Positions 1 through 64,000 of a stretch of 64,000 nt of DNA are shown here, in pieces. A program made the translations under genes and the position numbers. The stretch is from NCBI GenBank assembly GCA_963743635.1, contig CAVUQO010000002.1, forward strand, positions 384,001 through 448,000. The letters run 5' to 3'. Each line of letters starts with the position of its first letter. The stretch's first letter is position 1. The DNA comes from Candidatus Babeliales bacterium (GTDB taxonomy: Bacteria > Babelota > Babeliae > Babelales > Vermiphilaceae). Under the pieces are notes generated by a model, which searched no databases, had not been told where the DNA came from, and saw nothing but the letters and a program-made list of their open reading frames with translations.

Positions 1-2225
1 GTGGCCATTGCAATCGCTTGATAATCGTAGGCTGTTTCTTTGAGTTCTTTGAGCGATTTGAGATGCTGCGCGTGCTGCGTTGCAAGATTCTTTAACTTCT
101 CAGCCTGATTTTCAAGGCTTCCCTTCAGTTGGAGCAGACCTTCTTTATGGTGCTGTAACGTGCGCATTTCTTGCGCGAGCGTATTTTTGGTGAGTAGCAG
201 ATCCCTCTCTTCATCAACCAATGATGCATAGGCTGCATGTGCAGTGGTCAATTCTCTGATTTTATGACGCAGTTCCTTGAGTGCTACACATACTGCTTTG
301 ACTGTTTCGAAGCGTTGATCTTGCAGCTGAATTTCTTTTTTAATGCCCTCATAGTGCATTAATTTTTGCTCAATATCTTGGAGTTTTTTGCGATATTCTG
401 CATGTTTTTTTTCATCGTATGCCAATGATTGAAGCGCTTGCTCGATCTGCTTGTAGACCATGTAACTGCTCTTTGTGGAGCGGATGATCTTGAAGGCCTT
501 CTTCATGGTGAGTGTTATGGCGGCAACCTGCGCGGTTTCTTGTTGAATCTTTGTCGTGAATTCCGCGGTGAGTTGCATATGTTTTACCTGATTGGCTTGC
601 AGCTCAGTTAGCGTGAGTTCAAGGGCAGTTTTTTGTTTGGCTAACTGCTCAATGGTAACGCGTGTAACTTTCAGATCATTACTGAGTTGTTGGTGCGCTT
701 TGATCGTTTCATGCTGTTCGACGAGTATTGTTTTCAAACGCGTGATAAGCGTGCGCAGGCGATTAAGGCGATGATGATAAAATGATTCTTGTTTGGTGAA
801 CTGATCTTTTAAAAATCGTTTGCGTGATACCGATAAATTTTGTTCACATAATGGACAGCTTGGATTGGCAGTATCATCAGCGAGCGCATGCTTTTGCGAA
901 AGGCCGTCTAATTCCTGTTTTATGAGATTACCTTCGGCAATAAAGCGCTGATAATATTCCTTGCGCTTGGTAAATTGTGCCTCCATAACAACAAGATCTT
1001 TTTCTGTGAGCGTTGCCGACTGTTCTTTTTTGGCGAGCTCTGCAATCTGTTTGGTAAGGCTTGTTTGCTCGTTTTGGGCGGTGAGTTGTTGTTTGCCAAT
1101 TTCTTGCAATGCCTTTTCATTGGCGGTCGATTCCAACTTTAATCGCTCGAGTATGAGCGTTTGTTCCTGCAGGGCAGTTGCTTGTTCTTGCTGTACCGTT
1201 TGCTCGATTTTCTGCAGGCCTTCCCTTGCTTTTAAAAGCTGTTCTCTTAATTGCAACTGCTTTTGCAGCTGATCTTGATACATGAAAAGAATCTCTGAAG
1301 TTTGTTTTCGTTCACTTTCGATATCTTCAATCTGCGGCAATGACCAGTAGGTTTTATTAACGGTGCGCCATTGGGCACGAGTAGTGCGCAGCTGCGTTAA
1401 TAATTTTTGTTCCTGTTCGATGTGTTGCTGATGCGTTACTTGCAATGCATGAAACTCTTTTTGTTGTGTAACGAGTGCAGCCTGCTTTTTTTCGAGTTCT
1501 TGCGTCCGCTGTGCAAAGGCGGTTTCTTGTTGAGCAATACAGTTTAAAGTCTCGATTGAGGATTTGATTTCTTGCTGAATAGCGGGCGTTTGCTCGAGTT
1601 CTTTTGAGATTGCTTCATCAAGACGTTCAATCATTTGATATTGTGCGACGGTGTCTCGTATTTTATCCATCGCGAGCCGTTTGATCGTATCATATTGATC
1701 AAGACCGAGTATGGAAGCGAGAATTTCTTTCCGCTCTTTGGGCGATTTTTTTGAGAATTCATTTGCTGATCCCTGGCGTAAAAATGCAGAGTTGCTGAAT
1801 GCATCAAAAGAAAGATGTAAGGTTTGTTCAATCTTCTCTTGCGTGTCGCGAATAGTTTTGCCCGTGAGCGGAATGATACTATTTTTTTCGGCATCGAGAA
1901 GACCGAATTCAAGCCCTGCAAGGGGTTTGCCGTACGTGATCGCAAATTCACGGCGTACACGATAGAGTTGGTTGTTGAATTCAAAATCAAAGATCACCAT
2001 CATCTGCGTTTGCCCAAGGTGCACGAGTCCTTGATCTGCTTTTACCGTTGCGGATGTTTTGCGCGCTTGGCCCCATAATGCCCAGGTGATGGCATCTAAT
2101 AATGCAGATTTGCCGTGTCCGTTTTTACCCGACAGGCAGATGAGTGGATAGTTTGAAAACTCGATCGTTTGTAACGTCGGCCCGTAACTGAGAAAATTTT
2201 TGAGTTGTAGTCGTACTGGAATCAT
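1..2225 (-). CDS. sbcC: SbcC/Rad50-like SMC ATPase (3'-truncated by window edge)
   Basis: Hand translation from ATG 2225: MIPVRLQLKNFLSYG...Walker A GKNGHGKS, long coiled coil, in-frame zinc hook CPLC at about 846-857. Absent from the ORF track, consistent with no stop in the window. Confidence 0.9.
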   Translation of the reverse strand, partial: MIPVRLQLKNFLSYGPTLQTIEFSNYPLICLSGKNGHGKSALLDAITWALWGQARKTSATVKADQGLVHLGQTQMMVIFDFEFNNQLYRVRREFAITYGKPLAGLEFGLLDAEKNSIIPLTGKTIRDTQEKIEQTLHLSFDAFSNSAFLRQGSANEFSKKSPKERKEILASILGLDQYDTIKRLAMDKIRDTVAQYQMIERLDEAISKELEQTPAIQQEIKSSIETLNCIAQQETAFAQRTQELEKKQAALVTQQKEFHALQVTHQQHIEQEQKLLTQLRTTRAQWRTVNKTYWSLPQIEDIESERKQTSEILFMYQDQLQKQLQLREQLLKAREGLQKIEQTVQQEQATALQEQTLILERLKLESTANEKALQEIGKQQLTAQNEQTSLTKQIAELAKKEQSATLTEKDLVVMEAQFTKRKEYYQRFIAEGNLIKQELDGLSQKHALADDTANPSCPLCEQNLSVSRKRFLKDQFTKQESFYHHRLNRLRTLITRLKTILVEQHETIKAHQQLSNDLKVTRVTIEQLAKQKTALELTLTELQANQVKHMQLTAEFTTKIQQETAQVAAITLTMKKAFKIIRSTKSSYMVYKQIEQALQSLAYDEKKHAEYRKKLQDIEQKLMHYEGIKKEIQLQDQRFETVKAVCVALKELRHKIRELTTAHAAYASLVDEERDLLLTKNTLAQEMRTLQHHKEGLLQLKGSLENQAEKLKNLATQHAQHLKSLKELKETAYDYQAIAMA

Positions 2226-2384
2226 GTTTTTATGCCCTTTTATTGTATGCAGTAGTGTAACACGTGTATATCGAAGGGGGAATAACAAACTTTATATTTT
2301 TTAGTGCTATAATCGTATACAATAATCTTCAACATGAGCAATACGTGAAAATAATAAGAAACTAAAGAGATTGTTATTATTGTG

Positions 2385-2530
2385 TTCCGTTACCCGTTCG
2401 AGACGTTCTTCATCCCGCTTTGCGAGATTCAGAACCCTCAGGGCGAACGGAAAAAATATCCATTCCCCGTTCGCCCTGAGGATTTTTCGACCCTTTAGGA
2501 GAGAAAAATATCGAATGGGTTAGGGGATAA
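2385..2530. repeat. Paired inverted REP-like element (CTCAGGGCGAACGG / CCGTTCGCCCTGAG)
   Basis: Inverted arms; closely related copy at about 42335-42472. Confidence 0.8.
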
Positions 2531-2609
2531 AAGTAATATTGTTATAGATATGTGTGAATTTTATAATTTGCTCAGACTTAATGAATATGATTAGAAATCA
2601 GGAAAAATT

Positions 2610-4013
2610 ATGATAGATGCTATATTTCGTGAATATGATATTCGAGGCAAGGTTGGATCTGAACTTATTATCGATCAGGTCTATGATCTTGGCCGTGCAG
2701 TAGCCTACTATTTTGTAGAGCATAATCCGCATGTGCGTACGGTCGTAGTTGGTATGGATGGTCGGACGCATTCACCGGCAATTAAAGATGAGCTCGTGCG
2801 TGGCTTACGTGATTCAGGATTGGACGTACTGTTTGTTGGGTTATGTCCATCACCGGCTCTTTATTTTGCCTTATATACGCGTGATGTGCAGGCAGGCCTC
2901 ATGATCACGGCTTCTCATAATCCAGGAGAATACAATGGATTTAAGATTTGCTTAGGTAAAGATTCAGTGTGGGGGACGCAAGTTGCCGTTATTCGTGATT
3001 TATATAAAGAGAAAAAAAGAATTAATGCTACGCGTGTCGGCGTCTTAAAAGAAGAACCGATTGTACCCGCTTATATTGCATGGCTGGTCAATCACTTTCC
3101 GAAACTCAAAGGTATGCCGTTATCGGTGGTAATCGATTGTGGTAACGGTGCAGGAGGAGCGGTAATTCCTGATTTAGTGCGTGCGATGGAGTGGCCGAAT
3201 ATAACATTGCTTTACTGCGAGGTTGATGGTACTTATCCGCATCATGAAGCCGATCCGGTAAAAGAAGAAAATATGCTCGATGTGAAACGTCTCTTGCTCG
3301 AAACGGACATTCAACTTGGTGTTGGCCTCGATGGTGATGCGGATCGCATGGTGGCGATGACAAAAAAAGGCTTCTTGGTTCCGGGCGATCAACTCTTGGC
3401 ATTATTTAGTCAGCAACTGCTTGCAAAAAAGCCCGGCAGTTCGATTGTATTCGATATCAAAAGTTCTTCAGGACTTGCAGAATTGATTACAAAATGGGGC
3501 GGAAAGCCGTTCATGTCTCCTTCAGGACATGCGATTGTAAAAGATCACATGCATCAGCATCATGCGCAGATTGGCGGTGAATTGAGTTGTCATTTTTTCT
3601 TTGAAGACGATTATTTTGGGTATGATGATGGCATTTATGCGATGCTTCGTTTATTTGCATTACTGCATGAAACGCATGAAACGCTTGATGCGCTCTTGAA
3701 AGTATTTCCTACAAAATATAGTTCGCGCGAAATACGCATTGCGTGTCCCGATGATAAAAAACATGCGATCGTAGAAGAGGTACGTGATTATTTTAGAAAA
3801 CGGCCCGACGTTTCTCTCATGGTCATCGATGGTGCGCGCGTTGCAACTGATTATGGCTGGGGTATTGTGCGCGTTTCTAATACGCAGCCAGCACTCAGCA
3901 TGCGCTTTGAAGCAAATACGCCAGAGGGATTGGTCAAAATAAAAGAAGAATTTCTTGCTGCATTAGCGCCACATTTTGATATAACTATCCTCAAAAAGGA
4001 ACTTGAGTTATAG
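2610..4013 (+). CDS. Phosphomannomutase/phosphoglucomutase
   Basis: IFREYDIRG, TASHNP phosphoserine loop, DGDADR, GELSCH motifs. Confidence 0.95.
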   Translation: MIDAIFREYDIRGKVGSELIIDQVYDLGRAVAYYFVEHNPHVRTVVVGMDGRTHSPAIKDELVRGLRDSGLDVLFVGLCPSPALYFALYTRDVQAGLMITASHNPGEYNGFKICLGKDSVWGTQVAVIRDLYKEKKRINATRVGVLKEEPIVPAYIAWLVNHFPKLKGMPLSVVIDCGNGAGGAVIPDLVRAMEWPNITLLYCEVDGTYPHHEADPVKEENMLDVKRLLLETDIQLGVGLDGDADRMVAMTKKGFLVPGDQLLALFSQQLLAKKPGSSIVFDIKSSSGLAELITKWGGKPFMSPSGHAIVKDHMHQHHAQIGGELSCHFFFEDDYFGYDDGIYAMLRLFALLHETHETLDALLKVFPTKYSSREIRIACPDDKKHAIVEEVRDYFRKRPDVSLMVIDGARVATDYGWGIVRVSNTQPALSMRFEANTPEGLVKIKEEFLAALAPHFDITILKKELEL

Positions 4014-4857
4014 GAATTCTACCGTGCGTGATATCGGATTACATTTACGAATGCAGAAAGAATTATGTGATGTGGCGCAGCGAGCCGTTGCGTTAACGTT
4101 ACCATTTTTCCAATGCTTTTTGCGTCCAATGGGTTCGAAAGAACCCATTTTTTTTAGCAAGGCCGATGTCGATCTTTTTTTAAGAGAGTATAGGCCAGCA
4201 TTTAATTCCTTGTATTTGCATGGTTCCTACTGGATCAATTTAGCAAATATTAGTCGCACAAAGCATCACATTCTTACCAAGGAATTGCAGTGGGCAAAAA
4301 AACTTTCGTTTACGCACATGATTTTACATCCTGGTTCTGCAAAGGGGGCAGTTGATCGGCAAGAGGGGATTGATGCATTAGCGCGTACCTTAAATGATAT
4401 CTTAAAGCGTGAGCATGATATCAAAATTGTGCTTGAAAATACGGCACACGGAAAAATGTCGATCGGCGGCAATATGCATGATTTTGCACATATTTTAGAA
4501 AAATTGGAGTGTCCGGATCGGGTGATGTTTTGTATCGATACTGCGCATGCATTTGCCTATGGCTATAATGTACGCGACCCTCAGGGGCAGGATGCATTCA
4601 TCGCTTTACTTGAAAAAACGATTGGTATTGAGCGTATTGCGCTTTTGCACGTCAATGACACCCATGAACATTTAGGATCGTGCATGGATCGGCATCATAT
4701 GATTGGCGATGGTGCCATTGGTGAGGAAGCATTGCGGCGTTTTGTCTTGCATCCGCAATTACACACTATTCCGATGCTCATGGAACCTCCTGTTATCACT
4801 TTTTCTGAAGAGCATGGTATGCTCAAAAAAGTTTTATCATGGCACACTGAAAAATAA
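4003..4857 (+). CDS. nfo: Endonuclease IV (AP endonuclease 2)
   Basis: HGSYWINL, HPGS, LENTA, CIDTAHAF, LHVND, DRH motifs. Confidence 0.9.
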   Translation: MSYRNSTVRDIGLHLRMQKELCDVAQRAVALTLPFFQCFLRPMGSKEPIFFSKADVDLFLREYRPAFNSLYLHGSYWINLANISRTKHHILTKELQWAKKLSFTHMILHPGSAKGAVDRQEGIDALARTLNDILKREHDIKIVLENTAHGKMSIGGNMHDFAHILEKLECPDRVMFCIDTAHAFAYGYNVRDPQGQDAFIALLEKTIGIERIALLHVNDTHEHLGSCMDRHHMIGDGAIGEEALRRFVLHPQLHTIPMLMEPPVITFSEEHGMLKKVLSWHTEK

Positions 4858-4868
4858 GGAGCAGTAAG

Positions 4869-5873
4869 ATGCGTATAGCAGTGAACGGTTTTGGCCGTAT
4901 AGGACGAAATTTTGTGCGAGCGCTTATGCAAGATGAGGAAGCACAAAAAAGCATTACACTGGTCGCCATTAATGTCGGGCCAGCAGATCCAGAATCAATC
5001 CCTTACATCTTTAAGTATGACACGCTAATGGGCATCTTTCCTGGTGCAGTACTGCTTGAAAATTCAATGCTCCATATTAATGGGCATACCATTAGTCTGT
5101 TAGCCGAAACATCACCTGAAAATATTGATTGGAGCATGCGTGATGTTGACTGGGTGGTTGATTGTAGCGGACACTTCACTCATCGCGATCAGGCAGTAAA
5201 GCATCTAGCTGCAGGAGCACGCGGCGTACTAATCTCTGCGCCAGCAAAAGACGAAGATATTACGATTATACCTGGCGTTAATGAATCAGCATTCAATCCT
5301 GAAAAACATCGTATTGTCTCACTCGGTAGTTGTACGACCAACGCATTATTGCCCCTCACCAAATGTATTCATGACGCATTTAAGATCACCCAGGGCTTTA
5401 TGACAACGGTGCATGCATACACCAACAGCCAGGTGCTTTTGGATGTGAGTGTACCAGGCGATGTACGTAGATCTCGTGCGGCTGCACTGAATATTATCCC
5501 AACCAGCACCGGCGCGATGAAGGTACTCGGCAAAGTAATGCCGGAATTGGATGGAAAAATCCAAGGAATCGCATTGCGCGTGCCAGTTGGTAAGGTTTCT
5601 ATTATCGATTTAGTGGTTAATACGCAAAAACCGATGACCGTTAATGCGATTCATGACGCAATACGTATTGCGAGTAATGGCGCTATGAAAGGCATTATGG
5701 ATCTTTCCAAGGAACCGCTCGTTTCGAGTGATTATAGTGGTAATGGGTATTCGGTTATCGTTGATGGCTTATTGACGGAGGCGGATGGCACCATGGCAAA
5801 AATAGTCGGCTGGTATGATAATGAATGGGCCTATAGTGTTCGGTTGAAGGACTTCCTTTTAAAAATTGCATAG
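4869..5873 (+). CDS. gap: Type I glyceraldehyde-3-phosphate dehydrogenase
   Basis: NGFGRIGR, SCTTN, WYDNE motifs. Confidence 0.95.
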   Translation: MRIAVNGFGRIGRNFVRALMQDEEAQKSITLVAINVGPADPESIPYIFKYDTLMGIFPGAVLLENSMLHINGHTISLLAETSPENIDWSMRDVDWVVDCSGHFTHRDQAVKHLAAGARGVLISAPAKDEDITIIPGVNESAFNPEKHRIVSLGSCTTNALLPLTKCIHDAFKITQGFMTTVHAYTNSQVLLDVSVPGDVRRSRAAALNIIPTSTGAMKVLGKVMPELDGKIQGIALRVPVGKVSIIDLVVNTQKPMTVNAIHDAIRIASNGAMKGIMDLSKEPLVSSDYSGNGYSVIVDGLLTEADGTMAKIVGWYDNEWAYSVRLKDFLLKIA

Positions 5874-5975
5874 CAATAACGTGAAATTTTGCTTCACAAC
5901 GAGGCTGTTTTGCTTTACTCTATAGTGGTCTACATCTTAGGTTAGATACGTATTTGAGCTTATAAAAATTATGGC

Positions 5976-6052
5976 GGGCCCATAGCTCAGTCGGTTAGAG
6001 CAATCGGCTCATAACCGAGAGGTCCCAGGTTCAAGTCCTGGTGGGCCCACCA
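5976..6052 (+). tRNA. tRNA with CAT anticodon, probably tRNA-Ile2 (lysidine)
   Basis: GGGCCCA acceptor stem, D-arm TAGCTCAGTCGGTTAGAGC, loop CTCATAA, GGTTCAAGTCC, 3' CCA. Ile2 versus Met is inferred from the acceptor stem. Confidence 0.88.
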
Positions 6053-6228
6053 GTCATTTTTCAATCCTCTTTAGCTGAGAGCTTTCTTCGCAGCGGATAA
6101 AAATGACTGGCGAGCCTGTCCTTCGAAGCTCGGTAACGAGCGAACTAGGGCCAGTTTTTTTAAGGATTTAAGATAAAACGCTTCGCATATGGTTGCCATG
6201 TGGAATGTCCAAAAAAAGCGGGAATCGT

Positions 6229-6972
6229 ATGATGAGCCAAAATCCATTCAAGCTATTTCTGAGTCTTGTAACATTCGATAATGAATTACGTGCACTCGAA
6301 GAAAAAATCATCCAGGTGCAGGACAAAAAAGAAGCTCTTATTGAGCAAAAAGACAAGCTAATCAGCGCCGTTGAACAGCTGAAAAAACAAGAGCATGACG
6401 TTCGCAAAGAAGTTGATATGCATGAACTGCATATGAAAGAGCTCGATGCAAAAGAGCAGTCAAAAAAACATCAATTAGATGATATCAATACTCCCAAAGA
6501 ATATACTCTTGTGAAACGTGAGATCGAAGCGATCAATCGTGAACAGCATGAGCATGAACATACGCTGATGCAGGTGTGGAACACCCTTGAATCAGTGCAT
6601 AAAACATTCGAAACCAAAGAGCATGAACTAGTCGGCGCGCTTGCCGCACTTGATACTGAGATTGCAGCATTGCAAGCGCAGGAAGATCAGATGGAAGCAT
6701 CTCATGAAGAAAGAATGGCGCATCGCAAAGAACATCTTGCGGGTATTCCAGAAGACTGGCTTGAGAAATATCGTGCGATGCAATCACGCGTTACTGATCC
6801 TGTGGTTCCTGTACAACAAGGAAGCTGCAGTGCGTGCTTTTATGATATTACTGAACAAAAATTAGTCGCATTAAAGCGGCATGCACTCTTGCAGTGCGAA
6901 GGATGCTATCGCTTTTTATATATGCCCGATAGAGCAGAAAATACCGAACAATCAGAGCATAAGGATAGTTAA
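6229..6972 (+). CDS. Coiled-coil C4-type zinc-ribbon protein (CT398/HP0958-like)
   Basis: Long coiled coil then CSAC...CEGC(YRFLY); lies upstream of RNase HI. Confidence 0.85.
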   Translation: MMSQNPFKLFLSLVTFDNELRALEEKIIQVQDKKEALIEQKDKLISAVEQLKKQEHDVRKEVDMHELHMKELDAKEQSKKHQLDDINTPKEYTLVKREIEAINREQHEHEHTLMQVWNTLESVHKTFETKEHELVGALAALDTEIAALQAQEDQMEASHEERMAHRKEHLAGIPEDWLEKYRAMQSRVTDPVVPVQQGSCSACFYDITEQKLVALKRHALLQCEGCYRFLYMPDRAENTEQSEHKDS

Positions 6973-6980
6973 CGCAGATC

Positions 6981-7463
6981 ATGGAATTGTCACATAAAAA
7001 AACTCACGCTCATTACTGGAAGCTGTACATCGATGGTGCATCGAGGAATAATCCCGGTGTATCTGGCGCTGGTGTCTATATTTTAAAAGATAATAAACCG
7101 GTTTTCATGAACGGTTATTTTCTTGGTATTAAAACTAATAATCAAGCCGAATATTTGGCTCTTTTATTGGGTCTTTATAATGTCGTATCGTTAATGGGTC
7201 CTGAAGATTTATTAATGATCATTTCCGATTCTCTCTTACTCGTGCGTCAATTGCAGGGTGCCTATGCGATTCGTAATGAATACATTCGTGTAGCGCATGG
7301 CGTTGCGCGGGAACTGCTCGCTGATATTCACTATGACGTTGGTCATGTGTTACGCGAAGAAAACAAACATGCTGATAAATTAGCCAATAAAGGTATTGAT
7401 GATAAAATCATGGTGCCGACAGAATTTTCGAACATTTTGCGAGCACATGGTATTTCGTTATAA
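6981..7463 (+). CDS. rnhA: Ribonuclease HI family protein
   Basis: DGASRNNPG, TNNQAEY, SDS, REENKHADKLAN. Confidence 0.9.
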   Translation: MELSHKKTHAHYWKLYIDGASRNNPGVSGAGVYILKDNKPVFMNGYFLGIKTNNQAEYLALLLGLYNVVSLMGPEDLLMIISDSLLLVRQLQGAYAIRNEYIRVAHGVARELLADIHYDVGHVLREENKHADKLANKGIDDKIMVPTEFSNILRAHGISL

Positions 7464-8706
7464 CTTTTTTATTTATCTTCTGAGTGGACTCATTGCAGCG
7501 CAGTGTGTCTCAATCCACGCTGTAAAAAAACCGTCTTTAAAAGAACGAGCACAAGATGTAGATGCAGACATTAGTTATGACATCGCATCACATGATGCCG
7601 CACCTTCTGATAACCCACCCGAATATAAAAAAGAACGCACGTGCAACGTTCGTATTCTACTCGATGAACATGATCGTTCTGCTAAAGGTTCATGGGATTT
7701 TGAGAGTGATGAAGGGTTTGCGCTCAGTGATGAGCTCGTGCCTGTGCGTAGTATGAGCCATGATGATCGTGTTTTAACGATTAGCCATGCGCGTGGTTCA
7801 CTCTATCTGAACGGCCGTCGTTGCACCAAAAAAAAGCTGCATATTATTCCACGTGATGGAAAAATCACCAATGACGATCGCAGCTATCACGGCTCAATGT
7901 TGATTGTTGCCCATGAGCAATCATGGCTGCTGATTAACATGATCGATTTAGAAGAATATATCTATTCAGTACTCCAAACTGAAAGTTGGCCCGGATGGCC
8001 ACTTGAGGTGAATAAAGCATTTGCCATTACCTCTCGTACGTATGCAATCGCCATGATGTTACGCTCAAATGCTAACAAGCTCCCCTATCATTTACGCAAT
8101 ACCAATGCGCATCAAACCTATCAAGGGGTGCACAGCAATACTGATCTTTGGCGCGCAGTTGATCACACCAAGGGATTATTTATTGGCTATGAAAACAAGC
8201 CTATCCTGGCCATGTTTGATGCATGCTGTGGCGGCATTATTCCTGCACACATTAAAGATTTTGATTTTCGAAAAGCGCCTTATCTTGCGCGAGAATATGC
8301 CTGTACTCATTGCAAGCGCTGCAAGATCTATAATTGGGACGTTGAGTATGATCTGAGCGATTTTGAAAAAATTATCAAAAATGAATATCCCCATCTGAGT
8401 AAGATTAAAAAAATCGAAATTACCAAGCGTGATAAGGCCGGTTTGACGCACACCGTCAATATCGTCGGCCATAAAAATAAACAATCTATTACCGGAAAAA
8501 AATTCTATTCCTTGCTCAAGGATGTAAAAAGTTTTGCGTATGACATTCATATGCGCGAAGATATGGTCCATATCAAAGGCACCGGCTATGGCCATCATTT
8601 GGGCCTATGTCAATGGGGCGCGCGCGAAATGGTGCGCGATGGCTCCGATTATCGTTCGGTTTTACGCTTCTATTATCCAGGCACTTGTTTCATGACGCTG
8701 GTATAG
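7447..8706 (+). CDS. SpoIID/LytB domain protein
   Basis: LEEYIYSV..E, KAFAITSRTY, QTYQG, GYGHHLGLCQWGA, LRFYYPG; N-terminal hydrophobic segment. Confidence 0.9.
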   Translation: MVFRYNFFIYLLSGLIAAQCVSIHAVKKPSLKERAQDVDADISYDIASHDAAPSDNPPEYKKERTCNVRILLDEHDRSAKGSWDFESDEGFALSDELVPVRSMSHDDRVLTISHARGSLYLNGRRCTKKKLHIIPRDGKITNDDRSYHGSMLIVAHEQSWLLINMIDLEEYIYSVLQTESWPGWPLEVNKAFAITSRTYAIAMMLRSNANKLPYHLRNTNAHQTYQGVHSNTDLWRAVDHTKGLFIGYENKPILAMFDACCGGIIPAHIKDFDFRKAPYLAREYACTHCKRCKIYNWDVEYDLSDFEKIIKNEYPHLSKIKKIEITKRDKAGLTHTVNIVGHKNKQSITGKKFYSLLKDVKSFAYDIHMREDMVHIKGTGYGHHLGLCQWGAREMVRDGSDYRSVLRFYYPGTCFMTLV

Positions 8707-8815
8707 CCCTTCCGTCTTCGCCAAGGCTTAGCCGGACACAGTCGTGAGGGCCTGACGGCACTTCTCCCAGCCTTCGCATAAAGCTTCGGCGGGCGCAGCA
8801 GGATGAGCGAAAATC
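8706..8815. repeat. Nested REP-like palindrome cluster
   Basis: CCCTTC-CGTCTTCGCCAAGGCT...GGACACAGTC and CCTTCGCATAAAGCTTCGGCGGGC...CAGGATGAGCG modules recur elsewhere in the window. Confidence 0.7.
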
Positions 8816-8823
8816 TTAAAAAT

Positions 8824-8859
8824 AAAAAAGCCCCCGGATTAATTTCCGAGGGCTTTTTT
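8824..8859. terminator. Bidirectional intrinsic terminator
   Basis: A-run, GC hairpin, T-run between convergent genes. Confidence 0.75.
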
Positions 8860-8891
8860 ATTTTAGAATGAGAATCTAAATTCTTTGATTT

Positions 8892-9770
8892 TTATTCCTT
8901 GTTGCTCTTGAGTGCATTGCAGCGTTCTGTAATTGCCGTAGTCAAAAGAGAAGACATTTTGTCCACTAAATGATTCACGCTTTCGTTATGAGCGAGTAAT
9001 TCTTCAAGACTAAGAGTTTTTTGTGGAGCCTGACTACTTGAGGAACCATTGTTGGGTGCAGTAGCAACAGGTGCTGCAGAGGTTGCAGTTGGCTGAGCAT
9101 TATTGTTGTTATTATTCTTTTTTGCAGGAATCATTGCTTGCAATACGAGTGCATCACGTTGCATTTTGAGGTTCGCAAGTTGTACTTTGAACATAGTCAT
9201 TTGAAGAAGTTCCAAAAGTTGTTGCTTTTCTTCTTCAGGCGTTAGTTTCTTTGTTTACTGTTTTGCTTCTCGTGGTGCTTGCGAACTTTCTCCTTTTTCC
9301 ATATTGGTAGGCGCTCGCGTTGTTTTCAGTTGGAGGAGTTTGTCTCTGCGTGTGGTATTGCTATTTTTGAAAAATTCCCGCGTCGTTCTTCGAAGCTCTT
9401 TGGCCACGAGGGAATACGCTTGAGCGAGATATTGTCCATTTTCGTTAATTAATTGTGCTGTTTCTTCGCTTGTGTCAACACCTGCTGCGGCGATCATTGC
9501 GGAGGTAGTGGATAGTATAGATTCTGCACGTGTGGATTGCTCACGCAAGGGGGTAGCCTCGATTGAACCTTCTGGAGAAAATAGTGTTATTAGTTCGAGG
9601 TTTCTTTGGATCGCGATTGCTTGCAGGCATTGGAGGGTGAGCCGTAGCTGCATGGAATCGGACATTACTTCTTGCGGTGCTTGTAAAATTTCGCCTTTTT
9701 CCATAGCGCGCATGGAAGAAGTGCTGAGAAGAATGAGCAGAGATAATGATAATAGGCGTGCGTGTTTCAT
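8892..9770 (-). pseudogene. Secreted helical protein split by one in-frame TAA (9255-9257)
   Basis: ORFs 9255-9770 and 8892-9215 are in the same frame: ...REAKQ*TKKLTPEEEKQQLLELLQ...; signal peptide ends SMRA|MEK. Confidence 0.6.
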
Positions 9771-9944
9771 GGTTTTTCCTTCATGAATATCTTGTACTAT
9801 GTTGGTTGTTTTGCGTGTCTAGTGTAACAGAGAGTGATTTGTTTGTGTAGCAAGATGGTTGTTGTTTTGCGCTTTTATTATCCAAGCACTTGTATCATGA
9901 CGCTGGTATAGCGATTCTGACTTTGTCCATAGCGGGATTTCATT

Positions 9945-10090
9945 TTTCCGTCCTGATCGAAGGCCCAGAGGGGCCAAAGTTGAAGGATGATAAGGATATA
10001 AATAGGTGTTCGAATCCTTCAACAGCGCTCGCCCTTCGACCCTTCGACAGGCTCAGGGCTCAGGGGCTGCTTCGCTCAGGACGAACAGAG
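9945..10090. repeat. REP-like cluster (CCCTTCGACAGGCTCAGGG...CTCAGGACGAAC)
   Basis: Inverted REP-like arms with nested modules. Confidence 0.7.
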
Positions 10091-10135
10091 ATTGTTCGTA
10101 TACTTGTTTCATGAAGTTGATATCAGATATCCTGG

Positions 10136-10521
10136 TTAATGCGAACTGGATCTAAGAAGCGTTCATTACGAGATGGTGTTTTTATTATAAAAATAAGTAA
10201 AATTTCCTCCTCCGTTCGTCTCGAGTGATGCTATCCAGAACGTAGTGAGGGAGAGCATTGTGCGAGAGATATTAATCAGATAAATCCCTTTTTTAAAGGA
10301 ACGGAATGCATAGAAGCTTTATAAGGAATATTATTTTATCCACAATCTCTCGCACATTTTCCTCCATCACTATGTTCAGGATGAAAACACTCCCATGCTT
10401 CGCTAAGGCTACGCAGGGCACGCGAGACGACTGCGTCCGGCGTAGTTCCGTGAGGAACGTAGACGGAACGGGAAAGGGAATAACTTATTAAATATTAACT
10501 TTATTACGTCGAGTTCGCGTT
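10136..10521. mobile_element. MITE-like element bounded by ~18-20 bp inverted repeats, enclosing REP pair
   Basis: Left TTAATGCGAACTGGATCTAAG, right TTACGTCGAGTTCGCGTT; relatives at about 30899-31215, 58340 and 60121-60420. Confidence 0.6.
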
Positions 10522-10546
10522 GGTTAAAAAAGGATAAAGGAGATGT

Positions 10547-11014
10547 ATGCCTGGTTACAGACAACATTTAGTAGGTGGTGCAGTTGCCTATCTTTCATTG
10601 CTATTACTCTGTTCGTGGCTGAATCCAACGTTCACCACCGCGATCGAGTGGTTGGGATTTTGTTTGATTGGGTCACTGTTTCCCGATATTGATATCGGCA
10701 GTAAAGGAAGATATGTATTTTATCGTATCTTCCTTATTTTTTTACTCGTGTTTCTGGTGCGGCAAAATACCATGGCGCTCTGCCTTCTGGGCGTACTCAT
10801 GATCTTGCCGATGCTGGTTTCGCATCGTGGATTATTCCATCGATGGTGGTTTGTAACGGGATTGCCGTTTGCGGTTGCTGGGCTTTGTAGTTGTTCGTTT
10901 GCAACGTGTCAAGATGCTTTCATGCTTGATGCATTTTTCTTCGCCGCAGGCGCATTATCACATTTATATCTTGATTTAGGATTGCGCAAAATGATGCGTG
11001 TACGCTCCCGTTAA
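10547..11014 (+). CDS. Membrane-bound metal-dependent hydrolase (YdjM-like)
   Basis: H near N-terminus, FPDID, HRGLFH, SHLYLD; multiple TM segments. Confidence 0.8.
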   Translation: MPGYRQHLVGGAVAYLSLLLLCSWLNPTFTTAIEWLGFCLIGSLFPDIDIGSKGRYVFYRIFLIFLLVFLVRQNTMALCLLGVLMILPMLVSHRGLFHRWWFVTGLPFAVAGLCSCSFATCQDAFMLDAFFFAAGALSHLYLDLGLRKMMRVRSR

Positions 11015-11550
11015 TGAGATTGGTTGGATTTTGACATACGCAGGGTTAATGTTGCGCAGTAAGAAGATTCAGCTGGTATTGCCTGAGAAGGTTCTCTGCG
11101 TGAGTATGCGGAATCACCAAAATTTACGTTGGTCACTTCTTGATCCATATTCACGGTAACCTCGCGCGTTACGGATTCCTCGACGGGTTTGAGACGCATG
11201 ATCGTGTGCATGTAATGGCACTGGCATTTGATATTCGCTGCATTTTCATTGATTGCAGTAACCGTTACTATCGCTGTTGCTCCCGGTATCGTTAATGTTT
11301 TTGTCGAAGGGAGTAACGGATTTATCAATTTTCCATCTTGAGTAGGAAAATATAATCTTTGACTATCCCTGCCGTGTTTTGCACTCAAGTAAGCACCGAT
11401 AAATATCATCGCGTTGGCTTGTTTTTGAGTGTCAGCGGGAATGCTCGTGTTGCTTGAGGCATCATCCATTGCTTGGAGTGCAAAGGGGAATAGTAAGATA
11501 ATTGAGAATGTCATTCTGAGTGATGCCGTAGACATGTATCGAAGAATCAT
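11011..11550 (-). CDS. Secreted beta-rich hypothetical protein (array-like member)
   Basis: Signal peptide ending LQA|MDD; alternating hydrophobic strands. Confidence 0.7.
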   Translation of the reverse strand: MILRYMSTASLRMTFSIILLFPFALQAMDDASSNTSIPADTQKQANAMIFIGAYLSAKHGRDSQRLYFPTQDGKLINPLLPSTKTLTIPGATAIVTVTAINENAANIKCQCHYMHTIMRLKPVEESVTREVTVNMDQEVTNVNFGDSAYSRREPSQAIPAESSYCATLTLRMSKSNQSH

Positions 11551-11621
11551 GGGAGCCCTTTTTATAGTGAGGTAAAAAACTTGCAGCATCTTAGCACAAA
11601 AATAAGTTCCTGCAAAATCTA

Positions 11622-13031
11622 TTATTTTTTAGCACTTGAAGAAGCCGATACCAAGTACAGCGCAATAAAGCCGGCGATAAATCCAGGAATGAGTGGTAAA
11701 TGATTGAGCCAGAGGCCAGTTGAGGGCCAGATTGCTGCCGTTAAGCCACCAGCTAAGATACTTGCAAGTGCTCCATAGCGATTGACGCCTGTGCCGTAGA
11801 GTGATGCAATCACGAACGGGCCAAATGAGCTGCCGAGTCCGGACCATGCATAGTTTACCAAATTCATCACCGTCGTACTTTCTTCCCACGCAATACACAG
11901 CGCAATGCCTGATACCACTAATGCCGCGCAGCGAGATACGAAAATAAGTTGTTTTGAAGTGGCATTCTTTTTAAACCATTGCCCATAAATATCTTCTGCA
12001 ATTACCGATCCTGAGATCAGGATATGACTATCCATGGTGGAAAGCGTTGCAGCGAGAATGCCGCAGAGTGCAAATCCGGCGATAAGCGGTGGGAATAATT
12101 CTTTTGCCATGAAAATGAAAATGAGTTCATTATTCGCCATCTCTGGATAATAGGCAACGCCAATAATCCCAATGAATACAGCCGCGAGGAGTACCATGAT
12201 TTGCCACGATATACCAATGCGTTTTGCGTATTTGATTTTAGTAACATCATCGATTGCCATGAAATTCACTAGAATGTGCGGCTGACCAAAATAACCAAGA
12301 CCCCAGCCCAGTGCAAGCAAGAGACCGCTCAATAAATCGGTCTGTGTCGCCGCAAGGTTAAACGATAATCCTTTTGCGTAGAATGCGTCGCTAATGATAT
12401 TCCAAGAACCAAGTTTGATATAAGCAGCAACGGGTACCAACACGATCATGGCGAGTAAGAACATGCCTTGAAAAAAGTCACACCATGCAACGGCAATAAA
12501 GCCGCCAATGAGTGTGTAGAGTGCGGCACACGTTAAGGCGAGTATGATTCCTTGTTGATATTCTAATCCTAATCCAGCTTTAAAGAGCCATCCAAGACCA
12601 ACGAGTCCTGACGCAATATAAAAGGTAAAAAAGAGCACGGTCATGAGTGCGCTCACGAGGCGAATCATGCCGGACGTGTCATTAAATCGGTGTTCAAAAA
12701 ATGATGAGAGGGTAAGGCTGTGATATTTTTCAGTTGCCATGCGTAGTTTTGGCGCGATGTATTGCCAGTTAAGATACATACCAATTACGAGTCCGATTGG
12801 CATCCATGCTGCGGTTAACCCCTTCATATAAACCCAAGAGGGCACCGCGAGAAAGAGATATGCTCCCATATCGGTTGCCTGAGTAGCAACGGCAGTGACC
12901 CAATAATTGATGGATCGATTGCCAAGCATAAATTCTGAAGACGTAGCTTTATTGTGCCAAGAGACCATTAAGCCGATCAGCGTAAGGGCACAAAAATAGA
13001 TGATAAACGCAGTTACAATAAGAGTATCCAT
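11622..13031 (-). CDS. putP: Sodium/proline symporter (SSS family)
   Basis: GWGLGYFGQPHIL, AWSGLGSSFGP, about 13 TM segments. Confidence 0.9.
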   Translation of the reverse strand: MDTLIVTAFIIYFCALTLIGLMVSWHNKATSSEFMLGNRSINYWVTAVATQATDMGAYLFLAVPSWVYMKGLTAAWMPIGLVIGMYLNWQYIAPKLRMATEKYHSLTLSSFFEHRFNDTSGMIRLVSALMTVLFFTFYIASGLVGLGWLFKAGLGLEYQQGIILALTCAALYTLIGGFIAVAWCDFFQGMFLLAMIVLVPVAAYIKLGSWNIISDAFYAKGLSFNLAATQTDLLSGLLLALGWGLGYFGQPHILVNFMAIDDVTKIKYAKRIGISWQIMVLLAAVFIGIIGVAYYPEMANNELIFIFMAKELFPPLIAGFALCGILAATLSTMDSHILISGSVIAEDIYGQWFKKNATSKQLIFVSRCAALVVSGIALCIAWEESTTVMNLVNYAWSGLGSSFGPFVIASLYGTGVNRYGALASILAGGLTAAIWPSTGLWLNHLPLIPGFIAGFIALYLVSASSSAKK

Positions 13032-13104
13032 AAAGACCTCATAGGTTTATAGGAAAATATTTTTTTTAATAGGGCAAGATTAGGTATTAGGAAAAGGGTA
13101 CCCG

Positions 13105-13176
13105 TTAGGGACGGGATACGCAAGGCCTTGCTTGAATGGGGCAAGAGATAAGAAGAAGCGCGATGGCATACTTCAT
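13105..13176 (-). pseudogene. 5' remnant paralog of the 13240-13725 gene
   Basis: MKYAIALLLISCPIQARPCVSRP*RVPF resembles neighbour MKHGITLLLLISCTTHTAPSGSRPQPVPL. Confidence 0.6.
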
Positions 13177-13239
13177 AAAGAACCTTTCCTAACTTGGAAA
13201 TAAAAACAACATCATTTTAGCAGATTGAGAGGAGTATGG

Positions 13240-13725
13240 CTATTGTTTTTGAAATACTGAAATCCTATCTGCCAGAATCCTGAGTGTACAGGATAGGTGA
13301 GGGAGAACTCTTTCAAATGAGGTGCCGTCTTGGGCTAAGTAATCGAATGTCACCATTTTAGCTTCTTGTATCACTTCAATTCCCGATTGAGTTCTTTTTT
13401 GTATGGAGTACATGATGGTTAGGATTGATTTTAGGGAAAGGGGAAGTTGTACGCGCTGGTCTGGATTAAAAGAGAGATTTGCCGATTCTATATTTACGCT
13501 ATACCTATCATAGGGTTGTGGCGGCTTTTGGGCGGGTTTGAGCGTATTATCATTAAGATCAATATAAGAATATTTTCCGGTATAAATCGTGTCCTGGGAG
13601 TCATTGTCTACGAGAGTTGGTGTGACATATAGGTATTGTAAGGGCACGGGTTGGGGGCGTGAACCAGATGGCGCAGTGTGTGTGGTGCAAGAGATGAGCA
13701 GAAGGAGGGTGATACCGTGCTTCAT
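13240..13725 (-). CDS. Secreted beta-rich hypothetical protein (array member)
   Basis: Signal peptide; shared strand pattern. Confidence 0.75.
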   Translation of the reverse strand: MKHGITLLLLISCTTHTAPSGSRPQPVPLQYLYVTPTLVDNDSQDTIYTGKYSYIDLNDNTLKPAQKPPQPYDRYSVNIESANLSFNPDQRVQLPLSLKSILTIMYSIQKRTQSGIEVIQEAKMVTFDYLAQDGTSFERVLPHLSCTLRILADRISVFQKQ

Positions 13726-13884
13726 AACTATTTCATCCTAAAGAGTGTCCATAACAAACTTATTATGATTTTATGTGAAAATATAACGCTAGTGAGTATA
13801 GCAGTCTCGATACTTTTTGTAAGAAGGTCGGGCGATATAATGAATTTTAATTCGTTATATGTTTAACCATTGGAGAGAAATTGG

Positions 13885-14346
13885 CTAGTTTTCGAGCGGT
13901 TGGACGACTAAGAGCTTTCTCGTGTTTTTTATTGAGATCTCGAGATCTATCTTTTGCCCGTCATGGACTACAGTATCGGAGTGGTCTTCCGTACGATTAT
14001 GACCCACTTTAAATAATTTTTGCTCAGAATAGAGACGAGTGGAATCATTGCGGTCACCTTTTCTCAGGGAGTATTTTACGAGCATTTCTGAAAATCTCTT
14101 GTCTAGTGTTATGCTTACTATTTTAGCAGTGAGAAAGTAGTCACTTGTTTGGGGTTCCGTTTGCCATCCTTGGAGTTTGAGTTCGTCATTAACCACTCTG
14201 TGATATACCTCTTGATTGTAGAGAACCTGCTTGCTCGATAAAATTTGTGTAGCGATTGTATATTCTTGTTCTATTTCTGTTTTTATTTCCATAGCATTGA
14301 GCATGAAGGGCGTGCATAGAAATATCAGGGACAGTATGTGTATCAT
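13885..14346 (-). CDS. Secreted beta-rich hypothetical protein (array member)
   Basis: Start MIHILSL at 14346; signal ends LNA|MEI. Confidence 0.75.
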   Translation of the reverse strand: MIHILSLIFLCTPFMLNAMEIKTEIEQEYTIATQILSSKQVLYNQEVYHRVVNDELKLQGWQTEPQTSDYFLTAKIVSITLDKRFSEMLVKYSLRKGDRNDSTRLYSEQKLFKVGHNRTEDHSDTVVHDGQKIDLEISIKNTRKLLVVQPLEN

Positions 14347-14419
14347 GATGAACCTTTTGTGGCTGTGAATAGTAAATAATGCTTTATTATAGCATGTTTT
14401 TGCCATCATGTGAATAATC

Positions 14420-14539
14420 TCAAGTAAAAACCGGACCTGATAGTTTCTCAGATTCCATTGCATTGAGTGCAAGGGGTCCCGTCGAAAAGCTGAGGATAAG
14501 GATGATCGGGATGGGGAGGGTGCGAGTCCGCAGATTCAT
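14420..14539 (-). pseudogene. 39-aa signal-peptide-only remnant or micro-protein
   Basis: MNLRTRTLPIPIILILSFSTGPLALNA|MESEKLSGPVFT* with AAGGA RBS. Confidence 0.5.
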
Positions 14540-14553
14540 AAATAATCCTTTAA

Positions 14554-15020
14554 TTAATTCTCTTTATCCAATATCAGGTGCTCTGCTTTAATCACTGCTA
14601 AGTATTGTGTATATGATGATTCTTGAGCTATACCAATGGTAAGTTCTTCTCCGAAGGGAACGGTGATCGTTGCGGAATTCACCTCTTTTGGACATAAGTT
14701 CGAAATTGTTTTGCTTAGCTCCCATACATTCTTACTACAGCCTGGTTGGATTCATCTTCATCGATGGACTCCATGCAGCGGACGAGGTGTGGTGAGAAAA
14801 AAAGTGTGAGAATCAGGCCCTTCGACAGTATTCCTACAGGGCTCAGAATGAGCGGGAAAGTAATGATATTTTTGAAAGACATGATAATTTTTTCGTTGTT
14901 AGATTTGTGTTTCCTGCGCTTTTTTCAAAAGTAGCTTTATGGTAAGTATATGTTTAATTGCAGCTGTTGGGTAGGGATTTTCTTGTATTCCCCAATGTAA
15001 ATGGATGCCCCAAATTCATA
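14554..15020 (-). pseudogene. Decayed array member with REP insertion (~14817-14857)
   Basis: C-terminal frame ...WELSKTISNLCPKEVNSATITVPFGEELTIGIAQESSYTQYLAVIKAEHLILDKEN* resembles array C-termini; upstream part has stops and a CCCTTCGACA...CTCAGAATGAGCGG REP. Confidence 0.5.
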
Positions 15021-15034
15021 ATAATCATCCTTAA

Positions 15035-15556
15035 TTAAAAACTTACTGTTTGTTTAATGCTCATGATGAATTTTTCATTATCCAATGATATGAATTGCGT
15101 GTGTGGATCGCGTTGCAATAAATTAATATCCATCATTACTGGCGCGGTCTTTTGAGAAGCGGCTTCAGGATCAGTCGTTGTCTTGAGGAGAGAATATTGG
15201 AGTATGATTTTTTGAAACAATGCGCGCCAATCGCGTTGATTCACTTTGCTTCCATCGGTAATCAATTTCAAGAGTTTTGTTTGCACACCATATTCTTGAG
15301 ATGCTTGCGGCACATCGGCGTCAGTGAGGTTACGTGTGGCATACCTCGAGTCATGCGAATAAATCCCATAGGTGTGAGTATGATCATAGAGCAGTGTCTG
15401 TTCTTCTTGTTGCCTACACACGGTGATCGCGAGCGCGATGGTTATAAGAGGTTTTTGAGGGGGCATTGCGGGTTTAGAAATTCTTAGACCTGCATGCACA
15501 TGAGATATGAAAAATAATCCATGCATGACAGGAATAATGAGAGCTTTTTTAATCAT
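15035..15556 (-). CDS. Secreted beta-rich hypothetical protein (array member)
   Basis: Signal ends VHA|GLRISK. Confidence 0.75.
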   Translation of the reverse strand: MIKKALIIPVMHGLFFISHVHAGLRISKPAMPPQKPLITIALAITVCRQQEEQTLLYDHTHTYGIYSHDSRYATRNLTDADVPQASQEYGVQTKLLKLITDGSKVNQRDWRALFQKIILQYSLLKTTTDPEAASQKTAPVMMDINLLQRDPHTQFISLDNEKFIMSIKQTVSF

Positions 15557-15702
15557 AACAATCCTTATTATAAAAATCAGATCCATTGCAGACCCGATCC
15601 AGGGTAATGATTGTCTGCCAAGTGGGTCAAGAGTTTAGTCTTGCTGCGTAAAATTTACCGCATTAGGCCTTTGTTACAGTCTTTTCATCGTTTCAGAAGA
15701 AA

Positions 15703-16173
15703 TTATTTTTTGATGGTGCTTTGAATGGTTACCTGTATCGGCTGGCCGAATTCATCGTGCATCGATAATGGATATGTTTTGGCACTTGAGGCATTAAGGG
15801 GAATTTTTATTGTGCCAACAGCCGATGGGCCTTCTACTTTTTTTACTTTGCATTCGAATTCGGCATAGCCTGTATCGCGATCGACTTCTTGGAGTTCTAT
15901 TTCTAAATTATAACTTTCGGTATCTTGATGGCCAGCCAAGAGCCCGCCAGTTGTAGGCACTAAGGTATCAGATTGTCCTTTGAAATATAGAAATCTTGCA
16001 ACGCTGCGCGTGCCATTCTTTTGAGGAATTTTCATTTCAGCAACGATATTCATTTGCGATGGCAGAGAATGTAACATGAGAGAGTTGAATGCACGCATCG
16101 CTGCATTGTCATAACGCTGCATTGCATGGCTGACAGCGGGAAGTAATAATAGGAGTGCTAAAAAATGTCTCAC
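15703..16173 (-). CDS. Secreted beta-rich hypothetical protein (array member)
   Basis: GTG start after AAGGA; signal ends SHA|MQR. Confidence 0.75.
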   Translation of the reverse strand: MRHFLALLLLLPAVSHAMQRYDNAAMRAFNSLMLHSLPSQMNIVAEMKIPQKNGTRSVARFLYFKGQSDTLVPTTGGLLAGHQDTESYNLEIELQEVDRDTGYAEFECKVKKVEGPSAVGTIKIPLNASSAKTYPLSMHDEFGQPIQVTIQSTIKK

Positions 16174-16390
16174 TAATTTTCCTTGGTTCTTAACATATTG
16201 AAGAATAAATGCTATATAAACTCGATTTATAGTATCAAAGTAGACATTTTTATTCAATGATTAGGAGGAAATAGACCTTTATATATTCATAGTATGACTT
16301 AGAAAATGAATGCGATTTACAATGGCCTTATATTGTAATCGAAAAAAAGTATTTAAATGTTATGAAGATATCTTAATGAAAGAATAACTA

Positions 16391-17431
16391 ATGAAAAAAT
16401 CACTATCAATACTGGTATTAGCACTTGCAATATCAGCGAACGCATACGCAGCAGAAGTAAGTACCTTCAGTGAACATGCGATCATATTCTCAGGCAATGC
16501 AACGAAAGAGTTGGCGCAAAGTATAGCGGACTACTTGGGAGTCAATCTAGGTTCGGCGATCGTATCAAAATTTAATGATGGAGAAATCCAGATCCAGGCG
16601 CAGGAAAGTGTGCGGGGTAAGGATGTCTTTATCGTGCAATCAACCTGCCATACTGTAACCCAAAGCGTGAATGATAACTTGATGGAATTATTCTTGCTCA
16701 TTCGTACTATGAAGCGAGCATCGGCCGCAAGCATTACAATCGTTATCCCCTACTATGGTTATGCACGGCAAGATCGCAAAGCGATGTCTCGCGTGCCAAT
16801 TTCCGCAGCGGACGTTGCAATGATGTTAGAAGAAGGTGGTGCCGATCGCGTGTTAACGATCGATTTACACTGCGGACAAATTCAAGGGTTTTTCCGTAAT
16901 GTACCGGTTGACAACTTATTCTCATCGCCGATTTTTATCGACTATTTTGTAAACAAACAACTCGATAACGTGGTGGTGGTTTCTCCCGATGCAGGCGGCG
17001 TGGATCGTGCGTATAAGTTTGCACAACAATTGCGCAAAAAAGGCGTACCTGCTGAAATGGCGCTCATTAGCAAACGTCGCGCAAGCGCGGGCGTCATTGA
17101 ATCGATGTATTTGATTGGTGATGTGAATGGCGCTGATGCGATTATTGTTGATGATATTTGTGATACGGCAGGAACGCTAGTCAAGGCTGCGCAATTGCTC
17201 AAAGATAATGGTGCGCGTCGCGTGTTTGCGGTCATTCCGCACGGAGTCTTTTCGGGCAATGCACTCGATAAGATTCGTAAATCAGTGATTTGCGAAATGG
17301 TGATTGCAGATACCGTTCCATTGCGCGAGCAAGCGCCAGACAATCTCGTCGTTCTTTCAGTGAGTAAGTTATTGGGCGATGCGATATTGCGCATTTATAA
17401 CGGCAATTCGGTATCTGCATTGTTTGACTAA
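16391..17431 (+). CDS. prs: Ribose-phosphate pyrophosphokinase with N-terminal signal-peptide-like extension
   Basis: FNDGE, PYYGYARQDRK, DLHCGQIQGFF, VSPDAGG, DDICDTAGTL; N-terminus MKKSLSILVLALAISANAYA|AE. Confidence 0.95.
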   Translation: MKKSLSILVLALAISANAYAAEVSTFSEHAIIFSGNATKELAQSIADYLGVNLGSAIVSKFNDGEIQIQAQESVRGKDVFIVQSTCHTVTQSVNDNLMELFLLIRTMKRASAASITIVIPYYGYARQDRKAMSRVPISAADVAMMLEEGGADRVLTIDLHCGQIQGFFRNVPVDNLFSSPIFIDYFVNKQLDNVVVVSPDAGGVDRAYKFAQQLRKKGVPAEMALISKRRASAGVIESMYLIGDVNGADAIIVDDICDTAGTLVKAAQLLKDNGARRVFAVIPHGVFSGNALDKIRKSVICEMVIADTVPLREQAPDNLVVLSVSKLLGDAILRIYNGNSVSALFD

Positions 17432-17545
17432 CCCTTCGTGACAGCCTGAGGGTGCCGTAAGTCATCTTACTCCGCATCCTTCCGTCTTCGCCCCGGTCAT
17501 CCTGAGGCCCGAAGGGATCGAAGGACGTCGGACTACGTCGTCACA
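17431..17545. repeat. Nested REP-like cluster
   Basis: CCCTTCG, TCATCCTGAG...TCGAAGG modules. Confidence 0.65.
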
Positions 17546-17644
17546 TTTTTCATATCACGTCCTTCTCTGCGCTGCGGAATGTTATAATAAACCCCCAGGA
17601 TTAATCGTCCTGGGCTTTTCTATTAACGCGAACTATAGTGTTTT

Positions 17645-18154
17645 TTAATGTAGATATTCTGAGCTTGGATATATTTCTATGCGTAGTAAAAAAGCGTCAT
17701 AACCACGTTCCTGGAATCTTTCTTCATGCTGAATTTTAGATTGCGCATGCAACGGAAGCACTATAGATTGTGCCTGGTGCAGGATAACAGGTTCATCATT
17801 TTCTTTTCTTTTGCTGAGTGCATATTGCAGCGCAGCGTTTCGAGTAGTTGGGCATATCCCGAGCTTTACTTCTGCGCTATAGGTATAGTTTTGGTTGTCT
17901 TCCCCATTTTCTGTTGGGTCAGATTTTCCTGGGTTATCGGCATTCATTAAATAGCCTTTTTCTTTATAGAGCGTAGGTCGCAGAGCATCATCGACAGTGT
18001 ATTGTGACATCTTTATAAAAAAATCTTCTTGAGTCTTCTCATTGATCAGATGCACTGACATGACAAGGTGCTTTATAGCACCTGGTGGAGAGCTCTTGGG
18101 CCCCGCTTCAAGCGTCAAGGGCAAGAGTAGCAGTAATCGAGCAATATGTGTCAT
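17645..18154 (-). CDS. Secreted beta-rich hypothetical protein (array member)
   Basis: Signal ends LEA|GPKSS. Confidence 0.75.
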   Translation of the reverse strand: MTHIARLLLLLPLTLEAGPKSSPPGAIKHLVMSVHLINEKTQEDFFIKMSQYTVDDALRPTLYKEKGYLMNADNPGKSDPTENGEDNQNYTYSAEVKLGICPTTRNAALQYALSKRKENDEPVILHQAQSIVLPLHAQSKIQHEERFQERGYDAFLLRIEIYPSSEYLH

Positions 18155-18312
18155 GAACTTCCCTTTTTAAAGCACTATGAACATGTCCGATTGAGCATTA
18201 TAGATGAGCTCGGATGGTTACACAAGTAAATGCGGGATAAGGAGCATGCAAAGTGCCATTCTAAAAGCTGCACGCAGCTCTGATTGCATTGAGTAATCTT
18301 CTTTTTGAGAGC

Positions 18313-18780
18313 TTAAGGAAGAGCTTTTACTTGGTATTTTATTGCTGCAGACCCATCATCATGATTTTTACATACGCTTAATAATTCTATTAAATACTTC
18401 TTAGATTGAATCGTGGGATCACGAGGCAATGTAGAGCAGGTGATTGCTTGAGGTTTATTATGCTTCCTCTCATGGTCAATAAGGTCTATGAAAAGAGATG
18501 TGAGCCCATTCGTGCGTATAAAATCATGACCGTAAAGATCCATGGTGACTTGTGCTGCGGTGATTATGAAATCATCAACATACGGAACGGGCATTTCGAG
18601 TGCTGCTCTTTCCGCCATTGGTCCAGGCCTTGGTGCTGGTTGATCTTTACCAGCCATAACGGTGAGTGGAAAAAGCAAGCAGAGCATGGCGAGTGAAAAT
18701 ATATTATTCATCCTGAGTAATGCGGTACGCATGTATCGACTGCGTCCGACGAAGTTTTTAAATGTAGACGGAAGGGTCAT
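18313..18780 (-). CDS. Secreted array member, C-terminally short, with in-frame REP insertion at 5' end
   Basis: Signal ends VMA|GKD; 69-bp REP between ATG 18780 and ATG 18711. Confidence 0.65.
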   Translation of the reverse strand: MTLPSTFKNFVGRSRYMRTALLRMNNIFSLAMLCLLFPLTVMAGKDQPAPRPGPMAERAALEMPVPYVDDFIITAAQVTMDLYGHDFIRTNGLTSLFIDLIDHERKHNKPQAITCSTLPRDPTIQSKKYLIELLSVCKNHDDGSAAIKYQVKALP

Positions 18781-18819
18781 GGGATCCTTATTGTTCGGTC
18801 CGTGGTGATAATGAGATTT

Positions 18820-19383
18820 TTAATCAATGAGTTGTTGGTAGGCGTTAATCATGAGTATAACCGTATCTCGAGGGATTAGATGGTCCAGTTCGGTTTCAAT
18901 GATACATACATGCATTGCCTCAGGACCAATATCTAAATGTATCGCATCGTATTTATTCACATTGACTGCATCACTTCTGGCAATTATGGTGCGGTCAGGG
19001 TTAACGTTTACCGTTGTGATAGCAAGTTGTGTGTTGAGGATATAGTCGCAATATACTTGATAATTCGATTGATCTACATCTATTGCCGATGTTTTGACCG
19101 TATATTTTTCGCGCCATGCAGCTATCTTGCGTTCAGCATTATCGGCATGAATTTTTCTTTTATCGTCATTACTATCAAGATGAAATTCATCGTAACATTC
19201 GAATGTATCATCGTGGTTGCGGCGATAGTATGCCTGATGGGAAAAGATTGTTTCGCGCGTGGTGGTATTGATAAGCGCCGATGCGATTACTATTTTTGCA
19301 AGAGGGGGTGCGGATGGAAGCCCCGCTTCCATTGCATTAAGCGCAAGAGAAAAGAGCAACAGAGGTGCGCATATTTTTTTCAT
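18820..19383 (-). CDS. Secreted beta-rich hypothetical protein (array member)
   Basis: Signal ends LNA|MEA. Confidence 0.75.
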   Translation of the reverse strand: MKKICAPLLLFSLALNAMEAGLPSAPPLAKIVIASALINTTTRETIFSHQAYYRRNHDDTFECYDEFHLDSNDDKRKIHADNAERKIAAWREKYTVKTSAIDVDQSNYQVYCDYILNTQLAITTVNVNPDRTIIARSDAVNVNKYDAIHLDIGPEAMHVCIIETELDHLIPRDTVILMINAYQQLID

Positions 19384-19479
19384 GAAAACCTTGTGAATGA
19401 AAAGTATTAATACAACGTGACAAGTTTATCACAATTTAATGCGTCATAAAAGTGAATTGTGCTGATGTGTAATACAAAA

Positions 19480-19989
19480 TTAGTCGATCGTTTCTACACT
19501 ATCATCATCGGCAAGGGACGTCATAGCGATATCATTCTCGTTTCTTATATTGATGAGTGAAACTTTGAATTTTAAGAGCATGTCATCATCTAATTTTGTG
19601 GTGACTGTGCGACCAAATTTGATTTCTATAGGGTACTCTTTGGGCATAGCGCCTTTACCCAATCGTACCCAACAGCTTAATGACGCAGTTTTTTCTGCTT
19701 GATTGAAGGTAGCATTCTCGATGGTGATGCGATTATCTTTAATAACTATCTCGCGCGGGGTCTCTATTTTTGTATAAGTATCATTATCGTTGTACCTATA
19801 GTTGTGACACTCCTGTGAAATTACCTGTCCACTGCGTGCAGCGCAGAGTGCTGCGTCAATACGTAAGTCTTTGTTCTTGGTGCACATACAAGGCATGCAG
19901 GCCGTGAGTATTGTTAATATGGACGTACACGGTCCAGGTATCGTGAGTAAGGGGTGTATGACGCATAGTAGGGCTATAAGACGTTTCAT
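19480..19989 (-). CDS. Secreted beta-rich hypothetical protein (array member), Cys-rich N-terminus
   Basis: AAGGAG RBS; hydrophobic leader followed by GPCTS...CMPCMC. Confidence 0.75.
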   Translation of the reverse strand: MKRLIALLCVIHPLLTIPGPCTSILTILTACMPCMCTKNKDLRIDAALCAARSGQVISQECHNYRYNDNDTYTKIETPREIVIKDNRITIENATFNQAEKTASLSCWVRLGKGAMPKEYPIEIKFGRTVTTKLDDDMLLKFKVSLINIRNENDIAMTSLADDDSVETID

Positions 19990-20019
19990 GATTTCTCCTT
20001 TTTTTAGTAAAATAACCCC

Positions 20020-20571
20020 TTAAGGATTACGATTATTCGAAATGGTTAATTCAACTTTGCGTTTGGTATCATCGGTGATGTCTAGTTTAAATGTCATTGA
20101 AAAATCGGTATGCAATGGCACTTCCACCTCTTTTTCGATGATGTGCTCGGTTGCGTACGTTTTTGTTATACATCGAATGATCACCGATTTTGAAGATTGA
20201 CCGAGTAAGCTGAGCTCTGCTTCATGGAGATATGAGGAAGGCTCAATGGTGGTTAATCTATCGGGGGTGACAACCAAAGAAGAATCATTTTTTGTTAAAT
20301 ATAAATGTTTGGCAATAGAGTGGAGGGTAGTCTGTGTTTGTGGTTGTGCACCGATTACTATTTCATTCGTGTACTGATTGCGGGCATAAGATCCTGGCAC
20401 AATACGTTTCACATAAAATTCAAGTACCGCGCTAATGCGTATTGCTGATGGAAGATCTGTTAGAAGCGATACGCTATCTGTGGTTGGAATTTTAGGGTGT
20501 GGGCGGGACATGCAAGCTCCTGCCGCAAGCAGCATTGGACATGCTGCGAACGCTAAAATAAGACGTTTCAC
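20020..20571 (-). CDS. Secreted beta-rich hypothetical protein (array member)
   Basis: GTG start; signal ends LAA|GACMSR. Confidence 0.75.
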   Translation of the reverse strand: MKRLILAFAACPMLLAAGACMSRPHPKIPTTDSVSLLTDLPSAIRISAVLEFYVKRIVPGSYARNQYTNEIVIGAQPQTQTTLHSIAKHLYLTKNDSSLVVTPDRLTTIEPSSYLHEAELSLLGQSSKSVIIRCITKTYATEHIIEKEVEVPLHTDFSMTFKLDITDDTKRKVELTISNNRNP

Positions 20572-20670
20572 GATCCCCCCTTTTTCCATTCTCATTGTTC
20601 CCTTGCATAGAAGGCTAGCACAAAGTGGATGGATAAAAAAAGATAAAGCGTCTTAGAGGCAGTTTTCGTG

Positions 20671-21160
20671 TTAAGAGTTGTTATTCATATGCTTATCATC
20701 GTGCGGGATTGACCAGGTATCATCTTGAATGGGCAGCGGTGCAAAGCTTACCTGTTTAATGATGCGTGGCCTGACCGCCTCATTGATTGGGGATAATGAG
20801 AATCGGACATACTTGGTCGGGTCTGCGGGATATGATTTGACGATGTTTTGCATGCCAAACATAATATGAGCCATCACGAGGGTGGGTTTATTGCTGCCCG
20901 TTGGTATATCATATTCAATTGCTGCATACCGAGCTTTATGATAGATCGTACACTTTTTTAAGGTGATTTTATGCTGCGTGTGAGATAAATCGTTCGATGT
21001 ATAATTACCTTGGTCATCCACAGTATAGACTGTGTGTTCTACCGCTTCTCCCGTCTCCGCTTCCTATTACACAAATAGATGCAGTCAAGTGCATGATATC
21101 TGGCCCAGCGATAATTGATAATGGATATGTCATAAGCAGCATAATAAGACGATGGTTCAT
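20671..21160 (-). pseudogene. Array member with frameshift near 21020
   Basis: MNHRLIMLLMTYPLSIIA|GPDIMHLTASIC...HSLY continues in another frame as VDDQGNYT... Confidence 0.65.
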
Positions 21161-21359
21161 AGTTTTCCCTCCACAATTACAGTATTCCCAAAAAAGGAGG
21201 GTAGCAGAATTGCTTATAATAAAAAAAGGGAATGCGTTTTTGGTACACATTCCCTGAATAGATAGGTCGTTTTTTTAACGGTTATTATTACCTGCATTAT
21301 CATTCGTTATAGAATCTATCCCAAAATTAATTTTTGACATGAAAATGAAAGGTTTTTCA

Positions 21360-21405
21360 TCTCCGTTACCCATTCGATACGCTTCGCTACTCAGGGCGAA
21401 CGGGG
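21360..21405. repeat. REP-like unit
   Basis: TACCCATTCGATACGCTTCGCTACTCAGGGCGAACGG, identical core at about 58529-58565. Confidence 0.8.
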
Positions 21406-21511
21406 AATAAATATCATTATTGAGTAATTAATTCTAAGAATCTATGAATTTTGGAGTAGGTTCATAGTCAGATGTATGCTCTGGTAGGAGCTCTGTGAGA
21501 TGCGCTTCTAT

Positions 21512-22057
21512 TCATTGCTTATCTTGGATGATATAGGCGCCCGCTTTTACGATAATGGTTGGATCATCAGTTTCATATTCTTTAAACTCATTGAATGAGA
21601 AATCTCTATTATCTTTTGTAATTGGGGCATTGAACGCGTTTAACAGAGCGATAGAGGTGCTTATGCTTTCGGTAGTACGGTTGCTTGATTCAACGGGATC
21701 ATCTTCCAGCAAAGTATCAATATCTTCTGCTATGCGTTGTTGTTCAGGGCGTGGGCGCGGATTATATATAGCCTCAAAATCTATTCGGCATGTTTTAATG
21801 TCGCCGCCGCATACAAAAACGGGAATACTATATTTCAGATCATCACTGGGTTTTTTATGTTGAGCTCCAAGACCTGTCTTTTCATTGTAGATGTTATACG
21901 CATAAGCCAAGGTTTCGTGAGTACCACTGGATGAGGCATTTTTTTTGAGTATTTCTACCATGATTTTCACCGTCAGGTCTTTGGGCTTAGAATTGGATTG
22001 CCCAGCATGGACGATGATTGGTAACAGAAGGATAAGTAAGCTGACGGCGTGTTTCAT
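21512..22057 (-). CDS. Secreted beta-rich hypothetical protein (array member)
   Basis: Signal ends VHA|GQSNSK. Confidence 0.75.
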   Translation of the reverse strand: MKHAVSLLILLLPIIVHAGQSNSKPKDLTVKIMVEILKKNASSSGTHETLAYAYNIYNEKTGLGAQHKKPSDDLKYSIPVFVCGGDIKTCRIDFEAIYNPRPRPEQQRIAEDIDTLLEDDPVESSNRTTESISTSIALLNAFNAPITKDNRDFSFNEFKEYETDDPTIIVKAGAYIIQDKQ

Positions 22058-22064
22058 AAGGATC

Positions 22065-22592
22065 CTATTCATTGCCCGGATCACTTTTTATTTCAGACAA
22101 AAGTATATGCATATGAAGCATTGGATTGGTTGGATCTTTGCAAACCAGTGGGCACTTGCCACTAAAGTCCAATCTCAACCTGTCTTCTATTCGTTGGCCA
22201 TCTTTTTGGGTAGTGTACCGCAGAGATACGGTACTCAGCAAATGTTTCTCAAAAGCAGCAGATTGTATGATTGGCGTCAGAGTATATCCGTTTGAACTGA
22301 TGTTTTTAGTATAGGTGGCAGTCGCAGGAGCGAGATTAGAAATGCCATTTTTGCAGTTTCTAAATATCGCATAGTAGCTTGCTATAACTCTGGGATCATG
22401 GTCAGGAAGATCATCAATATCGTCCGAAAGAATGTGCCAGGTAAGTTTTAAATCAACTTTGCGATCATTATCTGGTTGCGATCGCATTGTATACGATCTA
22501 TCTTGCATTGCCATCATAGTGATCGGGCAGCATGTCAGAAGTAGTCCAAAGGACGAAGACTGAAGCAGAAGGAAAATGAGTATTCGTTTCAT
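22065..22592 (-). CDS. Secreted beta-rich hypothetical protein (array member)
   Basis: Hydrophobic leader; shared strand pattern. Confidence 0.75.
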   Translation of the reverse strand: MKRILIFLLLQSSSFGLLLTCCPITMMAMQDRSYTMRSQPDNDRKVDLKLTWHILSDDIDDLPDHDPRVIASYYAIFRNCKNGISNLAPATATYTKNISSNGYTLTPIIQSAAFEKHLLSTVSLRYTTQKDGQRIEDRLRLDFSGKCPLVCKDPTNPMLHMHILLSEIKSDPGNE

Positions 22593-22646
22593 CTGTTTCT
22601 TTCATAAAAATAAGTTAAAAACCATTACAGTATAGTGTTTTTATCT

Positions 22647-23459
22647 CTATATCTCAATCTCAAACACACGCTGAGCGTTGATGCTCGTTGCATATGCAAC
22701 TTCTTCTAATGATAAGCCGCGCAGCTGCGCAAGATATTCTGCGATGGTGCGAATTTGTGCGGGGCTGTTTTGTTTGCCGCGCATTGCTTGCGGCGGTAAG
22801 AAGGGCGCATCGGTTTCGAGAACAATTTTATCGAGCGGCACCGTGCGGGCGATTTCGCGCAGATATTCATTCTTCGGATACGTAATGATGCCGCCGAGGC
22901 CGATCACGAATCCCATCGCGATCACTTCGTTTGCAAATTCTTGATCTTCAGAAAAGCAGTGAATGATGCCGCGCGAAATTTGACCTTTATATTCTTGGAG
23001 GAATTCGAGGGTCTCGTCGCGTGCATCTCGCGTGTGCACAATTAATGCCAAATTTTCTTCCAAAGCGAGGTCAATTTGAGCACGAAATGCATCTTTTTGA
23101 CGATCCAAATTAGTATCTGGATAGTGCCTGTCCAAGCCTGTTTCGCCTATAGCGACAATTTTATTTTTTTTATGTTCTTTAACAAAACTCTTGATTTTCA
23201 AAAAATCAGTATGCCATGTTTGTGTACAGTCGTTAGGATGTATACCAACTGCAGCATGAATTGATGCATACTGACGAGCAAGTTGAATACAATTAAAACT
23301 TTCCACCAAGCTTGTACCAACGTTAATGATGGTTGTGACCCCCCGGGAGGAAGCTTCATCAACTATGGGCGCAGCAAGGCGAAGAACATCAGGAGTAATT
23401 TCTGTGTCGAATGTTTTTTTAATCATCAGGTTAATATGGCAATGTGTATCAATAAGCAT
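22647..23459 (-). CDS. tatD: TatD family hydrolase/DNase
   Basis: DTHCH, GIHP, GETGLD, HCFS, ETDAPFL. Confidence 0.95.
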   Translation of the reverse strand: MLIDTHCHINLMIKKTFDTEITPDVLRLAAPIVDEASSRGVTTIINVGTSLVESFNCIQLARQYASIHAAVGIHPNDCTQTWHTDFLKIKSFVKEHKKNKIVAIGETGLDRHYPDTNLDRQKDAFRAQIDLALEENLALIVHTRDARDETLEFLQEYKGQISRGIIHCFSEDQEFANEVIAMGFVIGLGGIITYPKNEYLREIARTVPLDKIVLETDAPFLPPQAMRGKQNSPAQIRTIAEYLAQLRGLSLEEVAYATSINAQRVFEIEI

Positions 23460-23687
23460 AGCGCTCCTTTGTAATGACGATGCATGTAGCCTTCAAGAAT
23501 TTCTTTTAGGAAATCATTGGACTCTTCTAAGTTTTGATTCATTCAATATAGAACGAAAGCTTCTAGTATTTGACAAACCGATAAATCGAACTACTATAGG
23601 GTACTAGATGACAATAAAAAATAAAGTAGAGTTGTACTGAAGTAGCAGTCTGTTTAACCATTACTTACTTAATGTAAGGAGATAAGT

Positions 23688-23975
23688 ATGAACAAGAGTG
23701 AATTAATTGATTCGCTAAGCGAAGAAACAGCTTTCAGCAAGAAAGATGTTTCTCGTGTGCTTGACTCATTGACCCGTATTGTGGAACGCACCTTGAAAAA
23801 AGGTGAAAAGGTATCTATCACTGGGTTTGGAAGCTTCTGGCTTTCAAATCGCCCAGCTCGTAAAGGTATCAATCCATCGACGAAAGAGCGCATTAACCTC
23901 CCTGCGGTTAACGTACCTCGTTTCAAAGCTGGAAAAAACTTACGAGAAGTTGTTAGATCTGTTAAAGTTCGTTAA
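23688..23975 (+). CDS. hup: HU family DNA-binding protein
   Basis: MNKSELI, GFGSF, ARKGINP, PRFKAGK. Confidence 0.95.
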   Translation: MNKSELIDSLSEETAFSKKDVSRVLDSLTRIVERTLKKGEKVSITGFGSFWLSNRPARKGINPSTKERINLPAVNVPRFKAGKNLREVVRSVKVR

Positions 23976-24109
23976 GTGAAGCTTACGCTTTAAACGCAGG
24001 TTTTACTCGCTAAGGTCGCCATTGGCGACCTTTTTTATTGGGCTTCGTAGAAAGCCTTCTTTTTATGTAGAGGGTTAACCATATGCATATAAGAAATCGA
24101 AGAGTTTCT

Positions 24110-24185
24110 CATTCCCCGCTCGCCCTGAGGGTTATGGGTCAAGTGAAACGAGACGAAAAACGTCTCGAACGGGTGCGGGGTAAAA
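24110..24185. repeat. REP-like unit
   Basis: CCCGCTCGCCCTGAGG...TCTCGAACGGGT. Confidence 0.7.
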
Positions 24186-24379
24186 GGTTATACGCTCATT
24201 AATAATCGCCAGCCTGGATCAATTAAAGCTGTCCTTTGAAGGTTTATGCGAACTAGGAATAAACTTTTCTGGCTCTTTATACGCCCTAAATCCTTCCCAA
24301 TAAGCTTGCCCATTGCATTTCTTTCGATCTGATTTACACTAAAGACCGTACGACTATGATCTAAACGCGCGGAGTTCAC

Positions 24380-25615
24380 ATGATCGATTTAGGCCTACTC
24401 AGAGAAGAACGAGAAAAGGTTATTGCCTTAATTAAGAAAAAAGAACCATCTTTTGATGCGCAAGCACTTGCGGATCTTGATGTCCAACAACGATCCCTTC
24501 GATCAGAAGTGGAAGCGTTGCGGGCTGAAAAAAACGAATTAGCACGCCAAGGCAAAGCGGGGATCACCCCTGAACTGCGCGAGCGATCGATTCACGTCAG
24601 CAAACAATTAAAAGAAAAAGAACCGCTCCTTGAAGAAGTGGAAGCACGCTTTAAGGAATTGTATCTTTCATGCCCAAATCTGATTTTGGACGATGTTCCA
24701 GCAGGGAACAAAGAATCCAATAAAGTAGTCAAAGAGTGGGGCTCAAAAAGATCATTCGATTTTCATGTGAAGAATCATGTAGAGCTGGGCGCTGAGCTTG
24801 GCTGGTTCGATTTCAATGCGGCGGTGACTATGACCGGCAGCAACTTTGTATTTTATAAGCGTGATGCCGTTAAATATATGTATGCGCTGACCATGTTCAT
24901 GCTTAAAAATAATATGAAGCATGGATTTGATCCGGTTATCCCTCCCTATATGATTAATGAAAAATCTCTAGAAGTTTCAGGGAATTTTCCTAAATTCCGT
25001 GAGCAGGTATATGCAATGCCAGCTGATGGATTATATATGTCCCCAACTTCAGAAGTAAATTTGGCAAGCATATACCGCGATCATATTTTCATGACGCAAG
25101 AATTACCAATTCGTTTGACCGCATGGTCCAGCTGTTTTAGACGCGAAGCGGGCGGTTACGGCTCAACTGAGCGTGGACTCATTCGTATTCATCAGTTTGA
25201 AAAAGTTGAACTTTACACCATTTGTACGCCAGAAAATTCACAAGATGAACAAGATCGCATGATTGCGAGTGCAGAAGATATTTTACAACAACTTGGTTTG
25301 CACTATCGCATTAGCTTATTAGCGGCACAAGATTGTTCATTCCAATCAGCAAAAACATATGACGTTGAAGTATGGTTGCCGGGCCAAAAAGCATATTATG
25401 AAGTATCATCAATTAGTAACTGTACTGATTTTCAGGCACGCCGTGGATTATTGCGATTTAAAGTAACGTCTGAAAGTAAAACAGAACTGGTTAACACCTT
25501 GAATGGTTCATCACTTGCATTACCACGCTTGATGGTGGCATTAATGGAAACCTATCAGCAAGCTGATGGCTCCATTGCAATGCCAGAGATATTGAAAAAA
25601 GAGGGTATTTTTTAA
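24380..25615 (+). CDS. serS: Serine--tRNA ligase
   Basis: PTSE, CFRREAG, GLIRIHQFEKVE, EVSSISNC, TLNGS. Confidence 0.97.
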   Translation: MIDLGLLREEREKVIALIKKKEPSFDAQALADLDVQQRSLRSEVEALRAEKNELARQGKAGITPELRERSIHVSKQLKEKEPLLEEVEARFKELYLSCPNLILDDVPAGNKESNKVVKEWGSKRSFDFHVKNHVELGAELGWFDFNAAVTMTGSNFVFYKRDAVKYMYALTMFMLKNNMKHGFDPVIPPYMINEKSLEVSGNFPKFREQVYAMPADGLYMSPTSEVNLASIYRDHIFMTQELPIRLTAWSSCFRREAGGYGSTERGLIRIHQFEKVELYTICTPENSQDEQDRMIASAEDILQQLGLHYRISLLAAQDCSFQSAKTYDVEVWLPGQKAYYEVSSISNCTDFQARRGLLRFKVTSESKTELVNTLNGSSLALPRLMVALMETYQQADGSIAMPEILKKEGIF

Positions 25616-25627
25616 CGAGATGGTAGC

Positions 25628-26503
25628 ATGATGTTATCGCACGAGATACTCACCAAAATTAAACACATCGAGATTTATACACGGCGTATTTTAAATAATA
25701 CGCTTGCCGGGGATAGCCGCTCTGCGGTGAGAGGTTCTGGTTTTGAGTTTGATCAGATTCGTGAATATCAAATGGGCGATGATGTCCGGTATATTGATTG
25801 GAAATCATCGGTTCGCATGAACACGTTGCTCACCAAGCAGTATATCGAAGAGCGGAGTCGGACGGTGATAGTGGCGGTTGATTGCTCAGGCTCAGCCTTT
25901 TTCTCATCAAATGAAGACTTGCGTTTTGATACGATCGCACGTATGGCAAGCGTGTTGGCGCTCGCAGCTGAATACAGCAAAGATCATGTCGGGTTATTGA
26001 TGTTTTCAGACAAGGTTGAACTGTTTATTCCGCCAAAACGAGGACGCATGCATACGCGCATGATTATGGAACGTTTATTTGATCGTAAACCGGCGCAAGT
26101 GGGGACCGATTTGAATAGTGCGTTTGAATATCTAGCGCGACGTACGATCAGCAAATCATTAGTATTCATGATCTCAGATTTTATTACGGAGCGACCATTT
26201 ACCAAATATATGGGAATTGTAGCGAAGAAACATGATTTAATTGCGATACGCTGCCTCGATCCGTATGAAAAAGAATTTCCTTCAGTGGGATTTTTGCCGA
26301 TACAAGATAGTGAGACGGGTGAAATAGCATTGCTTGATACGCGTGGTAAAGGTGGAGCTCGTCTCAATGCATTATTAGGCGAACGCGTTGTAGAACAAAA
26401 TCATCTTTTTAAACAGCATGGCATTGATCTTTTGGATGTGCGGATTGATCATTCGTTTATGAACGAACTGATTTCTTTTTTCCGTCGTCGTATGATGTAT
26501 TAA
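25628..26503 (+). CDS. DUF58 (VWA) domain protein
   Basis: GFEFDQIREYQMGDDVRYIDWK, D-C-S-G-S MIDAS, ISDF. Confidence 0.9.
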   Translation: MMLSHEILTKIKHIEIYTRRILNNTLAGDSRSAVRGSGFEFDQIREYQMGDDVRYIDWKSSVRMNTLLTKQYIEERSRTVIVAVDCSGSAFFSSNEDLRFDTIARMASVLALAAEYSKDHVGLLMFSDKVELFIPPKRGRMHTRMIMERLFDRKPAQVGTDLNSAFEYLARRTISKSLVFMISDFITERPFTKYMGIVAKKHDLIAIRCLDPYEKEFPSVGFLPIQDSETGEIALLDTRGKGGARLNALLGERVVEQNHLFKQHGIDLLDVRIDHSFMNELISFFRRRMMY

Positions 26504-26515
26504 GATGAGGATATC

Positions 26516-27031
26516 ATGGTAACGAATGAAACAGCAGAAATATACGATATTTACGGCATCTGGCATGTGCCATTTTGGCAAACAAGGCCTTTTATTATTA
26601 CGATGTGGATACTGTTTGGGTTACTCGTACTTGCATTCATATATGGCATTATCCGCTTGATACTCAAAAGAAAGAAAAAAGTGCAGCCATGGACGTGGGC
26701 AAATCGCGAACTTGATGCTTTGTGGAAACAGCGTGGTGTTACGCGAGAAGATGGTAAACGATTTTATTTTCAATTAACCGAGATTATTAAAATATATTTA
26801 GAAAAACGATATGGTTATCAGGTGCGCAGTGCCACTGATCTTGAGCTCTTAGCATACCTTCGTGAATGTGATTTCGCGCCAGACTTATGGAACGATTTAT
26901 CACTGATTTTTGAAGGCGCTCAAGAAATTAAATTTGCTAATTTAGATGCCATTCCAGAAGAAATAGAGCGCGCATTTGCGCTCGCCAAGGCATTTGTTGC
27001 CAAAACAAGTTCAAATACAGACGTAGTATAA
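26516..27031 (+). CDS. Single-TM protein of the type accompanying DUF58/Bat loci (DUF4381/BatD-like)
   Basis: IYDI..., TM segment, FYFQLTEIIKIYLEKRY, T..EL, IKFA. Confidence 0.65.
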   Translation: MVTNETAEIYDIYGIWHVPFWQTRPFIITMWILFGLLVLAFIYGIIRLILKRKKKVQPWTWANRELDALWKQRGVTREDGKRFYFQLTEIIKIYLEKRYGYQVRSATDLELLAYLRECDFAPDLWNDLSLIFEGAQEIKFANLDAIPEEIERAFALAKAFVAKTSSNTDVV

Positions 27032-27043
27032 GGTTGACGCTTC

Positions 27044-28204
27044 GTGTCATATGATTATTCCTCCGATACGCGTTCTTTATATATTCACTGGCCGTTTTGC
27101 CCATATCGGTGTGCATTTTGCCCCTTTGTGACGGTTGTTGGCCAGGATGAACATAAAGAGCGATATCACAAAGTACTCTGCGCAGAGATTGAAGCAGGTA
27201 TGCAGCAATTTGGCAGAAAATTGCCGTTAGATACGATATATTTCGGAGGCGGTACGCCAAGTACCTATCCGGATGACCTGCTACTTGACATGTTTGGTAT
27301 ACTAAGAAAAAGCTGTGAAATAACCGAGAAGACCGAGATAACGATAGAAGTGAATCCAGGTACCGTGCGTGAGGAACAAATGGAATTATGGAAAACATTG
27401 GGTATCAATCGGATTAGTATTGGAGTTCAAAGTCTCAATACGCGTGTTTTGCATTCATTAAACAGACGTCAAAGTGTGGAAGATGTAGCGTTTGTGGTAC
27501 AACATGCATCACACTATTGTGATCGCGTATCAGTAGACCTTATTATAGGTCTTCCTGGTGTATCAGAAGATGAATGGAAAACATTAGTGCAAACGGTTAT
27601 GCAATGGCCGATTCAACATGTATCGATCTATTTTCTGACGATACATGAGAACACGTTATTGTATTTTAGAGTGAAACAAAAAACGGTTTCGTTACCCTGT
27701 GATGATGCCGTGGTTGACATGTATATGTGGACGGTCGATACGTTGAGTCAGTATGGCTTTACTCAGTATGAAATTTCAAGCTTTGCAAAAGCAGGGTGTG
27801 AATCGAAACATAATAAAACGTATTGGCAACGTAAACCATATAAGGGATTCGGGCTCGGAGCATGCTCATTTGATGGGCATACTCGCACGCAAAATGATAA
27901 GAATTTTATGAAATATATGCAAAGTCTTGAAATGTCACAAGACGTAACAGTATTTTCTGAAACGTTAACCCAAGAGGATGCTCGTTTAGAAAGAATGATG
28001 CTTGCGCTACGTACCATGCATGGTTTATCTCACCAAGAATTAGTTGATGGATTAAATGATCATCAACAACAAGAAATAGATAAAACGATTGGTCTACTGT
28101 GTGAGCGCAAACTTCTTGTTATGCGCGACGAACGATTGGTATTAACACCGGCTGGATTGGCGATGGAGCATGATATTGCTGCTCGTTTATCAAGCTGTTT
28201 CTAA
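27044..28204 (+). CDS. hemW: Radical SAM heme chaperone HemW/HemN-like
   Basis: YIHWPFCPYRCAFC, YFGGGTPS, YEISSF. Confidence 0.9.
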   Translation: MSYDYSSDTRSLYIHWPFCPYRCAFCPFVTVVGQDEHKERYHKVLCAEIEAGMQQFGRKLPLDTIYFGGGTPSTYPDDLLLDMFGILRKSCEITEKTEITIEVNPGTVREEQMELWKTLGINRISIGVQSLNTRVLHSLNRRQSVEDVAFVVQHASHYCDRVSVDLIIGLPGVSEDEWKTLVQTVMQWPIQHVSIYFLTIHENTLLYFRVKQKTVSLPCDDAVVDMYMWTVDTLSQYGFTQYEISSFAKAGCESKHNKTYWQRKPYKGFGLGACSFDGHTRTQNDKNFMKYMQSLEMSQDVTVFSETLTQEDARLERMMLALRTMHGLSHQELVDGLNDHQQQEIDKTIGLLCERKLLVMRDERLVLTPAGLAMEHDIAARLSSCF

Positions 28205-28254
28205 TGTAGATATATATAATTTAATGAATAGCTTTTACGATAAGGTGGGGCTGT

Positions 28255-28716
28255 ATGGCAAAGCATGTTGGGGTTAAATTACCTGATGATTTGATCAGTG
28301 TATTGAAAAAAGGAGAAACCGTTGCGATTTTGGCGACCTTTTCAGAAAAAGGGTTACCTCACACAACGCCGATACAATGCATTTATCCAAAAGGTCTTGA
28401 AAGCATTTTGATTACTATCAATAAAGATCATGCGGGATACCATAATATGGTATGGCAAAAGAAAGTGATGATGTGCTTTCTTGATGAAAATAACGTTGCT
28501 TACAGTGTGCTCGGTAGAGCAGGTGTAGTGCGCGCTCCATCACAAATTCATCCATTGATGAACGTGGTGCGTATCGATATCATTGATATTAAAAGCGACC
28601 GTTCCGTCTTGACTAAGGTTGAATCCGGTGTTAGATGGACATATACGTCATGGGAAGCCGAAGAGCTTTCAAAAGGTTTAATGGATGAGCTGAAAGATTT
28701 AGCAAAAACATTATAA
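28255..28716 (+). CDS. Pyridoxamine 5'-phosphate oxidase-like FMN-binding split barrel protein
   Basis: ILATFSEKGLPH pattern typical of the PNPOx fold. Confidence 0.6.
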   Translation: MAKHVGVKLPDDLISVLKKGETVAILATFSEKGLPHTTPIQCIYPKGLESILITINKDHAGYHNMVWQKKVMMCFLDENNVAYSVLGRAGVVRAPSQIHPLMNVVRIDIIDIKSDRSVLTKVESGVRWTYTSWEAEELSKGLMDELKDLAKTL

Positions 28717-28763
28717 TTGTAGTGAAACTAATTAATTATTGAGCAAACAAAGGAGTATTGCTT

Positions 28764-28988
28764 ATGTCAAGTTGTAGTCAAAGATCATTTCTCATTGGTG
28801 GAATAATCTTGGTAGCTGTTGTTGTATTGTATTATATGATGCAATCTGGTTGTTGCGCGGGCCATAAATCAGAGGCGCAAACGGAATCTGCGCAGATGAA
28901 TACCTCGCTGGATGTTGAGAATGCGCAGCCAATTGAAAATCTCGAAGATGCTGAAGTAATAGCTGAAGCAGTATCTGAGGCGGCGTAA
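28764..28988 (+). CDS. Small membrane-anchored acidic protein
   Basis: AAGGAG RBS; TM segment then acidic tail. Confidence 0.7.
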   Translation: MSSCSQRSFLIGGIILVAVVVLYYMMQSGCCAGHKSEAQTESAQMNTSLDVENAQPIENLEDAEVIAEAVSEAA

Positions 28989-29054
28989 TAATATCGGCAA
29001 TCCAATCTGTTCTGATTGAGCAGTATATACCTTAACACTATAAAGGAAGTTTGA

Positions 29055-29369
29055 ATGCGTAATACAAAATCGTGGATCATTGGTGGCATAATCGTGATCA
29101 TTGCTGGCGTTGCAGTCTATGTTGCAGTCCAATCTAATTTCTTCTCTAAGAGTATGAAAGAAGACGCTGGAATCGTTGACGTTGATACTGATGTCGATTC
29201 TACTGGATCTTTAGACGCAGAAAATCCATATGACGAAGAAAATCCATATGACGAAGAAGGTCAATATGGCAAAGATGAAGATCACATGCCATCTGAAGAC
29301 TTTGTCGAACGTATCGATGTAGCAATCGATGCTGTAGACGTTGAAGTAGAAGAATCAGAAGCATTATAA
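29055..29369 (+). CDS. Membrane-anchored acidic protein with tandem ENPYDE repeat
   Basis: N-terminal TM segment; 18-bp tandem repeat 29220-29255. Confidence 0.7.
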   Translation: MRNTKSWIIGGIIVIIAGVAVYVAVQSNFFSKSMKEDAGIVDVDTDVDSTGSLDAENPYDEENPYDEEGQYGKDEDHMPSEDFVERIDVAIDAVDVEVEESEAL

Positions 29370-29517
29370 ATAACAATATGATAGCTCGAATGTTAGTTCA
29401 TGGTGCAGATCGTGAAATACATACGAGCTTTCAATCTATTAAATCACTACACTCAATGAATGAGCAAAACAGTATAATCATGATTGATAGAGTCTTGGGC
29501 AAAAAGGAGTCTTGCTT

Positions 29518-30839
29518 ATGCGTGGTATAAAATCGTTTTTCATGAGTGGGATGGTGCTCTGTGTGCTGTATCTCATAATGCAATCAACGTTCTTTTCAAA
29601 TGTCTTATTTAATCAGAATGCGCAGACCTCTAATGGCGCTACTCAAAACTGGTATTCACGTTTTAATCTTCCCTTGAGTGCGGATGCAGAGCAAGCAGAA
29701 GCACCGGTAGAAGAAACACCGGCGGAAACGCCAACGGAAACTCCGGCAGAAGCACCAGCGGAAACACCTGCGGAAACGCCCGCACCGGCAGCAGAAGAAA
29801 AGAAGGAAGAAGCTCCTGCAGCAGCCGCACCAGCACCGACTGAAGAGCCCAAGAAAGAAGAAGCACCAGCGGCCGCACCAGCTGAAGCAAAACCAGCTGA
29901 GGCTGAAAAAAAGAAGAAGAAAAACCAGAAGTAGAGGGCATCGATACGGTCGATTTGAAAGAACCAGCCGGAAATTGGTTATTAAAACGTAAATGGTGGA
30001 CTGCAGCGCAAGAGCGTTATAGCCAAATTAAGGATGTCTTTGATCAGATTCACGAAGCACGCATGCCGTTTTATACTCGTCGCGCAAAAATTGATCGCGA
30101 TGTTCTTGAGCCGCTCTATATTCATGCAGGATTGGATCGATCAGATCTCATTGATGTACTGAGCAAGTTCAATACCTTATTAGATGTTGAGCAAGAAAAG
30201 CATAAAGCTCTTGATGAACAAGATCAGGCAATGCAAGCAAAGGCTCTCGCGCAGAAAAAAGTTCTTGAAGATTTGCAAAAAGATGTCACTGATCTCGCTC
30301 AGTATGATGTAGGGCTTGATGAATTCCTCAATACATTGATGGAACAAATAAACGCAGCACGTAGTTATCAAAATAAGGCTTGGCAGGCATACGTCAATAT
30401 CGGCAACGAGCTGAATGATAAACGAGCTCATGATCTTTATTATGAGATGGTTAGTTATCTGGAAGGTGCAACCGCGATTCAAGGATACATTAACGGGGAC
30501 TTCCAAAAAGCGTTTACTCAATTGGAAAAAACAGTTGCTGAACAGGCAAAACGTATCACCGATACGCTGACATCGCTTAAAGAAAGTAATATCGATTTCA
30601 AAGAGTACAGCCAAAAGCTGGATGAAAAAATACAGAACGAAGGTAAAACTGAAGAACCGGAAGCAGCGCCAGAGGAGCCTGAACAAGAGGGTTTCATGGG
30701 GATGCTGATGTCGTGGTGGAACATGATTAAGGATGCGTTCGTTTCGGCCTATGATTGGGTCATGAGCTTTTTCTCAGGATCATCAGATGCCGCGGCGGAA
30801 ACTCCAGAATCAACTTCATCTTCAGATACTGCAAGCTAG
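29518..30839 (+). CDS. Membrane-anchored Pro/Ala/Glu-linker plus coiled-coil protein, split by frameshift in A-run near 29905-29925
   Basis: Shifted frame reads ...KPEVEGIDTVDLKEPAGNWLLKRKWW, joining ORFs 29512 and 29955. Confidence 0.65.
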
Positions 30840-30898
30840 CAATCCGCATCGCACACGATATTTAAAAGGCCCACTCAATTGCGAGTGGGCCTTTTTCG

Positions 30899-31215
30899 TT
30901 ACCGCGAACTTGATGTCCCTTCATTGCCCTGAACGGCAGTCGGGCTTCGGAATTAACTCTTCACTGTCGTTCAGAGCAATCGGGCTTTGGAATGAATTGG
31001 AATGAATAGGATAAGAGTCTATAAAATCCTTTCCCCCGTTCTGTCTACGTTTATCCGGGCCTTCCGGCTCGGCAAACTACGCCGGACGCAGTCGTCCCGC
31101 GTGCCCTGCGTAGCCTTGGCGAAGCATGGGAGTGATTCTATACTGAACGCAGTGAGGTAGAGAATTGTGCGAGGAATTGTTGATAAATAATATTCCTTAT
31201 AAAGTCGAGTTCACA
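30899..31215. mobile_element. MITE-like/REP composite
   Basis: About 100-bp block 31034-31134 nearly identical to 60195-60295 and related in reverse to 10388-10472; degenerate terminal inverted repeats. Confidence 0.65.
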
Positions 31216-31297
31216 GGTGCTAACATTTGATAACCATTTGGAATAATGTTATTTTTACCAACGAATTTTAAAAACACACAAAACCATAAGGAACAAT

Positions 31298-31669
31298 ATG
31301 ATCACTATACGAAACATCTTTTGCGCAATCATGTTGGTGAGCACTGCATCGCTCTTCGCTATGGATGCGAACAAGGAAATGAAAAAGGCAGCGGATGAAG
31401 CGTATGCACGTACGCAGGTAGAGCTTGCATTGAAGCGAGTAAATATCCCTGCAAATCTGACGCTAGCGCAACGTAAAGCTGCATGTGATAATGCAGTACA
31501 AGTAGCAACCATTTTTGGTTCTCCTTCTAAGGATCCAAAAGATTATGACGATTTTATTATTCTTGCTCTTAAGCATGAACAAGAAGGATTACCGAAAAAC
31601 TGGTGTGGGACCTGCCATCCTTCAGAATCAAAGGAACAATCGCAGCGTGATGATTCAAAGGCAGAATAG
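31298..31669 (+). CDS. Secreted hypothetical protein with C-terminal CxxCH
   Basis: Signal ends LFA|MDA; WCGTCH. Confidence 0.7.
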   Translation: MITIRNIFCAIMLVSTASLFAMDANKEMKKAADEAYARTQVELALKRVNIPANLTLAQRKAACDNAVQVATIFGSPSKDPKDYDDFIILALKHEQEGLPKNWCGTCHPSESKEQSQRDDSKAE

Positions 31670-31816
31670 CTAAAATAAGCAATTTTCCTCCCTTAAAGGC
31701 CTCTCGATCAGGAGAGGCCTTTTGCATTTGATAGATTTAACGTAGAAAACAGCGTAAATAACGTTTGATAAGCGCCTTCAATTATGCTATTTTTACTACT
31801 AAATAAATTTTGATAT

Positions 31817-31903
31817 GCCGAGGTGGTGGAACTGGCAGACACGCAGCCTTGAGGTGGCTGTGGGAGAAATCCTATAGGGGTTCGAGTCCCCTCTTCGGCA
31901 CCA
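31817..31903 (+). tRNA. tRNA-Leu(GAG)
   Basis: GCCGAGG acceptor, CAGCC-TTGAGGT-GGCTG anticodon arm, long variable arm, GGTTCGAGTCC, CCA. Confidence 0.95.
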
Positions 31904-32029
31904 GTCTTTCCTCCTGGGTTTGGGCTCGAAGTTGAACTATGGCTACGCCTGGATCGCCAGTTTATTACTCATTGAATTGTGATTATTAATATACAAAAAT
32001 GAGTTAATCCGTAAGGAAGGAAGCTGTAT

Positions 32030-33573
32030 ATGAATACAACTCAACGTCTTTCATTTTGCCTAGCATTGCGTTTTGGGTCTTTTTGGCTATCGCGGCATTG
32101 GCATTGTTATATTTTACGATGGGATAAAGCTACGATTTGGTATCGACTTGTTGGTGGTACCTATATTACTCTCCGAGTTCAAACAGATAAAGCCGTTGAA
32201 TCTGACTTGGCAGTCGCATGCAGAGCTTTCCTGATAAGCTAAAACGTGAAAGGCTCCCTATTCCCGAGAAAAAAAAATCGAAAATGAGGCTATTGATTTT
32301 GACTTTCAAGATGCGGATGCGGCTCAGAAGGCATCTTCTTTATATAAATTGCAAGAAGCGGGATTAAGCAATCGGTTGAGGGCATTGTTATTAAACTTGA
32401 TTGGATGATAAAGCACACGAATCAAGAAAGATGCCGTTACCGCAATATGGAAGTGCTTACGCGCACGATTGAATGCGTTAGGTGTTGAAGAAATTCCTAT
32501 TGCTCCACAAGGTGAACGAAATATCATTGTTGAACTTCCTGATGTTCAGGATCCTGAACAAGCAAAAGCGATGATTGGCAAGGCAGCTAATTTAGAATTC
32601 AAGCTCGTCCAAGGCGCTGGCGCAACGAAGAAGATATTCTCTATGAAAATGATGGCGTTCTGCCAGAAGGCATGAAATAGTTCCTGATACCAGCATAAAA
32701 ACGCAAGTTACTATCTTAGTACTCAAAATATGCAGAATTGACTGGCGAGAATTACTTAGATGCACGTGCAGAACTTGATCCTGCAAATAATAGCATGGTT
32801 ATTGAATTCTTGATTGAGTCCAGAAGGCGGAGAAAAATTTGAAGAATTAACGAAAAAAAATATAGGCAAAACACTTGCAGTAGTGCTTGATGGTGTTGTC
32901 GTTATCGCGCCAACTATCAATGAGTCCTATCAAAATGAAGGGTACTATTACCGGTGACTTTACACCTAGAAGCAAGCAAAAGAATTTGCTATTTTCCTTA
33001 AATCAGGTGCATTCGTTGCGCCAGTAACGTTTGAAGAAGAACGTCAAATCGGTTCAACACTTGGTAAAGAATCAATTCATCAAGGGCTTCGTGTCTTGCG
33101 CGGTTGGCTTGGACTGCTTGTTCCTGTTTAGTATCTTTTACTACAGACTCTGCGGATTACTTGCCTTTATCACCTTGATTTACAACTTGTTCTTTACGCT
33201 CCTTTGTTTGGCATGGCTTCAAGCGACGTTAACGTTGCCTGGTATTGCCGGTATGGTACTTACCGTCGGTATGGCAATTGATGCATCAATATTGATTTAT
33301 GAACGAATTAAAGAAGAATTGGCATCGGGCAAGGCGATACGCGCAGCAGTTAATGCTGGATTTGCCGATGCATTACGGGTAATTTTGGATGCTAATATCA
33401 CTACCTTTATCGTTGGCGTTGTGCTTTACCATTTTGGTACTGGCCCAATCCAAGGCTTTGCGGTAACCATGATGCTTGGCGTTATTGCCACCCTTGATTA
33501 CGGGGTTTTTCTTCTTAAAATCACTGTTCAATGTATTATTGAACAACTTTCATGTTCAAAAGCTAGAATTTAG
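32030..33573 (+). CDS. secD: Protein translocase subunit SecD (many frameshifts, probably sequencing errors)
   Basis: Fragments LRFGIDL-GGTYITL, IIVELPDVQDPEQAK.MIGK.A.LEFKL, LTLPGIAG.VLTVGMAIDA, GTGPIQGFAVT. Confidence 0.88.
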
Positions 33574-33610
33574 TTATAATAAAGGTCAAATTAGCTTAAA
33601 AATATAATTA

Positions 33611-33684
33611 GGCGACGTAGCTCAGCTGGTTAGAGCGGCGGAATCATAATCCGTAGGTCCGGGGTTCGAGTCCCTGCATCGCCA
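33611..33684 (+). tRNA. tRNA-Met(CAT), elongator-type; CCA not encoded
   Basis: GGCGACG...CATCGCCA, loop ATCATAA, GGTTCGAGTCC; one acceptor-stem mismatch. Confidence 0.88.
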
Positions 33685-33689
33685 TACTT

Positions 33690-33737
33690 CGCTCCGTTCA
33701 TCCTGAGCGATGAGCTCGGCGAAGAGTCGAAGGACGT
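33690..33737. repeat. REP-like unit directly after tRNA
   Basis: CCGTTCATCCTGAG...GTCGAAGGAC. Confidence 0.7.
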
Positions 33738-33897
33738 ATGGCTGACGCCCGTGCAGGAATTATCCAAGATATTAGCAGGCGCAGACAGAAGCTTCCATGC
33801 GGCACGAAAATCTCCCTCAAATTTCTACAATGCACACATTTCTAAAGAATAGCTTATGCATATAGGCACCAAAAAACGCACATAGGCAGATCATCAT

Positions 33898-34539
33898 ATG
33901 AACACGTTTAAAAACGTTAACTTACCAAACAGACTTACCATCATCAGACTTGTAGTCTCTCCACTTCTACTTCCTCTTTTACTCGTTGCTTTTCTTCCCG
34001 CTAACTTATTGTGGCTTAACAGCATCTTGGCGTTTCTTTTTGTGTTGTTTGGATTAACCGATTTTTTTGATGGGTATTTAGCGCGCAAGTTGCAGCAAGA
34101 AACATCGCTCGGTAAGATGCTTGATCCGATTGCCGATAAATTTTTAGTGTATTCTACGTTGGTTGCACTGCTCAAAGCAGACAAGATCTTTTTCTACTGG
34201 GTTATACTTTTTATTGGTCGTGAATTTTTTGTAATGGGTCTGCGTTCAATTGCATTGGAACATAATCTTTCAGTACCCGTCTCATGGCTTGGCAAAGTCA
34301 AAACATTCTTCCAGATGGTATTACTCACTTGGATTATTCTCAATCCTTATCAAAAAACATTGGGCTATGGATCGATCTGGAATAGCGGTGAATTGTGTTT
34401 GCTCATTATCACACTCGCTTTAACGATCATTTCCGCCTATCAATATTTCACCGCTTTTCTTATTGCATTCATGGAACAGCAGCATAAACATGAACCGCTG
34501 GACCTGAATCCGGATGATATTCATGATGACGCAGTATAA
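33898..34539 (+). CDS. pgsA: CDP-diacylglycerol--glycerol-3-phosphate 3-phosphatidyltransferase
   Basis: NLPNRLT, DFFDGYLARK...GKMLDPIADK. Confidence 0.95.
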   Translation: MNTFKNVNLPNRLTIIRLVVSPLLLPLLLVAFLPANLLWLNSILAFLFVLFGLTDFFDGYLARKLQQETSLGKMLDPIADKFLVYSTLVALLKADKIFFYWVILFIGREFFVMGLRSIALEHNLSVPVSWLGKVKTFFQMVLLTWIILNPYQKTLGYGSIWNSGELCLLIITLALTIISAYQYFTAFLIAFMEQQHKHEPLDLNPDDIHDDAV

Positions 34540-35107
34540 TTTCCTATTAGCCCTCGGGGCATATCTCATTGGATCAATTCCGACTGGATATTTGATTGCA
34601 AGATTGGCTGGTATTGCCGACATTCGCAAGCATGGTTCGGGTAACATTGGTGCAACAAACGTTGCGCGGGTACTCGGGATCCATGGTTTTTTTATAGTAT
34701 TGTGTATAGATGCGTTGAAAGCGTATGGGTATTTGCAGTATGTACGCAGCCTGGTGCCTGACGATAACTACTTGTCTGCGATTGCAGTTTTGCTCTTAGT
34801 AGGAAATGTTTATTCCCTCTTTCTGGGATTTCGTGGCGGAAAAGGAGTTGCCACGAGTGTGGGTATTATTGTGGCATTGATGCCCGGATTATTTGCGTCT
34901 ATGTTTGCGGTATGGTTCCTAGCGTATGCGCTTACCAAAACGGTGGGGATTGCATCAGTGGCTGGATGCGTTGCGTTTCCAGTATTGACATGGTATCAAT
35001 ATGGGGCAATGCACGTGTACGTTCCGCTTAGTATTTTGCTTGCAGTATCATTACTGCTTACACACCGCGCGAACATAGCTCGGTTTTTTGAGACTCTTTC
35101 TTCTTAA
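34514..35107 (+). CDS. plsY: Glycerol-3-phosphate acyltransferase
   Basis: YLIGSIP, GSGNIGATN, FRGGKGVAT, HRANI. Confidence 0.95.
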   Translation: MIFMMTQYNFLLALGAYLIGSIPTGYLIARLAGIADIRKHGSGNIGATNVARVLGIHGFFIVLCIDALKAYGYLQYVRSLVPDDNYLSAIAVLLLVGNVYSLFLGFRGGKGVATSVGIIVALMPGLFASMFAVWFLAYALTKTVGIASVAGCVAFPVLTWYQYGAMHVYVPLSILLAVSLLLTHRANIARFFETLSS

Positions 35108-35951
35108 AATGCGACTTCTCAATGAGTCCAGCCTTCATCATTTCTTTTACGAGATCATCGTATTTACGGTGATCACATAAAAACCCTTTAATGCCGACAG
35201 CTTCTGCGCCACGCAGATTCTCATGTTGGTCGTCAATCAAATAACAGTCTGCAGGGTTAAGATTATGTGCAATTAAGGTGTACATATAAATGTCTGGATA
35301 AGGCTTAATCGTTTTGATGTCAGCCGAAATAATCGTGCCATCAAATAGATTGAAAATATCAGGATATTCTTTTTTAAGCAGCTCAATTAACTGAGTGTCC
35401 ATATTGGAAATGAGATATACCTCATGCCCCCGTTTTTTACATGCACGTACTAATTCGATACCATCCTTGATGGGCTTATAAATATCGGCCCGAACTTCAG
35501 GATCAAAGATGAGTGTGGTGATTTTTTTCATAAGCAGCATTTCTGTCTTGCTCTCAAAGAATTTGTTCTCGACTGCAAGAACGTCAATATGATTATGGAT
35601 ACGAGTGATAACTTCATAACTATCAATGGTACCGGTCAACCAGTCACGCATGATCTTAGGCAGTACAACATTCTTATGCAATGGCATAAGATCGTCGTGT
35701 GCATGATGCTCAGGATCAAGTTCGTGTAAGAGTTTGAATAATTTTTCTTCAAGCTCATCAGTGTTACCACCTTTAATCATATATGCTATGATGCTGCCGC
35801 CCAAATGCTGTAATGATTTCATTTTACCCAAACGAAAGAGTACCCCATTCAAATCGAATAGAATAGCCGATGTTTTGGGGGGTGTGAATGATGCACACAA
35901 GAAAAGCATGAGTGTGCAGAAAAGCCCTGTAGATAGTAATTTCTTCATCAT
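35058..35951 (-). CDS. HAD-family phosphatase with signal-peptide-like N-terminus
   Basis: FDLNGVL, ISN, KP.PDIY, IDD..ENL motifs; MMKKLLSTGLFCTLMLFLCA leader. Confidence 0.85.
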   Translation of the reverse strand: MMKKLLSTGLFCTLMLFLCASFTPPKTSAILFDLNGVLFRLGKMKSLQHLGGSIIAYMIKGGNTDELEEKLFKLLHELDPEHHAHDDLMPLHKNVVLPKIMRDWLTGTIDSYEVITRIHNHIDVLAVENKFFESKTEMLLMKKITTLIFDPEVRADIYKPIKDGIELVRACKKRGHEVYLISNMDTQLIELLKKEYPDIFNLFDGTIISADIKTIKPYPDIYMYTLIAHNLNPADCYLIDDQHENLRGAEAVGIKGFLCDHRKYDDLVKEMMKAGLIEKSHFKKKESQKTELCSRGV

Positions 35952-36245
35952 AGTCGTTCTCCTTTAACCCTGTAATAGGGTATATTATAGTTATAGTATA
36001 CCATATCCCTATATAATTTCAATATGAAAAGATTTTTGGTTCTTAACCGGCCATTGGTGGCTCATTTTGAGGCTGTTTATACCTGGAAAAGGGGTGAAAA
36101 AGGGGTTAAAAAATGGCCAAAGAGGGGCCTTTTGAAGGATTTTCGGTGAAAAGGGGTGGGGATCCCTGAAAAGAGACCTTTCTCAAGCAAAAGAGGCACC
36201 CGATTGAGGCGCCTCTTTTAGTTTGTTCTCTATAAGATGTATTGC

Positions 36246-36539
36246 TTATTTTCGCACTACGTCTTTTACGTCTTCGATAGCTTCCATTTTTGCTTCATAA
36301 CGCTTCTGTTCTTCAGGTGTTAGTGTGCCTGCACGGCGTAGTTCTGCAATTTTATCTAAACAAGCATTAAATTCAGCTTCTAACTCTGCTAGAAATGTCT
36401 GTTTTTGTTCAGCAGTCATAGGCGAGTTTGCTCGTTTCATTTGAGCTTTTACGCGTCTTTCATCGGTAGAGTTCATTGCCAATACTGATGCGCTGTAACC
36501 CACAAGGGCAACCAAAGCCATTAATTTTAGTATCTTCAT
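36246..36539 (-). CDS. Small secreted helical protein, cassette 1
   Basis: MKILKLMALVALVGYSASVLA|MNS; AGGAG RBS. Confidence 0.8.
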   Translation of the reverse strand: MKILKLMALVALVGYSASVLAMNSTDERRVKAQMKRANSPMTAEQKQTFLAELEAEFNACLDKIAELRRAGTLTPEEQKRYEAKMEAIEDVKDVVRK

Positions 36540-36886
36540 ATTGTTTTTCTCCTAATTTATGAAGATTAATATATAACTATCAATTACCAGCATAGGGGAA
36601 AAGGCCCGTTGAAATCAATGGTTTAAGTCTTTTTTTTAATTGAATGTGCTTTCAGAGCGGCTATCCGAAGGTAAAAGTGCACTAAATCCATCTATGCAGG
36701 GCTTTTATGGCAGGTTTGGACAGGTTTGGATCCCTGGGGAATTCGGATATGAGGGCGCATCACGAATTCATCATTTTATGGTATAAGGATTTTGGGGGAA
36801 AGATTGGGATCTATGAGAAAGAGACCGTTCTCAAGCAAAAGAGGCACCCGATTGAGGCGCCTCTTTTAGTTATTATTCGCGGTGTA

Positions 36887-37204
36887 TTAGATGGTGTGTG
36901 GGAAAGCGAATTGTGCTTCATTAAGAGCGTCATTTCTCTCATCCCAGCGTTGTTTTAAAAGCTTTTGTTCTGGAGTTTTTCTTTCTTCTGCAGTCGGCGC
37001 TTTTGCTTTCTTATATTCTTCTAATATAGCGTCTTGTTCAGCTTGGATTTCTGCCAAAAGCTTTGCTTGTTCTGCTTTCGTGTAAGCTGCTTTTGCTCTC
37101 TTTAGTAGATCGGCTGCATGTGCTTTATCTGCTGCAGTCATTGCTAACGCTGATGACCCGCAACCCACAAGGGCAACTAAAGCCATTAATTTTAGTATCT
37201 TCAT
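36887..37204 (-). CDS. Small secreted helical protein, cassette 2
   Basis: MKILKLMALVALVGCGSSALA|MTA. Confidence 0.8.
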   Translation of the reverse strand: MKILKLMALVALVGCGSSALAMTAADKAHAADLLKRAKAAYTKAEQAKLLAEIQAEQDAILEEYKKAKAPTAEERKTPEQKLLKQRWDERNDALNEAQFAFPHTI

Positions 37205-37567
37205 ATTGTTTTTCTCCTAATTTATGAAGATTAATATATAACTATCAATTACCAGCATAGGGGAAAAGGCCCGTTGAAATCAATAAATCGTTTTTTTTTT
37301 TGCACATTTGGCTGCCAGAGCAGTTATCTGAAGGTCAAAGTGCGCGAAAATCGTCTACGCAGGGCTTTTATGGCAGGTTTTGACAGGTTGGGATCCCTGG
37401 GGAATTCGGATATGGGCGCATCACGAATTCATCATTTTATGGTATAAGGATTTTGGGAGAAAGATTGGGATCTATGAGAAAGAGACCTTTCTCAAGCAAA
37501 AGAGGCACCCGATTGAGGCGCCTCTTTTAGTTATTATTCGTGATGTATTAGAAGGTTGAGGGTGATA

Positions 37568-37936
37568 CTACCACGTTTCCCTAACCACGCTTGGCCAATT
37601 GTCCAATTCTCCCTGCAACATCATTCGGGTATTCCTGACTTCCGCATATATACGCTGAAGTGCCATGAGTTCCCTGAATTGTCCACTTACTGCAGTTACT
37701 GGAGTCTCATTCATAAGTTTAAATGCTTCATCTTGTACGATGCCTGCCTGCTGAATAGCGTACGTTACCATATTCTTGTCTCTGAAACCCAGAGGCGGCT
37801 TGAGGCTCTCTTGCGCAAGACGTGTAACTTCTTTGGCTGCTGCCTCTAGCCTTTGGACGTCTTCTTGGGTCACTGCGACGATAGCTTGACTGCAGCACAC
37901 CAGTGCCACTAACGCTATTGATTTTAGTATCTTCAT
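37568..37936 (-). CDS. Small secreted helical protein, cassette 3
   Basis: MKILKSIALVALVCCSQAIVA|VTQ. Confidence 0.8.
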   Translation of the reverse strand: MKILKSIALVALVCCSQAIVAVTQEDVQRLEAAAKEVTRLAQESLKPPLGFRDKNMVTYAIQQAGIVQDEAFKLMNETPVTAVSGQFRELMALQRIYAEVRNTRMMLQGELDNWPSVVRETW

Positions 37937-38179
37937 ATTGTTTTTCTCCTAATTTATGAAGATTAATATATAACTATCAATTACCAGCATAGGGGAAAAG
38001 GCCAGTTGAAATCAATGATTCAAGGATTTTTTTTAATTGAATGTGCTGCCAGAGCCGATATCCGAAGGCAAAAGTGCACGAAAATCGTCTGCGCAGGGCT
38101 TTTATGGCAGGTTTTGACAGGTTGGGATCCCTGGGAAATTAGGATATGATACCCCATCACGAACCGATCATTTTATGAT

Positions 38180-38352
38180 ATAATGAAACGCTCAACGGGT
38201 TAAAACCCGTTGTTTCGCGCTAAGCTTACTGAAATACCCAGGCTTCGCTAATACTTCGAAGTAATACCTCAGGAAGTATTTTGCTTCGTCGGGTTATTCT
38301 ATTCGCTTACATCCACGCGCTAAAGCACGTGGTTTTCGCGACCTAGAATAAA
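38180..38352 (-). mobile_element. ~170-bp multi-hairpin element (IS200/IS605- or REP-derived), copy 1
   Basis: Highly similar inverted copy at about 60477-60652; hairpins with TTTA loops. Confidence 0.75.
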
Positions 38353-38391
38353 ACTAATACCCAAGGATCGATTTTTATAAAGGAATGTGCC

Positions 38392-40127
38392 GTGAAATTT
38401 ATTGAAGTTGCAGAGTGTTTTTCTCGCATAGAGGAAACCAGTGGGCGTGTAGAAATTACCAAATTATTGGCTGATCTTTTTAAAAAGGCGCGGCCGCATG
38501 ATGCTGAAATTATCGTTAATCTCGCGATGGGGCAGTTGAATCCCCCTTATATTGGCACACAATTTAATATCGCAGAAAAAAGCATAATCAACGTCCTTGC
38601 TGAGTTTCTGGGCGTTACCGATGAAACGATTAAACGGCACATCAAAACATCGGGCGATCTTGGGTTAGTGGTCATGGATTATGAATGGCCTGCCGATGGC
38701 GGTTTGACCGTTCTGCAAGTCTATGAGGCGCTGCATCATATTGAAAAAATGAGTGGGACTGGTTCTGTAGAAGAAAAAGCAAAAAATATACGTGAATTAA
38801 TCTGGTAATCTCACGTTCCGTTGAAGCAAAATATGTGTTGCGCGTTATTTTGGGTAAATTGCGTCTTGGTTTTTCTGATATGACGATTGTTGATTCCTTA
38901 TCTTGGATGGAAGCGGGCGATAAATCATTGCGCGGTATTATCGAAAATGCGTATAACGTCTGCGTTGACCTCGGGCTTATTGCATTCGAATTCAAAGAAA
39001 ATGGCATTGACGCCGTTGAACGCATGAAAGTGCATATTGGTATTCCGATTCGTCCTGCTGCCGCAGAGCGTCTACCGACTGCGCGTGCGATTATTGAAAA
39101 ACTTGGCGTCTGCGTTGCGCAGCCAAAACTCGATGGGTTCCGATTACAAATTCACCTTGATAAACGCACTGCACGCGCGAAAGTGCATTTTTTTTCCCGC
39201 AATTTAATCGATATGTCCCACATGTTTCCTGATCTTACTCACGCAGTTGCCAGTCTTGACGTGACCGACATGATTTGTGAGGGCGAAGCGATTGTCTACG
39301 ATCCAAATACCAACACATTCCTGCCATTCCAAGAAACCGTAAAGCGCAAACGTAAGCATGGCATCGAAGAGGCAATTGAAAGCTTTCCGTTGCGCGTTTA
39401 TCTGTTTGATCTTTTGTATTTGAATGGTAAAGAGATGATGAGCAAAACGCATGAAGAGCGGCGCGATGCATTGCTCAAGATCTGCAAGCACAATACCGAT
39501 AGTCGGATTGCGGTGATCGATGAAAGGGTGATGAGGACGCCAGAGGAGCTAGAAGCCGATTTTAACGAAAACATTACCGCCGGTTTGGAAGGCTTAGTTG
39601 TGAAACGCCCCGATGCGATTTATCAGCCCGGCAAACGCAACTTTAATTGGATCAAACTTAAGCGACAAGAAGAAGGCCATCTTGAAGATACGATCGATTG
39701 CGTAATTTTGGGTTATTACCATGGCGCGGGCAAACGTGCTTCATTTGGTATCGGCGCATTCTTAGTCGGTGTTTACAACAAGCATGACGATTGCTTTGAA
39801 ACTATTGCAAAAATTGGCACCGGCATGACCGATGAAGAATGGATTATGCTGCGCAAAAAGTGTGATGAACTCGCGGTTGAAAATCGCCCTCGCAATGTGG
39901 TTTGCGCTAAAGGATTGTATCCTGATGTTTGGGTTTCGCCGGAAATGGTTTGCATGGTACGCGCTGACGAGATTACCGTATCTCCGTTACATGCAGCCGG
40001 CCAATCGGAAAAAACATTAGGATATGCATTACGTTTTCCGCGCTTTATGGGTTATCGTATTGATAAAAGTCCGCGCGAAGCTACGACGGTCAAGGAAATT
40101 GTGGGCTTGTATAAGGATCAGTTTTAG
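38392..40127 (+). CDS. lig: ATP-dependent DNA ligase (one frameshift near 38800)
   Basis: N-terminal DNA-binding domain, QPKLDGFR adenylation motif, EGLVVK, WIKLK, ALRFPRF. Confidence 0.9.
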
Positions 40128-40750
40128 TTCTTATCGCAGACTTCCCTAAAAAACGTAACCTCGGCCTTTGGATTTTCAGCACCGACGATGCTGCTGCCAA
40201 TAATAAGGCCGTTGGGTTTGACCTTGATGACGTCAAGGACGTTGGTGCGTTTGATTTTGCCCGCGATGAAGATAGGCAGATCTGTGTTGCCGCGGATCAT
40301 ATCCCAATTATCAAGAAAGATCAGTGCGTCTTTCTCATCATAGGGCTGGTAAAAAATTAATGCACTGGCGCCTATATTTTTTGCTTCTAGGGCCGATTGG
40401 CCGAGTGAGCTGGAGTCCAGCAGATCGATCATGACTTTCATGTTTCGTTTGTACGCTTCATTGCAGGTTGCGTGAATGATGTTTTGGCTTGCGCCGGCCA
40501 TGACGGTTACCCAGTCGGCTCCCGCCTGTGCAAACATTGGCACGGCATCGTAGCCGCGGTAGATCAGTTTAAGATCGACTAAGAGTTCTTTTTCGGGAAA
40601 TGCTTTTTTGAATGCTTCAACGGCGTGAAGGCCATATCGGTATATGAGTAATAAGCCTATTTCAATGATATCTACTTGATCAGCAATCTCGTGTGCAATG
40701 GCGATGGCTTTATCGAGGTCAGCTATGTCAAAGGACACTTGTAGTTTCAT
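40124..40750 (-). CDS. 3-hexulose-6-phosphate synthase/KGPDC-like (OMP decarboxylase fold)
   Basis: MKLQVSFD, IIEIG, DLK, AGADWVTVM, IAGKI, IIGSSI. Confidence 0.8.
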   Translation of the reverse strand: MKLQVSFDIADLDKAIAIAHEIADQVDIIEIGLLLIYRYGLHAVEAFKKAFPEKELLVDLKLIYRGYDAVPMFAQAGADWVTVMAGASQNIIHATCNEAYKRNMKVMIDLLDSSSLGQSALEAKNIGASALIFYQPYDEKDALIFLDNWDMIRGNTDLPIFIAGKIKRTNVLDVIKVKPNGLIIGSSIVGAENPKAEVTFFREVCDKN

Positions 40751-40807
40751 ACGATTCCTTGTTTCCAATTATCGATAGTAAACGTTGGGGAAAGTTGGCA
40801 TGGGTTA

Positions 40808-41551
40808 TTAAGAGGTGAGGATGACACGATAATGTGTTTTTTCTTTCATAACTTCTTTTCTTATTGGTCCGAAGAAATGTCTCATGTACAGCACGTACAG
40901 TGCATTGCTCATTTTGTTGATCTCTGGTTTAACATATATGTCCGGCAAGAGCAAGTTCTCGCCATCTTTGGTAACCGTGGCTCCCAGGGGGACGTAGATA
41001 TTTTCAGGTTTTGCAAAAATGTGTATGTAATCGAAATGATAGGTCGGTATTATGCCTTTTTCTGGCAGCTCTTCCTTACTTACCTTCCAAATGAACATGT
41101 CGCTCACCTCATCTTTGATTCGTTCAAATTTATACATGGCCGCGGGAACGTTTTCTTCGAGTTCCCAGTGGGCAATGGTGGTATTATTCATCATGATGGG
41201 AGTAAGGCGTGTGGTTACGATCAGATGCACTATCGGTTCTTCTTGTTTGCGAGGGAAGATAATTTGGCCATCAGGATTAGAGGTATTGATAAAGCCTTTA
41301 TAAGTTGCAAAAATCCCATTTACTGCGTTTGGATCGATAAAATCTTTGATTATGAACTTACTGGTATAGTCTGGGCGGCTGAATTTTTTGCTGGTTTTAA
41401 GGTTTTCTTCATCAGAAACCGTGAATTCTGGGTAGGGCTTGAAAAAGAGGTTAATTTGGGGGCCAGATACCAGGCGGGCTGAAAGGTTTTGGTTCAGCAT
41501 AAAACATGCTATACTACAGACAATATGGATATATTTTATATATTTCATCAT
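40808..41551 (-). CDS. Secreted hypothetical protein
   Basis: 247-aa ORF with signal-peptide-like N-terminus. Confidence 0.7.
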   Translation of the reverse strand: MMKYIKYIHIVCSIACFMLNQNLSARLVSGPQINLFFKPYPEFTVSDEENLKTSKKFSRPDYTSKFIIKDFIDPNAVNGIFATYKGFINTSNPDGQIIFPRKQEEPIVHLIVTTRLTPIMMNNTTIAHWELEENVPAAMYKFERIKDEVSDMFIWKVSKEELPEKGIIPTYHFDYIHIFAKPENIYVPLGATVTKDGENLLLPDIYVKPEINKMSNALYVLYMRHFFGPIRKEVMKEKTHYRVILTS

Positions 41552-41633
41552 TACACCCGGGGTAGACGTTCATAAACTACCAGTTACAATCAGGATACCA
41601 GAACGTGATAGAATAAAATCTATGGTTTGAGGA

Positions 41634-42287
41634 ATGTCTAGTGTATAAGCAGAATGGTGAAACGATTTCCGTTGATGATTTGTGGCAGAATTTCGTTAAA
41701 AATGAACAATTAACCCCTCGAGCAGGAACAGCAATTTCGACACTATACTGAACTATTGTTGGAATGGAACGAAAAAACCAATATTACCCGTATAACATCA
41801 CTGGCTGATATTCTTGAGTATCATTACCGTGATGCCCTCCATTTGGACCGATTTATCGATATGCAGCAGATTAAAACTATCTGCGATATCGGCACCGGCG
41901 GTGGTATTCCGGGTATTCCCCTTAAAATTAAATATCCTCATTTGCACGTAGTATTGATTGAAGTTAATGGTAAAAAAATTGCTTTTTTGCGTGACCTCAT
42001 TGAGACGCTTGGCCTTAAAAATGTGGAGATCGTGGATCTTGACTGGCGCACCTTCCTCAGGCAAACAAATATGCCTATCGACCTTTTTGTCGCGCGGGCA
42101 TCGCTTCCCGTTGATTGAATTAGTCAGAGCATTGACTTCTGGTACTCCATACCATCATAGTACAATGGTATACTGGGCTTCGATGCGTTGGTTTCCCATT
42201 GAACAAGAAAAGGCATATATTAAGCGGGATGAAGCATACGAACTTGGAGACAAGATGCGGCGCTACATCTTTTTAAAAAGTGAGTAA
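41634..42287 (+). CDS. rsmG: 16S rRNA m7G527 methyltransferase (frameshifted)
   Basis: LLEWNEKTNITRI, HYRD, DIGTGGGIPGIPLKI, VARA; frameshifts near 41715 and 42110. Confidence 0.88.
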
Positions 42288-42334
42288 ATGTGTTGTGTTA
42301 GGATTGTGAAATTAAAGAAATGATGTAGCGCTGT

Positions 42335-42472
42335 ATTCCGTTTACCCATTCGAGACATTCTTCGTCCCGTTCCACGAGACTCAGAATCCTCAGGGCAAAC
42401 GGAAATAATATTCATCCCCGTTCGCCCTGAGTAGTGCGTAAGCACGTATCGAATGGGTTAGGGGATAAAAGT
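42335..42472. repeat. Paired inverted REP-like element
   Basis: Close relative of 2385-2530 with the same flanks (…ATCGAATGGGTTAGGGGATAAAAG). Confidence 0.8.
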
Positions 42473-42531
42473 ATAGCTAGCATTTTATTAGAGTGGCATA
42501 CTCGTAAAACGAAACGTTTTGCCGGAGAATT

Positions 42532-43935
42532 ATGATGAAGAAAAATTTACTGATGAGTTACATAGCAGGCATTTTTGATACCAAAAATGGTGAGCGCTAT
42601 GACAAAATAATTCGACTTTTCTTGCCGGAATTTGTCATTGCATTCCTGATTTACTTCCTTCCCTTATGGCTTGATGCGTATTTTATTGCCAAACATGGAT
42701 CGTGCTACTACCTATGGTACGGTGGGGATGATCAATAATTTGCTGCATTTTATTATGAAGATTGCAGAAGGGATATCGGTTGGTACCGTCATTCTGTGTG
42801 GTTTTTATAATGGGAAAGAAGAATTTGAAAATGTAGGCCGGTCGTTACGTGATGCCTTTTGGATTACCGTGATAACCGGTTTTTCTTTTGCAGGTTTGCT
42901 ATATGCGAGCGCCGTGCCGCTTTGTGCCCGCTATCTACCGGACGATATGCTGAATATGGGGGTTTCGTTCTTGCGGTTGCGCGTTATCGGCGTACTCTTT
43001 ATGTTTATCAGTTTTGCCTTTATTGGTTTTTTACGTGGTATAAAAAATACGCGCGTTCCAATGCAAATTTATATTGCGGGCGTACTTACCTTTATTATTG
43101 CGGATTATATTCTGATTTTTGGCCATTTCGGGTTCCCTGAATTAGGTATGACCGGATCGGCAGTTGCTACCATACTCCAGTACGTTGTTATGTCTGTCTA
43201 TGGCATGGTTTATGTGCTTACCAATCCTGAATACCGCATGTATGGCATCAATCTTTTGAGCAGCATCACTCATCAGGGCCAGTTAATCCGTTTAATGCAG
43301 CTCAGTTGGCCAGTGGTACTCGATAAGGCTACGTTGGCCGGAGCCTATATTTGGCTTGGTGCCATGTTTAAAGATATTGGGCAATATACCGTCGTTACCT
43401 TTTGCGTTGTGAAAGATATGGAACGGCTTGCCTTTTTACCTGCAATCGCATTTGCACAGGTTATTACCTTTTTGGTGAGTAACGATTATGGGCAGGGCAA
43501 TTGGACAGGGATTAAAAGCAATATTAAAAAGGTTGCATTCCTTGCTTCCTGTATGGTGTTTGTGATCATCGGGGTTCTCATTATGAATGCAGAACTCATG
43601 ATTCGTTTATTTGATAAGAGAGGGGAATTTACCCCATTGGCAGCGGCAGTTTTCCCGGTTATGAGTGTACTTCTCTTTTTTGATTTGGTACAATTGCTCC
43701 TGGCTGGTGCGCTACGTGGCGCTTCAAATGTACGGTTGGTTATGTTGGTTCGCCTCATCATATGTGGCGGCTTTTTCATTCCGGTATCATATCTCTGTTC
43801 AGACTTCCAATCGAGAGTGTTGCACTTAAATTTATGCTCGTTTATGGATCATATTATGTGGGCAATCTCTTAATGAGCGTCATATACATACGGCGCCTTA
43901 GTAGCGAAGAATGGAAAAAGAAAGCATCCCTCTAG
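42532..43935 (+). CDS. MATE family efflux transporter (frameshifted at both ends)
   Basis: About 12 TM segments; FLRGIKNTRVPM, LIFGHFGFPELGMTGSAVAT, GALRGA. Confidence 0.88.
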
Positions 43936-43944
43936 AGGAAAATC

Positions 43945-44232
43945 ATGACAAAAATTTCAAAAGAAGAAATGTTGAAAATAGCACGCATGTCCCATTTGGA
44001 ACTGCATGAGGATGAAATCCCTGCATTGATCAAACAGTTGGATGACGTATTGAGTTATGCAGAACGAGTGAAGGAAATCACCGTGCATGTCTCTGAACCT
44101 TCAACGCGCAATGTAAACGTATTTCGAGATGATGTGGTAACGCCCAGTGATGCTGAGCCGATACTTGCACAAGCTCCTGAACGTGAAGGTTCTTATGTGA
44201 TAGTTCCCGCCATTTTAGAGCACAACGAGTAA
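43945..44232 (+). CDS. gatC: Asp/Glu-tRNA amidotransferase subunit C
   Basis: IARMSHL, NVFRDD, QAPE; directly upstream of gatA. Confidence 0.92.
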   Translation: MTKISKEEMLKIARMSHLELHEDEIPALIKQLDDVLSYAERVKEITVHVSEPSTRNVNVFRDDVVTPSDAEPILAQAPEREGSYVIVPAILEHNE

Positions 44233-44245
44233 AGGAGCAGCAGAC

Positions 44246-45697
44246 ATGCAATCATTGGCTTTTGCGAGCATTAAAACGCTTAGAGAATCATTAGACAAAA
44301 AACAAATTTCAGCAACAGAACTGTTGCAGTATTCGCTCAATCGTTTCAAGACGTACGATCAAAAACTTGGTTCGGCACTTGAAGTTTTTGATGCGGAATC
44401 AATTATGCGCCGCTCAAAAGAGACAGGCATTCTTGCCGGTATTCCCGGACTCATTAAAGATAATATTGCACAAGAAGGGCGCAAGCTGACCTGTGCTTCA
44501 AAGATTTTAACCGGTTTTTCCGCAATCGATGATGCAACCGCAATTTCCCGACTCAAAGAGCAGGGCGCTTTGTTGGTTGGACGCGCTAACATGGACGAAT
44601 TTGCGATGGGAAGTTCAACAGAAACTTCAGCATTTCAAAAGACCATGAATCCGTGGAATCTTGAATGCGTACCGGGTGGATCGAGTGGTGGTTCGGCTGC
44701 GGCAGTTGCTGCAGGATTTGTACCGTGGTCGCTCGGATCTGAAACGGGTGGGTCAGTACGTCAGCCGTCTGCGTTTTGTGGCATAGTGGGCATGAAACCC
44801 ACCTATGGCTTAGTATCTCGTTATGGTCTGGTGGCATATGGTTCATCGCTTGACCAAATTGGTATCTCAACGCGCACCGTTTATGATAATGCGCTCGTGA
44901 TGTCCGTCATGGCGGGGAATGATCCCAAAGATTCTTCAACGCTCGCCGTTGGGCCACAAGATTACACGAAGACGCTCAATGGAAAACTGCGCGATGGTCT
45001 TAAAATTGGGATTGTCAGCAACGCGATTAATGCAGCAGGCATGGATAGTGAAGTGGTCGCGGCAATCGAAGCAGCAGTTGCAACGCTGCAAAGGCTCGGT
45101 GCTCAGGTCAGCACGATTGCATTACCAACGCTTGATTATAGTGCAGCGGCATATTTCATTATTAGCCGTGCAGAAGCAGCATCAAACCTTGCTCGTTTTG
45201 ACGGCGTACGCTATGGATTGCGCGATAAGACTGCCAAGACTCTTTCAAAAATGTACTTTAACACACGCCATGATGGTTTTGGTGCCGAAGTTAAATCACG
45301 CATTTTAATCGGTAACTATGTGTTATCTGCTGGTCATTCAGGAGATTTCTATGGTAACGCTAAGATGGTGCAACGATTAATTCGTCGTGAATTCCTTGAA
45401 GCATTTAAAGGTGTTGATCTTTTAGTGATGCCTACTCATCCGGCACCCGCATTTAAGTTCGGTGCATTTGACGTCGATAAGTTGCAAATGGATCTGCAAG
45501 ACTATTTCACCTGCGCGATGAACTTAGCGGGTATTCCTGCCATCTCAATTCCGTGCGGTTTTACGAAGAGCAAGATGCCGATTGGATTCCAGATTGTTGG
45601 GCCGCATCTTTCGGAAGATCTCATCTATCAAACGGCACATGCGTATGAGCAGGCTACTACATGGCATACCATGCATCCTGACATGTTCAAAGATTAG
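44246..45697 (+). CDS. gatA: Asp/Glu-tRNA amidotransferase subunit A
   Basis: IKDNI, MDEFAMGSS, PGGSSGGSAAAV, GGSVRQP, SNLARFDGVRYG. Confidence 0.97.
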   Translation: MQSLAFASIKTLRESLDKKQISATELLQYSLNRFKTYDQKLGSALEVFDAESIMRRSKETGILAGIPGLIKDNIAQEGRKLTCASKILTGFSAIDDATAISRLKEQGALLVGRANMDEFAMGSSTETSAFQKTMNPWNLECVPGGSSGGSAAAVAAGFVPWSLGSETGGSVRQPSAFCGIVGMKPTYGLVSRYGLVAYGSSLDQIGISTRTVYDNALVMSVMAGNDPKDSSTLAVGPQDYTKTLNGKLRDGLKIGIVSNAINAAGMDSEVVAAIEAAVATLQRLGAQVSTIALPTLDYSAAAYFIISRAEAASNLARFDGVRYGLRDKTAKTLSKMYFNTRHDGFGAEVKSRILIGNYVLSAGHSGDFYGNAKMVQRLIRREFLEAFKGVDLLVMPTHPAPAFKFGAFDVDKLQMDLQDYFTCAMNLAGIPAISIPCGFTKSKMPIGFQIVGPHLSEDLIYQTAHAYEQATTWHTMHPDMFKD

Positions 45698-45718
45698 ATG
45701 CATACATTTAAACAATAA

Positions 45719-45755
45719 GAAAACGGCCCCGAGATTAATTTCCCGGGGCCGTTTT
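45719..45755. terminator. Intrinsic terminator
   Basis: AAAACGGCCCCG...CGGGGCCGTTTT hairpin after gatA. Confidence 0.75.
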
Positions 45756-45794
45756 CTATTGTATAGCAAGACTTACTAAGCAATGCATATTTAT

Positions 45795-45985
45795 CCCTTA
45801 TGTCCCGCGTTACGCCCTGCCGGGCTACTAGGGACGAACGGGAGTGGATATTTATTTCAAGAATTAGGTTTTTTGATATGAATTTATTTATATTTTTCCC
45901 TTTAATAATGCTTAATCTAACTAAAAATTCCCATCCCCGTTCGTCCCTAGTAGCCCGCAAGGGCGTAACGCGGGATATAAGGGGG
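45795..45985. repeat. Long inverted repeat (~50-bp arms, AT-rich spacer), REPIN-like
   Basis: CCCTTATGTCCCGCGTTACGCCC...GGGACGAACGGG and its reverse complement. Confidence 0.85.
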
Positions 45986-46069
45986 GAACGTAAATTTGTG
46001 CACTGCTTAAAACAAGAAGCTATATATATTCATTTCATCCTGAGTAGGGCGGTAAGCCCTATCGAAGGG

Positions 46070-46585
46070 TTAAGACCTATACGAATTCACCTTCGCCTTT
46101 AAATACAACGTCGCGGCTGCTGCCGTCGTGAGTATCGCAAGATTCGTAATCCCGATATGCATTGCCGCCGTGAGGCCGATAATGCTGGCAGTTCTTGCTT
46201 GAAGCGGAAAGTTGTAAGGATTGTGCGTATTATTCTCAACATGTTCGCGTGCTTTTTCTAATGCCGTTGCGAGTTGAGCGTGTCGTGCTCTTTCTGCTGG
46301 AGTTTTCGCAGTTTTGCCGAGCTGGTTATGATCAGCGATCGTCTCATTTATGTAGTTGAGATATTCTGTTTTTACCGCCACTGACTTCGTAATTTTTTCC
46401 CACTGAGCGTAATCCTCATCGGTGTCTGGTATGAAACAATCTATGTGCTTTTCAAGATCGTTCCTCTTATTGCAGTTATCGATACGCGCTTTCCAATCCT
46501 TTAAGTCCTGTTCTGAAAAGTTGGCGCTGACGGTGCATGAACCAAATATCAGCATGGCAACGATAAGAGTGTTTATTTTTTGCAT
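46070..46585 (-). CDS. Secreted hypothetical protein with hydrophobic C-terminus
   Basis: Signal peptide; AAGGA RBS. Confidence 0.7.
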   Translation of the reverse strand: MQKINTLIVAMLIFGSCTVSANFSEQDLKDWKARIDNCNKRNDLEKHIDCFIPDTDEDYAQWEKITKSVAVKTEYLNYINETIADHNQLGKTAKTPAERARHAQLATALEKAREHVENNTHNPYNFPLQARTASIIGLTAAMHIGITNLAILTTAAAATLYLKAKVNSYRS

Positions 46586-46668
46586 AATAAATCCTTGAAT
46601 AATGGATTGTATGTATGGTAATGCTCATACGATATCGAAATTGGGTAGGTAGTGCAAGATAAGGAGTT

Positions 46669-47454
46669 ATGATGAAAAAATATATGATACTGATCACCTT
46701 GCTGAGTTCTGGTTTGGTACATCACGCACGGGCAATGGATGAGCATTTGGCATCAATGGCAGGGCTTATCGATGAAGATGGCGATGAGGCGAGAACGGAG
46801 CAAAAGGAAGAAAGATATTATGCTTTTTATTTCGCTCGAGAGAAGCGAGACAAATTTGCGCATATGTGTCTTGAGGATGATTATAAAGGCGTTAAGGACT
46901 ATTTAGAATCTCATACGGATCCAATTCCAGTGCAGCAGTATGGCATTTCATTAATACATTATGTAACAACCGCCCGTGTCGCAGTATTGCTGGAGAGGCG
47001 TAGAGACATTACGCTCGATGCTCGCGATCAGTATGGTTCCATACTGCATTGGGCAAATAAGATTAACGCCTGTACACCAATGTTATTGAAGTACGTTATT
47101 AGACGCTATTGTGAAGAGGAAAAAACACTTGATATCAACGAAAGGCGCAATATAGATGGTGAGACGGTACTTCATCAATGGGCCAATGGAGTGGCATGGT
47201 CGCATCCAAGCGATCTTCCAGTAGTTCGAGAAAAGTTGCAGATATTACTTGATGCGGGAGCAGATTGCACACTCAAAGACAACAAGGGAAGATTGCCGCT
47301 TGATCTGCTTGAGCATGAGTTGCGTGGGTGGGTGTCTCGTGGTGACTGGAAAGAAAAGGAAGCCTCCTTTCAAACGCTCATTGATGATTTGAAAAAGGCA
47401 ATGGATGCGCGTAAGAAGTCAGGCAATTGGTACATGATTATTTTTCACAATTGA
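46669..47454 (+). CDS. Secreted ankyrin-repeat protein
   Basis: Signal ends ARA|MDE; DGETVLH, LLDAGADCTLKDNKGRLPLD. Confidence 0.8.
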   Translation: MMKKYMILITLLSSGLVHHARAMDEHLASMAGLIDEDGDEARTEQKEERYYAFYFAREKRDKFAHMCLEDDYKGVKDYLESHTDPIPVQQYGISLIHYVTTARVAVLLERRRDITLDARDQYGSILHWANKINACTPMLLKYVIRRYCEEEKTLDINERRNIDGETVLHQWANGVAWSHPSDLPVVREKLQILLDAGADCTLKDNKGRLPLDLLEHELRGWVSRGDWKEKEASFQTLIDDLKKAMDARKKSGNWYMIIFHN

Positions 47455-47617
47455 CTTTGGTAGTGCAAAATGCACGTATCGACTGCGTGCGACGTAGCTA
47501 AAAGCGTAGACGTAAGGGCTTGGATCGATTTTTTTATTGAAGCTATTGTTGTTGAGCGGGCTTTTGGGGTATGGTGAGGTATGATATTGGAAGTGCCGCA
47601 ACATCCAAAGGAGCACG

Positions 47618-48508
47618 GTGAATCTACGATGGATTATAGCAGTAATGGTTCTGTGTTATGTATCTGAAAGCATGACCAGTACGCAAAAAGAGAAACAGGC
47701 CCGTAGAGCGCGTCATGTGCTGGGGGAAGAAAGAAAAAAACAGCAAAAAGAGCAAGAAGCCTTGAAGCCACAGTGTCCATACTCGAAACCGGTCAATTTA
47801 TTTGCAAGCATCTTGAAAGATGTATTTGAAATACACATTAATCTTGCAACATTCGATTTCTTTCGCATAGTGGGTGCAGTATTTCCTGCATTCGTAGCCC
47901 TTCGCATGCATGATGAAAAAATTCATAGCCATTTTTACGATGCAGATCACCACAAAAATAAAAATCAGTGTGTTTTTTTAAATCACTTTGTTGCGCAAGA
48001 GGCAATAGCCATTCCTATTCTCGCATTGGCGAGTCTGAGTGTCTTTTCTCATGATGAAGATTTGCGGGCAACGAGCCGCGTATTTGCAATCGGTATGCCG
48101 TTCGTGCTTATAGCGAAAGATATTATCAAGCAAATACGCTTTAAAGCGGCGTATCGACCTTATTGTGAGTATTTCCCCAAAAAACCCAAACATGTTTGTG
48201 GTGGATTTCCATCGGGCCACATGGCAGAAATGGGTTACATGACGGTGCTCTATAGCATGCGCCATGGCGTTAAGTTTGCAGTGCCGCTGACGGCGCTTTC
48301 AATTTACGTCGGTGCAACGTTTGTGTCTTGTAACCGGCACTATGCATCACAGATTGCAGCCGGTGCTGGACTCGGTGCGCTCTATGCCGTTGCTGCGAGC
48401 CATGTGATTGACGCCAAATTGGAACATAACAGACTCAAACAGTTTGAGATGGGCATGGATACCACGTCGAATGGAAATCCTGCGCTATCGTTCAATTATA
48501 GTTACTAA
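47618..48508 (+). CDS. PAP2-family phosphatase
   Basis: K......RP, FPSGH, RHYASQI. Confidence 0.8.
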   Translation: MNLRWIIAVMVLCYVSESMTSTQKEKQARRARHVLGEERKKQQKEQEALKPQCPYSKPVNLFASILKDVFEIHINLATFDFFRIVGAVFPAFVALRMHDEKIHSHFYDADHHKNKNQCVFLNHFVAQEAIAIPILALASLSVFSHDEDLRATSRVFAIGMPFVLIAKDIIKQIRFKAAYRPYCEYFPKKPKHVCGGFPSGHMAEMGYMTVLYSMRHGVKFAVPLTALSIYVGATFVSCNRHYASQIAAGAGLGALYAVAASHVIDAKLEHNRLKQFEMGMDTTSNGNPALSFNYSY

Positions 48509-48574
48509 TATAAGATGCGAAGACAATAAAAAGCCCCTCGGTATTATATCGAGGGGCTTTTTGAATAGTTTACG

Positions 48575-49135
48575 TTAGTTAGGATTGTCTGGGGTGCGGG
48601 AACCTCTGCTTGGATTTCTATTTTCGCTTTGAGTGCGCCGTGGTGGTAAAAATGCGCGTATTCTTTCAAATGCCTCGGCTCCCGTTATTTCGCCTCTATC
48701 TACGGCAGCAGCAGCTTGATTAGCCGCTTCCGTCAAAGCAGTATTTGGTGTATCTCTTAAGGGGACTGTAGTGACTGGTGGAGTCGGTTGTGGCATCTCT
48801 TCTGGTGGTGTTGCTGCGAGCGGCGTGTCGCCTCGAATAGGCATTATTGTTCTTACCGGCGTTCCTGCGCGTGAGCCACTTCTCGAAGTGCTACCTGAGC
48901 GGGTTATATCTTGCAGAGGAGTTCTTGGAATAGATATCTGTACGCCCCGCGGTGTTTGAGGTTGTCCGCCAGGAATCGCGATTGGTGCTGTTGGGGCTGG
49001 ATTTTCAGTATCAAGCGTTAATTCTTCAAGAGGTATTCCCAAGTTGTCGGGGCTTTGATTATCTCGTTCCATGCTGTAGGCAGTTGTGCTGGCTAATACT
49101 ATCAGGCAGCTCATTAATAGGTTATTTAATGTCAT
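48575..49135 (-). CDS. Secreted Pro/Thr/Ser-rich disordered protein
   Basis: Signal ends AYS|MER; many TP/SP sites. Confidence 0.7.
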   Translation of the reverse strand: MTLNNLLMSCLIVLASTTAYSMERDNQSPDNLGIPLEELTLDTENPAPTAPIAIPGGQPQTPRGVQISIPRTPLQDITRSGSTSRSGSRAGTPVRTIMPIRGDTPLAATPPEEMPQPTPPVTTVPLRDTPNTALTEAANQAAAAVDRGEITGAEAFERIRAFLPPRRTQSENRNPSRGSRTPDNPN

Positions 49136-49377
49136 AGAGTCCCTTCTTTCATTGATTATCATTAATAATTCTTAGGTATTACTTTAATGTATATACCCAG
49201 TATGGAACATTCATATGCTTATTGTAAAGAGTTTTGCCGCTATACGAGTTGCCTGGGCAATTTTTCATGCCTGCCTTCCCGGCCGGATGACCGAAAGAAC
49301 GGCGAAAGCATAGACGGATAAGCCCCAAATCATGTATACTAAAAGCATAGTTTAATCCCTAAGCCTGTACGATATTC

Positions 49378-50355
49378 ATGAATTTCTGGCAAGAGCCATT
49401 TAAAATCGGCTCTCTGACGGTGCCGCGCTTTATAGCTGGACCGTTAGATGGCATCACCGATTCCCCGTTTCGTCGCCTCGTGCGTCACTATTCCCTTGAG
49501 GAACTCCAGTATACGGAGATGCGTCATGTGGGTTGTGTTGCCAATGATAAAGGCGGCAAACGATCTCTGCGCTTTGACGTCAATGAACGGCCTCTCAACT
49601 ATCAAATTGCCGCAAACAGCATCGATTTTATTGATGCGGCCATTGAGAGAATCTTAGCAAAAGGGGTTGATGCACTCGATCTTAATGTGGGCTGTCCAGC
49701 CAAAAACGTCATACACACCGGTTCTGGTTCTGCATTAATGGGCGATTTACCTCGTTTGAAGGCGATTGTGACCCGCTTGCGCGAAAAAACCGGAACCATT
49801 CCGTTTACGGTTAAAATTCGTGCTGGTTTTAAATGCGTCAATGCCGTTGAAGTTGCGCAAATGCTTCAAGATTGCGGCGTCGATGCAATTGCGCTTCATC
49901 CGCGCTTACAAAAACAAAAATTTGAAGGCCAACCAGATTACGCGCTTGCTGCAGAAGTTAAAAAAGCGATCTCTATTCCGCTCATTATTTCGGGTGGTGT
50001 GGTGAACTGGAAAACGGCCAAAATGGTTCATGAAATGACGGGCGTCGACGGCTTTTTAATCGGTCGCGGCATTTGGGGTAAACCATGGAAATTAAAAGAA
50101 TTAAAAGAACACGCTGCCGGTAATGAATATAAAGTTGATACCAAGATGGTAATTGACTGTGCGTTGAAACATTTTGAGTATATGCTTGAGTATTATGGAC
50201 CGCATGGGTTATATGCATTTAGAAAGCATTTGCCATTTTATGTCCGTGGCGTTTCAGAAGCAGCAGCATTACGTACAAAATTAATGGTCGAAGAATCGGC
50301 CGACGTTATTAAAGAGGGACTGTTGTATATTGCAGGGCAAGCGGTGGATAAATAA
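49378..50355 (+). CDS. dus: tRNA-dihydrouridine synthase
   Basis: PLDGITDSPFR, YTEM, LNVGCP, GSGSAL, TVKIRAG, IGRG. Confidence 0.92.
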   Translation: MNFWQEPFKIGSLTVPRFIAGPLDGITDSPFRRLVRHYSLEELQYTEMRHVGCVANDKGGKRSLRFDVNERPLNYQIAANSIDFIDAAIERILAKGVDALDLNVGCPAKNVIHTGSGSALMGDLPRLKAIVTRLREKTGTIPFTVKIRAGFKCVNAVEVAQMLQDCGVDAIALHPRLQKQKFEGQPDYALAAEVKKAISIPLIISGGVVNWKTAKMVHEMTGVDGFLIGRGIWGKPWKLKELKEHAAGNEYKVDTKMVIDCALKHFEYMLEYYGPHGLYAFRKHLPFYVRGVSEAAALRTKLMVEESADVIKEGLLYIAGQAVDK

Positions 50356-50444
50356 ATAACCCTTCGCACAATTTTTATTTTTACCCTCTGGAAAAAAATA
50401 AAAATCACTCAGGGCGAACGGGGTTTTGTTAAAAAAGGAGAATA

Positions 50445-51269
50445 GTGGGCTATCGATTATCATTGCGCACCATAAGCTTATGGATCATAGGCATTGCGTT
50501 ATTTTCACTCGCCATTCATCGCGGCATACGCGTTGCGCAACCCTCAATCTGGGAATATACCAGCGCATACATAACCTATCCTTTCCTGCGCGTTTCAAGC
50601 GCCATCATCACACCCATAACTCAATGGTTCTACGAACGAGATTTAGCGCGCAATCTTTTAGCGCGTCACAAACAATTACTTGATGATTATACTGATCTGC
50701 GCCAAGAGTATATTCGTTTTCGCGCTGCACACGATATTCAAGATGATGCGCAAGAGCTCATAGACTTCAATAAAGAATGTAATGAAAATCCCGGGCATAT
50801 CGCCCAAATTATGATGCGCCATATCGCGGATCAATCTCAGTATTATCTCGTTGATGCGGGTGCGCATCATGGCATAGAGCCTGATATGGTTGCGCTCTAC
50901 AAAGATTGTTTGGTGGGGCGCGTCACGCACGTCTATCCTTACTACTGCAAAGTAGTACTCATCACTGATGCACATTGCAAGATTGCTGCGTATTGCAGCG
51001 AAACAAAAGCAACCGGCATTCACGAAGGCTTGAATAACATTAATGCCACGACGCTGCGGCATGTTAGCCATTTAGCAACGATGCAAGAAGGGGATTTAGT
51101 TCTTTCTTCTGGCGAAGGACTCATCTTTCCCCGTGGTTTTGCAATCGGCACGATCGAATCATGCAGTCATGATCGCCTGCTTTATTCAATTACGGTAAAA
51201 CCATTACTCGATTTTAATACGCTGCAATACTGCACACTCATGCGGCGCGGCGAGTTATCCCGGCCGTAA
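50445..51269 (+). CDS. mreC: Rod shape-determining protein MreC
   Basis: TM segment, coiled coil, LVGRV, VVLITD, GDLVLSSG..LIFPRGFAIG. Confidence 0.9.
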   Translation: MGYRLSLRTISLWIIGIALFSLAIHRGIRVAQPSIWEYTSAYITYPFLRVSSAIITPITQWFYERDLARNLLARHKQLLDDYTDLRQEYIRFRAAHDIQDDAQELIDFNKECNENPGHIAQIMMRHIADQSQYYLVDAGAHHGIEPDMVALYKDCLVGRVTHVYPYYCKVVLITDAHCKIAAYCSETKATGIHEGLNNINATTLRHVSHLATMQEGDLVLSSGEGLIFPRGFAIGTIESCSHDRLLYSITVKPLLDFNTLQYCTLMRRGELSRP

Positions 51270-51295
51270 TTAGATCGAGTTCATTCACTCTGTGC

Positions 51296-51323
51296 TTGAC
51301 TATGCTTTTAGGATTGTTATAGA
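51296..51323 (+). promoter_or_regulatory. Sigma70-like promoter TTGACT-N16-TATAGA (extended TG), duplicated at ~52963-52990
   Basis: Identical sequence upstream of both YVTN genes. Confidence 0.55.
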
Positions 51324-51360
51324 ACATATCCTATATCCAACAATCATAACCGGAGAGTAT

Positions 51361-52770
51361 ATGATGATAAGAAAGAATGTGTGTAAGAATGTTATCATGA
51401 TGCTATTGCTCATGATGCAGAGCGCCTTTGGCATAGAGCCCAATACCGTCATTGGATGTGTAACGCCTCCTGACTATCCTGGGTGTTCGTTTGCAGGTCC
51501 TGCTGCTATTGCAATAACGCCCGATGGAAAAACGGCATATGTATGCAATCTGGGCGGTTCAGTGAGTGTTATCGATGTTGAGAGTAACACCGTCATTGAA
51601 TGTGTTACGCAGTATTCTGGATGTCCGTTCAGCGTGCCTGTGGCTATTGCAATAACGCCCGATGGAAAAACGGCATATGTATGCAATGAGGGCGGTTTAG
51701 TGAGTGTTATCGATGTTGAGAGTAACACCGTCATTGAATGTGTTACGCCTCCTGACTATCCTGGATGTCCGTTCGTAGCTCCTAAGGCTATTGCAATAAC
51801 GCCCGATGGCAAAACGGCATATGTATGCAATATTATCGGTACAGTGAGTGTTATCGATGTTGAGAGTAACAGCGTCATTGAATGTGTTACGCCTCCTGAC
51901 TATCCTGGATGTCCGTTTTCATCTCTTTGGGCTATTGCAATAACGCCCGATGGCAAAACGGCATATGTAATCAATCAAGGCTCCCCGAGCACAGTGAGTG
52001 TTATCGATGTTGCGAGTAATACTGTCATTGGGTGTGTGGGGAATACCTTTGAGTATTGTGGATTCCATTCGCCTTATGCTATTGCCATAACGCCAGATGG
52101 CACAACGGCATATGTATGTAATAGTGGGGGCGGTATCAACAACACCGGTTCAGTGAGTATTATCGATCTTAAGACTAATGCCGTCATTGGGTGCGTGGGA
52201 GATACCTTTGAGTATTGTGGATTCAATGCGCCTTATGCTATTGCCATAACGCCAGATGGCACAACGGCATATGTATGTAATAGTGGCTCCCCGAGCACAG
52301 TGAGTATTATCGATCTTAAGACTAATACCGTCATTGGATGTGTGGGAAATACCAATGAGTATTGTGGGTTCAATAATCCTCAGGCGATTGCAATAACGCC
52401 GGATGGCACAAAGGCATATGTAGGCAATGCTGGGGACAATTCAGTAAGTATTATTTTCATTAAAGCACCCATACAGCCTCCTGCAACAGTAAGCGGCTGC
52501 AAAATGAGAAATAGATTCTTGCTACAGACCGATTACATCAACAATATCACCTGGACAGCGCCAACAAGTGGAAACGTGCCAGTGGCGTATGCCATCTACC
52601 GCGATCCCGCATTGACGCAATTGGTGGCTACCGTTCCCGCGAGTAGTGCATTACAATATTATGATCACAACCGAGATCCACGAGATGTGTACAGTTATTA
52701 CATCGTGTCAGTGGATGGTAATGGCAACGTCTCAACGGCCAATAGCGTCACGGTGACGAACTATTGCTAA
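51361..52770 (+). CDS. Secreted YncE/YVTN beta-propeller protein with C-terminal FN3-like domain
   Basis: Seven AIAITPDG.TAYV.N...VSVID repeats; signal peptide. Confidence 0.9.
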   Translation: MMIRKNVCKNVIMMLLLMMQSAFGIEPNTVIGCVTPPDYPGCSFAGPAAIAITPDGKTAYVCNLGGSVSVIDVESNTVIECVTQYSGCPFSVPVAIAITPDGKTAYVCNEGGLVSVIDVESNTVIECVTPPDYPGCPFVAPKAIAITPDGKTAYVCNIIGTVSVIDVESNSVIECVTPPDYPGCPFSSLWAIAITPDGKTAYVINQGSPSTVSVIDVASNTVIGCVGNTFEYCGFHSPYAIAITPDGTTAYVCNSGGGINNTGSVSIIDLKTNAVIGCVGDTFEYCGFNAPYAIAITPDGTTAYVCNSGSPSTVSIIDLKTNTVIGCVGNTNEYCGFNNPQAIAITPDGTKAYVGNAGDNSVSIIFIKAPIQPPATVSGCKMRNRFLLQTDYINNITWTAPTSGNVPVAYAIYRDPALTQLVATVPASSALQYYDHNRDPRDVYSYYIVSVDGNGNVSTANSVTVTNYC

Positions 52771-53026
52771 TCTGTCGATCCTTCGACCATTCGACAGGCT
52801 CATGGCTCCCAGCCGTCGCATAAAGCTATGGCGGGCAGGCAGAATGAGCGGCACGTGATGACTTATTAGAAAAACGAGCAGATGTAACAGTCCGCTCATC
52901 TTCGCTTTGATCACGGCATGCATTAGAAATAATTTATTAGATCGAGTTCGTTCACTTTGTACTTGACTATGCTTTTAGGATTGTTATAGAACATAACTAT
53001 GTTCAACAATCATAACCGGAGAGTAT

Positions 53027-54769
53027 ATGATGATAAGAAAGAATGTGTGTAAGAATGTTATCATGACGCTATTGCTCATGATGCAGAGTGCCTATAGTGT
53101 CAATCCACCACCAAACACGGTCGTCGGGTGTGTATCGGAAGGTGCCTATACTGATTATTGTGGGTTCAACACTCCTGCGGCTATTGCAATAACGGGTACA
53201 ACGGCATATGTAGTCAATACTGGCAATAGCATTTCCGATTTGGGTTCAGTGAGTATTGTTGATACTACGAATAATAGCGTCATTGGGTGTGTAACGAATG
53301 ATATTCCTCCTACTTCTAGTGGTGGTTTCAACTTTCCTGTGGCTATTGCAATAACGGGCACAAAGGCATATGTAGCGAATACTGGCAACAACTCTATAAG
53401 TGTTATCGATCTTACGACTAATACGGTTACGGGCTATGTCCTGCATTATAATTATCCTGATTGCGCGATCAGTACTCCTGCAGCTATTGCAATAAACGGC
53501 TCAACGGCATATGTATGTAATCGTACCGGCGGCTCTGGCCAAGGTTCGGTGAGTGTTATCCATGTTGCGAGTAATACGATCATTGACTGTGTGGATGATA
53601 CTTATTGTCCTTTCGATGCTCCTTCGGCTATTGCAATAAGGGGCACAACGGCATATGTATGTAATGCCAACACGGTGAGTGTTATCGATCTTGTGAATAA
53701 TAAGGTCACTCAGTGTGTATCGGAAGGTGCCTATGCATACTATTGTGGGTTAGATGGTGCTAATGCTATTGCAATAACGGGCGCAACGGCATATGTATGT
53801 ACTGAAGGCGCTAGCGTGAGTGTTATCGATCTTGATAGTAATACGATTATTGGATGTGTAACGAATGATAATCCTGCGTGTGGGTTCTCATTTCCTAGCG
53901 CTATTGCAATAACGCCAGATGGCACAACGGCATATGTATCTAATTATAGTGGCAACACAGTGACTATTATCGATCTTATGAATAATACCATCATTGGCTG
54001 TGTCGCCCCTACGGACTATCCTGGTTGTGGGTTCAATCAGCCTAATGCTATTGCAATAACGTCAAGTGGCACAACGGCATATGTATCTAATCGTCTCGGC
54101 AATTCAGTGAGTGTCATTGAGTATGCACCCCTCCCGCCAGCGCCGGCGCCAACAAACGGAACGGGTTGCATTGGAAACTTTACTGGCGATATTGAACTCT
54201 CTTGGCACGCTCCCGCGAGTGGACAACCATTGGGCTATGCAATTTTTGATAATTCGTTATTATCAGGTGAGCCAATTGCTACTACTGCGAGTAATGTCTT
54301 CACCGCCACCATCGCTTCCCCAACAACTAACACCTATTATGTTGTAGCGTTTTATGCAGATGGAGCACTGTCTAGTGCCCTTGTTATTACCGCAAGCAAT
54401 TATTGTCATATCCCACCGCACCCAAGCAATTTCCCTCCTGCAACGGTGAATGGCTGCAAAATGAAAAACAAATTCTTGCTGCAGACCGATTACATTAACA
54501 AGATCACTTGGACGCCACCAGCAAGTGGCCCGGCACCAGCTGCATATAGGGTTTATCAGGATAATAATGTCATAATTACTCCCTCATCGAACCCAGAGGA
54601 AATACTGAGCACAGCACTCTTGTTGGCAACAATTCCGGCCAATGCTCCATTACAATATTACCATCACGATACAAATCCAAGCGTGGTATACACTTATTTC
54701 ATCGTGCCAATTGATAGTGCGGGTGAGATCACCGGATACAATAGTATCATTGTGACGGATTGGTGTTAA
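53027..54769 (+). CDS. Secreted YncE/YVTN beta-propeller protein with two FN3-like domains
   Basis: Seven AIAI..TAYV repeats; same leader as 51361; shared C-terminal domain. Confidence 0.9.
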   Translation: MMIRKNVCKNVIMTLLLMMQSAYSVNPPPNTVVGCVSEGAYTDYCGFNTPAAIAITGTTAYVVNTGNSISDLGSVSIVDTTNNSVIGCVTNDIPPTSSGGFNFPVAIAITGTKAYVANTGNNSISVIDLTTNTVTGYVLHYNYPDCAISTPAAIAINGSTAYVCNRTGGSGQGSVSVIHVASNTIIDCVDDTYCPFDAPSAIAIRGTTAYVCNANTVSVIDLVNNKVTQCVSEGAYAYYCGLDGANAIAITGATAYVCTEGASVSVIDLDSNTIIGCVTNDNPACGFSFPSAIAITPDGTTAYVSNYSGNTVTIIDLMNNTIIGCVAPTDYPGCGFNQPNAIAITSSGTTAYVSNRLGNSVSVIEYAPLPPAPAPTNGTGCIGNFTGDIELSWHAPASGQPLGYAIFDNSLLSGEPIATTASNVFTATIASPTTNTYYVVAFYADGALSSALVITASNYCHIPPHPSNFPPATVNGCKMKNKFLLQTDYINKITWTPPASGPAPAAYRVYQDNNVIITPSSNPEEILSTALLLATIPANAPLQYYHHDTNPSVVYTYFIVPIDSAGEITGYNSIIVTDWC

Positions 54770-54973
54770 TACTATCTCCATAAAACAAACATGACAGATA
54801 AAAAACGAGCGGATGTAACAGTCCGCTCGTTCTATTACATTCGAACTGCGCACTCACGCTATTTTGCGCAGGCGTTGAGCTTTATGCATGATTTGCAATA
54901 TCCATGTACATTAAGACGCAAAAAAGCCTCGAGTTTTACGCCCGAGGCTTTCCTATATTGAATGTTGTTCTTG

Positions 54974-55504
54974 CTACTTTCTAGCGGCAGCCTTTTGGCA
55001 ATCGCCAAACACCGTAATTAACGTATGCATGATTGGCTCTTGAAGAATAATCTGATCTTGAAAGTTTCGTTTGTCCGATCGTACCATTCTTTTAACATCG
55101 CTAATAGATCCGTCTTGGTCTGCTACAGTATGCAAGCCATCAACAAACTTTTTTTCTTTAAGCCAAGGTGCGTCAACGATGAGTGGATGATTATTAAGGC
55201 AGGTATGCATATCGGAAGATAATGGCGCTCGCTCATCCGCATACGGCGAATGATACCCAATCGCATTTCTGGTCAAGCTTATTGCCAACTGATTGCCAGT
55301 GCAATAGGCACCTGTTAACATGCTATCGAGTTTTCTCTCAAGCTCCCATGGCTGATACTGCGGTATCTTACTTAATTTGTATTCCTTTTGGAGATAGGTA
55401 TAGATCTTGGATAAGATTGTTACCGAAATGATTCCCGGAAACGCGTTAAGTGCCCCAGAGAAAGGCATGGATAAAACAGCTATAGATAGATATTTCTTTA
55501 ACAT
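54974..55504 (-). CDS. Secreted hypothetical protein
   Basis: Signal ends ALNA|F; GGAG RBS. Confidence 0.65.
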   Translation of the reverse strand: MLKKYLSIAVLSMPFSGALNAFPGIISVTILSKIYTYLQKEYKLSKIPQYQPWELERKLDSMLTGAYCTGNQLAISLTRNAIGYHSPYADERAPLSSDMHTCLNNHPLIVDAPWLKEKKFVDGLHTVADQDGSISDVKRMVRSDKRNFQDQIILQEPIMHTLITVFGDCQKAAARK

Positions 55505-55714
55505 TACTACTCCAGTAGGTTAAGGTTTTATACATATTTATATCTATAATACCAGAATTGGGGCTCTTTTTGAAATGCCCCATCCTAGAGCGCGGAATGG
55601 GATGTTTATGAGCTGGGATCGTTGAAAAATAGGAACTTTTAGCCAAAATAGTTGGCTCGGTATGATTTTTCCATGTAATCTCGGAATGCCGATCCGAATT
55701 TTCATGGAGAATTG

Positions 55715-56166
55715 ATGAAAAGAACTATTTATCTAGAACAAATAAAAAGGCACCTTCGGGTGCAGCCAATCTGTGCGATTTTAGGGGCAAGGCAGGTTGG
55801 AAAGATTACCATGGCCCGCCAATTTGCCGCTGAACATCCCCAAAAGGTCGAATTCTTTGACCTAGAAAACCCAATCCATTTGGCCAGCTTGGAAACTCCG
55901 ATGCTTACCTTAAGTAAATATGCGGACTACCTCGTGATTATAGATGAGATCCAGCGAAGACCAGATCTCTTTCCTATTTTACGGGTTTTAGTCGATGATC
56001 CTGATAAAAAATATACTTTTTTGATTCTTGGCAGTGCATCGCGCGATCTTATGAGGACTTGCAGCTCGATCATCTTTATATCATTTTTCCCGGCGCACTG
56101 AGTTTTGCCATGAATGAGAAAATTACCGCGTGCGGGCTTGATGTATTGAGGGACCTTGAGGTTTGA
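55715..56166 (+). pseudogene. AAA_14/DUF4143 ATPase with large internal deletion
   Basis: N-terminus GARQVGK, IIDEIQR, LGSASRDL joined out of frame to a family-like C-terminus YEDLQLDHLYIIFPG...EKITACGL. Confidence 0.75.
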
Positions 56167-56577
56167 ATAAGGATCGTGTTTACTCTTTCCAATTCTTATT
56201 AATTAAGGAGCGGTATGTTAGTTGCAAAAAACAAGGTTATGATTGCGGTCGGTTGCGTGTTTTTGAGTGTGAATATATACGCCATGGATATTACCCAACG
56301 CTTAAGAAATTCACTCGTTACACATTATACGTGAGATCATGCATCAATCGACGCGATTGTAGCGAAATTAAAACCGTTCATTGAGAATTATAAACATCAT
56401 GCGCTGCTGGAAAGTTTTATCGATCTCTCGGCGCAATATTCTAAAAGCAGTTTCTTGCGCTTTGAAATGAAGCGATAATCATAAACCTTCTTACGCTTTT
56501 CATTGCCGGAAAGCGATGTTATTAGTATAGTAGCACCTGTATTTTTTCAAAACATATGTATTAGGGGAACTAATTCT

Positions 56578-57015
56578 ATGAATAAACAGTTGTTAATCGG
56601 TAGTTTGATGCTTTTGCCAGCAGGGCTTAACGCAATGTGGACGCCTTATCACAACCCAGGCACCGTCGAAAGCATGAGAGCCATTGTAGATAAACAGGTT
56701 GCAGATGCAAGATTCCACGCGGAAATGATGGCTCGCCAAATTCATGCTCAAAAGCAGATGACGTTAGAAATCGCAGCGGAACAGCAGGCTGCTCAAGCTG
56801 CCCAAACAGTTGCGCCACATGCTACAGCACAATCAATTGCGCCTACGCAATCAGCAGAGTCTATTGCAGCTGCGGAAGCCCTGTCGAAAGCAATGAACGA
56901 GCGCAGACTTGCTATACAAAGTGGGCAATACGTTTTACCAAAAGATGATCTCACTCCAGAGCAAATGGAGGCGCGAGATATAGCCCATGGATATGGTTAT
57001 TGTTATCAAAAATAG
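56578..57015 (+). CDS. Secreted small protein, leader-array member 1
   Basis: LLPAGLNA|MWT. Confidence 0.8.
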   Translation: MNKQLLIGSLMLLPAGLNAMWTPYHNPGTVESMRAIVDKQVADARFHAEMMARQIHAQKQMTLEIAAEQQAAQAAQTVAPHATAQSIAPTQSAESIAAAEALSKAMNERRLAIQSGQYVLPKDDLTPEQMEARDIAHGYGYCYQK

Positions 57016-57042
57016 TGGGTAATGAAATACAAGGAAACGAAT

Positions 57043-57612
57043 ATGAAAAGATTAATGATCGCATTAGCATTGTTGCCAGCAGGGCTTAACGCAATGTGGA
57101 CGCCTTATCACAACCCAGGCACCGTCGAAAGCATGAGAGCCATTGTAGATAAACAGGTTGCAGATGCAAGATTCCACGCGGAAATGATGGCTCGCCAAAT
57201 TCATGCTCAAAAGCAGATGACGTTAGAAATCGCAGCGGAGCAGCAAGCAGCTCAACCAGCGCCAGCGCAACCGGAACCAGCGGCAGAGGCTCCTTATTCT
57301 GTTGAGCATTTAGAGGGTGGTCCTATATCGCAAGTAAGATATTACAGTGATCGCCATGAAGTCCAGATGAGGGATGGAACTATACGCACAGCTTACAATG
57401 ATATGAGCCGCCATGGTGCTCCTGTTCGTGTTGTGAAAAATCCTCCACATGATCCAGGTGCAATAAAAGCTGCTATTATTCAAGGAATCGGTCTGAATCC
57501 TGAAACAGAAACCAAATACTACGCAGATGGGACCGTTGAACACTGTTTTGATGGCACAAAAGAAATAAGATATTATGCAGACGGACGCTCTGAAACAATA
57601 TCAAGAAAATAA
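57043..57612 (+). CDS. Secreted small protein, leader-array member 2
   Basis: Shares 167 bp with member 1; C-terminal YYADG repeats. Confidence 0.8.
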   Translation: MKRLMIALALLPAGLNAMWTPYHNPGTVESMRAIVDKQVADARFHAEMMARQIHAQKQMTLEIAAEQQAAQPAPAQPEPAAEAPYSVEHLEGGPISQVRYYSDRHEVQMRDGTIRTAYNDMSRHGAPVRVVKNPPHDPGAIKAAIIQGIGLNPETETKYYADGTVEHCFDGTKEIRYYADGRSETISRK

Positions 57613-57635
57613 CTTCACAAGAAAGAAAAACGAAT

Positions 57636-57869
57636 ATGAAAAGATTATTGATCGCGTTGGTATTGTTGCCAGCAGCTCTTCGTGCGATGGATTATTCGGA
57701 TAAGAAGGCTTTGAATAAAGCGGTGCAGCAATGTAATCCAGGCAGCCAGAAACAAGCAGAAGAATGGAGCAGGCTTGCTATAGAAAGAGCGGCTGCACAC
57801 AAGCAACAAATGGAACAGCGCCAAAGACAAATTGAGCAAGAAAAGTATAGACACGGCATGAATCAATAA
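57636..57869 (+). CDS. Secreted small protein, leader-array member 3
   Basis: MKRLLIALVLLPAALRA|MDY. Confidence 0.75.
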   Translation: MKRLLIALVLLPAALRAMDYSDKKALNKAVQQCNPGSQKQAEEWSRLAIERAAAHKQQMEQRQRQIEQEKYRHGMNQ

Positions 57870-57919
57870 TTCGCCTACGCTCTGAAGAGCTATGGCGTAA
57901 CCAAAAAGGAAAAATGAAT

Positions 57920-58075
57920 ATGAAAAAGCTATTATTGATTGCGTTGGCATTCTTGCCAGCAGGCCTTAAGGCAATGGGCACTTTATCAGCGGTAGACAAG
58001 GCTATTATAGACCAAGCCAGGAAAGCTCAAGCTCAACCCAAGCCACAACCGCAACAACAACCACCAAAAAAATAA
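57920..58075 (+). CDS. Secreted 51-aa protein, leader-array member 4 (below ORF-track cutoff)
   Basis: MKKLLLIALAFLPAGLKA|MGTLSAVDKAIIDQARKAQAQPKPQPQQQPPKK; AAGGA RBS. Confidence 0.75.
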   Translation: MKKLLLIALAFLPAGLKAMGTLSAVDKAIIDQARKAQAQPKPQPQQQPPKK

Positions 58076-58086
58076 AGGAAACGAAT

Positions 58087-58272
58087 ATGAAGAAACTATT
58101 ATTGATTGCATTGGTATTGTTACCAGCAGGCCTTAAGGCAATGAGCGGTGCCGGGATGGGGCCAGGCGTGCAAGAGCATATACAAGAGCAACTACGAAAA
58201 CAGGCAGAAGCGCAAAGACGGCAGCAAGAAGCATTAAGAAAGCAGCAAGAAGCACAAAAATCCAGGAAATAA
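58087..58272 (+). CDS. Secreted small protein, leader-array member 5
   Basis: MKKLLLIALVLLPAGLKA|MSG. Confidence 0.75.
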   Translation: MKKLLLIALVLLPAGLKAMSGAGMGPGVQEHIQEQLRKQAEAQRRQQEALRKQQEAQKSRK

Positions 58273-58339
58273 GCCATAATTTTGGATGTGAAAGACCCCC
58301 AGTGAGATGTGAATATATATCTTCCTGGGGAGTTTAACT

Positions 58340-58570
58340 TTAACGCGAAATCGATCTAAGCAAGCTAATATTAAATGTCGATTTTATCTTAAAAATAAGC
58401 AAAATTCCCTTCTCCGTTCGCCCTGAGGGTTTTTTATTTCGTGAGAAATAAAAAATGTCTCGAATGGGTAACGGAGTAAGATGATATAGCATTCAATAGT
58501 ATTGGTATGTGAAGTTTATGTATCCCTGTACCCATTCGATACGCTTCGCTACTCAGGGCGAACGGAGAAT
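58340..58570. mobile_element. MITE-like end plus inverted REP pair
   Basis: TTAACGCGAAATCGATCTAAG followed by CCGTTCGCCCTGAG ... CTCAGGGCGAACGG. Confidence 0.65.
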
Positions 58571-58660
58571 GAATACCTCTCTTGAATTATTAAATTTTAG
58601 GGTTGATGAATTTTTGAGTAAGCTCTTAAGTATCTATCATCTTTTATAGAAAGGAACGGT

Positions 58661-59101
58661 ATGCATTATAAAAATATAGCATTCATAGTGCTTTTGGTGC
58701 CTTATGCGGTGTATGGTAATAATACTGACGCTGAAACAAAAATTCAGGAACTGAGAGCATTCAGACATGAAAAGACGTTAGAACTTGCGGATCTTGGGAA
58801 GGCAATCGCTGAAATAAAGGTTTTAGTGAAGAAACTTTATAAAGATTTTTATGAGAATGCTACTCAAAAAGATAAAGATGCTGCAGGAGAATTTTCGAAT
58901 AAAGTACAAGCGGCACTGGTTGAGCAGCAAAATATCGCACAGGTGATTAACCAAGAGTTTGTTGATGGGCTTGATGATTGGAAAATATTTGTGATCAGAG
59001 TTATCGCCGAGAAATTATATGTAGAAAATTTGATTGCTCAATACGCAGAATCTTTCCAGGCCATAATCGATAGTGATAAAGCGCTATTGGAGCTTCAGTA
59101 A
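58661..59101 (+). CDS. Secreted coiled-coil hypothetical protein
   Basis: Signal peptide; AAGGA RBS. Confidence 0.7.
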   Translation: MHYKNIAFIVLLVPYAVYGNNTDAETKIQELRAFRHEKTLELADLGKAIAEIKVLVKKLYKDFYENATQKDKDAAGEFSNKVQAALVEQQNIAQVINQEFVDGLDDWKIFVIRVIAEKLYVENLIAQYAESFQAIIDSDKALLELQ

Positions 59102-59323
59102 TAAGCTTCGGCCTATATTAGAATAACCCCCAGTGAGATATGAATATGTATTTCACTGGGGGTTGTTATTTACGTTACGAATTTCAGACAGGTTCAAAGG
59201 AGGTTGGGCGGATGTCCAGCTTCCATTTTGGATAAAATGCCTTTACACTAAACATATATTTCCCATGGATTTGCCGGGGCGCGCGTCCCATTCCAGCTAT
59301 AACTTCCCAATTTTAGGATTCTT

Positions 59324-59977
59324 GTGAACAGCACAATGAAGTCTTTTGCTCTCGTGTTTGGCATTTTTCTGCCCTATAGCATGATATCTGCAGTCGTCAG
59401 TCTTGAATGTATCGAGGAAGCGCTGCGGCCGGTAGCGATTTATCGTACGCTCACCAAAGAAACTCAGTTTGATTCGTGTCAGTATACCGAAGAGTTTAAG
59501 ATCAAATTGGAATGTGTTTTTGCAGAAGAATATTATGCCTATGATGCAGAACTTGAGCAGATAATTGACGCATGTATGCGAAAAAAGGATTCAATCTATT
59601 CGCCCGAAGCGCGTGCAGTAGTGCAAGATTGCATAGCGGATCATGGCACGGGGCTGGCGATTATTCCAATCGCGGGCATGGTGCTTTCGGATGATGATGC
59701 TTTTTTTGTGGTGCCTGGTGGAGAGGGTGTTTATTATCTCAGTCTGCCCGTCGTTGAAGTTCTGTTCTTGAACGAGTTTGAAGAAAAGCTGCGCAGCGAT
59801 GAGTTGATGGCAATGGTCTTTTCAGAAGAAGACGTAATACGCTATCATTTATTAGTATCCTTGATTCATAGCGGATTGTGCATCATAGAGGAAATGGAAG
59901 CGGCGACGCCTCAGGTTTGTGCATACAGCTTTGATTCGATCGATGATATTGCTATTTCCTATCACGTTACCAAGTAA
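59324..59977 (+). CDS. Secreted acidic hypothetical protein
   Basis: Signal-peptide-like N-terminus; 217-aa ORF. Confidence 0.65.
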   Translation: MNSTMKSFALVFGIFLPYSMISAVVSLECIEEALRPVAIYRTLTKETQFDSCQYTEEFKIKLECVFAEEYYAYDAELEQIIDACMRKKDSIYSPEARAVVQDCIADHGTGLAIIPIAGMVLSDDDAFFVVPGGEGVYYLSLPVVEVLFLNEFEEKLRSDELMAMVFSEEDVIRYHLLVSLIHSGLCIIEEMEAATPQVCAYSFDSIDDIAISYHVTK

Positions 59978-60120
59978 CAATATTTAATTTTTTTGAGACA
60001 CCGTAAATCATCTTACTCCGCATCCTTCGCCACATTTTTCATGATCACGCTTTGCGTGATATGAAAAACACTCAGGACGCTCGGAGAGGGGGGATTTGTT
60101 GGTAGTCGAGATTATAGGTA

Positions 60121-60420
60121 TTAACGCGAACTCGATGTAAGGAATTGATAGTAAGTGATGTTTTCTCTTATAAAAATAAATAAAAATCCCCTCCCCCGTT
60201 CCGTCTACGTTTATCCGGGCCTTCCGGCTCGGCAAACTACGCCGGACGCAGTCGTCCCGCGTGCCCTGCGTAGCCTTGGCGAAGCATGGGAGTGTTTCTA
60301 TCCTGATCCTGAGCTTTATGCGAAGGAGAAAGGGAGAAATGTGCGAGAGATTGTGGATTAATAATATTCCTTATTTTTTTAAGATGAAAGCCTAATGTGA
60401 TAGGTTTGCTTAGATCGAGT
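60121..60420. mobile_element. MITE-like/nested REP composite
   Basis: Left TTAACGCGAACTCGATGTAAG, right CTTAGATCGAGT; internal block shared with 31034-31134. Confidence 0.65.
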
Positions 60421-60476
60421 GGGTGTACTGATTTACTTTTTGGCGCCTTTGAATAATACTCAAAGGCGTTATTTGT

Positions 60477-60652
60477 TTTTTATTCTAGGTCGCGATAAAC
60501 CACATGCTTTAGCGTGTGGATGAAAGCGAATAGAATAACCCGGCGAAGCAAAATACTTCCTGAGGTATAACTTCGAAGTATTGGCGAAGCCTGGGTATTT
60601 CATTAAGTTCAGCGCGATACAACGAGTTTTAATCCGTTGAGCGCTTTATCAT
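60477..60652 (+). mobile_element. ~170-bp multi-hairpin element, copy 2
   Basis: Inverted near-copy of 38180-38352. Confidence 0.75.
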
Positions 60653-60670
60653 AGATAAGGAGGATCTCCT

Positions 60671-61447
60671 ATGATTTCAATCAATCGCACTGCGCTCACG
60701 CTCATTATGCTCGCATCATGCATCGGCTTTAACACCGTGTGTGAAATGGCAAAAGAGGCGCGGGAAAAAGGGTTTGTGTATCTGCATGAAGTGGATCCGA
60801 CCATTCAGGTTTCACTCCGTTATTATGGCAATGAAAATTTTCTGGGGCGCACGGTGAAGGGCTATAAAAAACCAGTCCTGATGATGACGCGGCAGGCAGC
60901 GCAGGCGTTACAGAAGGTGCAGCAGGACGTCAAAAAAGATGGGTATAGTTTGCTCGTGTATGATGCATACCGCCCGCAACAAGGCGTCGATAACTTCATG
61001 AGTTGGAGCATAGACGTTAATGATCAGGTGCGAAAGCATCAATACTACCCACGCGTCGATAAAGCTCGTGTATTTGAGTTGGGGTACGTAGCCGAACGCT
61101 CAGGGCACACCAGAGGCAGCACCGTTGACCTTACGCTCATCAAAGATGGCGAACCGATTCATAACATCGTAGAAAAAAAACGTACGCTCTTGGACGGATT
61201 TACCATCACATTCCTCGACGATGGTTCGGTTGACATGGGTTCATCATTTGATCTTTTTGACGTGGCATCCCATTTTGAAAATGATCTGATTCCTGCAGAA
61301 TTTAAAAAAATAAGAACGTATTTGCGTGATGTGATGGTCAAGCATGGGTTTAAGACAGTTCCGGAAGAATGGTGGCATTTCACATTAAAAGATGAGCCGT
61401 ACCCAGCGACGCGCGATAGCAGTTATTTCAACTTTCCGATTGAGTGA
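60671..61447 (+). CDS. ddpX: D-Ala-D-Ala dipeptidase (M15D, VanX/DdpX family)
   Basis: YDAYRP, SGHTRGSTVDLT, DMGSSFD, EEWWHF; signal peptide. Confidence 0.92.
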   Translation: MISINRTALTLIMLASCIGFNTVCEMAKEAREKGFVYLHEVDPTIQVSLRYYGNENFLGRTVKGYKKPVLMMTRQAAQALQKVQQDVKKDGYSLLVYDAYRPQQGVDNFMSWSIDVNDQVRKHQYYPRVDKARVFELGYVAERSGHTRGSTVDLTLIKDGEPIHNIVEKKRTLLDGFTITFLDDGSVDMGSSFDLFDVASHFENDLIPAEFKKIRTYLRDVMVKHGFKTVPEEWWHFTLKDEPYPATRDSSYFNFPIE

Positions 61448-61506
61448 TGATTGATATACTGAGGAGGCGCTTACAACGAGCGCCTTGTTAAATGAGGAGT
61501 AAAAAT

Positions 61507-61950
61507 ATGAAAAAAATAGTAAGCGTAGTTCTGATAAGTGCGCTGTGCAATCAATGCATGTATGCAATGGATGGCAAGAATTCACCGCACGTAGGCATTC
61601 AAGTAGGGTGCTGTAATTGGGCGGGATTAGCCGCTGGTCTGGGTGCGATACATGAAGATCACGCGTCGCGGCCTATTATTGTCCGTCGGGAAGCAAAAGA
61701 AGAAAATGAACAGTCGCGTACACCGGAACTGATTAGGATGGCATCTTCATTAGCAGCTGGTTTGGTTGAGATACGGCAAAATCGTGTTTTGGCACCAGCG
61801 GCATTAGAAGTGCAGATCCCAAATCTTGCGAGCGTAGCAGCTACGCCAGAGCACCGATCAGAAGAGGATGAATGGGATTTTTCGATTGCCCTAGATCTGG
61901 ATGAATCGGGTTCCGATTGGGTGACGGTGGGTGGAGAAAAAAAGGAATAA
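61507..61950 (+). CDS. Secreted hypothetical protein with acidic W-containing C-terminus
   Basis: Signal ends MYA|MDG; GAGGAG RBS; tail EEDEWDF...SDWVTV. Confidence 0.7.
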   Translation: MKKIVSVVLISALCNQCMYAMDGKNSPHVGIQVGCCNWAGLAAGLGAIHEDHASRPIIVRREAKEENEQSRTPELIRMASSLAAGLVEIRQNRVLAPAALEVQIPNLASVAATPEHRSEEDEWDFSIALDLDESGSDWVTVGGEKKE

Positions 61951-62000
61951 AGGAAGTATAATTAAAAAGGCCCTGAGTTAAATCTCGGGGCCTTTTAGTT

Positions 62001-62204
62001 TTAAGGTACGTTCTCGGAGGATTCTTGAATCTCATATTCCGGCCGTTTTTTTAAGTGGGGGGGTGCCAAGAGGATTGCGAGCTGAGATGAGATATACACC
62101 ATTCCTCCGCCCAATCCGCCCATGAACTGGCTCGCTATAAGAAGCCCAAAGAAATTAAGCACTGTGATTATAGAATATAGCACTATTTTTCCACCGGTCG
62201 TCAT
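62001..62204 (-). CDS. Small membrane protein
   Basis: Strong GAGGAG RBS; hydrophobic segments with GGLGGG. Confidence 0.5.
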   Translation of the reverse strand: MTTGGKIVLYSIITVLNFFGLLIASQFMGGLGGGMVYISSQLAILLAPPHLKKRPEYEIQESSENVP

Positions 62205-62346
62205 ACTATCTCCTCATGTGCTTTTAAAATAGATGATGATGCTAGTGAGCTAATGAGTGCAGAGTCAATGATAACTTGCATGTATCATCAAAATCATACT
62301 AGAATCAGACCAATCTTTTCTTCTGTCTAAAAATAAGGAACAAACA

Positions 62347-63732
62347 ATGAATGTACAAAAATCTCTCATCGCACTCAGTATCCAATTGCTCATTTCATGG
62401 TCAGCGCTTGATGCCGCACCATTTGTGTATGTTGCCAATGACGGTAGCTCGTCATTCTCGGTCATTGATGAAGCAAACGAAAATGCTATTGCAGGATCGC
62501 CTTTTGCGGTGCCTGATTATGCCAATCTCGTTGCGGTTGCCATATCACCCGATAATAGTACCGCATATATGATCGATCAAGCTAATGGTACGTTAATTGC
62601 CATTGATATCGCGAGCAATAACATTCTCAGCACTACGAGTTTGAATCTTATGCCTATTATATGTCAGTCGCATTTTATGATTACGCCATATGCAAGCGCT
62701 ATCGCCATCAATGGCAGTACTGCATATATAGGGATATCGGGAAGTAATAACGGGCAACTATACCTTATGCCCGTTGATATTTCAGATCCATCAGCGCCTA
62801 TTTTGGGAACACCTATTCTTCTCCTTCAGTCTGGCATACCTACGAATTGTGTAACATTTCAAATTAATGACATTGTTATTTACAACAATATTGCCTACAT
62901 AACGAGTTCGGATCCGTTGCATGGTTACGAGTATGCTTATGATTACCTATATGGCCACGCTGACCCCATTCTGAATACTATTAATCTTACAACCTTGGCT
63001 CAAAACTATCTTGGGTTGCCTTCTTCAGATCCAATTGGTATTGCCATTGCCAGCAATATGAATACTGCGTACGTGGTCTACAGTGATCTTGATAGTGTAC
63101 AAGCGATTGATCTTGCGACCCTCACGTTCGTAGGAAATCAAATTCCCGTCGACATAAGCCCTACGGGCATTGCAATCACCTCTGATAATCATTATGCATA
63201 TGTGGCAAATAGTGGTAATAACGATGTAAGCGTTATTGACCTTACCTTGGCTACACCGAGCGTAGTAGCAACCATTCCAATAGGAAATAGTCCATCAATG
63301 AGTGGGCAAAGCATTATATTCTCCGCCGATAATAAAACGGCATATGTGGCATGTAATAGTCAAGGCATTGTTCCCATTGATGTAGCAACACAATCAGTTG
63401 GTGCGCCTATACTGGCGGGAGGAGATGCTGCATATGCTCTTGCAACAACGTTGACGTATGCTCCGAGTGCCGCGACCGGCGTTCGCAGATGCAATGTGTT
63501 TCTCCTTCAGACAGCGCGCATCTTAACGATCACGTGGAGTGCAAGTATTACTCCTGGTGTAACCTCATATAATATTTATAACGGCACCACGCTCGTGGGA
63601 ACGGTGCCCGCAACATGCCCACTCACCTTTAATGCACTCATTCCGAACTGCGATACTGGCAACAACTTTTTCGTGAGTGCGGTGAGCGCATTCGGCGGAG
63701 AAAGTGCATTGACGCCAGTGGTGGTTCAATAA
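62347..63732 (+). CDS. Secreted YncE/YVTN beta-propeller protein with C-terminal FN3-like domain
   Basis: YVAN, AISPD, PTGIAIT repeats; N.FLLQT...ITW C-terminal domain. Confidence 0.88.
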   Translation: MNVQKSLIALSIQLLISWSALDAAPFVYVANDGSSSFSVIDEANENAIAGSPFAVPDYANLVAVAISPDNSTAYMIDQANGTLIAIDIASNNILSTTSLNLMPIICQSHFMITPYASAIAINGSTAYIGISGSNNGQLYLMPVDISDPSAPILGTPILLLQSGIPTNCVTFQINDIVIYNNIAYITSSDPLHGYEYAYDYLYGHADPILNTINLTTLAQNYLGLPSSDPIGIAIASNMNTAYVVYSDLDSVQAIDLATLTFVGNQIPVDISPTGIAITSDNHYAYVANSGNNDVSVIDLTLATPSVVATIPIGNSPSMSGQSIIFSADNKTAYVACNSQGIVPIDVATQSVGAPILAGGDAAYALATTLTYAPSAATGVRRCNVFLLQTARILTITWSASITPGVTSYNIYNGTTLVGTVPATCPLTFNALIPNCDTGNNFFVSAVSAFGGESALTPVVVQ

Positions 63733-63931
63733 TCCGCCGCTTTCGTAACATACGCGGGCCAGATTATCCCTATGATCTGGCCCGCAGTGTATCACGCAAT
63801 AGTGCTGAGCGCGGAGGCGGACTCTTTCGTGGCTACGCCATTTTATCGATTAAATCGACATATCATTGAAATTGAGCCAACCAACCTGATAGTATACCGC
63901 TAGGGATTACGATATTAGGACGGGGGGTTCT

Positions 63932-64000
63932 ATGAACAATAAAAGGGGTTTGATTCTGCTGTGTGCAGGCATAGGAATGATGAGTTATAAAGCGTGGGGT
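63932..64000 (+). CDS. 5' end of a signal-peptide protein (runs off window)
   Basis: MNNKRGLILLCAGIGMMSYKAWG after a G-rich RBS. Confidence 0.5.
   Translation, partial: MNNKRGLILLCAGIGMMSYKAWG

Follow-up and report, generated by a model that had tools for sequence, protein, structure and literature searches.

Methionine after predicted leaders in the window

The question raised by the window, the 64,000-nt stretch of DNA that was analysed, is why so many of its predicted secreted proteins have a methionine directly after the leader. An earlier note listed 17 ORFs with Met immediately behind a small-residue cleavage site, and on reading these ORFs a Sec-type leader, small-x-Ala/Ser and then Met at once are found in 17/17. 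The leaders, 17 to 27 aa long, run from an n-region with K/R through a hydrophobic core to small-x-A in 16 of the 17 and to small-x-S in the remaining one (49135). The +1 codon is always ATG, exactly at the leader/payload boundary, and the count of 12 M-D/E/N/Q junctions is reproduced. The description of the ORFs as mostly unrelated is overstated within the window, as the 17 fall into about eight leader groups; 56578 and 57043 are near-identical, and 36539 and 37204 are homologous. Three ORFs are very short (14539, 57920 and 58087). Beyond the 17, three additional cases are present: 22592(-) with MMA/MQD, 47618(+) with SES/MTS and 63932(+) with AWG/M, the last interrupted by the window end. 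ORFs named by one number are named by the leader start codon, as in the earlier note; a slash marks the predicted cut in the following list.

9255..22592, minus strand: 13-gene array for predicted small secreted proteins that share the leader pattern M-K/R-H..LLLLLP....A, from the alignment
9255..9770, minus strand: 171-aa ORF, 22-aa leader ...SSMRA/MEK, Met codon 9702-9704, no Pfam family
11011..11550, minus strand: 179-aa ORF, leader ...FALQA/MDD, Met codon 11467-11469, no Pfam family
13885..14346, minus strand: 153-aa ORF, 18-aa leader ...FMLNA/MEI, Met codon 14290-14292
14420..14539, minus strand: 39-aa ORF, leader ...LALNA/MES, probably a truncated copy
15703..16173, minus strand: 156-aa ORF with GTG start, 17-aa leader ...AVSHA/MQR, Met codon 16120-16122, no Pfam family
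18820..19383, minus strand: 187-aa ORF, 17-aa leader ...LALNA/MEA
22065..22592, minus strand: 175-aa ORF, absent from the earlier list, ...ITMMA/MQD, last member of the 13-gene array
31298..31669, plus strand: 123-aa ORF, 21-aa leader ...ASLFA/MDA, paralogue on C3 with identical junction
36246..36539, minus strand: 97-aa ORF, leader MKILKLMALVALVGYSASVLA/MNS
36887..37204, minus strand: 105-aa ORF, ...SSALA/MTA, leader family as 36246..36539
37568..37936, minus strand: 122-aa ORF, non-Met member with Val at +1 (QAIVA/VTQ), leader type as the two preceding ORFs
46669..47454, plus strand: 261-aa ORF, ...HHARA/MDE
47618..48508, plus strand: PAP2-family membrane protein, ...YVSES/MTS, which may have a signal anchor instead of a cleaved leader
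48575..49135, minus strand: 186-aa ORF, 21-aa leader ...TTAYS/MER, the sole Ser at -1 among the 17
56578..57015, plus strand: 145-aa ORF, ...PAGLNA/MWT
57043..57612, plus strand: 189-aa ORF, ...PAGLNA/MWT, N-terminal part near-identical to 56578
57636..57869, plus strand: 77-aa ORF, ...PAALRA/MDY, leader family of 56578/57043, payload unrelated to 57043
57920..58075, plus strand: 51-aa ORF, ...PAGLKA/MGT, leader family of 56578/57043
58087..58272, plus strand: 61-aa ORF, ...PAGLKA/MSG, leader family of 56578/57043
61507..61950, plus strand: 147-aa ORF, 20-aa leader ...QCMYA/MDG, no Pfam family

The reading that we favour, with belief and doubt about evenly balanced, is that these junctions belong to a modular, recombining, lineage-specific export unit, consisting of a ribosome-binding site (RBS), a leader and a Met that is usually followed by D/E/N/Q, which is placed mainly on host-directed proteins and kept by selection.

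Excess of methionine at position +1

The genome-wide counts refer to the window's own genome (G000, 1.45 Mb; Dependentiae/Babeliales) and rest throughout on our own heuristics for gene calls, signal peptides and cleavage sites; the predicted sites of the non-Met class are noisy. A leader-like N-terminus is present in 53% of the gene calls; among the roughly 786 genes with a leader, 166-188 have Met directly behind it. In this amoeba-parasite-like bacterium some one in eight genes would then encode a secreted protein with a predicted cut right before Met, a rule that appears to mark host-directed proteins. When the cleavage site is picked blind to position +1, Met ranks first among the residues that follow it (105/573, 18%, against a background of 2.16%). 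By direct count, [AVSTGCIL]-x-[AGS]/M is found in 166 of 785 leader-like genes, which is 9.8 times background, compared with 0.8-3.6 times for the other +1 residues. An unfiltered count of [AGS]-M-[DENQ] placed so that the Met lies at residues 16-33 gives 160 occurrences, where the frequency downstream of residue 60 would predict 21.3. Just past the hydrophobic core, 50% of 599 Met residues are preceded by A/G/S, compared with 18-32% for other residues. The mature parts of the 166 Met-class genes form 135 blastp clusters. In the E. coli K-12 control sample (5 x 50 kb, 250 kb), +1 Met occurs in one of 86 leader-like genes and the [AGS]-M-[DENQ] count is 3 against 3.9 expected, so that, in line with the earlier note, Met at +1 is far more frequent here than in this ordinary bacterium.

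The trait recurs in part of the sampled Babeliales (Dependentiae) and not in others. Leader-like genes have Met at +1 in 21.8% of cases in G001, followed by G005 (17.2%), G018 (12.7%) and G040 (12.6%); the share is low in G027 (5.3%), G047 (5.0%), G041 (4.5%), G057 (3.6%) and G010 (0/28). The motif count shows no excess in G047 (2 observed, 2.5 expected), G010 (1 and 1.6) and G041 (3 and 1.8).

The Met-class site itself looks like a classical signal peptidase I site, having a polar c-region, L/A/M/V/I at -3, H/L/F/Y/Q at -2 and Ala at -1 in 71% of cases (n=175). A preference of the enzyme itself for Met at P1', to which the proteome would have adapted, is conceivable either for the lineage's signal peptidase I or for its second tandem paralogue: G000 has two tandem signal peptidase I genes, and in one of them an insertion splits the Pfam match. 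The majority of the leader-bearing proteins of G000, envelope housekeeping proteins included, nevertheless have no Met at this position, G001 has a single signal peptidase I match yet the highest Met share, and G027 has the split-type enzyme with its low share. We therefore regard an enzyme preference as very improbable.

Start codon and residue +2

Of 166 genes, 57% have a core resembling the Shine–Dalgarno (SD) sequence 5' of the start of the leader and 2.4% have one 5' of the +1 ATG, compared with a background of 5% for internal ATGs. The SD-like core accompanies the start codon of the leader rather than the internal ATG, and the former is, as judged from these signals, the true start. These values also bear on the idea that the internal ATG serves as an alternative start, from which a cytoplasmic isoform lacking the leader would arise in addition to the exported form. 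The codon is indeed invariably ATG and lies at the exact boundary, but besides the missing SD-like core, the codons of +1 Val and Leu are not enriched in possible start codons (GTG 26% against a background of 25%, TTG 20% against 19%), and it is hard to see what eukaryote-type payloads would do within the bacterial cell. Dual initiation is hardly to be expected.

The residue after the Met is D/E/N/Q in 69% of 188 cases (63% of 222 when the hydrophilicity filter is left out), the four commonest being Q (22%), E (18%), D (18%) and N (11%). Among 127 cytoplasmic starts with SD support the same residues make up 20% at position 2, also the background value. It can be argued from this difference that the context of the Met has been selected, rather than merely inherited from genuine starts.

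Modular leaders

The units of RBS, leader and ATG form families that are joined to payloads without detectable homology. For 36 leader-similar pairs (34 genes) the payloads show no homology (Smith–Waterman z<4; a blastn hit in 1/36). The DNA identity is 71-78% over RBS and leader, falls directly after the ATG and is 25-33% from +15 on; one gene pair is identical at 118/120 positions as far as the ATG and at 25% beyond it. The identity at codon positions 1, 2 and 3 is 0.76, 0.85 and 0.63 in the leader and 0.26, 0.26 and 0.29 in the payload. Leader third positions are still 63% identical, and the payloads can therefore not be equally old, diverged copies. Also in the window, five leaders align as far as the ATG and diverge after it, and the leader family of 36246..36539 has eight members with five unrelated payload groups. 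The sharing of RBS and leader is likely caused by recombination, and the data are equally compatible with gene conversion among pre-existing leaders and with new fusions. The earlier suggestion that existing starts repeatedly received a mobile leader is borne out in one respect, by the shared leader units and the end of the identity at the ATG; on that suggestion, these ATGs would have been start codons beforehand.

A symporter gene and a PRPP synthase-like gene break up the array 9255..22592, whose payloads are 10-19% identical in the alignment. Position +1 is Met in six of the 13 genes and Gly in five or six. Met is thus not obligatory, and the same follows from identical leaders that stand directly before N, E or L; both observations count against the favoured reading.

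Retention of the methionine

It is possible, though we consider it unlikely, that the Met is a historical footprint: the former start of a native or acquired cytosolic-type ORF onto which a leader was fused, functionless and not yet mutated away in a gene set of fast turnover. The payloads are of cytosolic kinds (WD40, GNAT, zf-C2H2, RING/Ank), the recombinant joint falls exactly at the ATG, and in some cases the leader is retained while the Met is lost. The carriers are often young ORFans, such as 18820..19383, whose protein gave no match in a search of 150 other Babeliales genomes. Against a footprint stands, besides the +2 composition in G000, the persistence of the Met. Among pairs whose leaders agree in 9 or more of their final 14 residues, the partner has +1 Met in 135 of 153. 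Pairs of homologues that are less than 35% identical conserve +1 as well as -1 (54% and 56%; flanking positions 21-49%), although this conservation is moderate only, which weighs against the favoured reading too. A-M-D is invariant, with varying flanks, in the 46669 protein and its seven homologues (46-64% identity), two of which carry a precomputed PF13857 match, and a 27%-identical GNAT homologue from a different source keeps ...SASMHA/MED. Moreover, the within-genome search gave no fitting leaderless homologue starting at the aligned Met; the sole adjacent paralogue without a leader begins 16-17 residues downstream of that point, with an apparent decayed leader upstream, and the relatives found in the GNAT search all bear leaders. 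This pattern suggests that Met-D/E/N/Q is maintained by selection.

Proteins that carry the motif

A Pfam scan of 111 Met-class proteins gave no family for 73, WD40-type repeats for 14, GNAT for eight, zf-C2H2 for three and Ank for two (one with RING). The non-Met class was scanned with 205 proteins; the cut-off was 1e-4 for the Met class and for short non-Met proteins and 1e-8 for long non-Met proteins. In 22 envelope housekeeping proteins inspected, all from the non-Met class, none has Met at the predicted +1 site. Since these were drawn from a class defined as lacking Met, and the motif is present in BamA and in a TamB-like protein, both envelope-resident, a fair comparison has to count 2 carriers among about 24 envelope proteins overall. 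The distinction between effector-like and envelope housekeeping proteins that the earlier note anticipated is therefore seen, the two carriers counting against the favoured reading. Leaders of ankyrin, WD40 and other eukaryote-like proteins are present in G000. Effector-like secreted proteins also occur in the non-Met class (GNAT 5, Ank 4, Sel1 6, LRR 1, SET 1), again a point against the favoured reading, and some of these have a predicted D or E at +1, which a strict rule of N-degron avoidance would forbid and which counts against it.

The class split could also be understood, along the lines of the second-step secretion tag in the earlier note, if a mature Met-D/E/N/Q were a tag, read by a bacterial factor, that directs proteins across the outer membrane (by type II secretion or vesicles) and apart from envelope residents. 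The premise would be that an N-terminal Met is otherwise rare in the periplasm; G000 has a secretin gene, and the +1/+2 sorting rule of lipoproteins may serve as an analogy. A strict tag is mildly contradicted by BamA and the TamB-like protein and by the absence of the motif from about half of the secreted proteins of effector-like kind; G047, G010 and G041 have equally large leader-bearing proteomes without the excess, and no candidate reader protein was identified. Such a tag seems to us distinctly unlikely.

Proposed export unit

The favoured reading of a selected export unit brings together the motif and its excess, the bias between protein classes, the distribution of RBS-like cores, the recombinant junction and the recurrence in other genomes. 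Translation would begin at the leader's own start codon, Sec would carry the protein across the inner membrane, and signal peptidase I would cleave past small-x-Ala, the predicted cut lying before the Met, to free a protein that starts with Met-D/E/N/Q. Families of the unit would be joined to unrelated payloads by recombination, with the Met codon as the joint, and would be concentrated on host-directed proteins (ORFans, WD40, GNAT, C2H2 zinc-finger and ankyrin/RING proteins) and rare on envelope-resident proteins. In its most speculative part, the Met might be kept as an N-terminus that resembles those of cytosolic eukaryotic proteins in the host, being of the NatB class and not an Arg/N-degron. 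Such mimicry of host N-termini, one of the readings in the earlier note, would fit the dipeptide specificity and the effector-type bias. To our knowledge, post-translational action of NatB on an exported protein is not established, which weighs against this reading.

Comparison with known systems

Sec signal peptides are cleaved by signal peptidase I following the -3/-1 rule, and the leaders described here agree with this type in their positive n-region, hydrophobic core, polar c-region, small or aliphatic -3 and Ala at -1. They differ in the dominance of Met at +1 (about 18-24% of leader-bearing genes, compared with 1/86 in E. coli) and in its tie to D/E/N/Q at +2.

In the erp/ospE-ospF-elp genes of Borrelia burgdorferi ('upstream homology box') and the vsp/vpma genes of Mycoplasma, a conserved 5' region and leader precede unrelated mature parts. 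As in these families, RBS and leader are common to non-homologous payloads and the similarity stops sharply at the cleavage site. The Borrelia and Mycoplasma leaders are of the lipoprotein type, with a lipobox and Cys at +1, and serve surface variation, whereas those reported here are of the signal peptidase I type, with Met at +1 and eukaryote-like domains among the payloads of about 190 carriers (about 135 payload clusters).

The oomycete RxLR and Plasmodium PEXEL motifs for effector delivery lie behind a signal peptide, and cleavage of PEXEL generates an acetylated xE/Q/D N-terminus. A conserved leader, a short motif opening the mature protein and a large, fast-evolving, host-directed repertoire are features in common. 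Unlike these systems, the present one is bacterial and known from its sequences, and its motif is merely Met plus an acidic or amide residue at the peptidase site. The N-termini Met-Asp/Glu/Asn/Gln are the substrates of eukaryotic NatB, which works on nascent cytosolic chains; the +2 residues found most often in G000 are precisely the four of these N-termini, a putative likeness to this class.

The word 'methionine' is absent from the main texts of PMC6561590 and PMC4378268, which deal with cultured Dependentiae, and of PMC4776705; a +1 Met rule and leader families are not brought up in the passages considered. In the text of PMC4378268, 79 of 126 ankyrin proteins have a signal peptide and type II is the sole secretion system detected. 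The proteome of G000, with leader-like N-termini in 53% of its gene calls, resembles that of the cultured Dependentiae in its richness in signal peptides, for which PMC6561590 gives, in the part considered here, 44% of CDS.

The N-terminal leaders of the window ORFs

The 17 ORFs of the earlier note are named by coordinates (for example 9770, 46669, 49135 and 57043) that, on translation of the window, are the start codons of their leaders. These leaders are 17-27 residues long, with K/R near the start, an uncharged hydrophobic core and a short polar stretch, and an AGGA/GGAG-like purine-rich stretch is found a few bases 5' of nearly all of the leader starts. The leader ends with small-x-Ala in 16 of the 17 ORFs and with small-x-Ser in one (49135), and the next codon is ATG. 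The earlier claim that Met directly follows a small-residue cleavage site is therefore borne out, for predicted sites, in all 17 ORFs, and the count of twelve ORFs having D, E, N or Q at position +2 is confirmed (12/17). The description of these ORFs as mostly unrelated is overstated, as they form about eight leader groups, among them a run of five genes (56.5-58.3 kb) and part of an array of 13 genes (9.2-22.6 kb), and are not fully independent. Genes with a predicted leader ending in small-x-Ala/Ser directly before Met are referred to as carriers (the Met class), and three more of these are present in the window:

22592, minus strand: additional carrier
47618, plus strand: additional carrier, PAP2 membrane protein
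63932, plus strand: additional carrier, cut by the window end

Some of the leader-bearing ORFs of the window are very small. The ORF at 14420-14539 (minus strand, 39 aa) looks like a truncated copy, and the ORFs at 57920-58075 (plus strand, 51 aa) and 58087-58272 (plus strand, 61 aa) encode Q/K-rich mini-proteins; the longer antisense ORFs that overlap the latter two are probably not genes.

The excess of methionine at position +1

The source assembly (G000) has 1,454,283 bases in three contigs (C1-C3) with ~42% G+C, and the window is C2:384001-448000. The closest matches of its seryl-tRNA synthetase, at 60-69% identity, are from Candidatus Dependentiae, Babeliales or Babeliaceae. A second strain seems to exist, 84% of the sampled words being present in run X2. 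Using our own gene calls and simple heuristic rules for leader-like N-termini, 785-786 of 1471-1473 genes are classified as leader-like. The cleavage sites were picked from the hydrophobicity change-point, a procedure that is blind to position +1 and that replaced an iterative weight matrix, which had collapsed onto the hydrophobic core. With this picker, +1 is Met more often than any other residue (105 of 573, 18%, versus a background of 2.16%). When the pattern [AVSTGCIL]-x-[AGS]↓M (the arrow marks the predicted cleavage) followed by a hydrophilic stretch is counted directly, 166 genes are found, being 9.8x background, with Cys (lipoproteins) at 3.6x and the remaining +1 residues at 0.8-2.3x; the number of carriers rises to 188 when Met is permitted at -3. 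The same preference is seen when no rule is imposed: A/G/S precedes 50% of the 599 Met residues just behind a hydrophobic core, as compared with 18-32% for other residues, and these Met residues peak 6-8 residues past the core. When [AGS]-M-[DENQ] is counted without any filter wherever its Met lies at residues 16-33, it is observed 160 times, versus 21.3 expected from its rate deeper in the proteins.

The earlier note held that an equal frequency of Met at +1 in ordinary bacteria would speak against its proposal. In the E. coli K-12 control (250 kb), Met is found at +1 in 1 of 86 leader-like genes, as compared with 166 of 785 in the source genome, and the filter-free count is 3 versus 3.9 expected. 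By their mature parts, the 166 carriers form 135 blastp clusters, and paralogy does therefore not account for their number. Their clustering along the genome is modest, 79 of 188 having an adjacent carrier, as compared with 45 on average and at most 80 over 500 shuffles.

Leader type, translation start and the residue following methionine

All 17 window ORFs have the charged n-region, the core of at least eight uncharged hydrophobic residues and the polar c-region of leaders handled by Sec and signal peptidase I. In the Met class (n=175), the median leader length is 22 aa, the n-region has a net charge of +2 and residues -6 to -4 are polar (S/A/T/G/Q/N), followed by L/A/M/V/I at -3, H/L/F/Y/Q at -2 and Ala at -1 in 71%; the predicted site before the Met thus looks like a textbook signal peptidase I site. 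A lipoprotein (signal peptidase II) leader is rejected, as +1 is Met and a Cys occurs within +1 to +3 in 2 of 188, and so is a Tat leader, as RR precedes the hydrophobic core in 2 of the 188 Met-class leaders.

It was also considered that the internal ATG is an alternative translation start. A Shine-Dalgarno-like core is present 5' of the leader start in 57% of the 166 carriers and 5' of the internal +1 ATG in 2.4%, versus 5% for internal ATGs generally. In addition, no enrichment of GTG/TTG is found among the Val/Leu codons at +1, a comparison meant to tell a start codon from a Met residue. Given these two results, the internal ATG does not look like a start site.

Position +2 is Q/E/D/N in 69% of the 188 carriers, which, given the predicted cleavage, would have a NatB-type N-terminus (Met followed by D/E/N/Q), and in 63% of the 222 carriers obtained without the hydrophilicity filter. 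D/E/N/Q occur at position 2 in 20% of 127 cytoplasmic-type genes with a Shine-Dalgarno-supported ATG, and the background is also 20%. At the sequence level, the motif is the dipeptide Met-D/E/N/Q.

Protein classes with and without the Met junction

The Pfam scan covered the carriers and non-carriers of C3:1-800000 and of the window (864 kb), with unequal cut-offs: E≤1e-4 for the 111 carriers, E≤1e-8 for 107 long non-carriers and E≤1e-4 for 98 short ones. No Pfam family is found in 73 of the 111 carriers. The matches are to WD40-type propellers (14), GNAT acetyltransferases (8), C2H2 zinc-finger proteins (3) and ankyrin proteins (2, one with a RING finger), with Sel1, DUF5092, AAA/STAND ATPases and two peptidases as minor families. 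The classical envelope set falls in the non-carriers (n=205, with noisy site predictions): secretin, DegP-like and S41 proteases, a TolB-like PD40 protein, SpoIID, M23 and M15 peptidases, BamD/YfiO, three solute-binding proteins, thioredoxins, PASTA, a transglycosylase, OmpA, an OMP barrel, SPOR, FKBP and AhpC. Contrary to what would speak against the earlier proposal, Met is not equally common in periplasmic housekeeping proteins, being at the predicted site in 0 of 22 inspected envelope proteins, all drawn from the non-carrier class, which lacks the Met by definition; BamA (...VRG↓MDEH) and a TamB-like protein (...VWS↓MQND) are envelope-type proteins among the carriers, and the fair figure is therefore 2 of about 24 envelope proteins. 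A signal peptidase scored as a carrier is a false positive, its leader being a membrane anchor. Effector-type proteins having a leader without Met are also present (GNAT 5, ankyrin 4, Sel1 6, LRR 1, SET 1). The rule is not absolute, as there are both envelope carriers and effector-type non-carriers.

Several of the leader-bearing proteins deserve separate mention. The 864 kb scanned encode 13 leader-bearing GNAT acetyltransferases, at C3:361538-366429 and elsewhere (8 with and 5 without the Met junction; loci L082, L075, L077 and L078). Several of these lie in one tandem cluster, and for a genome of 1.45 Mb this set of putatively secreted acetyltransferases is large. Three proteins of 619, 987 and 279 aa, encoded at C3:222474-228689 (L075), are rich in eukaryote-type C2H2 zinc fingers. 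The SET-domain protein (195 aa, C3:729297-729881, L100:9297-9881, minus strand) has the predicted site ILA↓ETND, without Met. In the window, a homologue of ribose-phosphate pyrophosphokinase (PRPP synthase; 16391-17431, plus strand) has a 30-residue N-terminal extension resembling a cleavable leader, MKKSLSILVLALAISANA↓YAAE, and its Pfam domain begins at residue 31; export would be unusual for a PRPP synthase. The window also encodes an ATP-dependent DNA ligase (PF01068 and PF04679; 38392-40127, plus strand), in a reduced bacterial genome, and the ORF at 38392-38808, just 5' of it, may be the N-terminal part of the ligase.

Exchange of leaders between unrelated genes

Among the 188 carriers, 103 pairs have leader ends that are at least 60% identical, and 36 of them (34 genes) have mature parts, or payloads, that are not similar (Smith-Waterman z<4 versus shuffles, with a blastn match in 1 of 36). 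When the DNA of these 36 pairs is anchored at the ATG, the identity is 71-78% from ~15 bases 5' of the leader start up to the ATG, ~50% at codon 2 and 25-33%, which is random, from +15 onward. At the third codon position the leaders are 63% identical; for the payloads, the identity is 26, 26 and 29% at positions 1, 2 and 3. Payloads as old as their leaders could not have reached randomness at silent sites, and the joint must therefore have been made by recombination. In the clearest case (C2:554208 and C2:551641), 118 of 120 bases are identical up to the ATG and 25% beyond it. One leader type is common to an AAA ATPase of 799 aa and a protein of 98 aa encoded on the small contig C1, another to 13 WD40 proteins and one unrelated 219-aa protein, and in a tandem five-gene run at C3:458-461 kb five unrelated payloads follow a shared leader type. 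The five window leaders at 56.5-58.3 kb can be aligned from the ribosome-binding site to the ATG and then diverge. Gene conversion between leader-bearing genes may explain this exchange, and new fusions would fit alike.

Retention of the methionine

Where a pair has at least 9 of the last 14 leader residues in common, Met is found at +1 of the partner in 135 of 153 cases; in the exceptions, N, E, L, S, K or R is found right behind an identical or similar leader. Of the homologue pairs with mature parts less than 35% identical, 54% agree at +1 and 56% at -1, with 21-49% for the flanks. Among the window carriers only the family of the 46669 protein (261 aa, plus strand, ...HHARA↓MDE) yielded a usable orthologue alignment: it has seven homologues (46-64% identity) in a large protein collection, in which the A-M-D junction is invariant and the surrounding residues vary. 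A search of 150 other Babeliales genomes (E≤1e-5) gives no match for the 18823-19383 protein (187 aa, minus strand, ...LALNA↓MEA). The junction of a GNAT carrier, ...SASMHA↓MED, recurs in a homologue from elsewhere that is 27% identical.

In the 13-gene array of small secreted proteins (9255-22592, minus strand), +1 alternates between Met (six members) and Gly (five or six). Three of the Gly forms (GQSNSK, GLRISK and GACMSR) resemble the eukaryotic N-myristoylation consensus, a likeness that is speculative.

Of the alternative in the earlier note, a mobile leader fused in front of existing start codons, one part has stood, namely that the leaders are shared units joined to their payloads at the ATG. 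It is possible that the Met originated as the start codon of captured genes; as the whole explanation, such an origin fits poorly with the specificity at +2 and with the retention of the Met. Moreover, no leaderless relative beginning at the aligned Met was found in the searches with carriers of the source genome, including the adjacent paralogue described here. A homologue search with a GNAT carrier returned only leader-bearing relatives, and of two GNAT carriers compared with the sequences in the PDB, one had no matches and the other only C-terminal alignments. At C2:467628-468861 (minus strand), the carrier ...TQSYA↓MQQS adjoins a 75%-identical leaderless paralogue, of which the start is not at the aligned Met. 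Its upstream frame reads like a leader end, ...LSLSIHA, with a stop two codons before the present start, such that this paralogue probably carries a decayed leader upstream.

Distribution among the Babeliales

The comparison with 14 other genomes used 10 x 20 kb or 4-5 x 20 kb of each (100-200 kb), and the shares in the table are to be read as those of small samples from related genomes, which are not independent.

Table. Leader-like genes with Met at +1 in the source genome (G000) and in other sampled Babeliales genomes (f, family)
Genome (family) Met at +1 Share
G000 (f1) 166/786 21.1%
G001 (f2) 24/110 21.8%
G005 (f1) 17/99 17.2%
G018 (f1) 13/102 12.7%
G040 (f5) 16/127 12.6%
G039 (f10) 5/40 12.5%
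G003 (f2) 5/53 9.4%
G019 (f7) 4/45 8.9%
G024 (f8) 3/38 7.9%
G027 (f1) 3/57 5.3%
G048 (f8) 2/39 5.1%
G047 (f4) 5/100 5.0%
G041 (f10) 4/88 4.5%
G057 (f4) 2/56 3.6%
G010 (f6) 0/28 0%

The filter-free excess agrees with these shares, being 10.1x in G001, 8.8x in G003, 7.5x in G000 and 4.3x in G005, and 0.6-1.7x in G010, G047, G057 and G041.

The source genome has two tandem signal peptidase I genes (C3:523091-524866, plus strand; loci L001-L003), and in one of these (a 350-aa frame) an insertion splits the Pfam match into positions 3-107 and 129-168. This split type is found in ~15 other sampled Babeliales genomes. The possibility that the Met trait is tied to this second, insertion-bearing paralogue was rejected, as there is no correlation across the sampled genomes.

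Discussion

The best-supported reading is that part of the Babeliales uses a modular export unit for host-directed proteins, and that this unit is moved between payloads by recombination. Such a unit would consist of the ribosome-binding site, the Sec leader, the peptidase site, the Met and, usually, an acidic or amide residue. As to the role of the Met, an attractive possibility is that it caps the exported protein with a 'normal' eukaryotic N-terminus, because D/E/N/Q after Met are the very residues that mark the substrates of NatB, and the same four act as secondary and tertiary destabilising residues in the Arg/N-degron pathway. The main alternative to this cap is that Met-D/E/N/Q has a sorting role in the bacterium itself.

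Both roles are included in a wider, tentative proposal, which we consider possible but rather doubtful, in which the mature N-terminus serves as an address. Other exported proteins lose the initiator Met together with the leader, so that an N-terminal Met could mark the host-bound set. The re-created Met-Asp/Glu/Asn/Gln would then be read either by a bacterial outer-membrane export factor or by the N-terminal machinery of the host (NatB acetylation, escape from N-degrons), and effectors would be built by recombining the 'leader + Met' unit onto arbitrary payloads. It is pure speculation that the 13 leader-bearing GNAT acetyltransferases could belong to such an address system.

Passages of the genome papers on cultured Dependentiae (PMC6561590, PMC4378268) report very many signal-peptide proteins and type II as the sole secretion system detected, and cultured relatives growing in amoebae or flagellates are on record in the Dependentiae genome papers. 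The word 'methionine' is absent from the main texts of PMC6561590, PMC4378268 and a third genome paper, PMC4776705, of which the supplements may list predicted cleavage sites.

In this phylum of protist parasites, where effectors are ORFans that could not otherwise be recognised and no export route besides Sec and a type II system is reported, a one-line rule (leader, small-x-Ala, Met-D/E/N/Q) singles out a large part of what would be the host-directed proteome. It also raises a question rarely asked for Sec-exported bacterial effectors, namely whether export across the outer membrane, or survival in the eukaryotic cytosol, depends on the identity of the new N-terminus. The exchange of leaders between unrelated genes at a fixed joint, documented here by an argument in the style of a molecular clock, offers a simple way in which domains of cytosolic type can become secreted. 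In having a conserved upstream region and leader on non-homologous mature parts, these genes resemble the erp/UHB family of Borrelia and the vsp/vpma families of Mycoplasma; those are lipoprotein families of surface antigenic variation, whereas the carrier leaders of the source genome are without a lipobox.

Follow-up and report, generated by a model that had tools for sequence, protein, structure and literature searches.

Between a tatD-like hydrolase gene and a conserved membrane-protein gene (called here the MPGY gene after its N-terminus), the window, by which we mean the whole 64,000-nucleotide stretch of DNA analysed, holds a row of small genes for exported proteins. Are these genes diverged copies of one ancestor, and what might their products do? 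An initial annotation, made by reading the sequence, took them for one small beta-sandwich scaffold amplified and diversified almost beyond recognition into a putative binder or effector repertoire. We conclude that the array represents one or more new families of exported proteins that evolve fast, with the single scaffold partly supported. The explanation that we favor, and to which we give about an even chance, is a lineage-specific, fast-turnover cluster of small Sec-exported all-beta proteins, partly of one ancestry, which we propose to be host-contact binders.

The row consists of native genes with signal peptides

All 13 ORFs of the row were found on the minus strand at the coordinates first given for them (Table 1). 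The description of a co-oriented row holds for these ORFs, but the row is interrupted by a putP-like gene, prs, and two remnants (14420-14828). The codon-usage score was positive solely in the called frame for all 13, at 0.14 to 0.34 bits per codon, which is within the range of held-out genes (0.27 +/- 0.075). The 13 ORFs are real, native genes.

Table 1. Features of the array and its flanks (minus-strand array genes are named by their left coordinate)
Feature	Coordinates	Strand	Description
MPGY gene	10547..11014	+	Left flank; conserved membrane-protein gene, N-terminus MPGYRQHL; adjoins tatD in relatives
11011	11011..11550	-	179 aa; start 11550; signal peptide end ...ALQAM
putP-like gene	11622..13031	-	Housekeeping gene inside row, 469 aa; taken by eye from the sequence to be a sodium/solute symporter
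13240	13240..13725	-	161 aa; lipobox-like LLISC
13885	13885..14346	-	153 aa; start 14346; signal peptide end ...MLNAM
Remnant	14420..14539	-	39 codons; signal peptide ending GPLALNAM, then stop
Pseudogene	14557..14828	-	Decayed orthologue of L011 gene 2586-3158 (tblastn)
15035	15035..15556	-	173 aa; signal peptide end ...VHAG
15703	15703..16173	-	156 aa; GTG start 16173; signal peptide end ...SHAM
prs	16391..17431	+	Presumably ribose-phosphate pyrophosphokinase-like (named by eye); opposite strand, splits row
17645	17645..18154	-	169 aa; signal peptide end ...LEAG
18313	18313..18780	-	155 aa (139 aa from 18732); short, ends after alignment strand 5
18820	18820..19383	-	187 aa
19480	19480..19989	-	169 aa; long leader; lipobox-like ILTAC
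20020	20020..20571	-	183 aa; GTG start 20571; lipobox-like AAGAC
20671	20671..21160	-	Frameshifted in window
Intergenic stretch	21227..21510		Terminator-like hairpin 21227-21255 (minus strand) and short genome-dispersed repeat
21512	21512..22057	-	181 aa; signal peptide end ...VHAG
22065	22065..22592	-	175 aa; first gene of row
tatD	22647..23459	-	Right flank; conserved gene, presumably a tatD-like hydrolase (named by eye)

Signal peptides had been attributed to every ORF. When starts preceded by a ribosome-binding site were used, 12 ORFs had one, but ORF 20671 as listed (116 aa) did not. In the window, this gene is split into 48 codons with a signal peptide, read from an ATG at 21160, and the 116-aa ORF in a different frame. 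The letter at 21057 is absent from the contigs of all three runs that cover the site (X1, X2, and X3), which gives an intact 162-aa ORF. Counting this restored frame, all 13 products have a Sec-type signal peptide after start refinement, and their refined lengths are 153 to 187 aa (139 aa for 18313 if started at 18732). Three of them, 13240, 19480, and 20020, also have lipobox-like sites. The cleavable signal peptides and the lipobox-like sites indicate that the products act outside the cytoplasm, and a role outside the cell is probable.

Small ORFs with a signal peptide are common in this genome (183 by a crude filter), other such rows exist, and the genome's export genes include two secretins and LspA. 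TM6 genomes, in the part of the published account drawn on here, have type II secretion genes with gspD in two copies (PMC4776705). Similarly, in the excerpted account of the Dependentiae member Chromulinavorax destructans, 44% of the coding sequences have signal peptides, a set enriched in orphan genes (PMC6561590).

The two remnants and the single frameshift within the row might suggest non-genes, or dying genes without function. We find this hardly credible, given codon scores that resemble those of real genes solely in the called frame, the presence of ribosome-binding sites, run contigs without the frameshift, and orthologues in other organisms that keep their frames open at 44 to 68% identity. 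In their mature parts, the orthologue of 22065 (P0009) is 68% identical, that of 15035 (P0015) is 54% identical, and the four orthologues of 15703 are 44 to 50% identical. The remnant at 14420 looks by eye like the start of a gene (4158-4706) on L011, a related metagenome contig. The pseudogene at 14557 retains residues 3-35 at 70% and residues 134-190 at 62% identity (tblastn, frames -3 and -2), and about 100 middle codons are missing.

Gene content differs at the same locus in a relative

Judged by SerRS, whose best matches (60 to 69% identical) are records titled Dependentiae or Babeliales, the bacterium is a member of the amoeba-dwelling Dependentiae (Babeliales-like). In four of four relatives examined, tatD and the MPGY gene are neighbors, directly adjacent in three and, in the fourth (G012), separated by putP, placed there as it is here, and one small gene. 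In the window, they lie 11.6 kb apart, an interval that is the span of the array. The comparison of syntenic arrays that had been suggested was answered in two ways: these four relatives keep the tatD/MPGY pair without the array, but L011 holds a related array with a different gene content at the same locus. There, 14 small signal-peptide ORFs replace the window's five genes and two remnants on that side. Scanning one genome for each species gave no relative of 15703, and the mature 17645 protein matched nothing in 150 same-order relatives. On sequence comparison, the locus is lineage-specific.

Array proteins are 23 to 63% identical to those of L011: 11011 and its orthologue (11682-12068) reach 63% over 90 aligned residues, 15703 is at 49%, and 13885 is at 23% with its counterpart (8579-9061; jackhmmer). 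In contrast, the embedded prs and putP-like genes are 82.5% and 83.3% identical to their L011 copies, and prs is 81.3% identical to the copy on L010. By these identities, the array genes diverge fast relative to their embedded neighbors. The row was near-identical in two environmental samples from different studies (0 to 1 differences per ~1-kb piece), and thus ongoing hypervariation was not seen. A variant of 19480 found elsewhere (P0004) is 95% identical. The repeat in the intergenic stretch upstream of 20671 has about 19 more partial copies of 26 to 100 nt across the genome (blastn), and run-contig joints fall in this stretch.

Some neighboring genes share 5' ends but not mature parts

The members had been said to have no DNA identity. 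This holds overall, with the exception of 28 nt, 86% identical between 19480 and 20020, that take in the ribosome-binding site and initial codons of each gene. On L011, two neighboring genes share 46 nt at 89% at their starts and have mature parts that are 15% identical, and a 300-nt duplicate has 86% identity. Such neighbors have 5' DNA that is 86 to 89% identical and mature parts that are 15 to 16% identical. At the protein level, 18 of 19 related pairs have a signal peptide whose conservation equals or exceeds that of the mature part. Within the array, 13 of 78 signal-peptide pairs reach 40% identity, versus 6.5% against the genome's other signal peptides; random signal-peptide pairs from the same genome have a mean identity of 22.8% and a 99th percentile of 45%. 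The signal peptide of 21512, a gene that starts 7 nt past the stop of 22065, shares 55% identity with the signal peptide of 15703 and 45% with that of 17645, and the leader of 18313 is similar to that of 11011. Similar signal peptides could alternatively stem from a common export constraint or from unrelated genes having swapped their 5' ends.

At least half of the members may share one ancestry

A single amplified scaffold had been proposed for the entire row. In our comparisons, 6 to 7 of the 13 members were linked above every control, but four remained unlinked and two were marginal. The strongest link joins 15703 and 20020, which are homologous by jackhmmer with mature chains (0 false matches among 3338 sequences); hhalign of 20020 with the 15703 group gave a P value of 1e-6 and a probability of 91%. 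A second group forms around 17645, whose paralogue outside the row (C2:118409-118903) is likewise a rigorous homologue. Here 18820 matched a profile built from 17645 with its relatives (P 0.0015) and had shuffle z values of 3.34 with 17645 and 3.95 with 13240, and 13240 matched the 17645/18820 profile (hhalign P 0.0019, 110 columns). Between these two main groups, an initial profile-profile test did not reach significance (P 0.13); hhalign of the 17645/18820 group with the 15703/20020 group gave a P value of 0.0099 over 110 columns. Additionally, 18313 matched the pooled profile (P 0.0025, 81 columns), and 19480 was linked to 20020 by a shuffle z of 4.35 as well as by their common 5' DNA. The weaker links are full-length alignments with matching order, each better than all 710 control comparisons; their P values (0.002 to 0.01) are modest and were drawn from numerous tests with small profiles, in which pairs are not independent.

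Against the pooled profile, 22065 (P 0.017) and 20671 (P 0.022) were marginal. HHalign between members, a check put forward with the scaffold proposal, thus yielded several links beyond all controls, but profile comparisons gave the mature parts of 11011, 13885, 15035, and 21512 no link to other window members. Over the whole set, P was below 0.01 in 7 of 210 in-set pairs versus 0 of 360 and 0 of 350 control pairs, and the mean shuffle z was 0.65 versus 0.02 in controls. Common ancestry of at least half of the genes is partly supported by these alignments; the remaining members are marginal or not linked.

One member is predicted to be an eight-strand beta domain

The ordered strand pattern described for the members corresponds one-to-one with the eight strands of the 17645 model and collectively exceeds controls, but it is not significant for single members. 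In alignment A1, strand 4 begins with Tyr in 11 of 13 rows, and the strand-5 motif x-hydrophobic-x-Y/C-x-hydrophobic is aligned in 12. Leave-one-out profiles gave ranks of 1 to 530 among 3316 ORFs (median, 33), with single members not significantly recovered, and a leave-one-out test with the central block only performed worse.

Structure prediction of mature chains gave one clear result. With the family alignment, the AlphaFold2 model of 17645 (pLDDT 81.3, pTM 0.74) is confidently predicted as an eight-strand all-beta domain, with strands of 10 to 12 residues and short turns between them. However, a second model, that of 15703, is of low confidence (pLDDT 57.5) and has different, weak matches to MATH/TRAF domains (Z about 4); both models were built on the alignment of the members themselves and are not independent of the scaffold hypothesis. 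The 17645 model had no clear match among solved folds. The best were secretin sheets (Z 6.8); C2 domains matched at a Z of 5.1 to 5.2 and an rmsd of 3.5 to 4.4 A over 89 to 100 residues, with the whole model covered.

The number, length, and short turns of these strands, a mature size of ~110 to 165 aa, and weak structural matches to OprF and NspA (Z 4.3 to 4.4) would also suit eight-strand outer-membrane beta-barrels (OmpX/OmpA-like) serving as variable surface antigens. This is very improbable: only 15035 has a C-terminal aromatic residue (F; 1 of 13 members), charged residues lie on both strand faces by eye, C2-type sandwiches fit at a lower rmsd (3.5 to 4.5 A versus 5.9 to 6.4 A), no outer-membrane protein family matched, and the samples showed no variation.

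Is the row instead a mixed collection, in which unrelated orphan exported families gathered at a recombination-prone locus and the strand pattern is generic to small beta-rich exported proteins? The unlinked and marginal members, the failure of leave-one-out tests for single members, two structure models without common top matches, the ~180 small signal-peptide ORFs and other rows in the genome, and dispersed repeats beside and inside the locus, which might promote rearrangement, all fit such a collection. We consider it possible but not probable, because in-set comparisons exceed all 710 controls at P<0.01, neighbors share 5' DNA despite unalignable mature parts, and the all-member alignment yielded a confident model and not noise.

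Possible role, likeness to known systems, and origin

As the initial annotation had stated, the proteins belong to no recognized family: nothing matched in Pfam, NCBIfam, PHROG, or solved structures. Small periplasmic beta domains of ~100 to 150 aa are typical of lysozyme or protease inhibitors. Together with the Sec signal peptides, the lipobox-like sites, the presence of LspA, and no visible secretion signal beyond Sec, this would suit proteins retained in the envelope, periplasmic or lipid-anchored, as inhibitors of host lysozymes or proteases or as immunity-like protectors that are not host directed. We consider this unlikely, since no inhibitor or immunity family matched in Pfam, NCBIfam, or solved structures. 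Moreover, a protective role in the envelope would predict conservation across related genomes, but the search with mature 17645 found none in 150 relatives, and the array proteins change much more rapidly than their neighbors.

Several known systems resemble the array in part. Fungal MAX effectors are small secreted beta-sandwiches of six strands that keep strand order while sequence similarity is nearly lost. The array proteins are likewise small, secreted, constant in strand order, and expanded in a host-dependent organism; however, they are bacterial, have eight predicted strands, show no conserved disulfide, and have a confidently modelled fold for one member. The lpl lipoprotein and ssl clusters of Staphylococcus aureus are exported paralogues in named families that are easily recognized by sequence. 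They share with the array a co-oriented row of about ten exported-protein genes, local duplication, and variable gene number, but most array pairs are below 20% identity and have no family name. Cone-snail toxins combine a conserved signal sequence with a hypervariable mature part, much like the related pairs above, although organism and protein type differ and 5'-end exchange could alternatively produce the array pattern. Finally, the C2 domain is a eukaryotic, membrane-binding, eight-strand beta-sandwich. It equals the 17645 model in strand number and size and is its best compact whole-domain match, but its Z is too low, by the search tool's own notes, to show anything beyond a similar arrangement, the score of secretin sheets is higher, and no array protein has a Pfam match to C2.

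Under the favored reading of a partly monophyletic cluster, one ancestral gene of ~150 codons for an eight-strand beta domain would have given rise to at least half of the row. It would have multiplied locally, in tandem, at a plastic site flanked by conserved genes. Each new copy would have kept a recognizable signal-peptide end, and its mature domain would have diverged until ordinary searches fail. Gene birth and death at the locus are shown by the pseudogenes and by the relative's differing set of genes. The later steps are inferred: once past the inner membrane, the proteins may exit the periplasm via type II-like secretin machinery or membrane vesicles and act as binding modules where the bacterium meets a protist host, whose pressure would drive the divergence.

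The nearest precedent by taxonomy is the set of signal-peptide orphans of C. destructans, which belong to the same phylum by SerRS and are small and of no known family (PMC6561590, in part). What differs here is the co-oriented row, the partly single ancestor, the predicted eight-strand domain, and the defined break in gene order, and the portion of the C. destructans account used describes no such family (PMC6561590). Within the row, the embedded prs gene itself has a signal-peptide-like N-terminus, and the L011 and L010 copies also have a hydrophobic N-terminus.

Exported genes of the row

According to the initial annotation, the window holds 13 small minus-strand ORFs, each encoding a signal peptide, and all of them are present (11011, 13240, 13885, 15035, 15703, 17645, 18313, 18820, 19480, 20020, 20671, 21512 and 22065, each named by its lower coordinate). 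With a model of codon usage for which 392 long ORFs from this genome were the training set, all 13 ORFs scored 0.14 to 0.34 bits per codon in the called frame and below zero in the other five frames. The array scores fall inside the range of 280 held-out genes (0.27 ± 0.075 bits per codon). Because the score is positive in the called frame only and lies in the range of held-out genes, we take the ORFs to be real genes of native composition. That they are not genes at all is extremely improbable, as both the codon scores and the conserved orthologues described below exclude it.

Starts chosen to give the longest possible ORF mostly lay too far upstream, and starts preceded by a ribosome-binding site gave products of 153 to 187 aa. 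These refined products have a positively charged N-terminal tip, a hydrophobic core and a cleavage-type ending in AM, AG or Cys. Signal peptides were called by this rule of thumb and not by a dedicated predictor; on that basis every member has one, 12 directly from the refined start (12-residue core scores of 1.95 to 3.21) and 20671 through such a core encoded upstream in a different frame, from an ATG at 21160. The apparent frameshift in 20671 is due to one extra letter in the assembly at 21057. Contigs from three runs (those of the probable source sample, another sample in that study and one sample from a separate study) do not have this letter, and without it there is an intact ORF of 162 aa. 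Bacterial lipoproteins carry a lipobox, a pattern with Cys as its last residue, where the signal peptide ends. By eye, lipobox-like endings were found in 13240 (LLISC), 19480 (ILTAC) and 20020 (AAGAC), and the remaining 10 members had no such site. The genome contains an LspA gene.

Borders and lineage specificity of the row

The genome is 1.45 Mb in size, and its SerRS has its best relatives in Candidatus Dependentiae/Babeliales (60 to 69% identity, compared with at most 52% for other phyla). The tatD gene and the MPGY.GHL membrane-protein gene adjoin in four relatives from the same family, one of which has only putP and one small gene between them. In the window, these two genes are 11.6 kb apart, and the gap is exactly filled by the row. 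The row itself is broken by two housekeeping genes, of which the putP-like symporter gene shares its strand and prs does not, and it contains two gene remnants (see the table). Mature 17645 had no match among 150 genomes sampled from the order, and no relatives of 15703 were found when one genome per species was scanned. Scans for promoter-like and terminator-like signals gave counts near shuffle expectation.

Features of the window and of related sequences. Coordinates are those of the window unless a contig of the source genome (C1 to C3) or a metagenome locus (L prefix) is named.
Feature	Coordinates	Strand	Remark
Signal-peptide stub	14420-14539		39 codons; remnant inside the row
Decayed gene	14557-14828		Two pieces match the ends of the related organism's intact gene (62-70% identity, different frames)
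prs-like gene	16391-17431	+	Ribose-phosphate pyrophosphokinase by eye
Metagenome copies of prs	L011 322-1386; L010 78-1106
550-aa housekeeping-type gene	L011 6171-7823	+	Inside the L011 row; no counterpart there in the window
Paralogue of 17645	C2:118409-118903 (L005 1438-1932)	+	280 kb from the row
Further rows of co-oriented small signal-peptide ORFs	C3:361535-366429; C3:348010-350750; C2:343547-345419
Gene for 171-aa signal-peptide protein	9255-9770	-	Just outside the row; helical by eye; not a family member
Dispersed repeats, intergenic	10150-10546; 21260-21510; 23976-24379
Copies of the repeat unit of about 350-400 nt	C1:17189-17530; C2:106800-107196
Inverted repeat	10223-10270 / 10345-10392
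Region with divergent contigs in run X3	23010-24475		tatD, HU, start of serS; contigs about 10% different

Relatives and gene turnover

A profile of 13 mature chains (12 members from the window and the paralogue of 17645, whose mature part is 27% identical to it) was searched against 1.84 billion representative proteins at an E value of ≤0.001. It retrieved 15 proteins: six of the window's own, one variant 95% identical to 19480, one Ig/PKD-repeat protein and seven new small signal-peptide proteins. The Ig/PKD-repeat surface protein (P0013, 1704 aa) matched the central hairpin only and was set aside as a generic match. Of the new proteins, three are orthologous to 15703, two are related to 17645 and its paralogue, one is orthologous to 22065 and one to 15035. 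The mature parts of these seven are 44 to 68% identical to the nearest member of the source genome (23% for P0011, compared with 17645). A Pfam scan of 18 relatives gave nothing above cut-offs and no family for the seven new proteins.

A metagenome scan yielded two loci, one of which, L011, is the same neighbourhood in a related organism. In order, it has prs, a 15703 orthologue, eight further small ORFs with signal peptides, a housekeeping gene of 550 aa, another three small ORFs, putP and a final pair of small ORFs, the last being the 11011 orthologue. On the corresponding side of prs, only five genes and two remnants are present in the window. Between the two organisms, identity is 82.5% for prs and 83.3% for putP, the embedded housekeeping genes, but among the array proteins it is 49% for 15703, 63% for 11011 and 23% for 13885 and its counterpart. 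These contrasts in gene content and identity imply that the row gains and loses genes and that its proteins evolve at several times the pace of those encoded next to them. The 550-aa gene is another sign of rearrangement of the locus between relatives. Between two samples from different studies, the row is almost letter-identical (0 to 1 differences per piece of about 1 kb); therefore, the divergence is old and does not reflect ongoing hypermutation. Orthologues at about 50% protein identity and near-identical strains almost without differences are both unsuited to dN/dS analysis.

Conservation of the 5' ends

Neighbouring genes of the row resemble each other in their first bases though the remainder cannot be aligned. 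The 19480 and 20020 genes share 28 nt at 86% identity, two neighbours in L011 share 46 nt at 89% while their mature parts are 15% identical, and two other genes share 38 nt at 87% at the cleavage-site codons; there is also one recent 300-nt duplicate at 86%. Among 19 related pairs (one pair being cut by the locus end), 18 had a signal peptide conserved at least as well as the mature part. Signal-peptide pairs with at least 40% identity made up 13 of 78 within the row versus 6.5% of comparisons with others in the genome, where random pairs averaged 22.8% identity with a 99th percentile of 45%. Identity reached 55% for 21512 and 15703 and 45% for 11011 and 18313. Gene duplication with subsequent rapid change in the mature part fits this pattern, but 5' ends exchanged between unrelated genes would produce it as well.

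Sequence evidence for common ancestry

Searches of the genome with mature chains (BLAST, phmmer and jackhmmer) gave a single link, that between 17645 and its paralogue. A chain of iterated profile hits obtained early on was set aside because signal peptides had been included. In leave-one-out tests, the withheld member had a profile rank of 1 to 530 (median, 33) among 3316 ORFs, an enrichment in which no single gene was significant. The same test on the central hairpin block alone failed, performing worse than the whole profile, and a first hhalign comparison of the two main groups gave a P value of 0.13. With the new relatives added, jackhmmer on mature chains brought 20020 and two L011 genes together with 15703 and the four orthologues of 15703, and a set of 3338 sequences gave no false hits.

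When the profiles of 21 groups were then compared with one another, 7 of the 210 pairs reached P<0.01 and 22 of 210 reached P<0.05, versus 0 of 360 and 7 of 360, respectively, in a control with 45 other exported ORFs and 0 of 350 at P<0.01 in a second control with all 175 other candidates; these statistics are modest, the pairs are non-independent and many comparisons were made. By hhalign, the 17645/18820 group matched the 15703/20020 group (P = 0.0099) and 13240 (P = 0.0019), each over 110 columns, and 18313 matched the pooled profile over 81 columns (P = 0.0025). The links for 17645, 18820, 13240 and 18313 (P values of 0.002 to 0.01) stand above all 710 control comparisons, and the alignments behind the links are full length and in matching order. 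Shuffle z scores, which measure pairwise sequence similarity, averaged 0.65 in 77 in-family pairs versus 0.02 in 520 family-control pairs and reached 4.35 for 19480 and 20020. Indices of strand propensity separated family from controls weakly (p values of 0.02 and 0.002).

What the initial annotation saw in the sequence is for the most part correct. It had further proposed that a single scaffold was amplified and diversified. Half of that proposal is borne out, in that 15703 and 20020, 17645, 18820, 13240, 18313 and 19480 are linked by sequence and the array members therefore share ancestry in part. The sequence links do not reach the whole row: 22065 (P = 0.017) and 20671 (P = 0.022) are marginal, and the mature parts of 11011, 13885, 15035 and 21512 had no link to other members by hhalign or the pooled profile. 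That the row is a mixed collection of unrelated orphans gathered at a plastic locus is a real, if minor, possibility; the four unlinked members would agree with it, and the linked ones argue for shared descent.

Predicted fold and family assignment

For mature 17645, AlphaFold2 with a 13-row family alignment gave a model with a mean pLDDT of 81.3 and a pTM of 0.74. Short turns connect its eight strands of 7 to 12 residues, one loop (residues 52 to 71) is disordered, and the strand order agrees with the ordered motifs first read from the sequence. The 15703 model (pLDDT, 57.5) keeps this strand order but lacks one strand and gains a helix at the N terminus, both models being built on an alignment of the array members themselves. 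From these predictions, a common fold for the members is plausible.

Foldseek with the 17645 model returned GFP-type chains only among solved structures (TM scores of 0.24 to 0.28) and, among viral models, TM scores of at most 0.41 with nothing at an E value of ≤0.001. In a full structural scan of 48,161 chains, the best structural-match score (Z) was 6.8, for secretin sheets, and none reached 8. Solved C2 domains matched at Z scores of 5.1 to 5.2 (rmsd, 3.5 to 4.4 Å over 89 to 100 residues), where the tool notes ask for about 8; since such scores may, according to those notes, reflect a common arrangement only, no known fold was assigned. With the low-confidence 15703 model, Siah1, USP7, SPOP and TRAF chains came top at Z scores of 3.5 to 4.3, and these matches were left unused because of the model's low confidence.

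The OprF N-domain (Z, 4.4) and NspA (Z, 4.3) matched the 17645 model at rmsd values of 5.9 to 6.4 Å. The array proteins could also be small eight-stranded outer-membrane barrels of the OmpA/OmpX/OmpW type. The assembly signal of such barrels includes a C-terminal aromatic residue, but among the 13 products only 15035 has F, Y or W as its last residue (F), and the strands are, by eye, charged on both faces. For these two reasons, the barrel reading is unlikely.

Pfam gave no family at an E value of ≤0.1 for 12 of the 13 members, the sole match being to DUF6075, below its cut-off, and NCBIfam and PHROGs scans of the members gave nothing above cut-offs. Neither the C2 domain (PF00168) nor MATH/TRAF had a Pfam match among the members. 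Two family profiles (A1 and A3) compared with the sequences of solved structures found unrelated chains at best E values of 0.011 to 0.11, and a word-based protein search with 17645 found only itself. Two look-ups in the ESM Atlas gave scores of 0.80 to 0.84, which are leads only; a Spirochaetota cluster (164 aa, 58 members) was on both lists. Thus, the initial impression that the proteins belong to no known family stands, as no named family in Pfam, NCBIfam, PHROGs or solved structures fits them. Full-text literature searches turned up no account of such a family.

Possible function

The locus encodes lineage-specific, fast-diverging proteins, is subject to gene birth and loss and has one confident all-beta domain model. 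Dependentiae are found exclusively within protists, and exported orphans make up much of their gene complement; to our knowledge, almost nothing has been learned about the proteins that they use on their hosts. The array proteins would be carried across the inner membrane by Sec, and some may be lipid-anchored. They may then remain in the periplasm as inhibitors that protect the envelope, which we consider improbable. In the reading that we favour, they may leave the periplasm through type II-like machinery or, alternatively, in vesicles. We know of no sequence signal for type II substrates. The genome has two secretin genes, and type II secretion systems are reported from TM6 genomes (PMC4776705). 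Outside the cell, the proteins would be candidate binding modules on the protist host, and pressure from that host would explain their fast change.

Tandem exported paralogues that diverge fast and keep their signal peptides are a phenomenon known from other systems, such as the staphylococcal lpl and ssl clusters, the toxin genes of cone snails and the effector families of fungi, which have a common structure without sequence similarity. What is new here is the protein family, possibly a new fold, and the setting, a sharply bordered locus in a Dependentiae genome. Our boldest proposal, and on balance an unlikely one, is that the row is a bacterial counterpart of the fungal structure-conserved effectors: one eight-stranded beta-sandwich not seen before, copied in tandem with its signal peptide kept, driven by the protist host to diverge until its sequence no longer betrays kinship, exported by Sec and a type II route, and putatively binding host membranes or proteins. 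If this were true, the weak C2 and MATH likeness would become meaningful, as both domains are abundant in protists.

The locus is tractable, with a family that has no relatives in the libraries searched, one confident predicted fold and orthologues for comparison. Genes can be seen to arise, diverge rapidly and decay there, between borders that are fixed. Should the members have a common fold, many symbiont "orphans" may be old families in disguise, and this family would supply concrete candidates for host-contact proteins. If the folds differ, the row is still a clear example of a reduced genome reserving one region for fast gene turnover.

Other features of the genome and locus

Small exported ORFs are common in this genome (183 by a crude filter). 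The further rows in the table and others like them include one glycine/histidine-rich set, so such rows are a general habit of the genome. For another member of the phylum Dependentiae, PMC6561590 reports signal peptides in 44% of coding sequences, a set enriched in orphans. Two small signal-peptide ORFs of another kind lie beside the 17645 paralogue. The divergent contigs of sequencing run X3 indicate a second, related organism in that sample.

Besides the longer repeat unit, shorter units of 26 to 100 nt occur in about 20 partial copies across the genome. At the repeat stretches, contigs of the runs break or join and depth rises. In the 9255-9770 gene, a 41-nt stretch is repeated near both ends (83% identity), and MEKGE..QAP occurs twice. 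Finally, the prs-like gene starts with a signal-peptide-like hydrophobic segment that is kept in both metagenome copies and is odd for a cytoplasmic enzyme of nucleotide synthesis.
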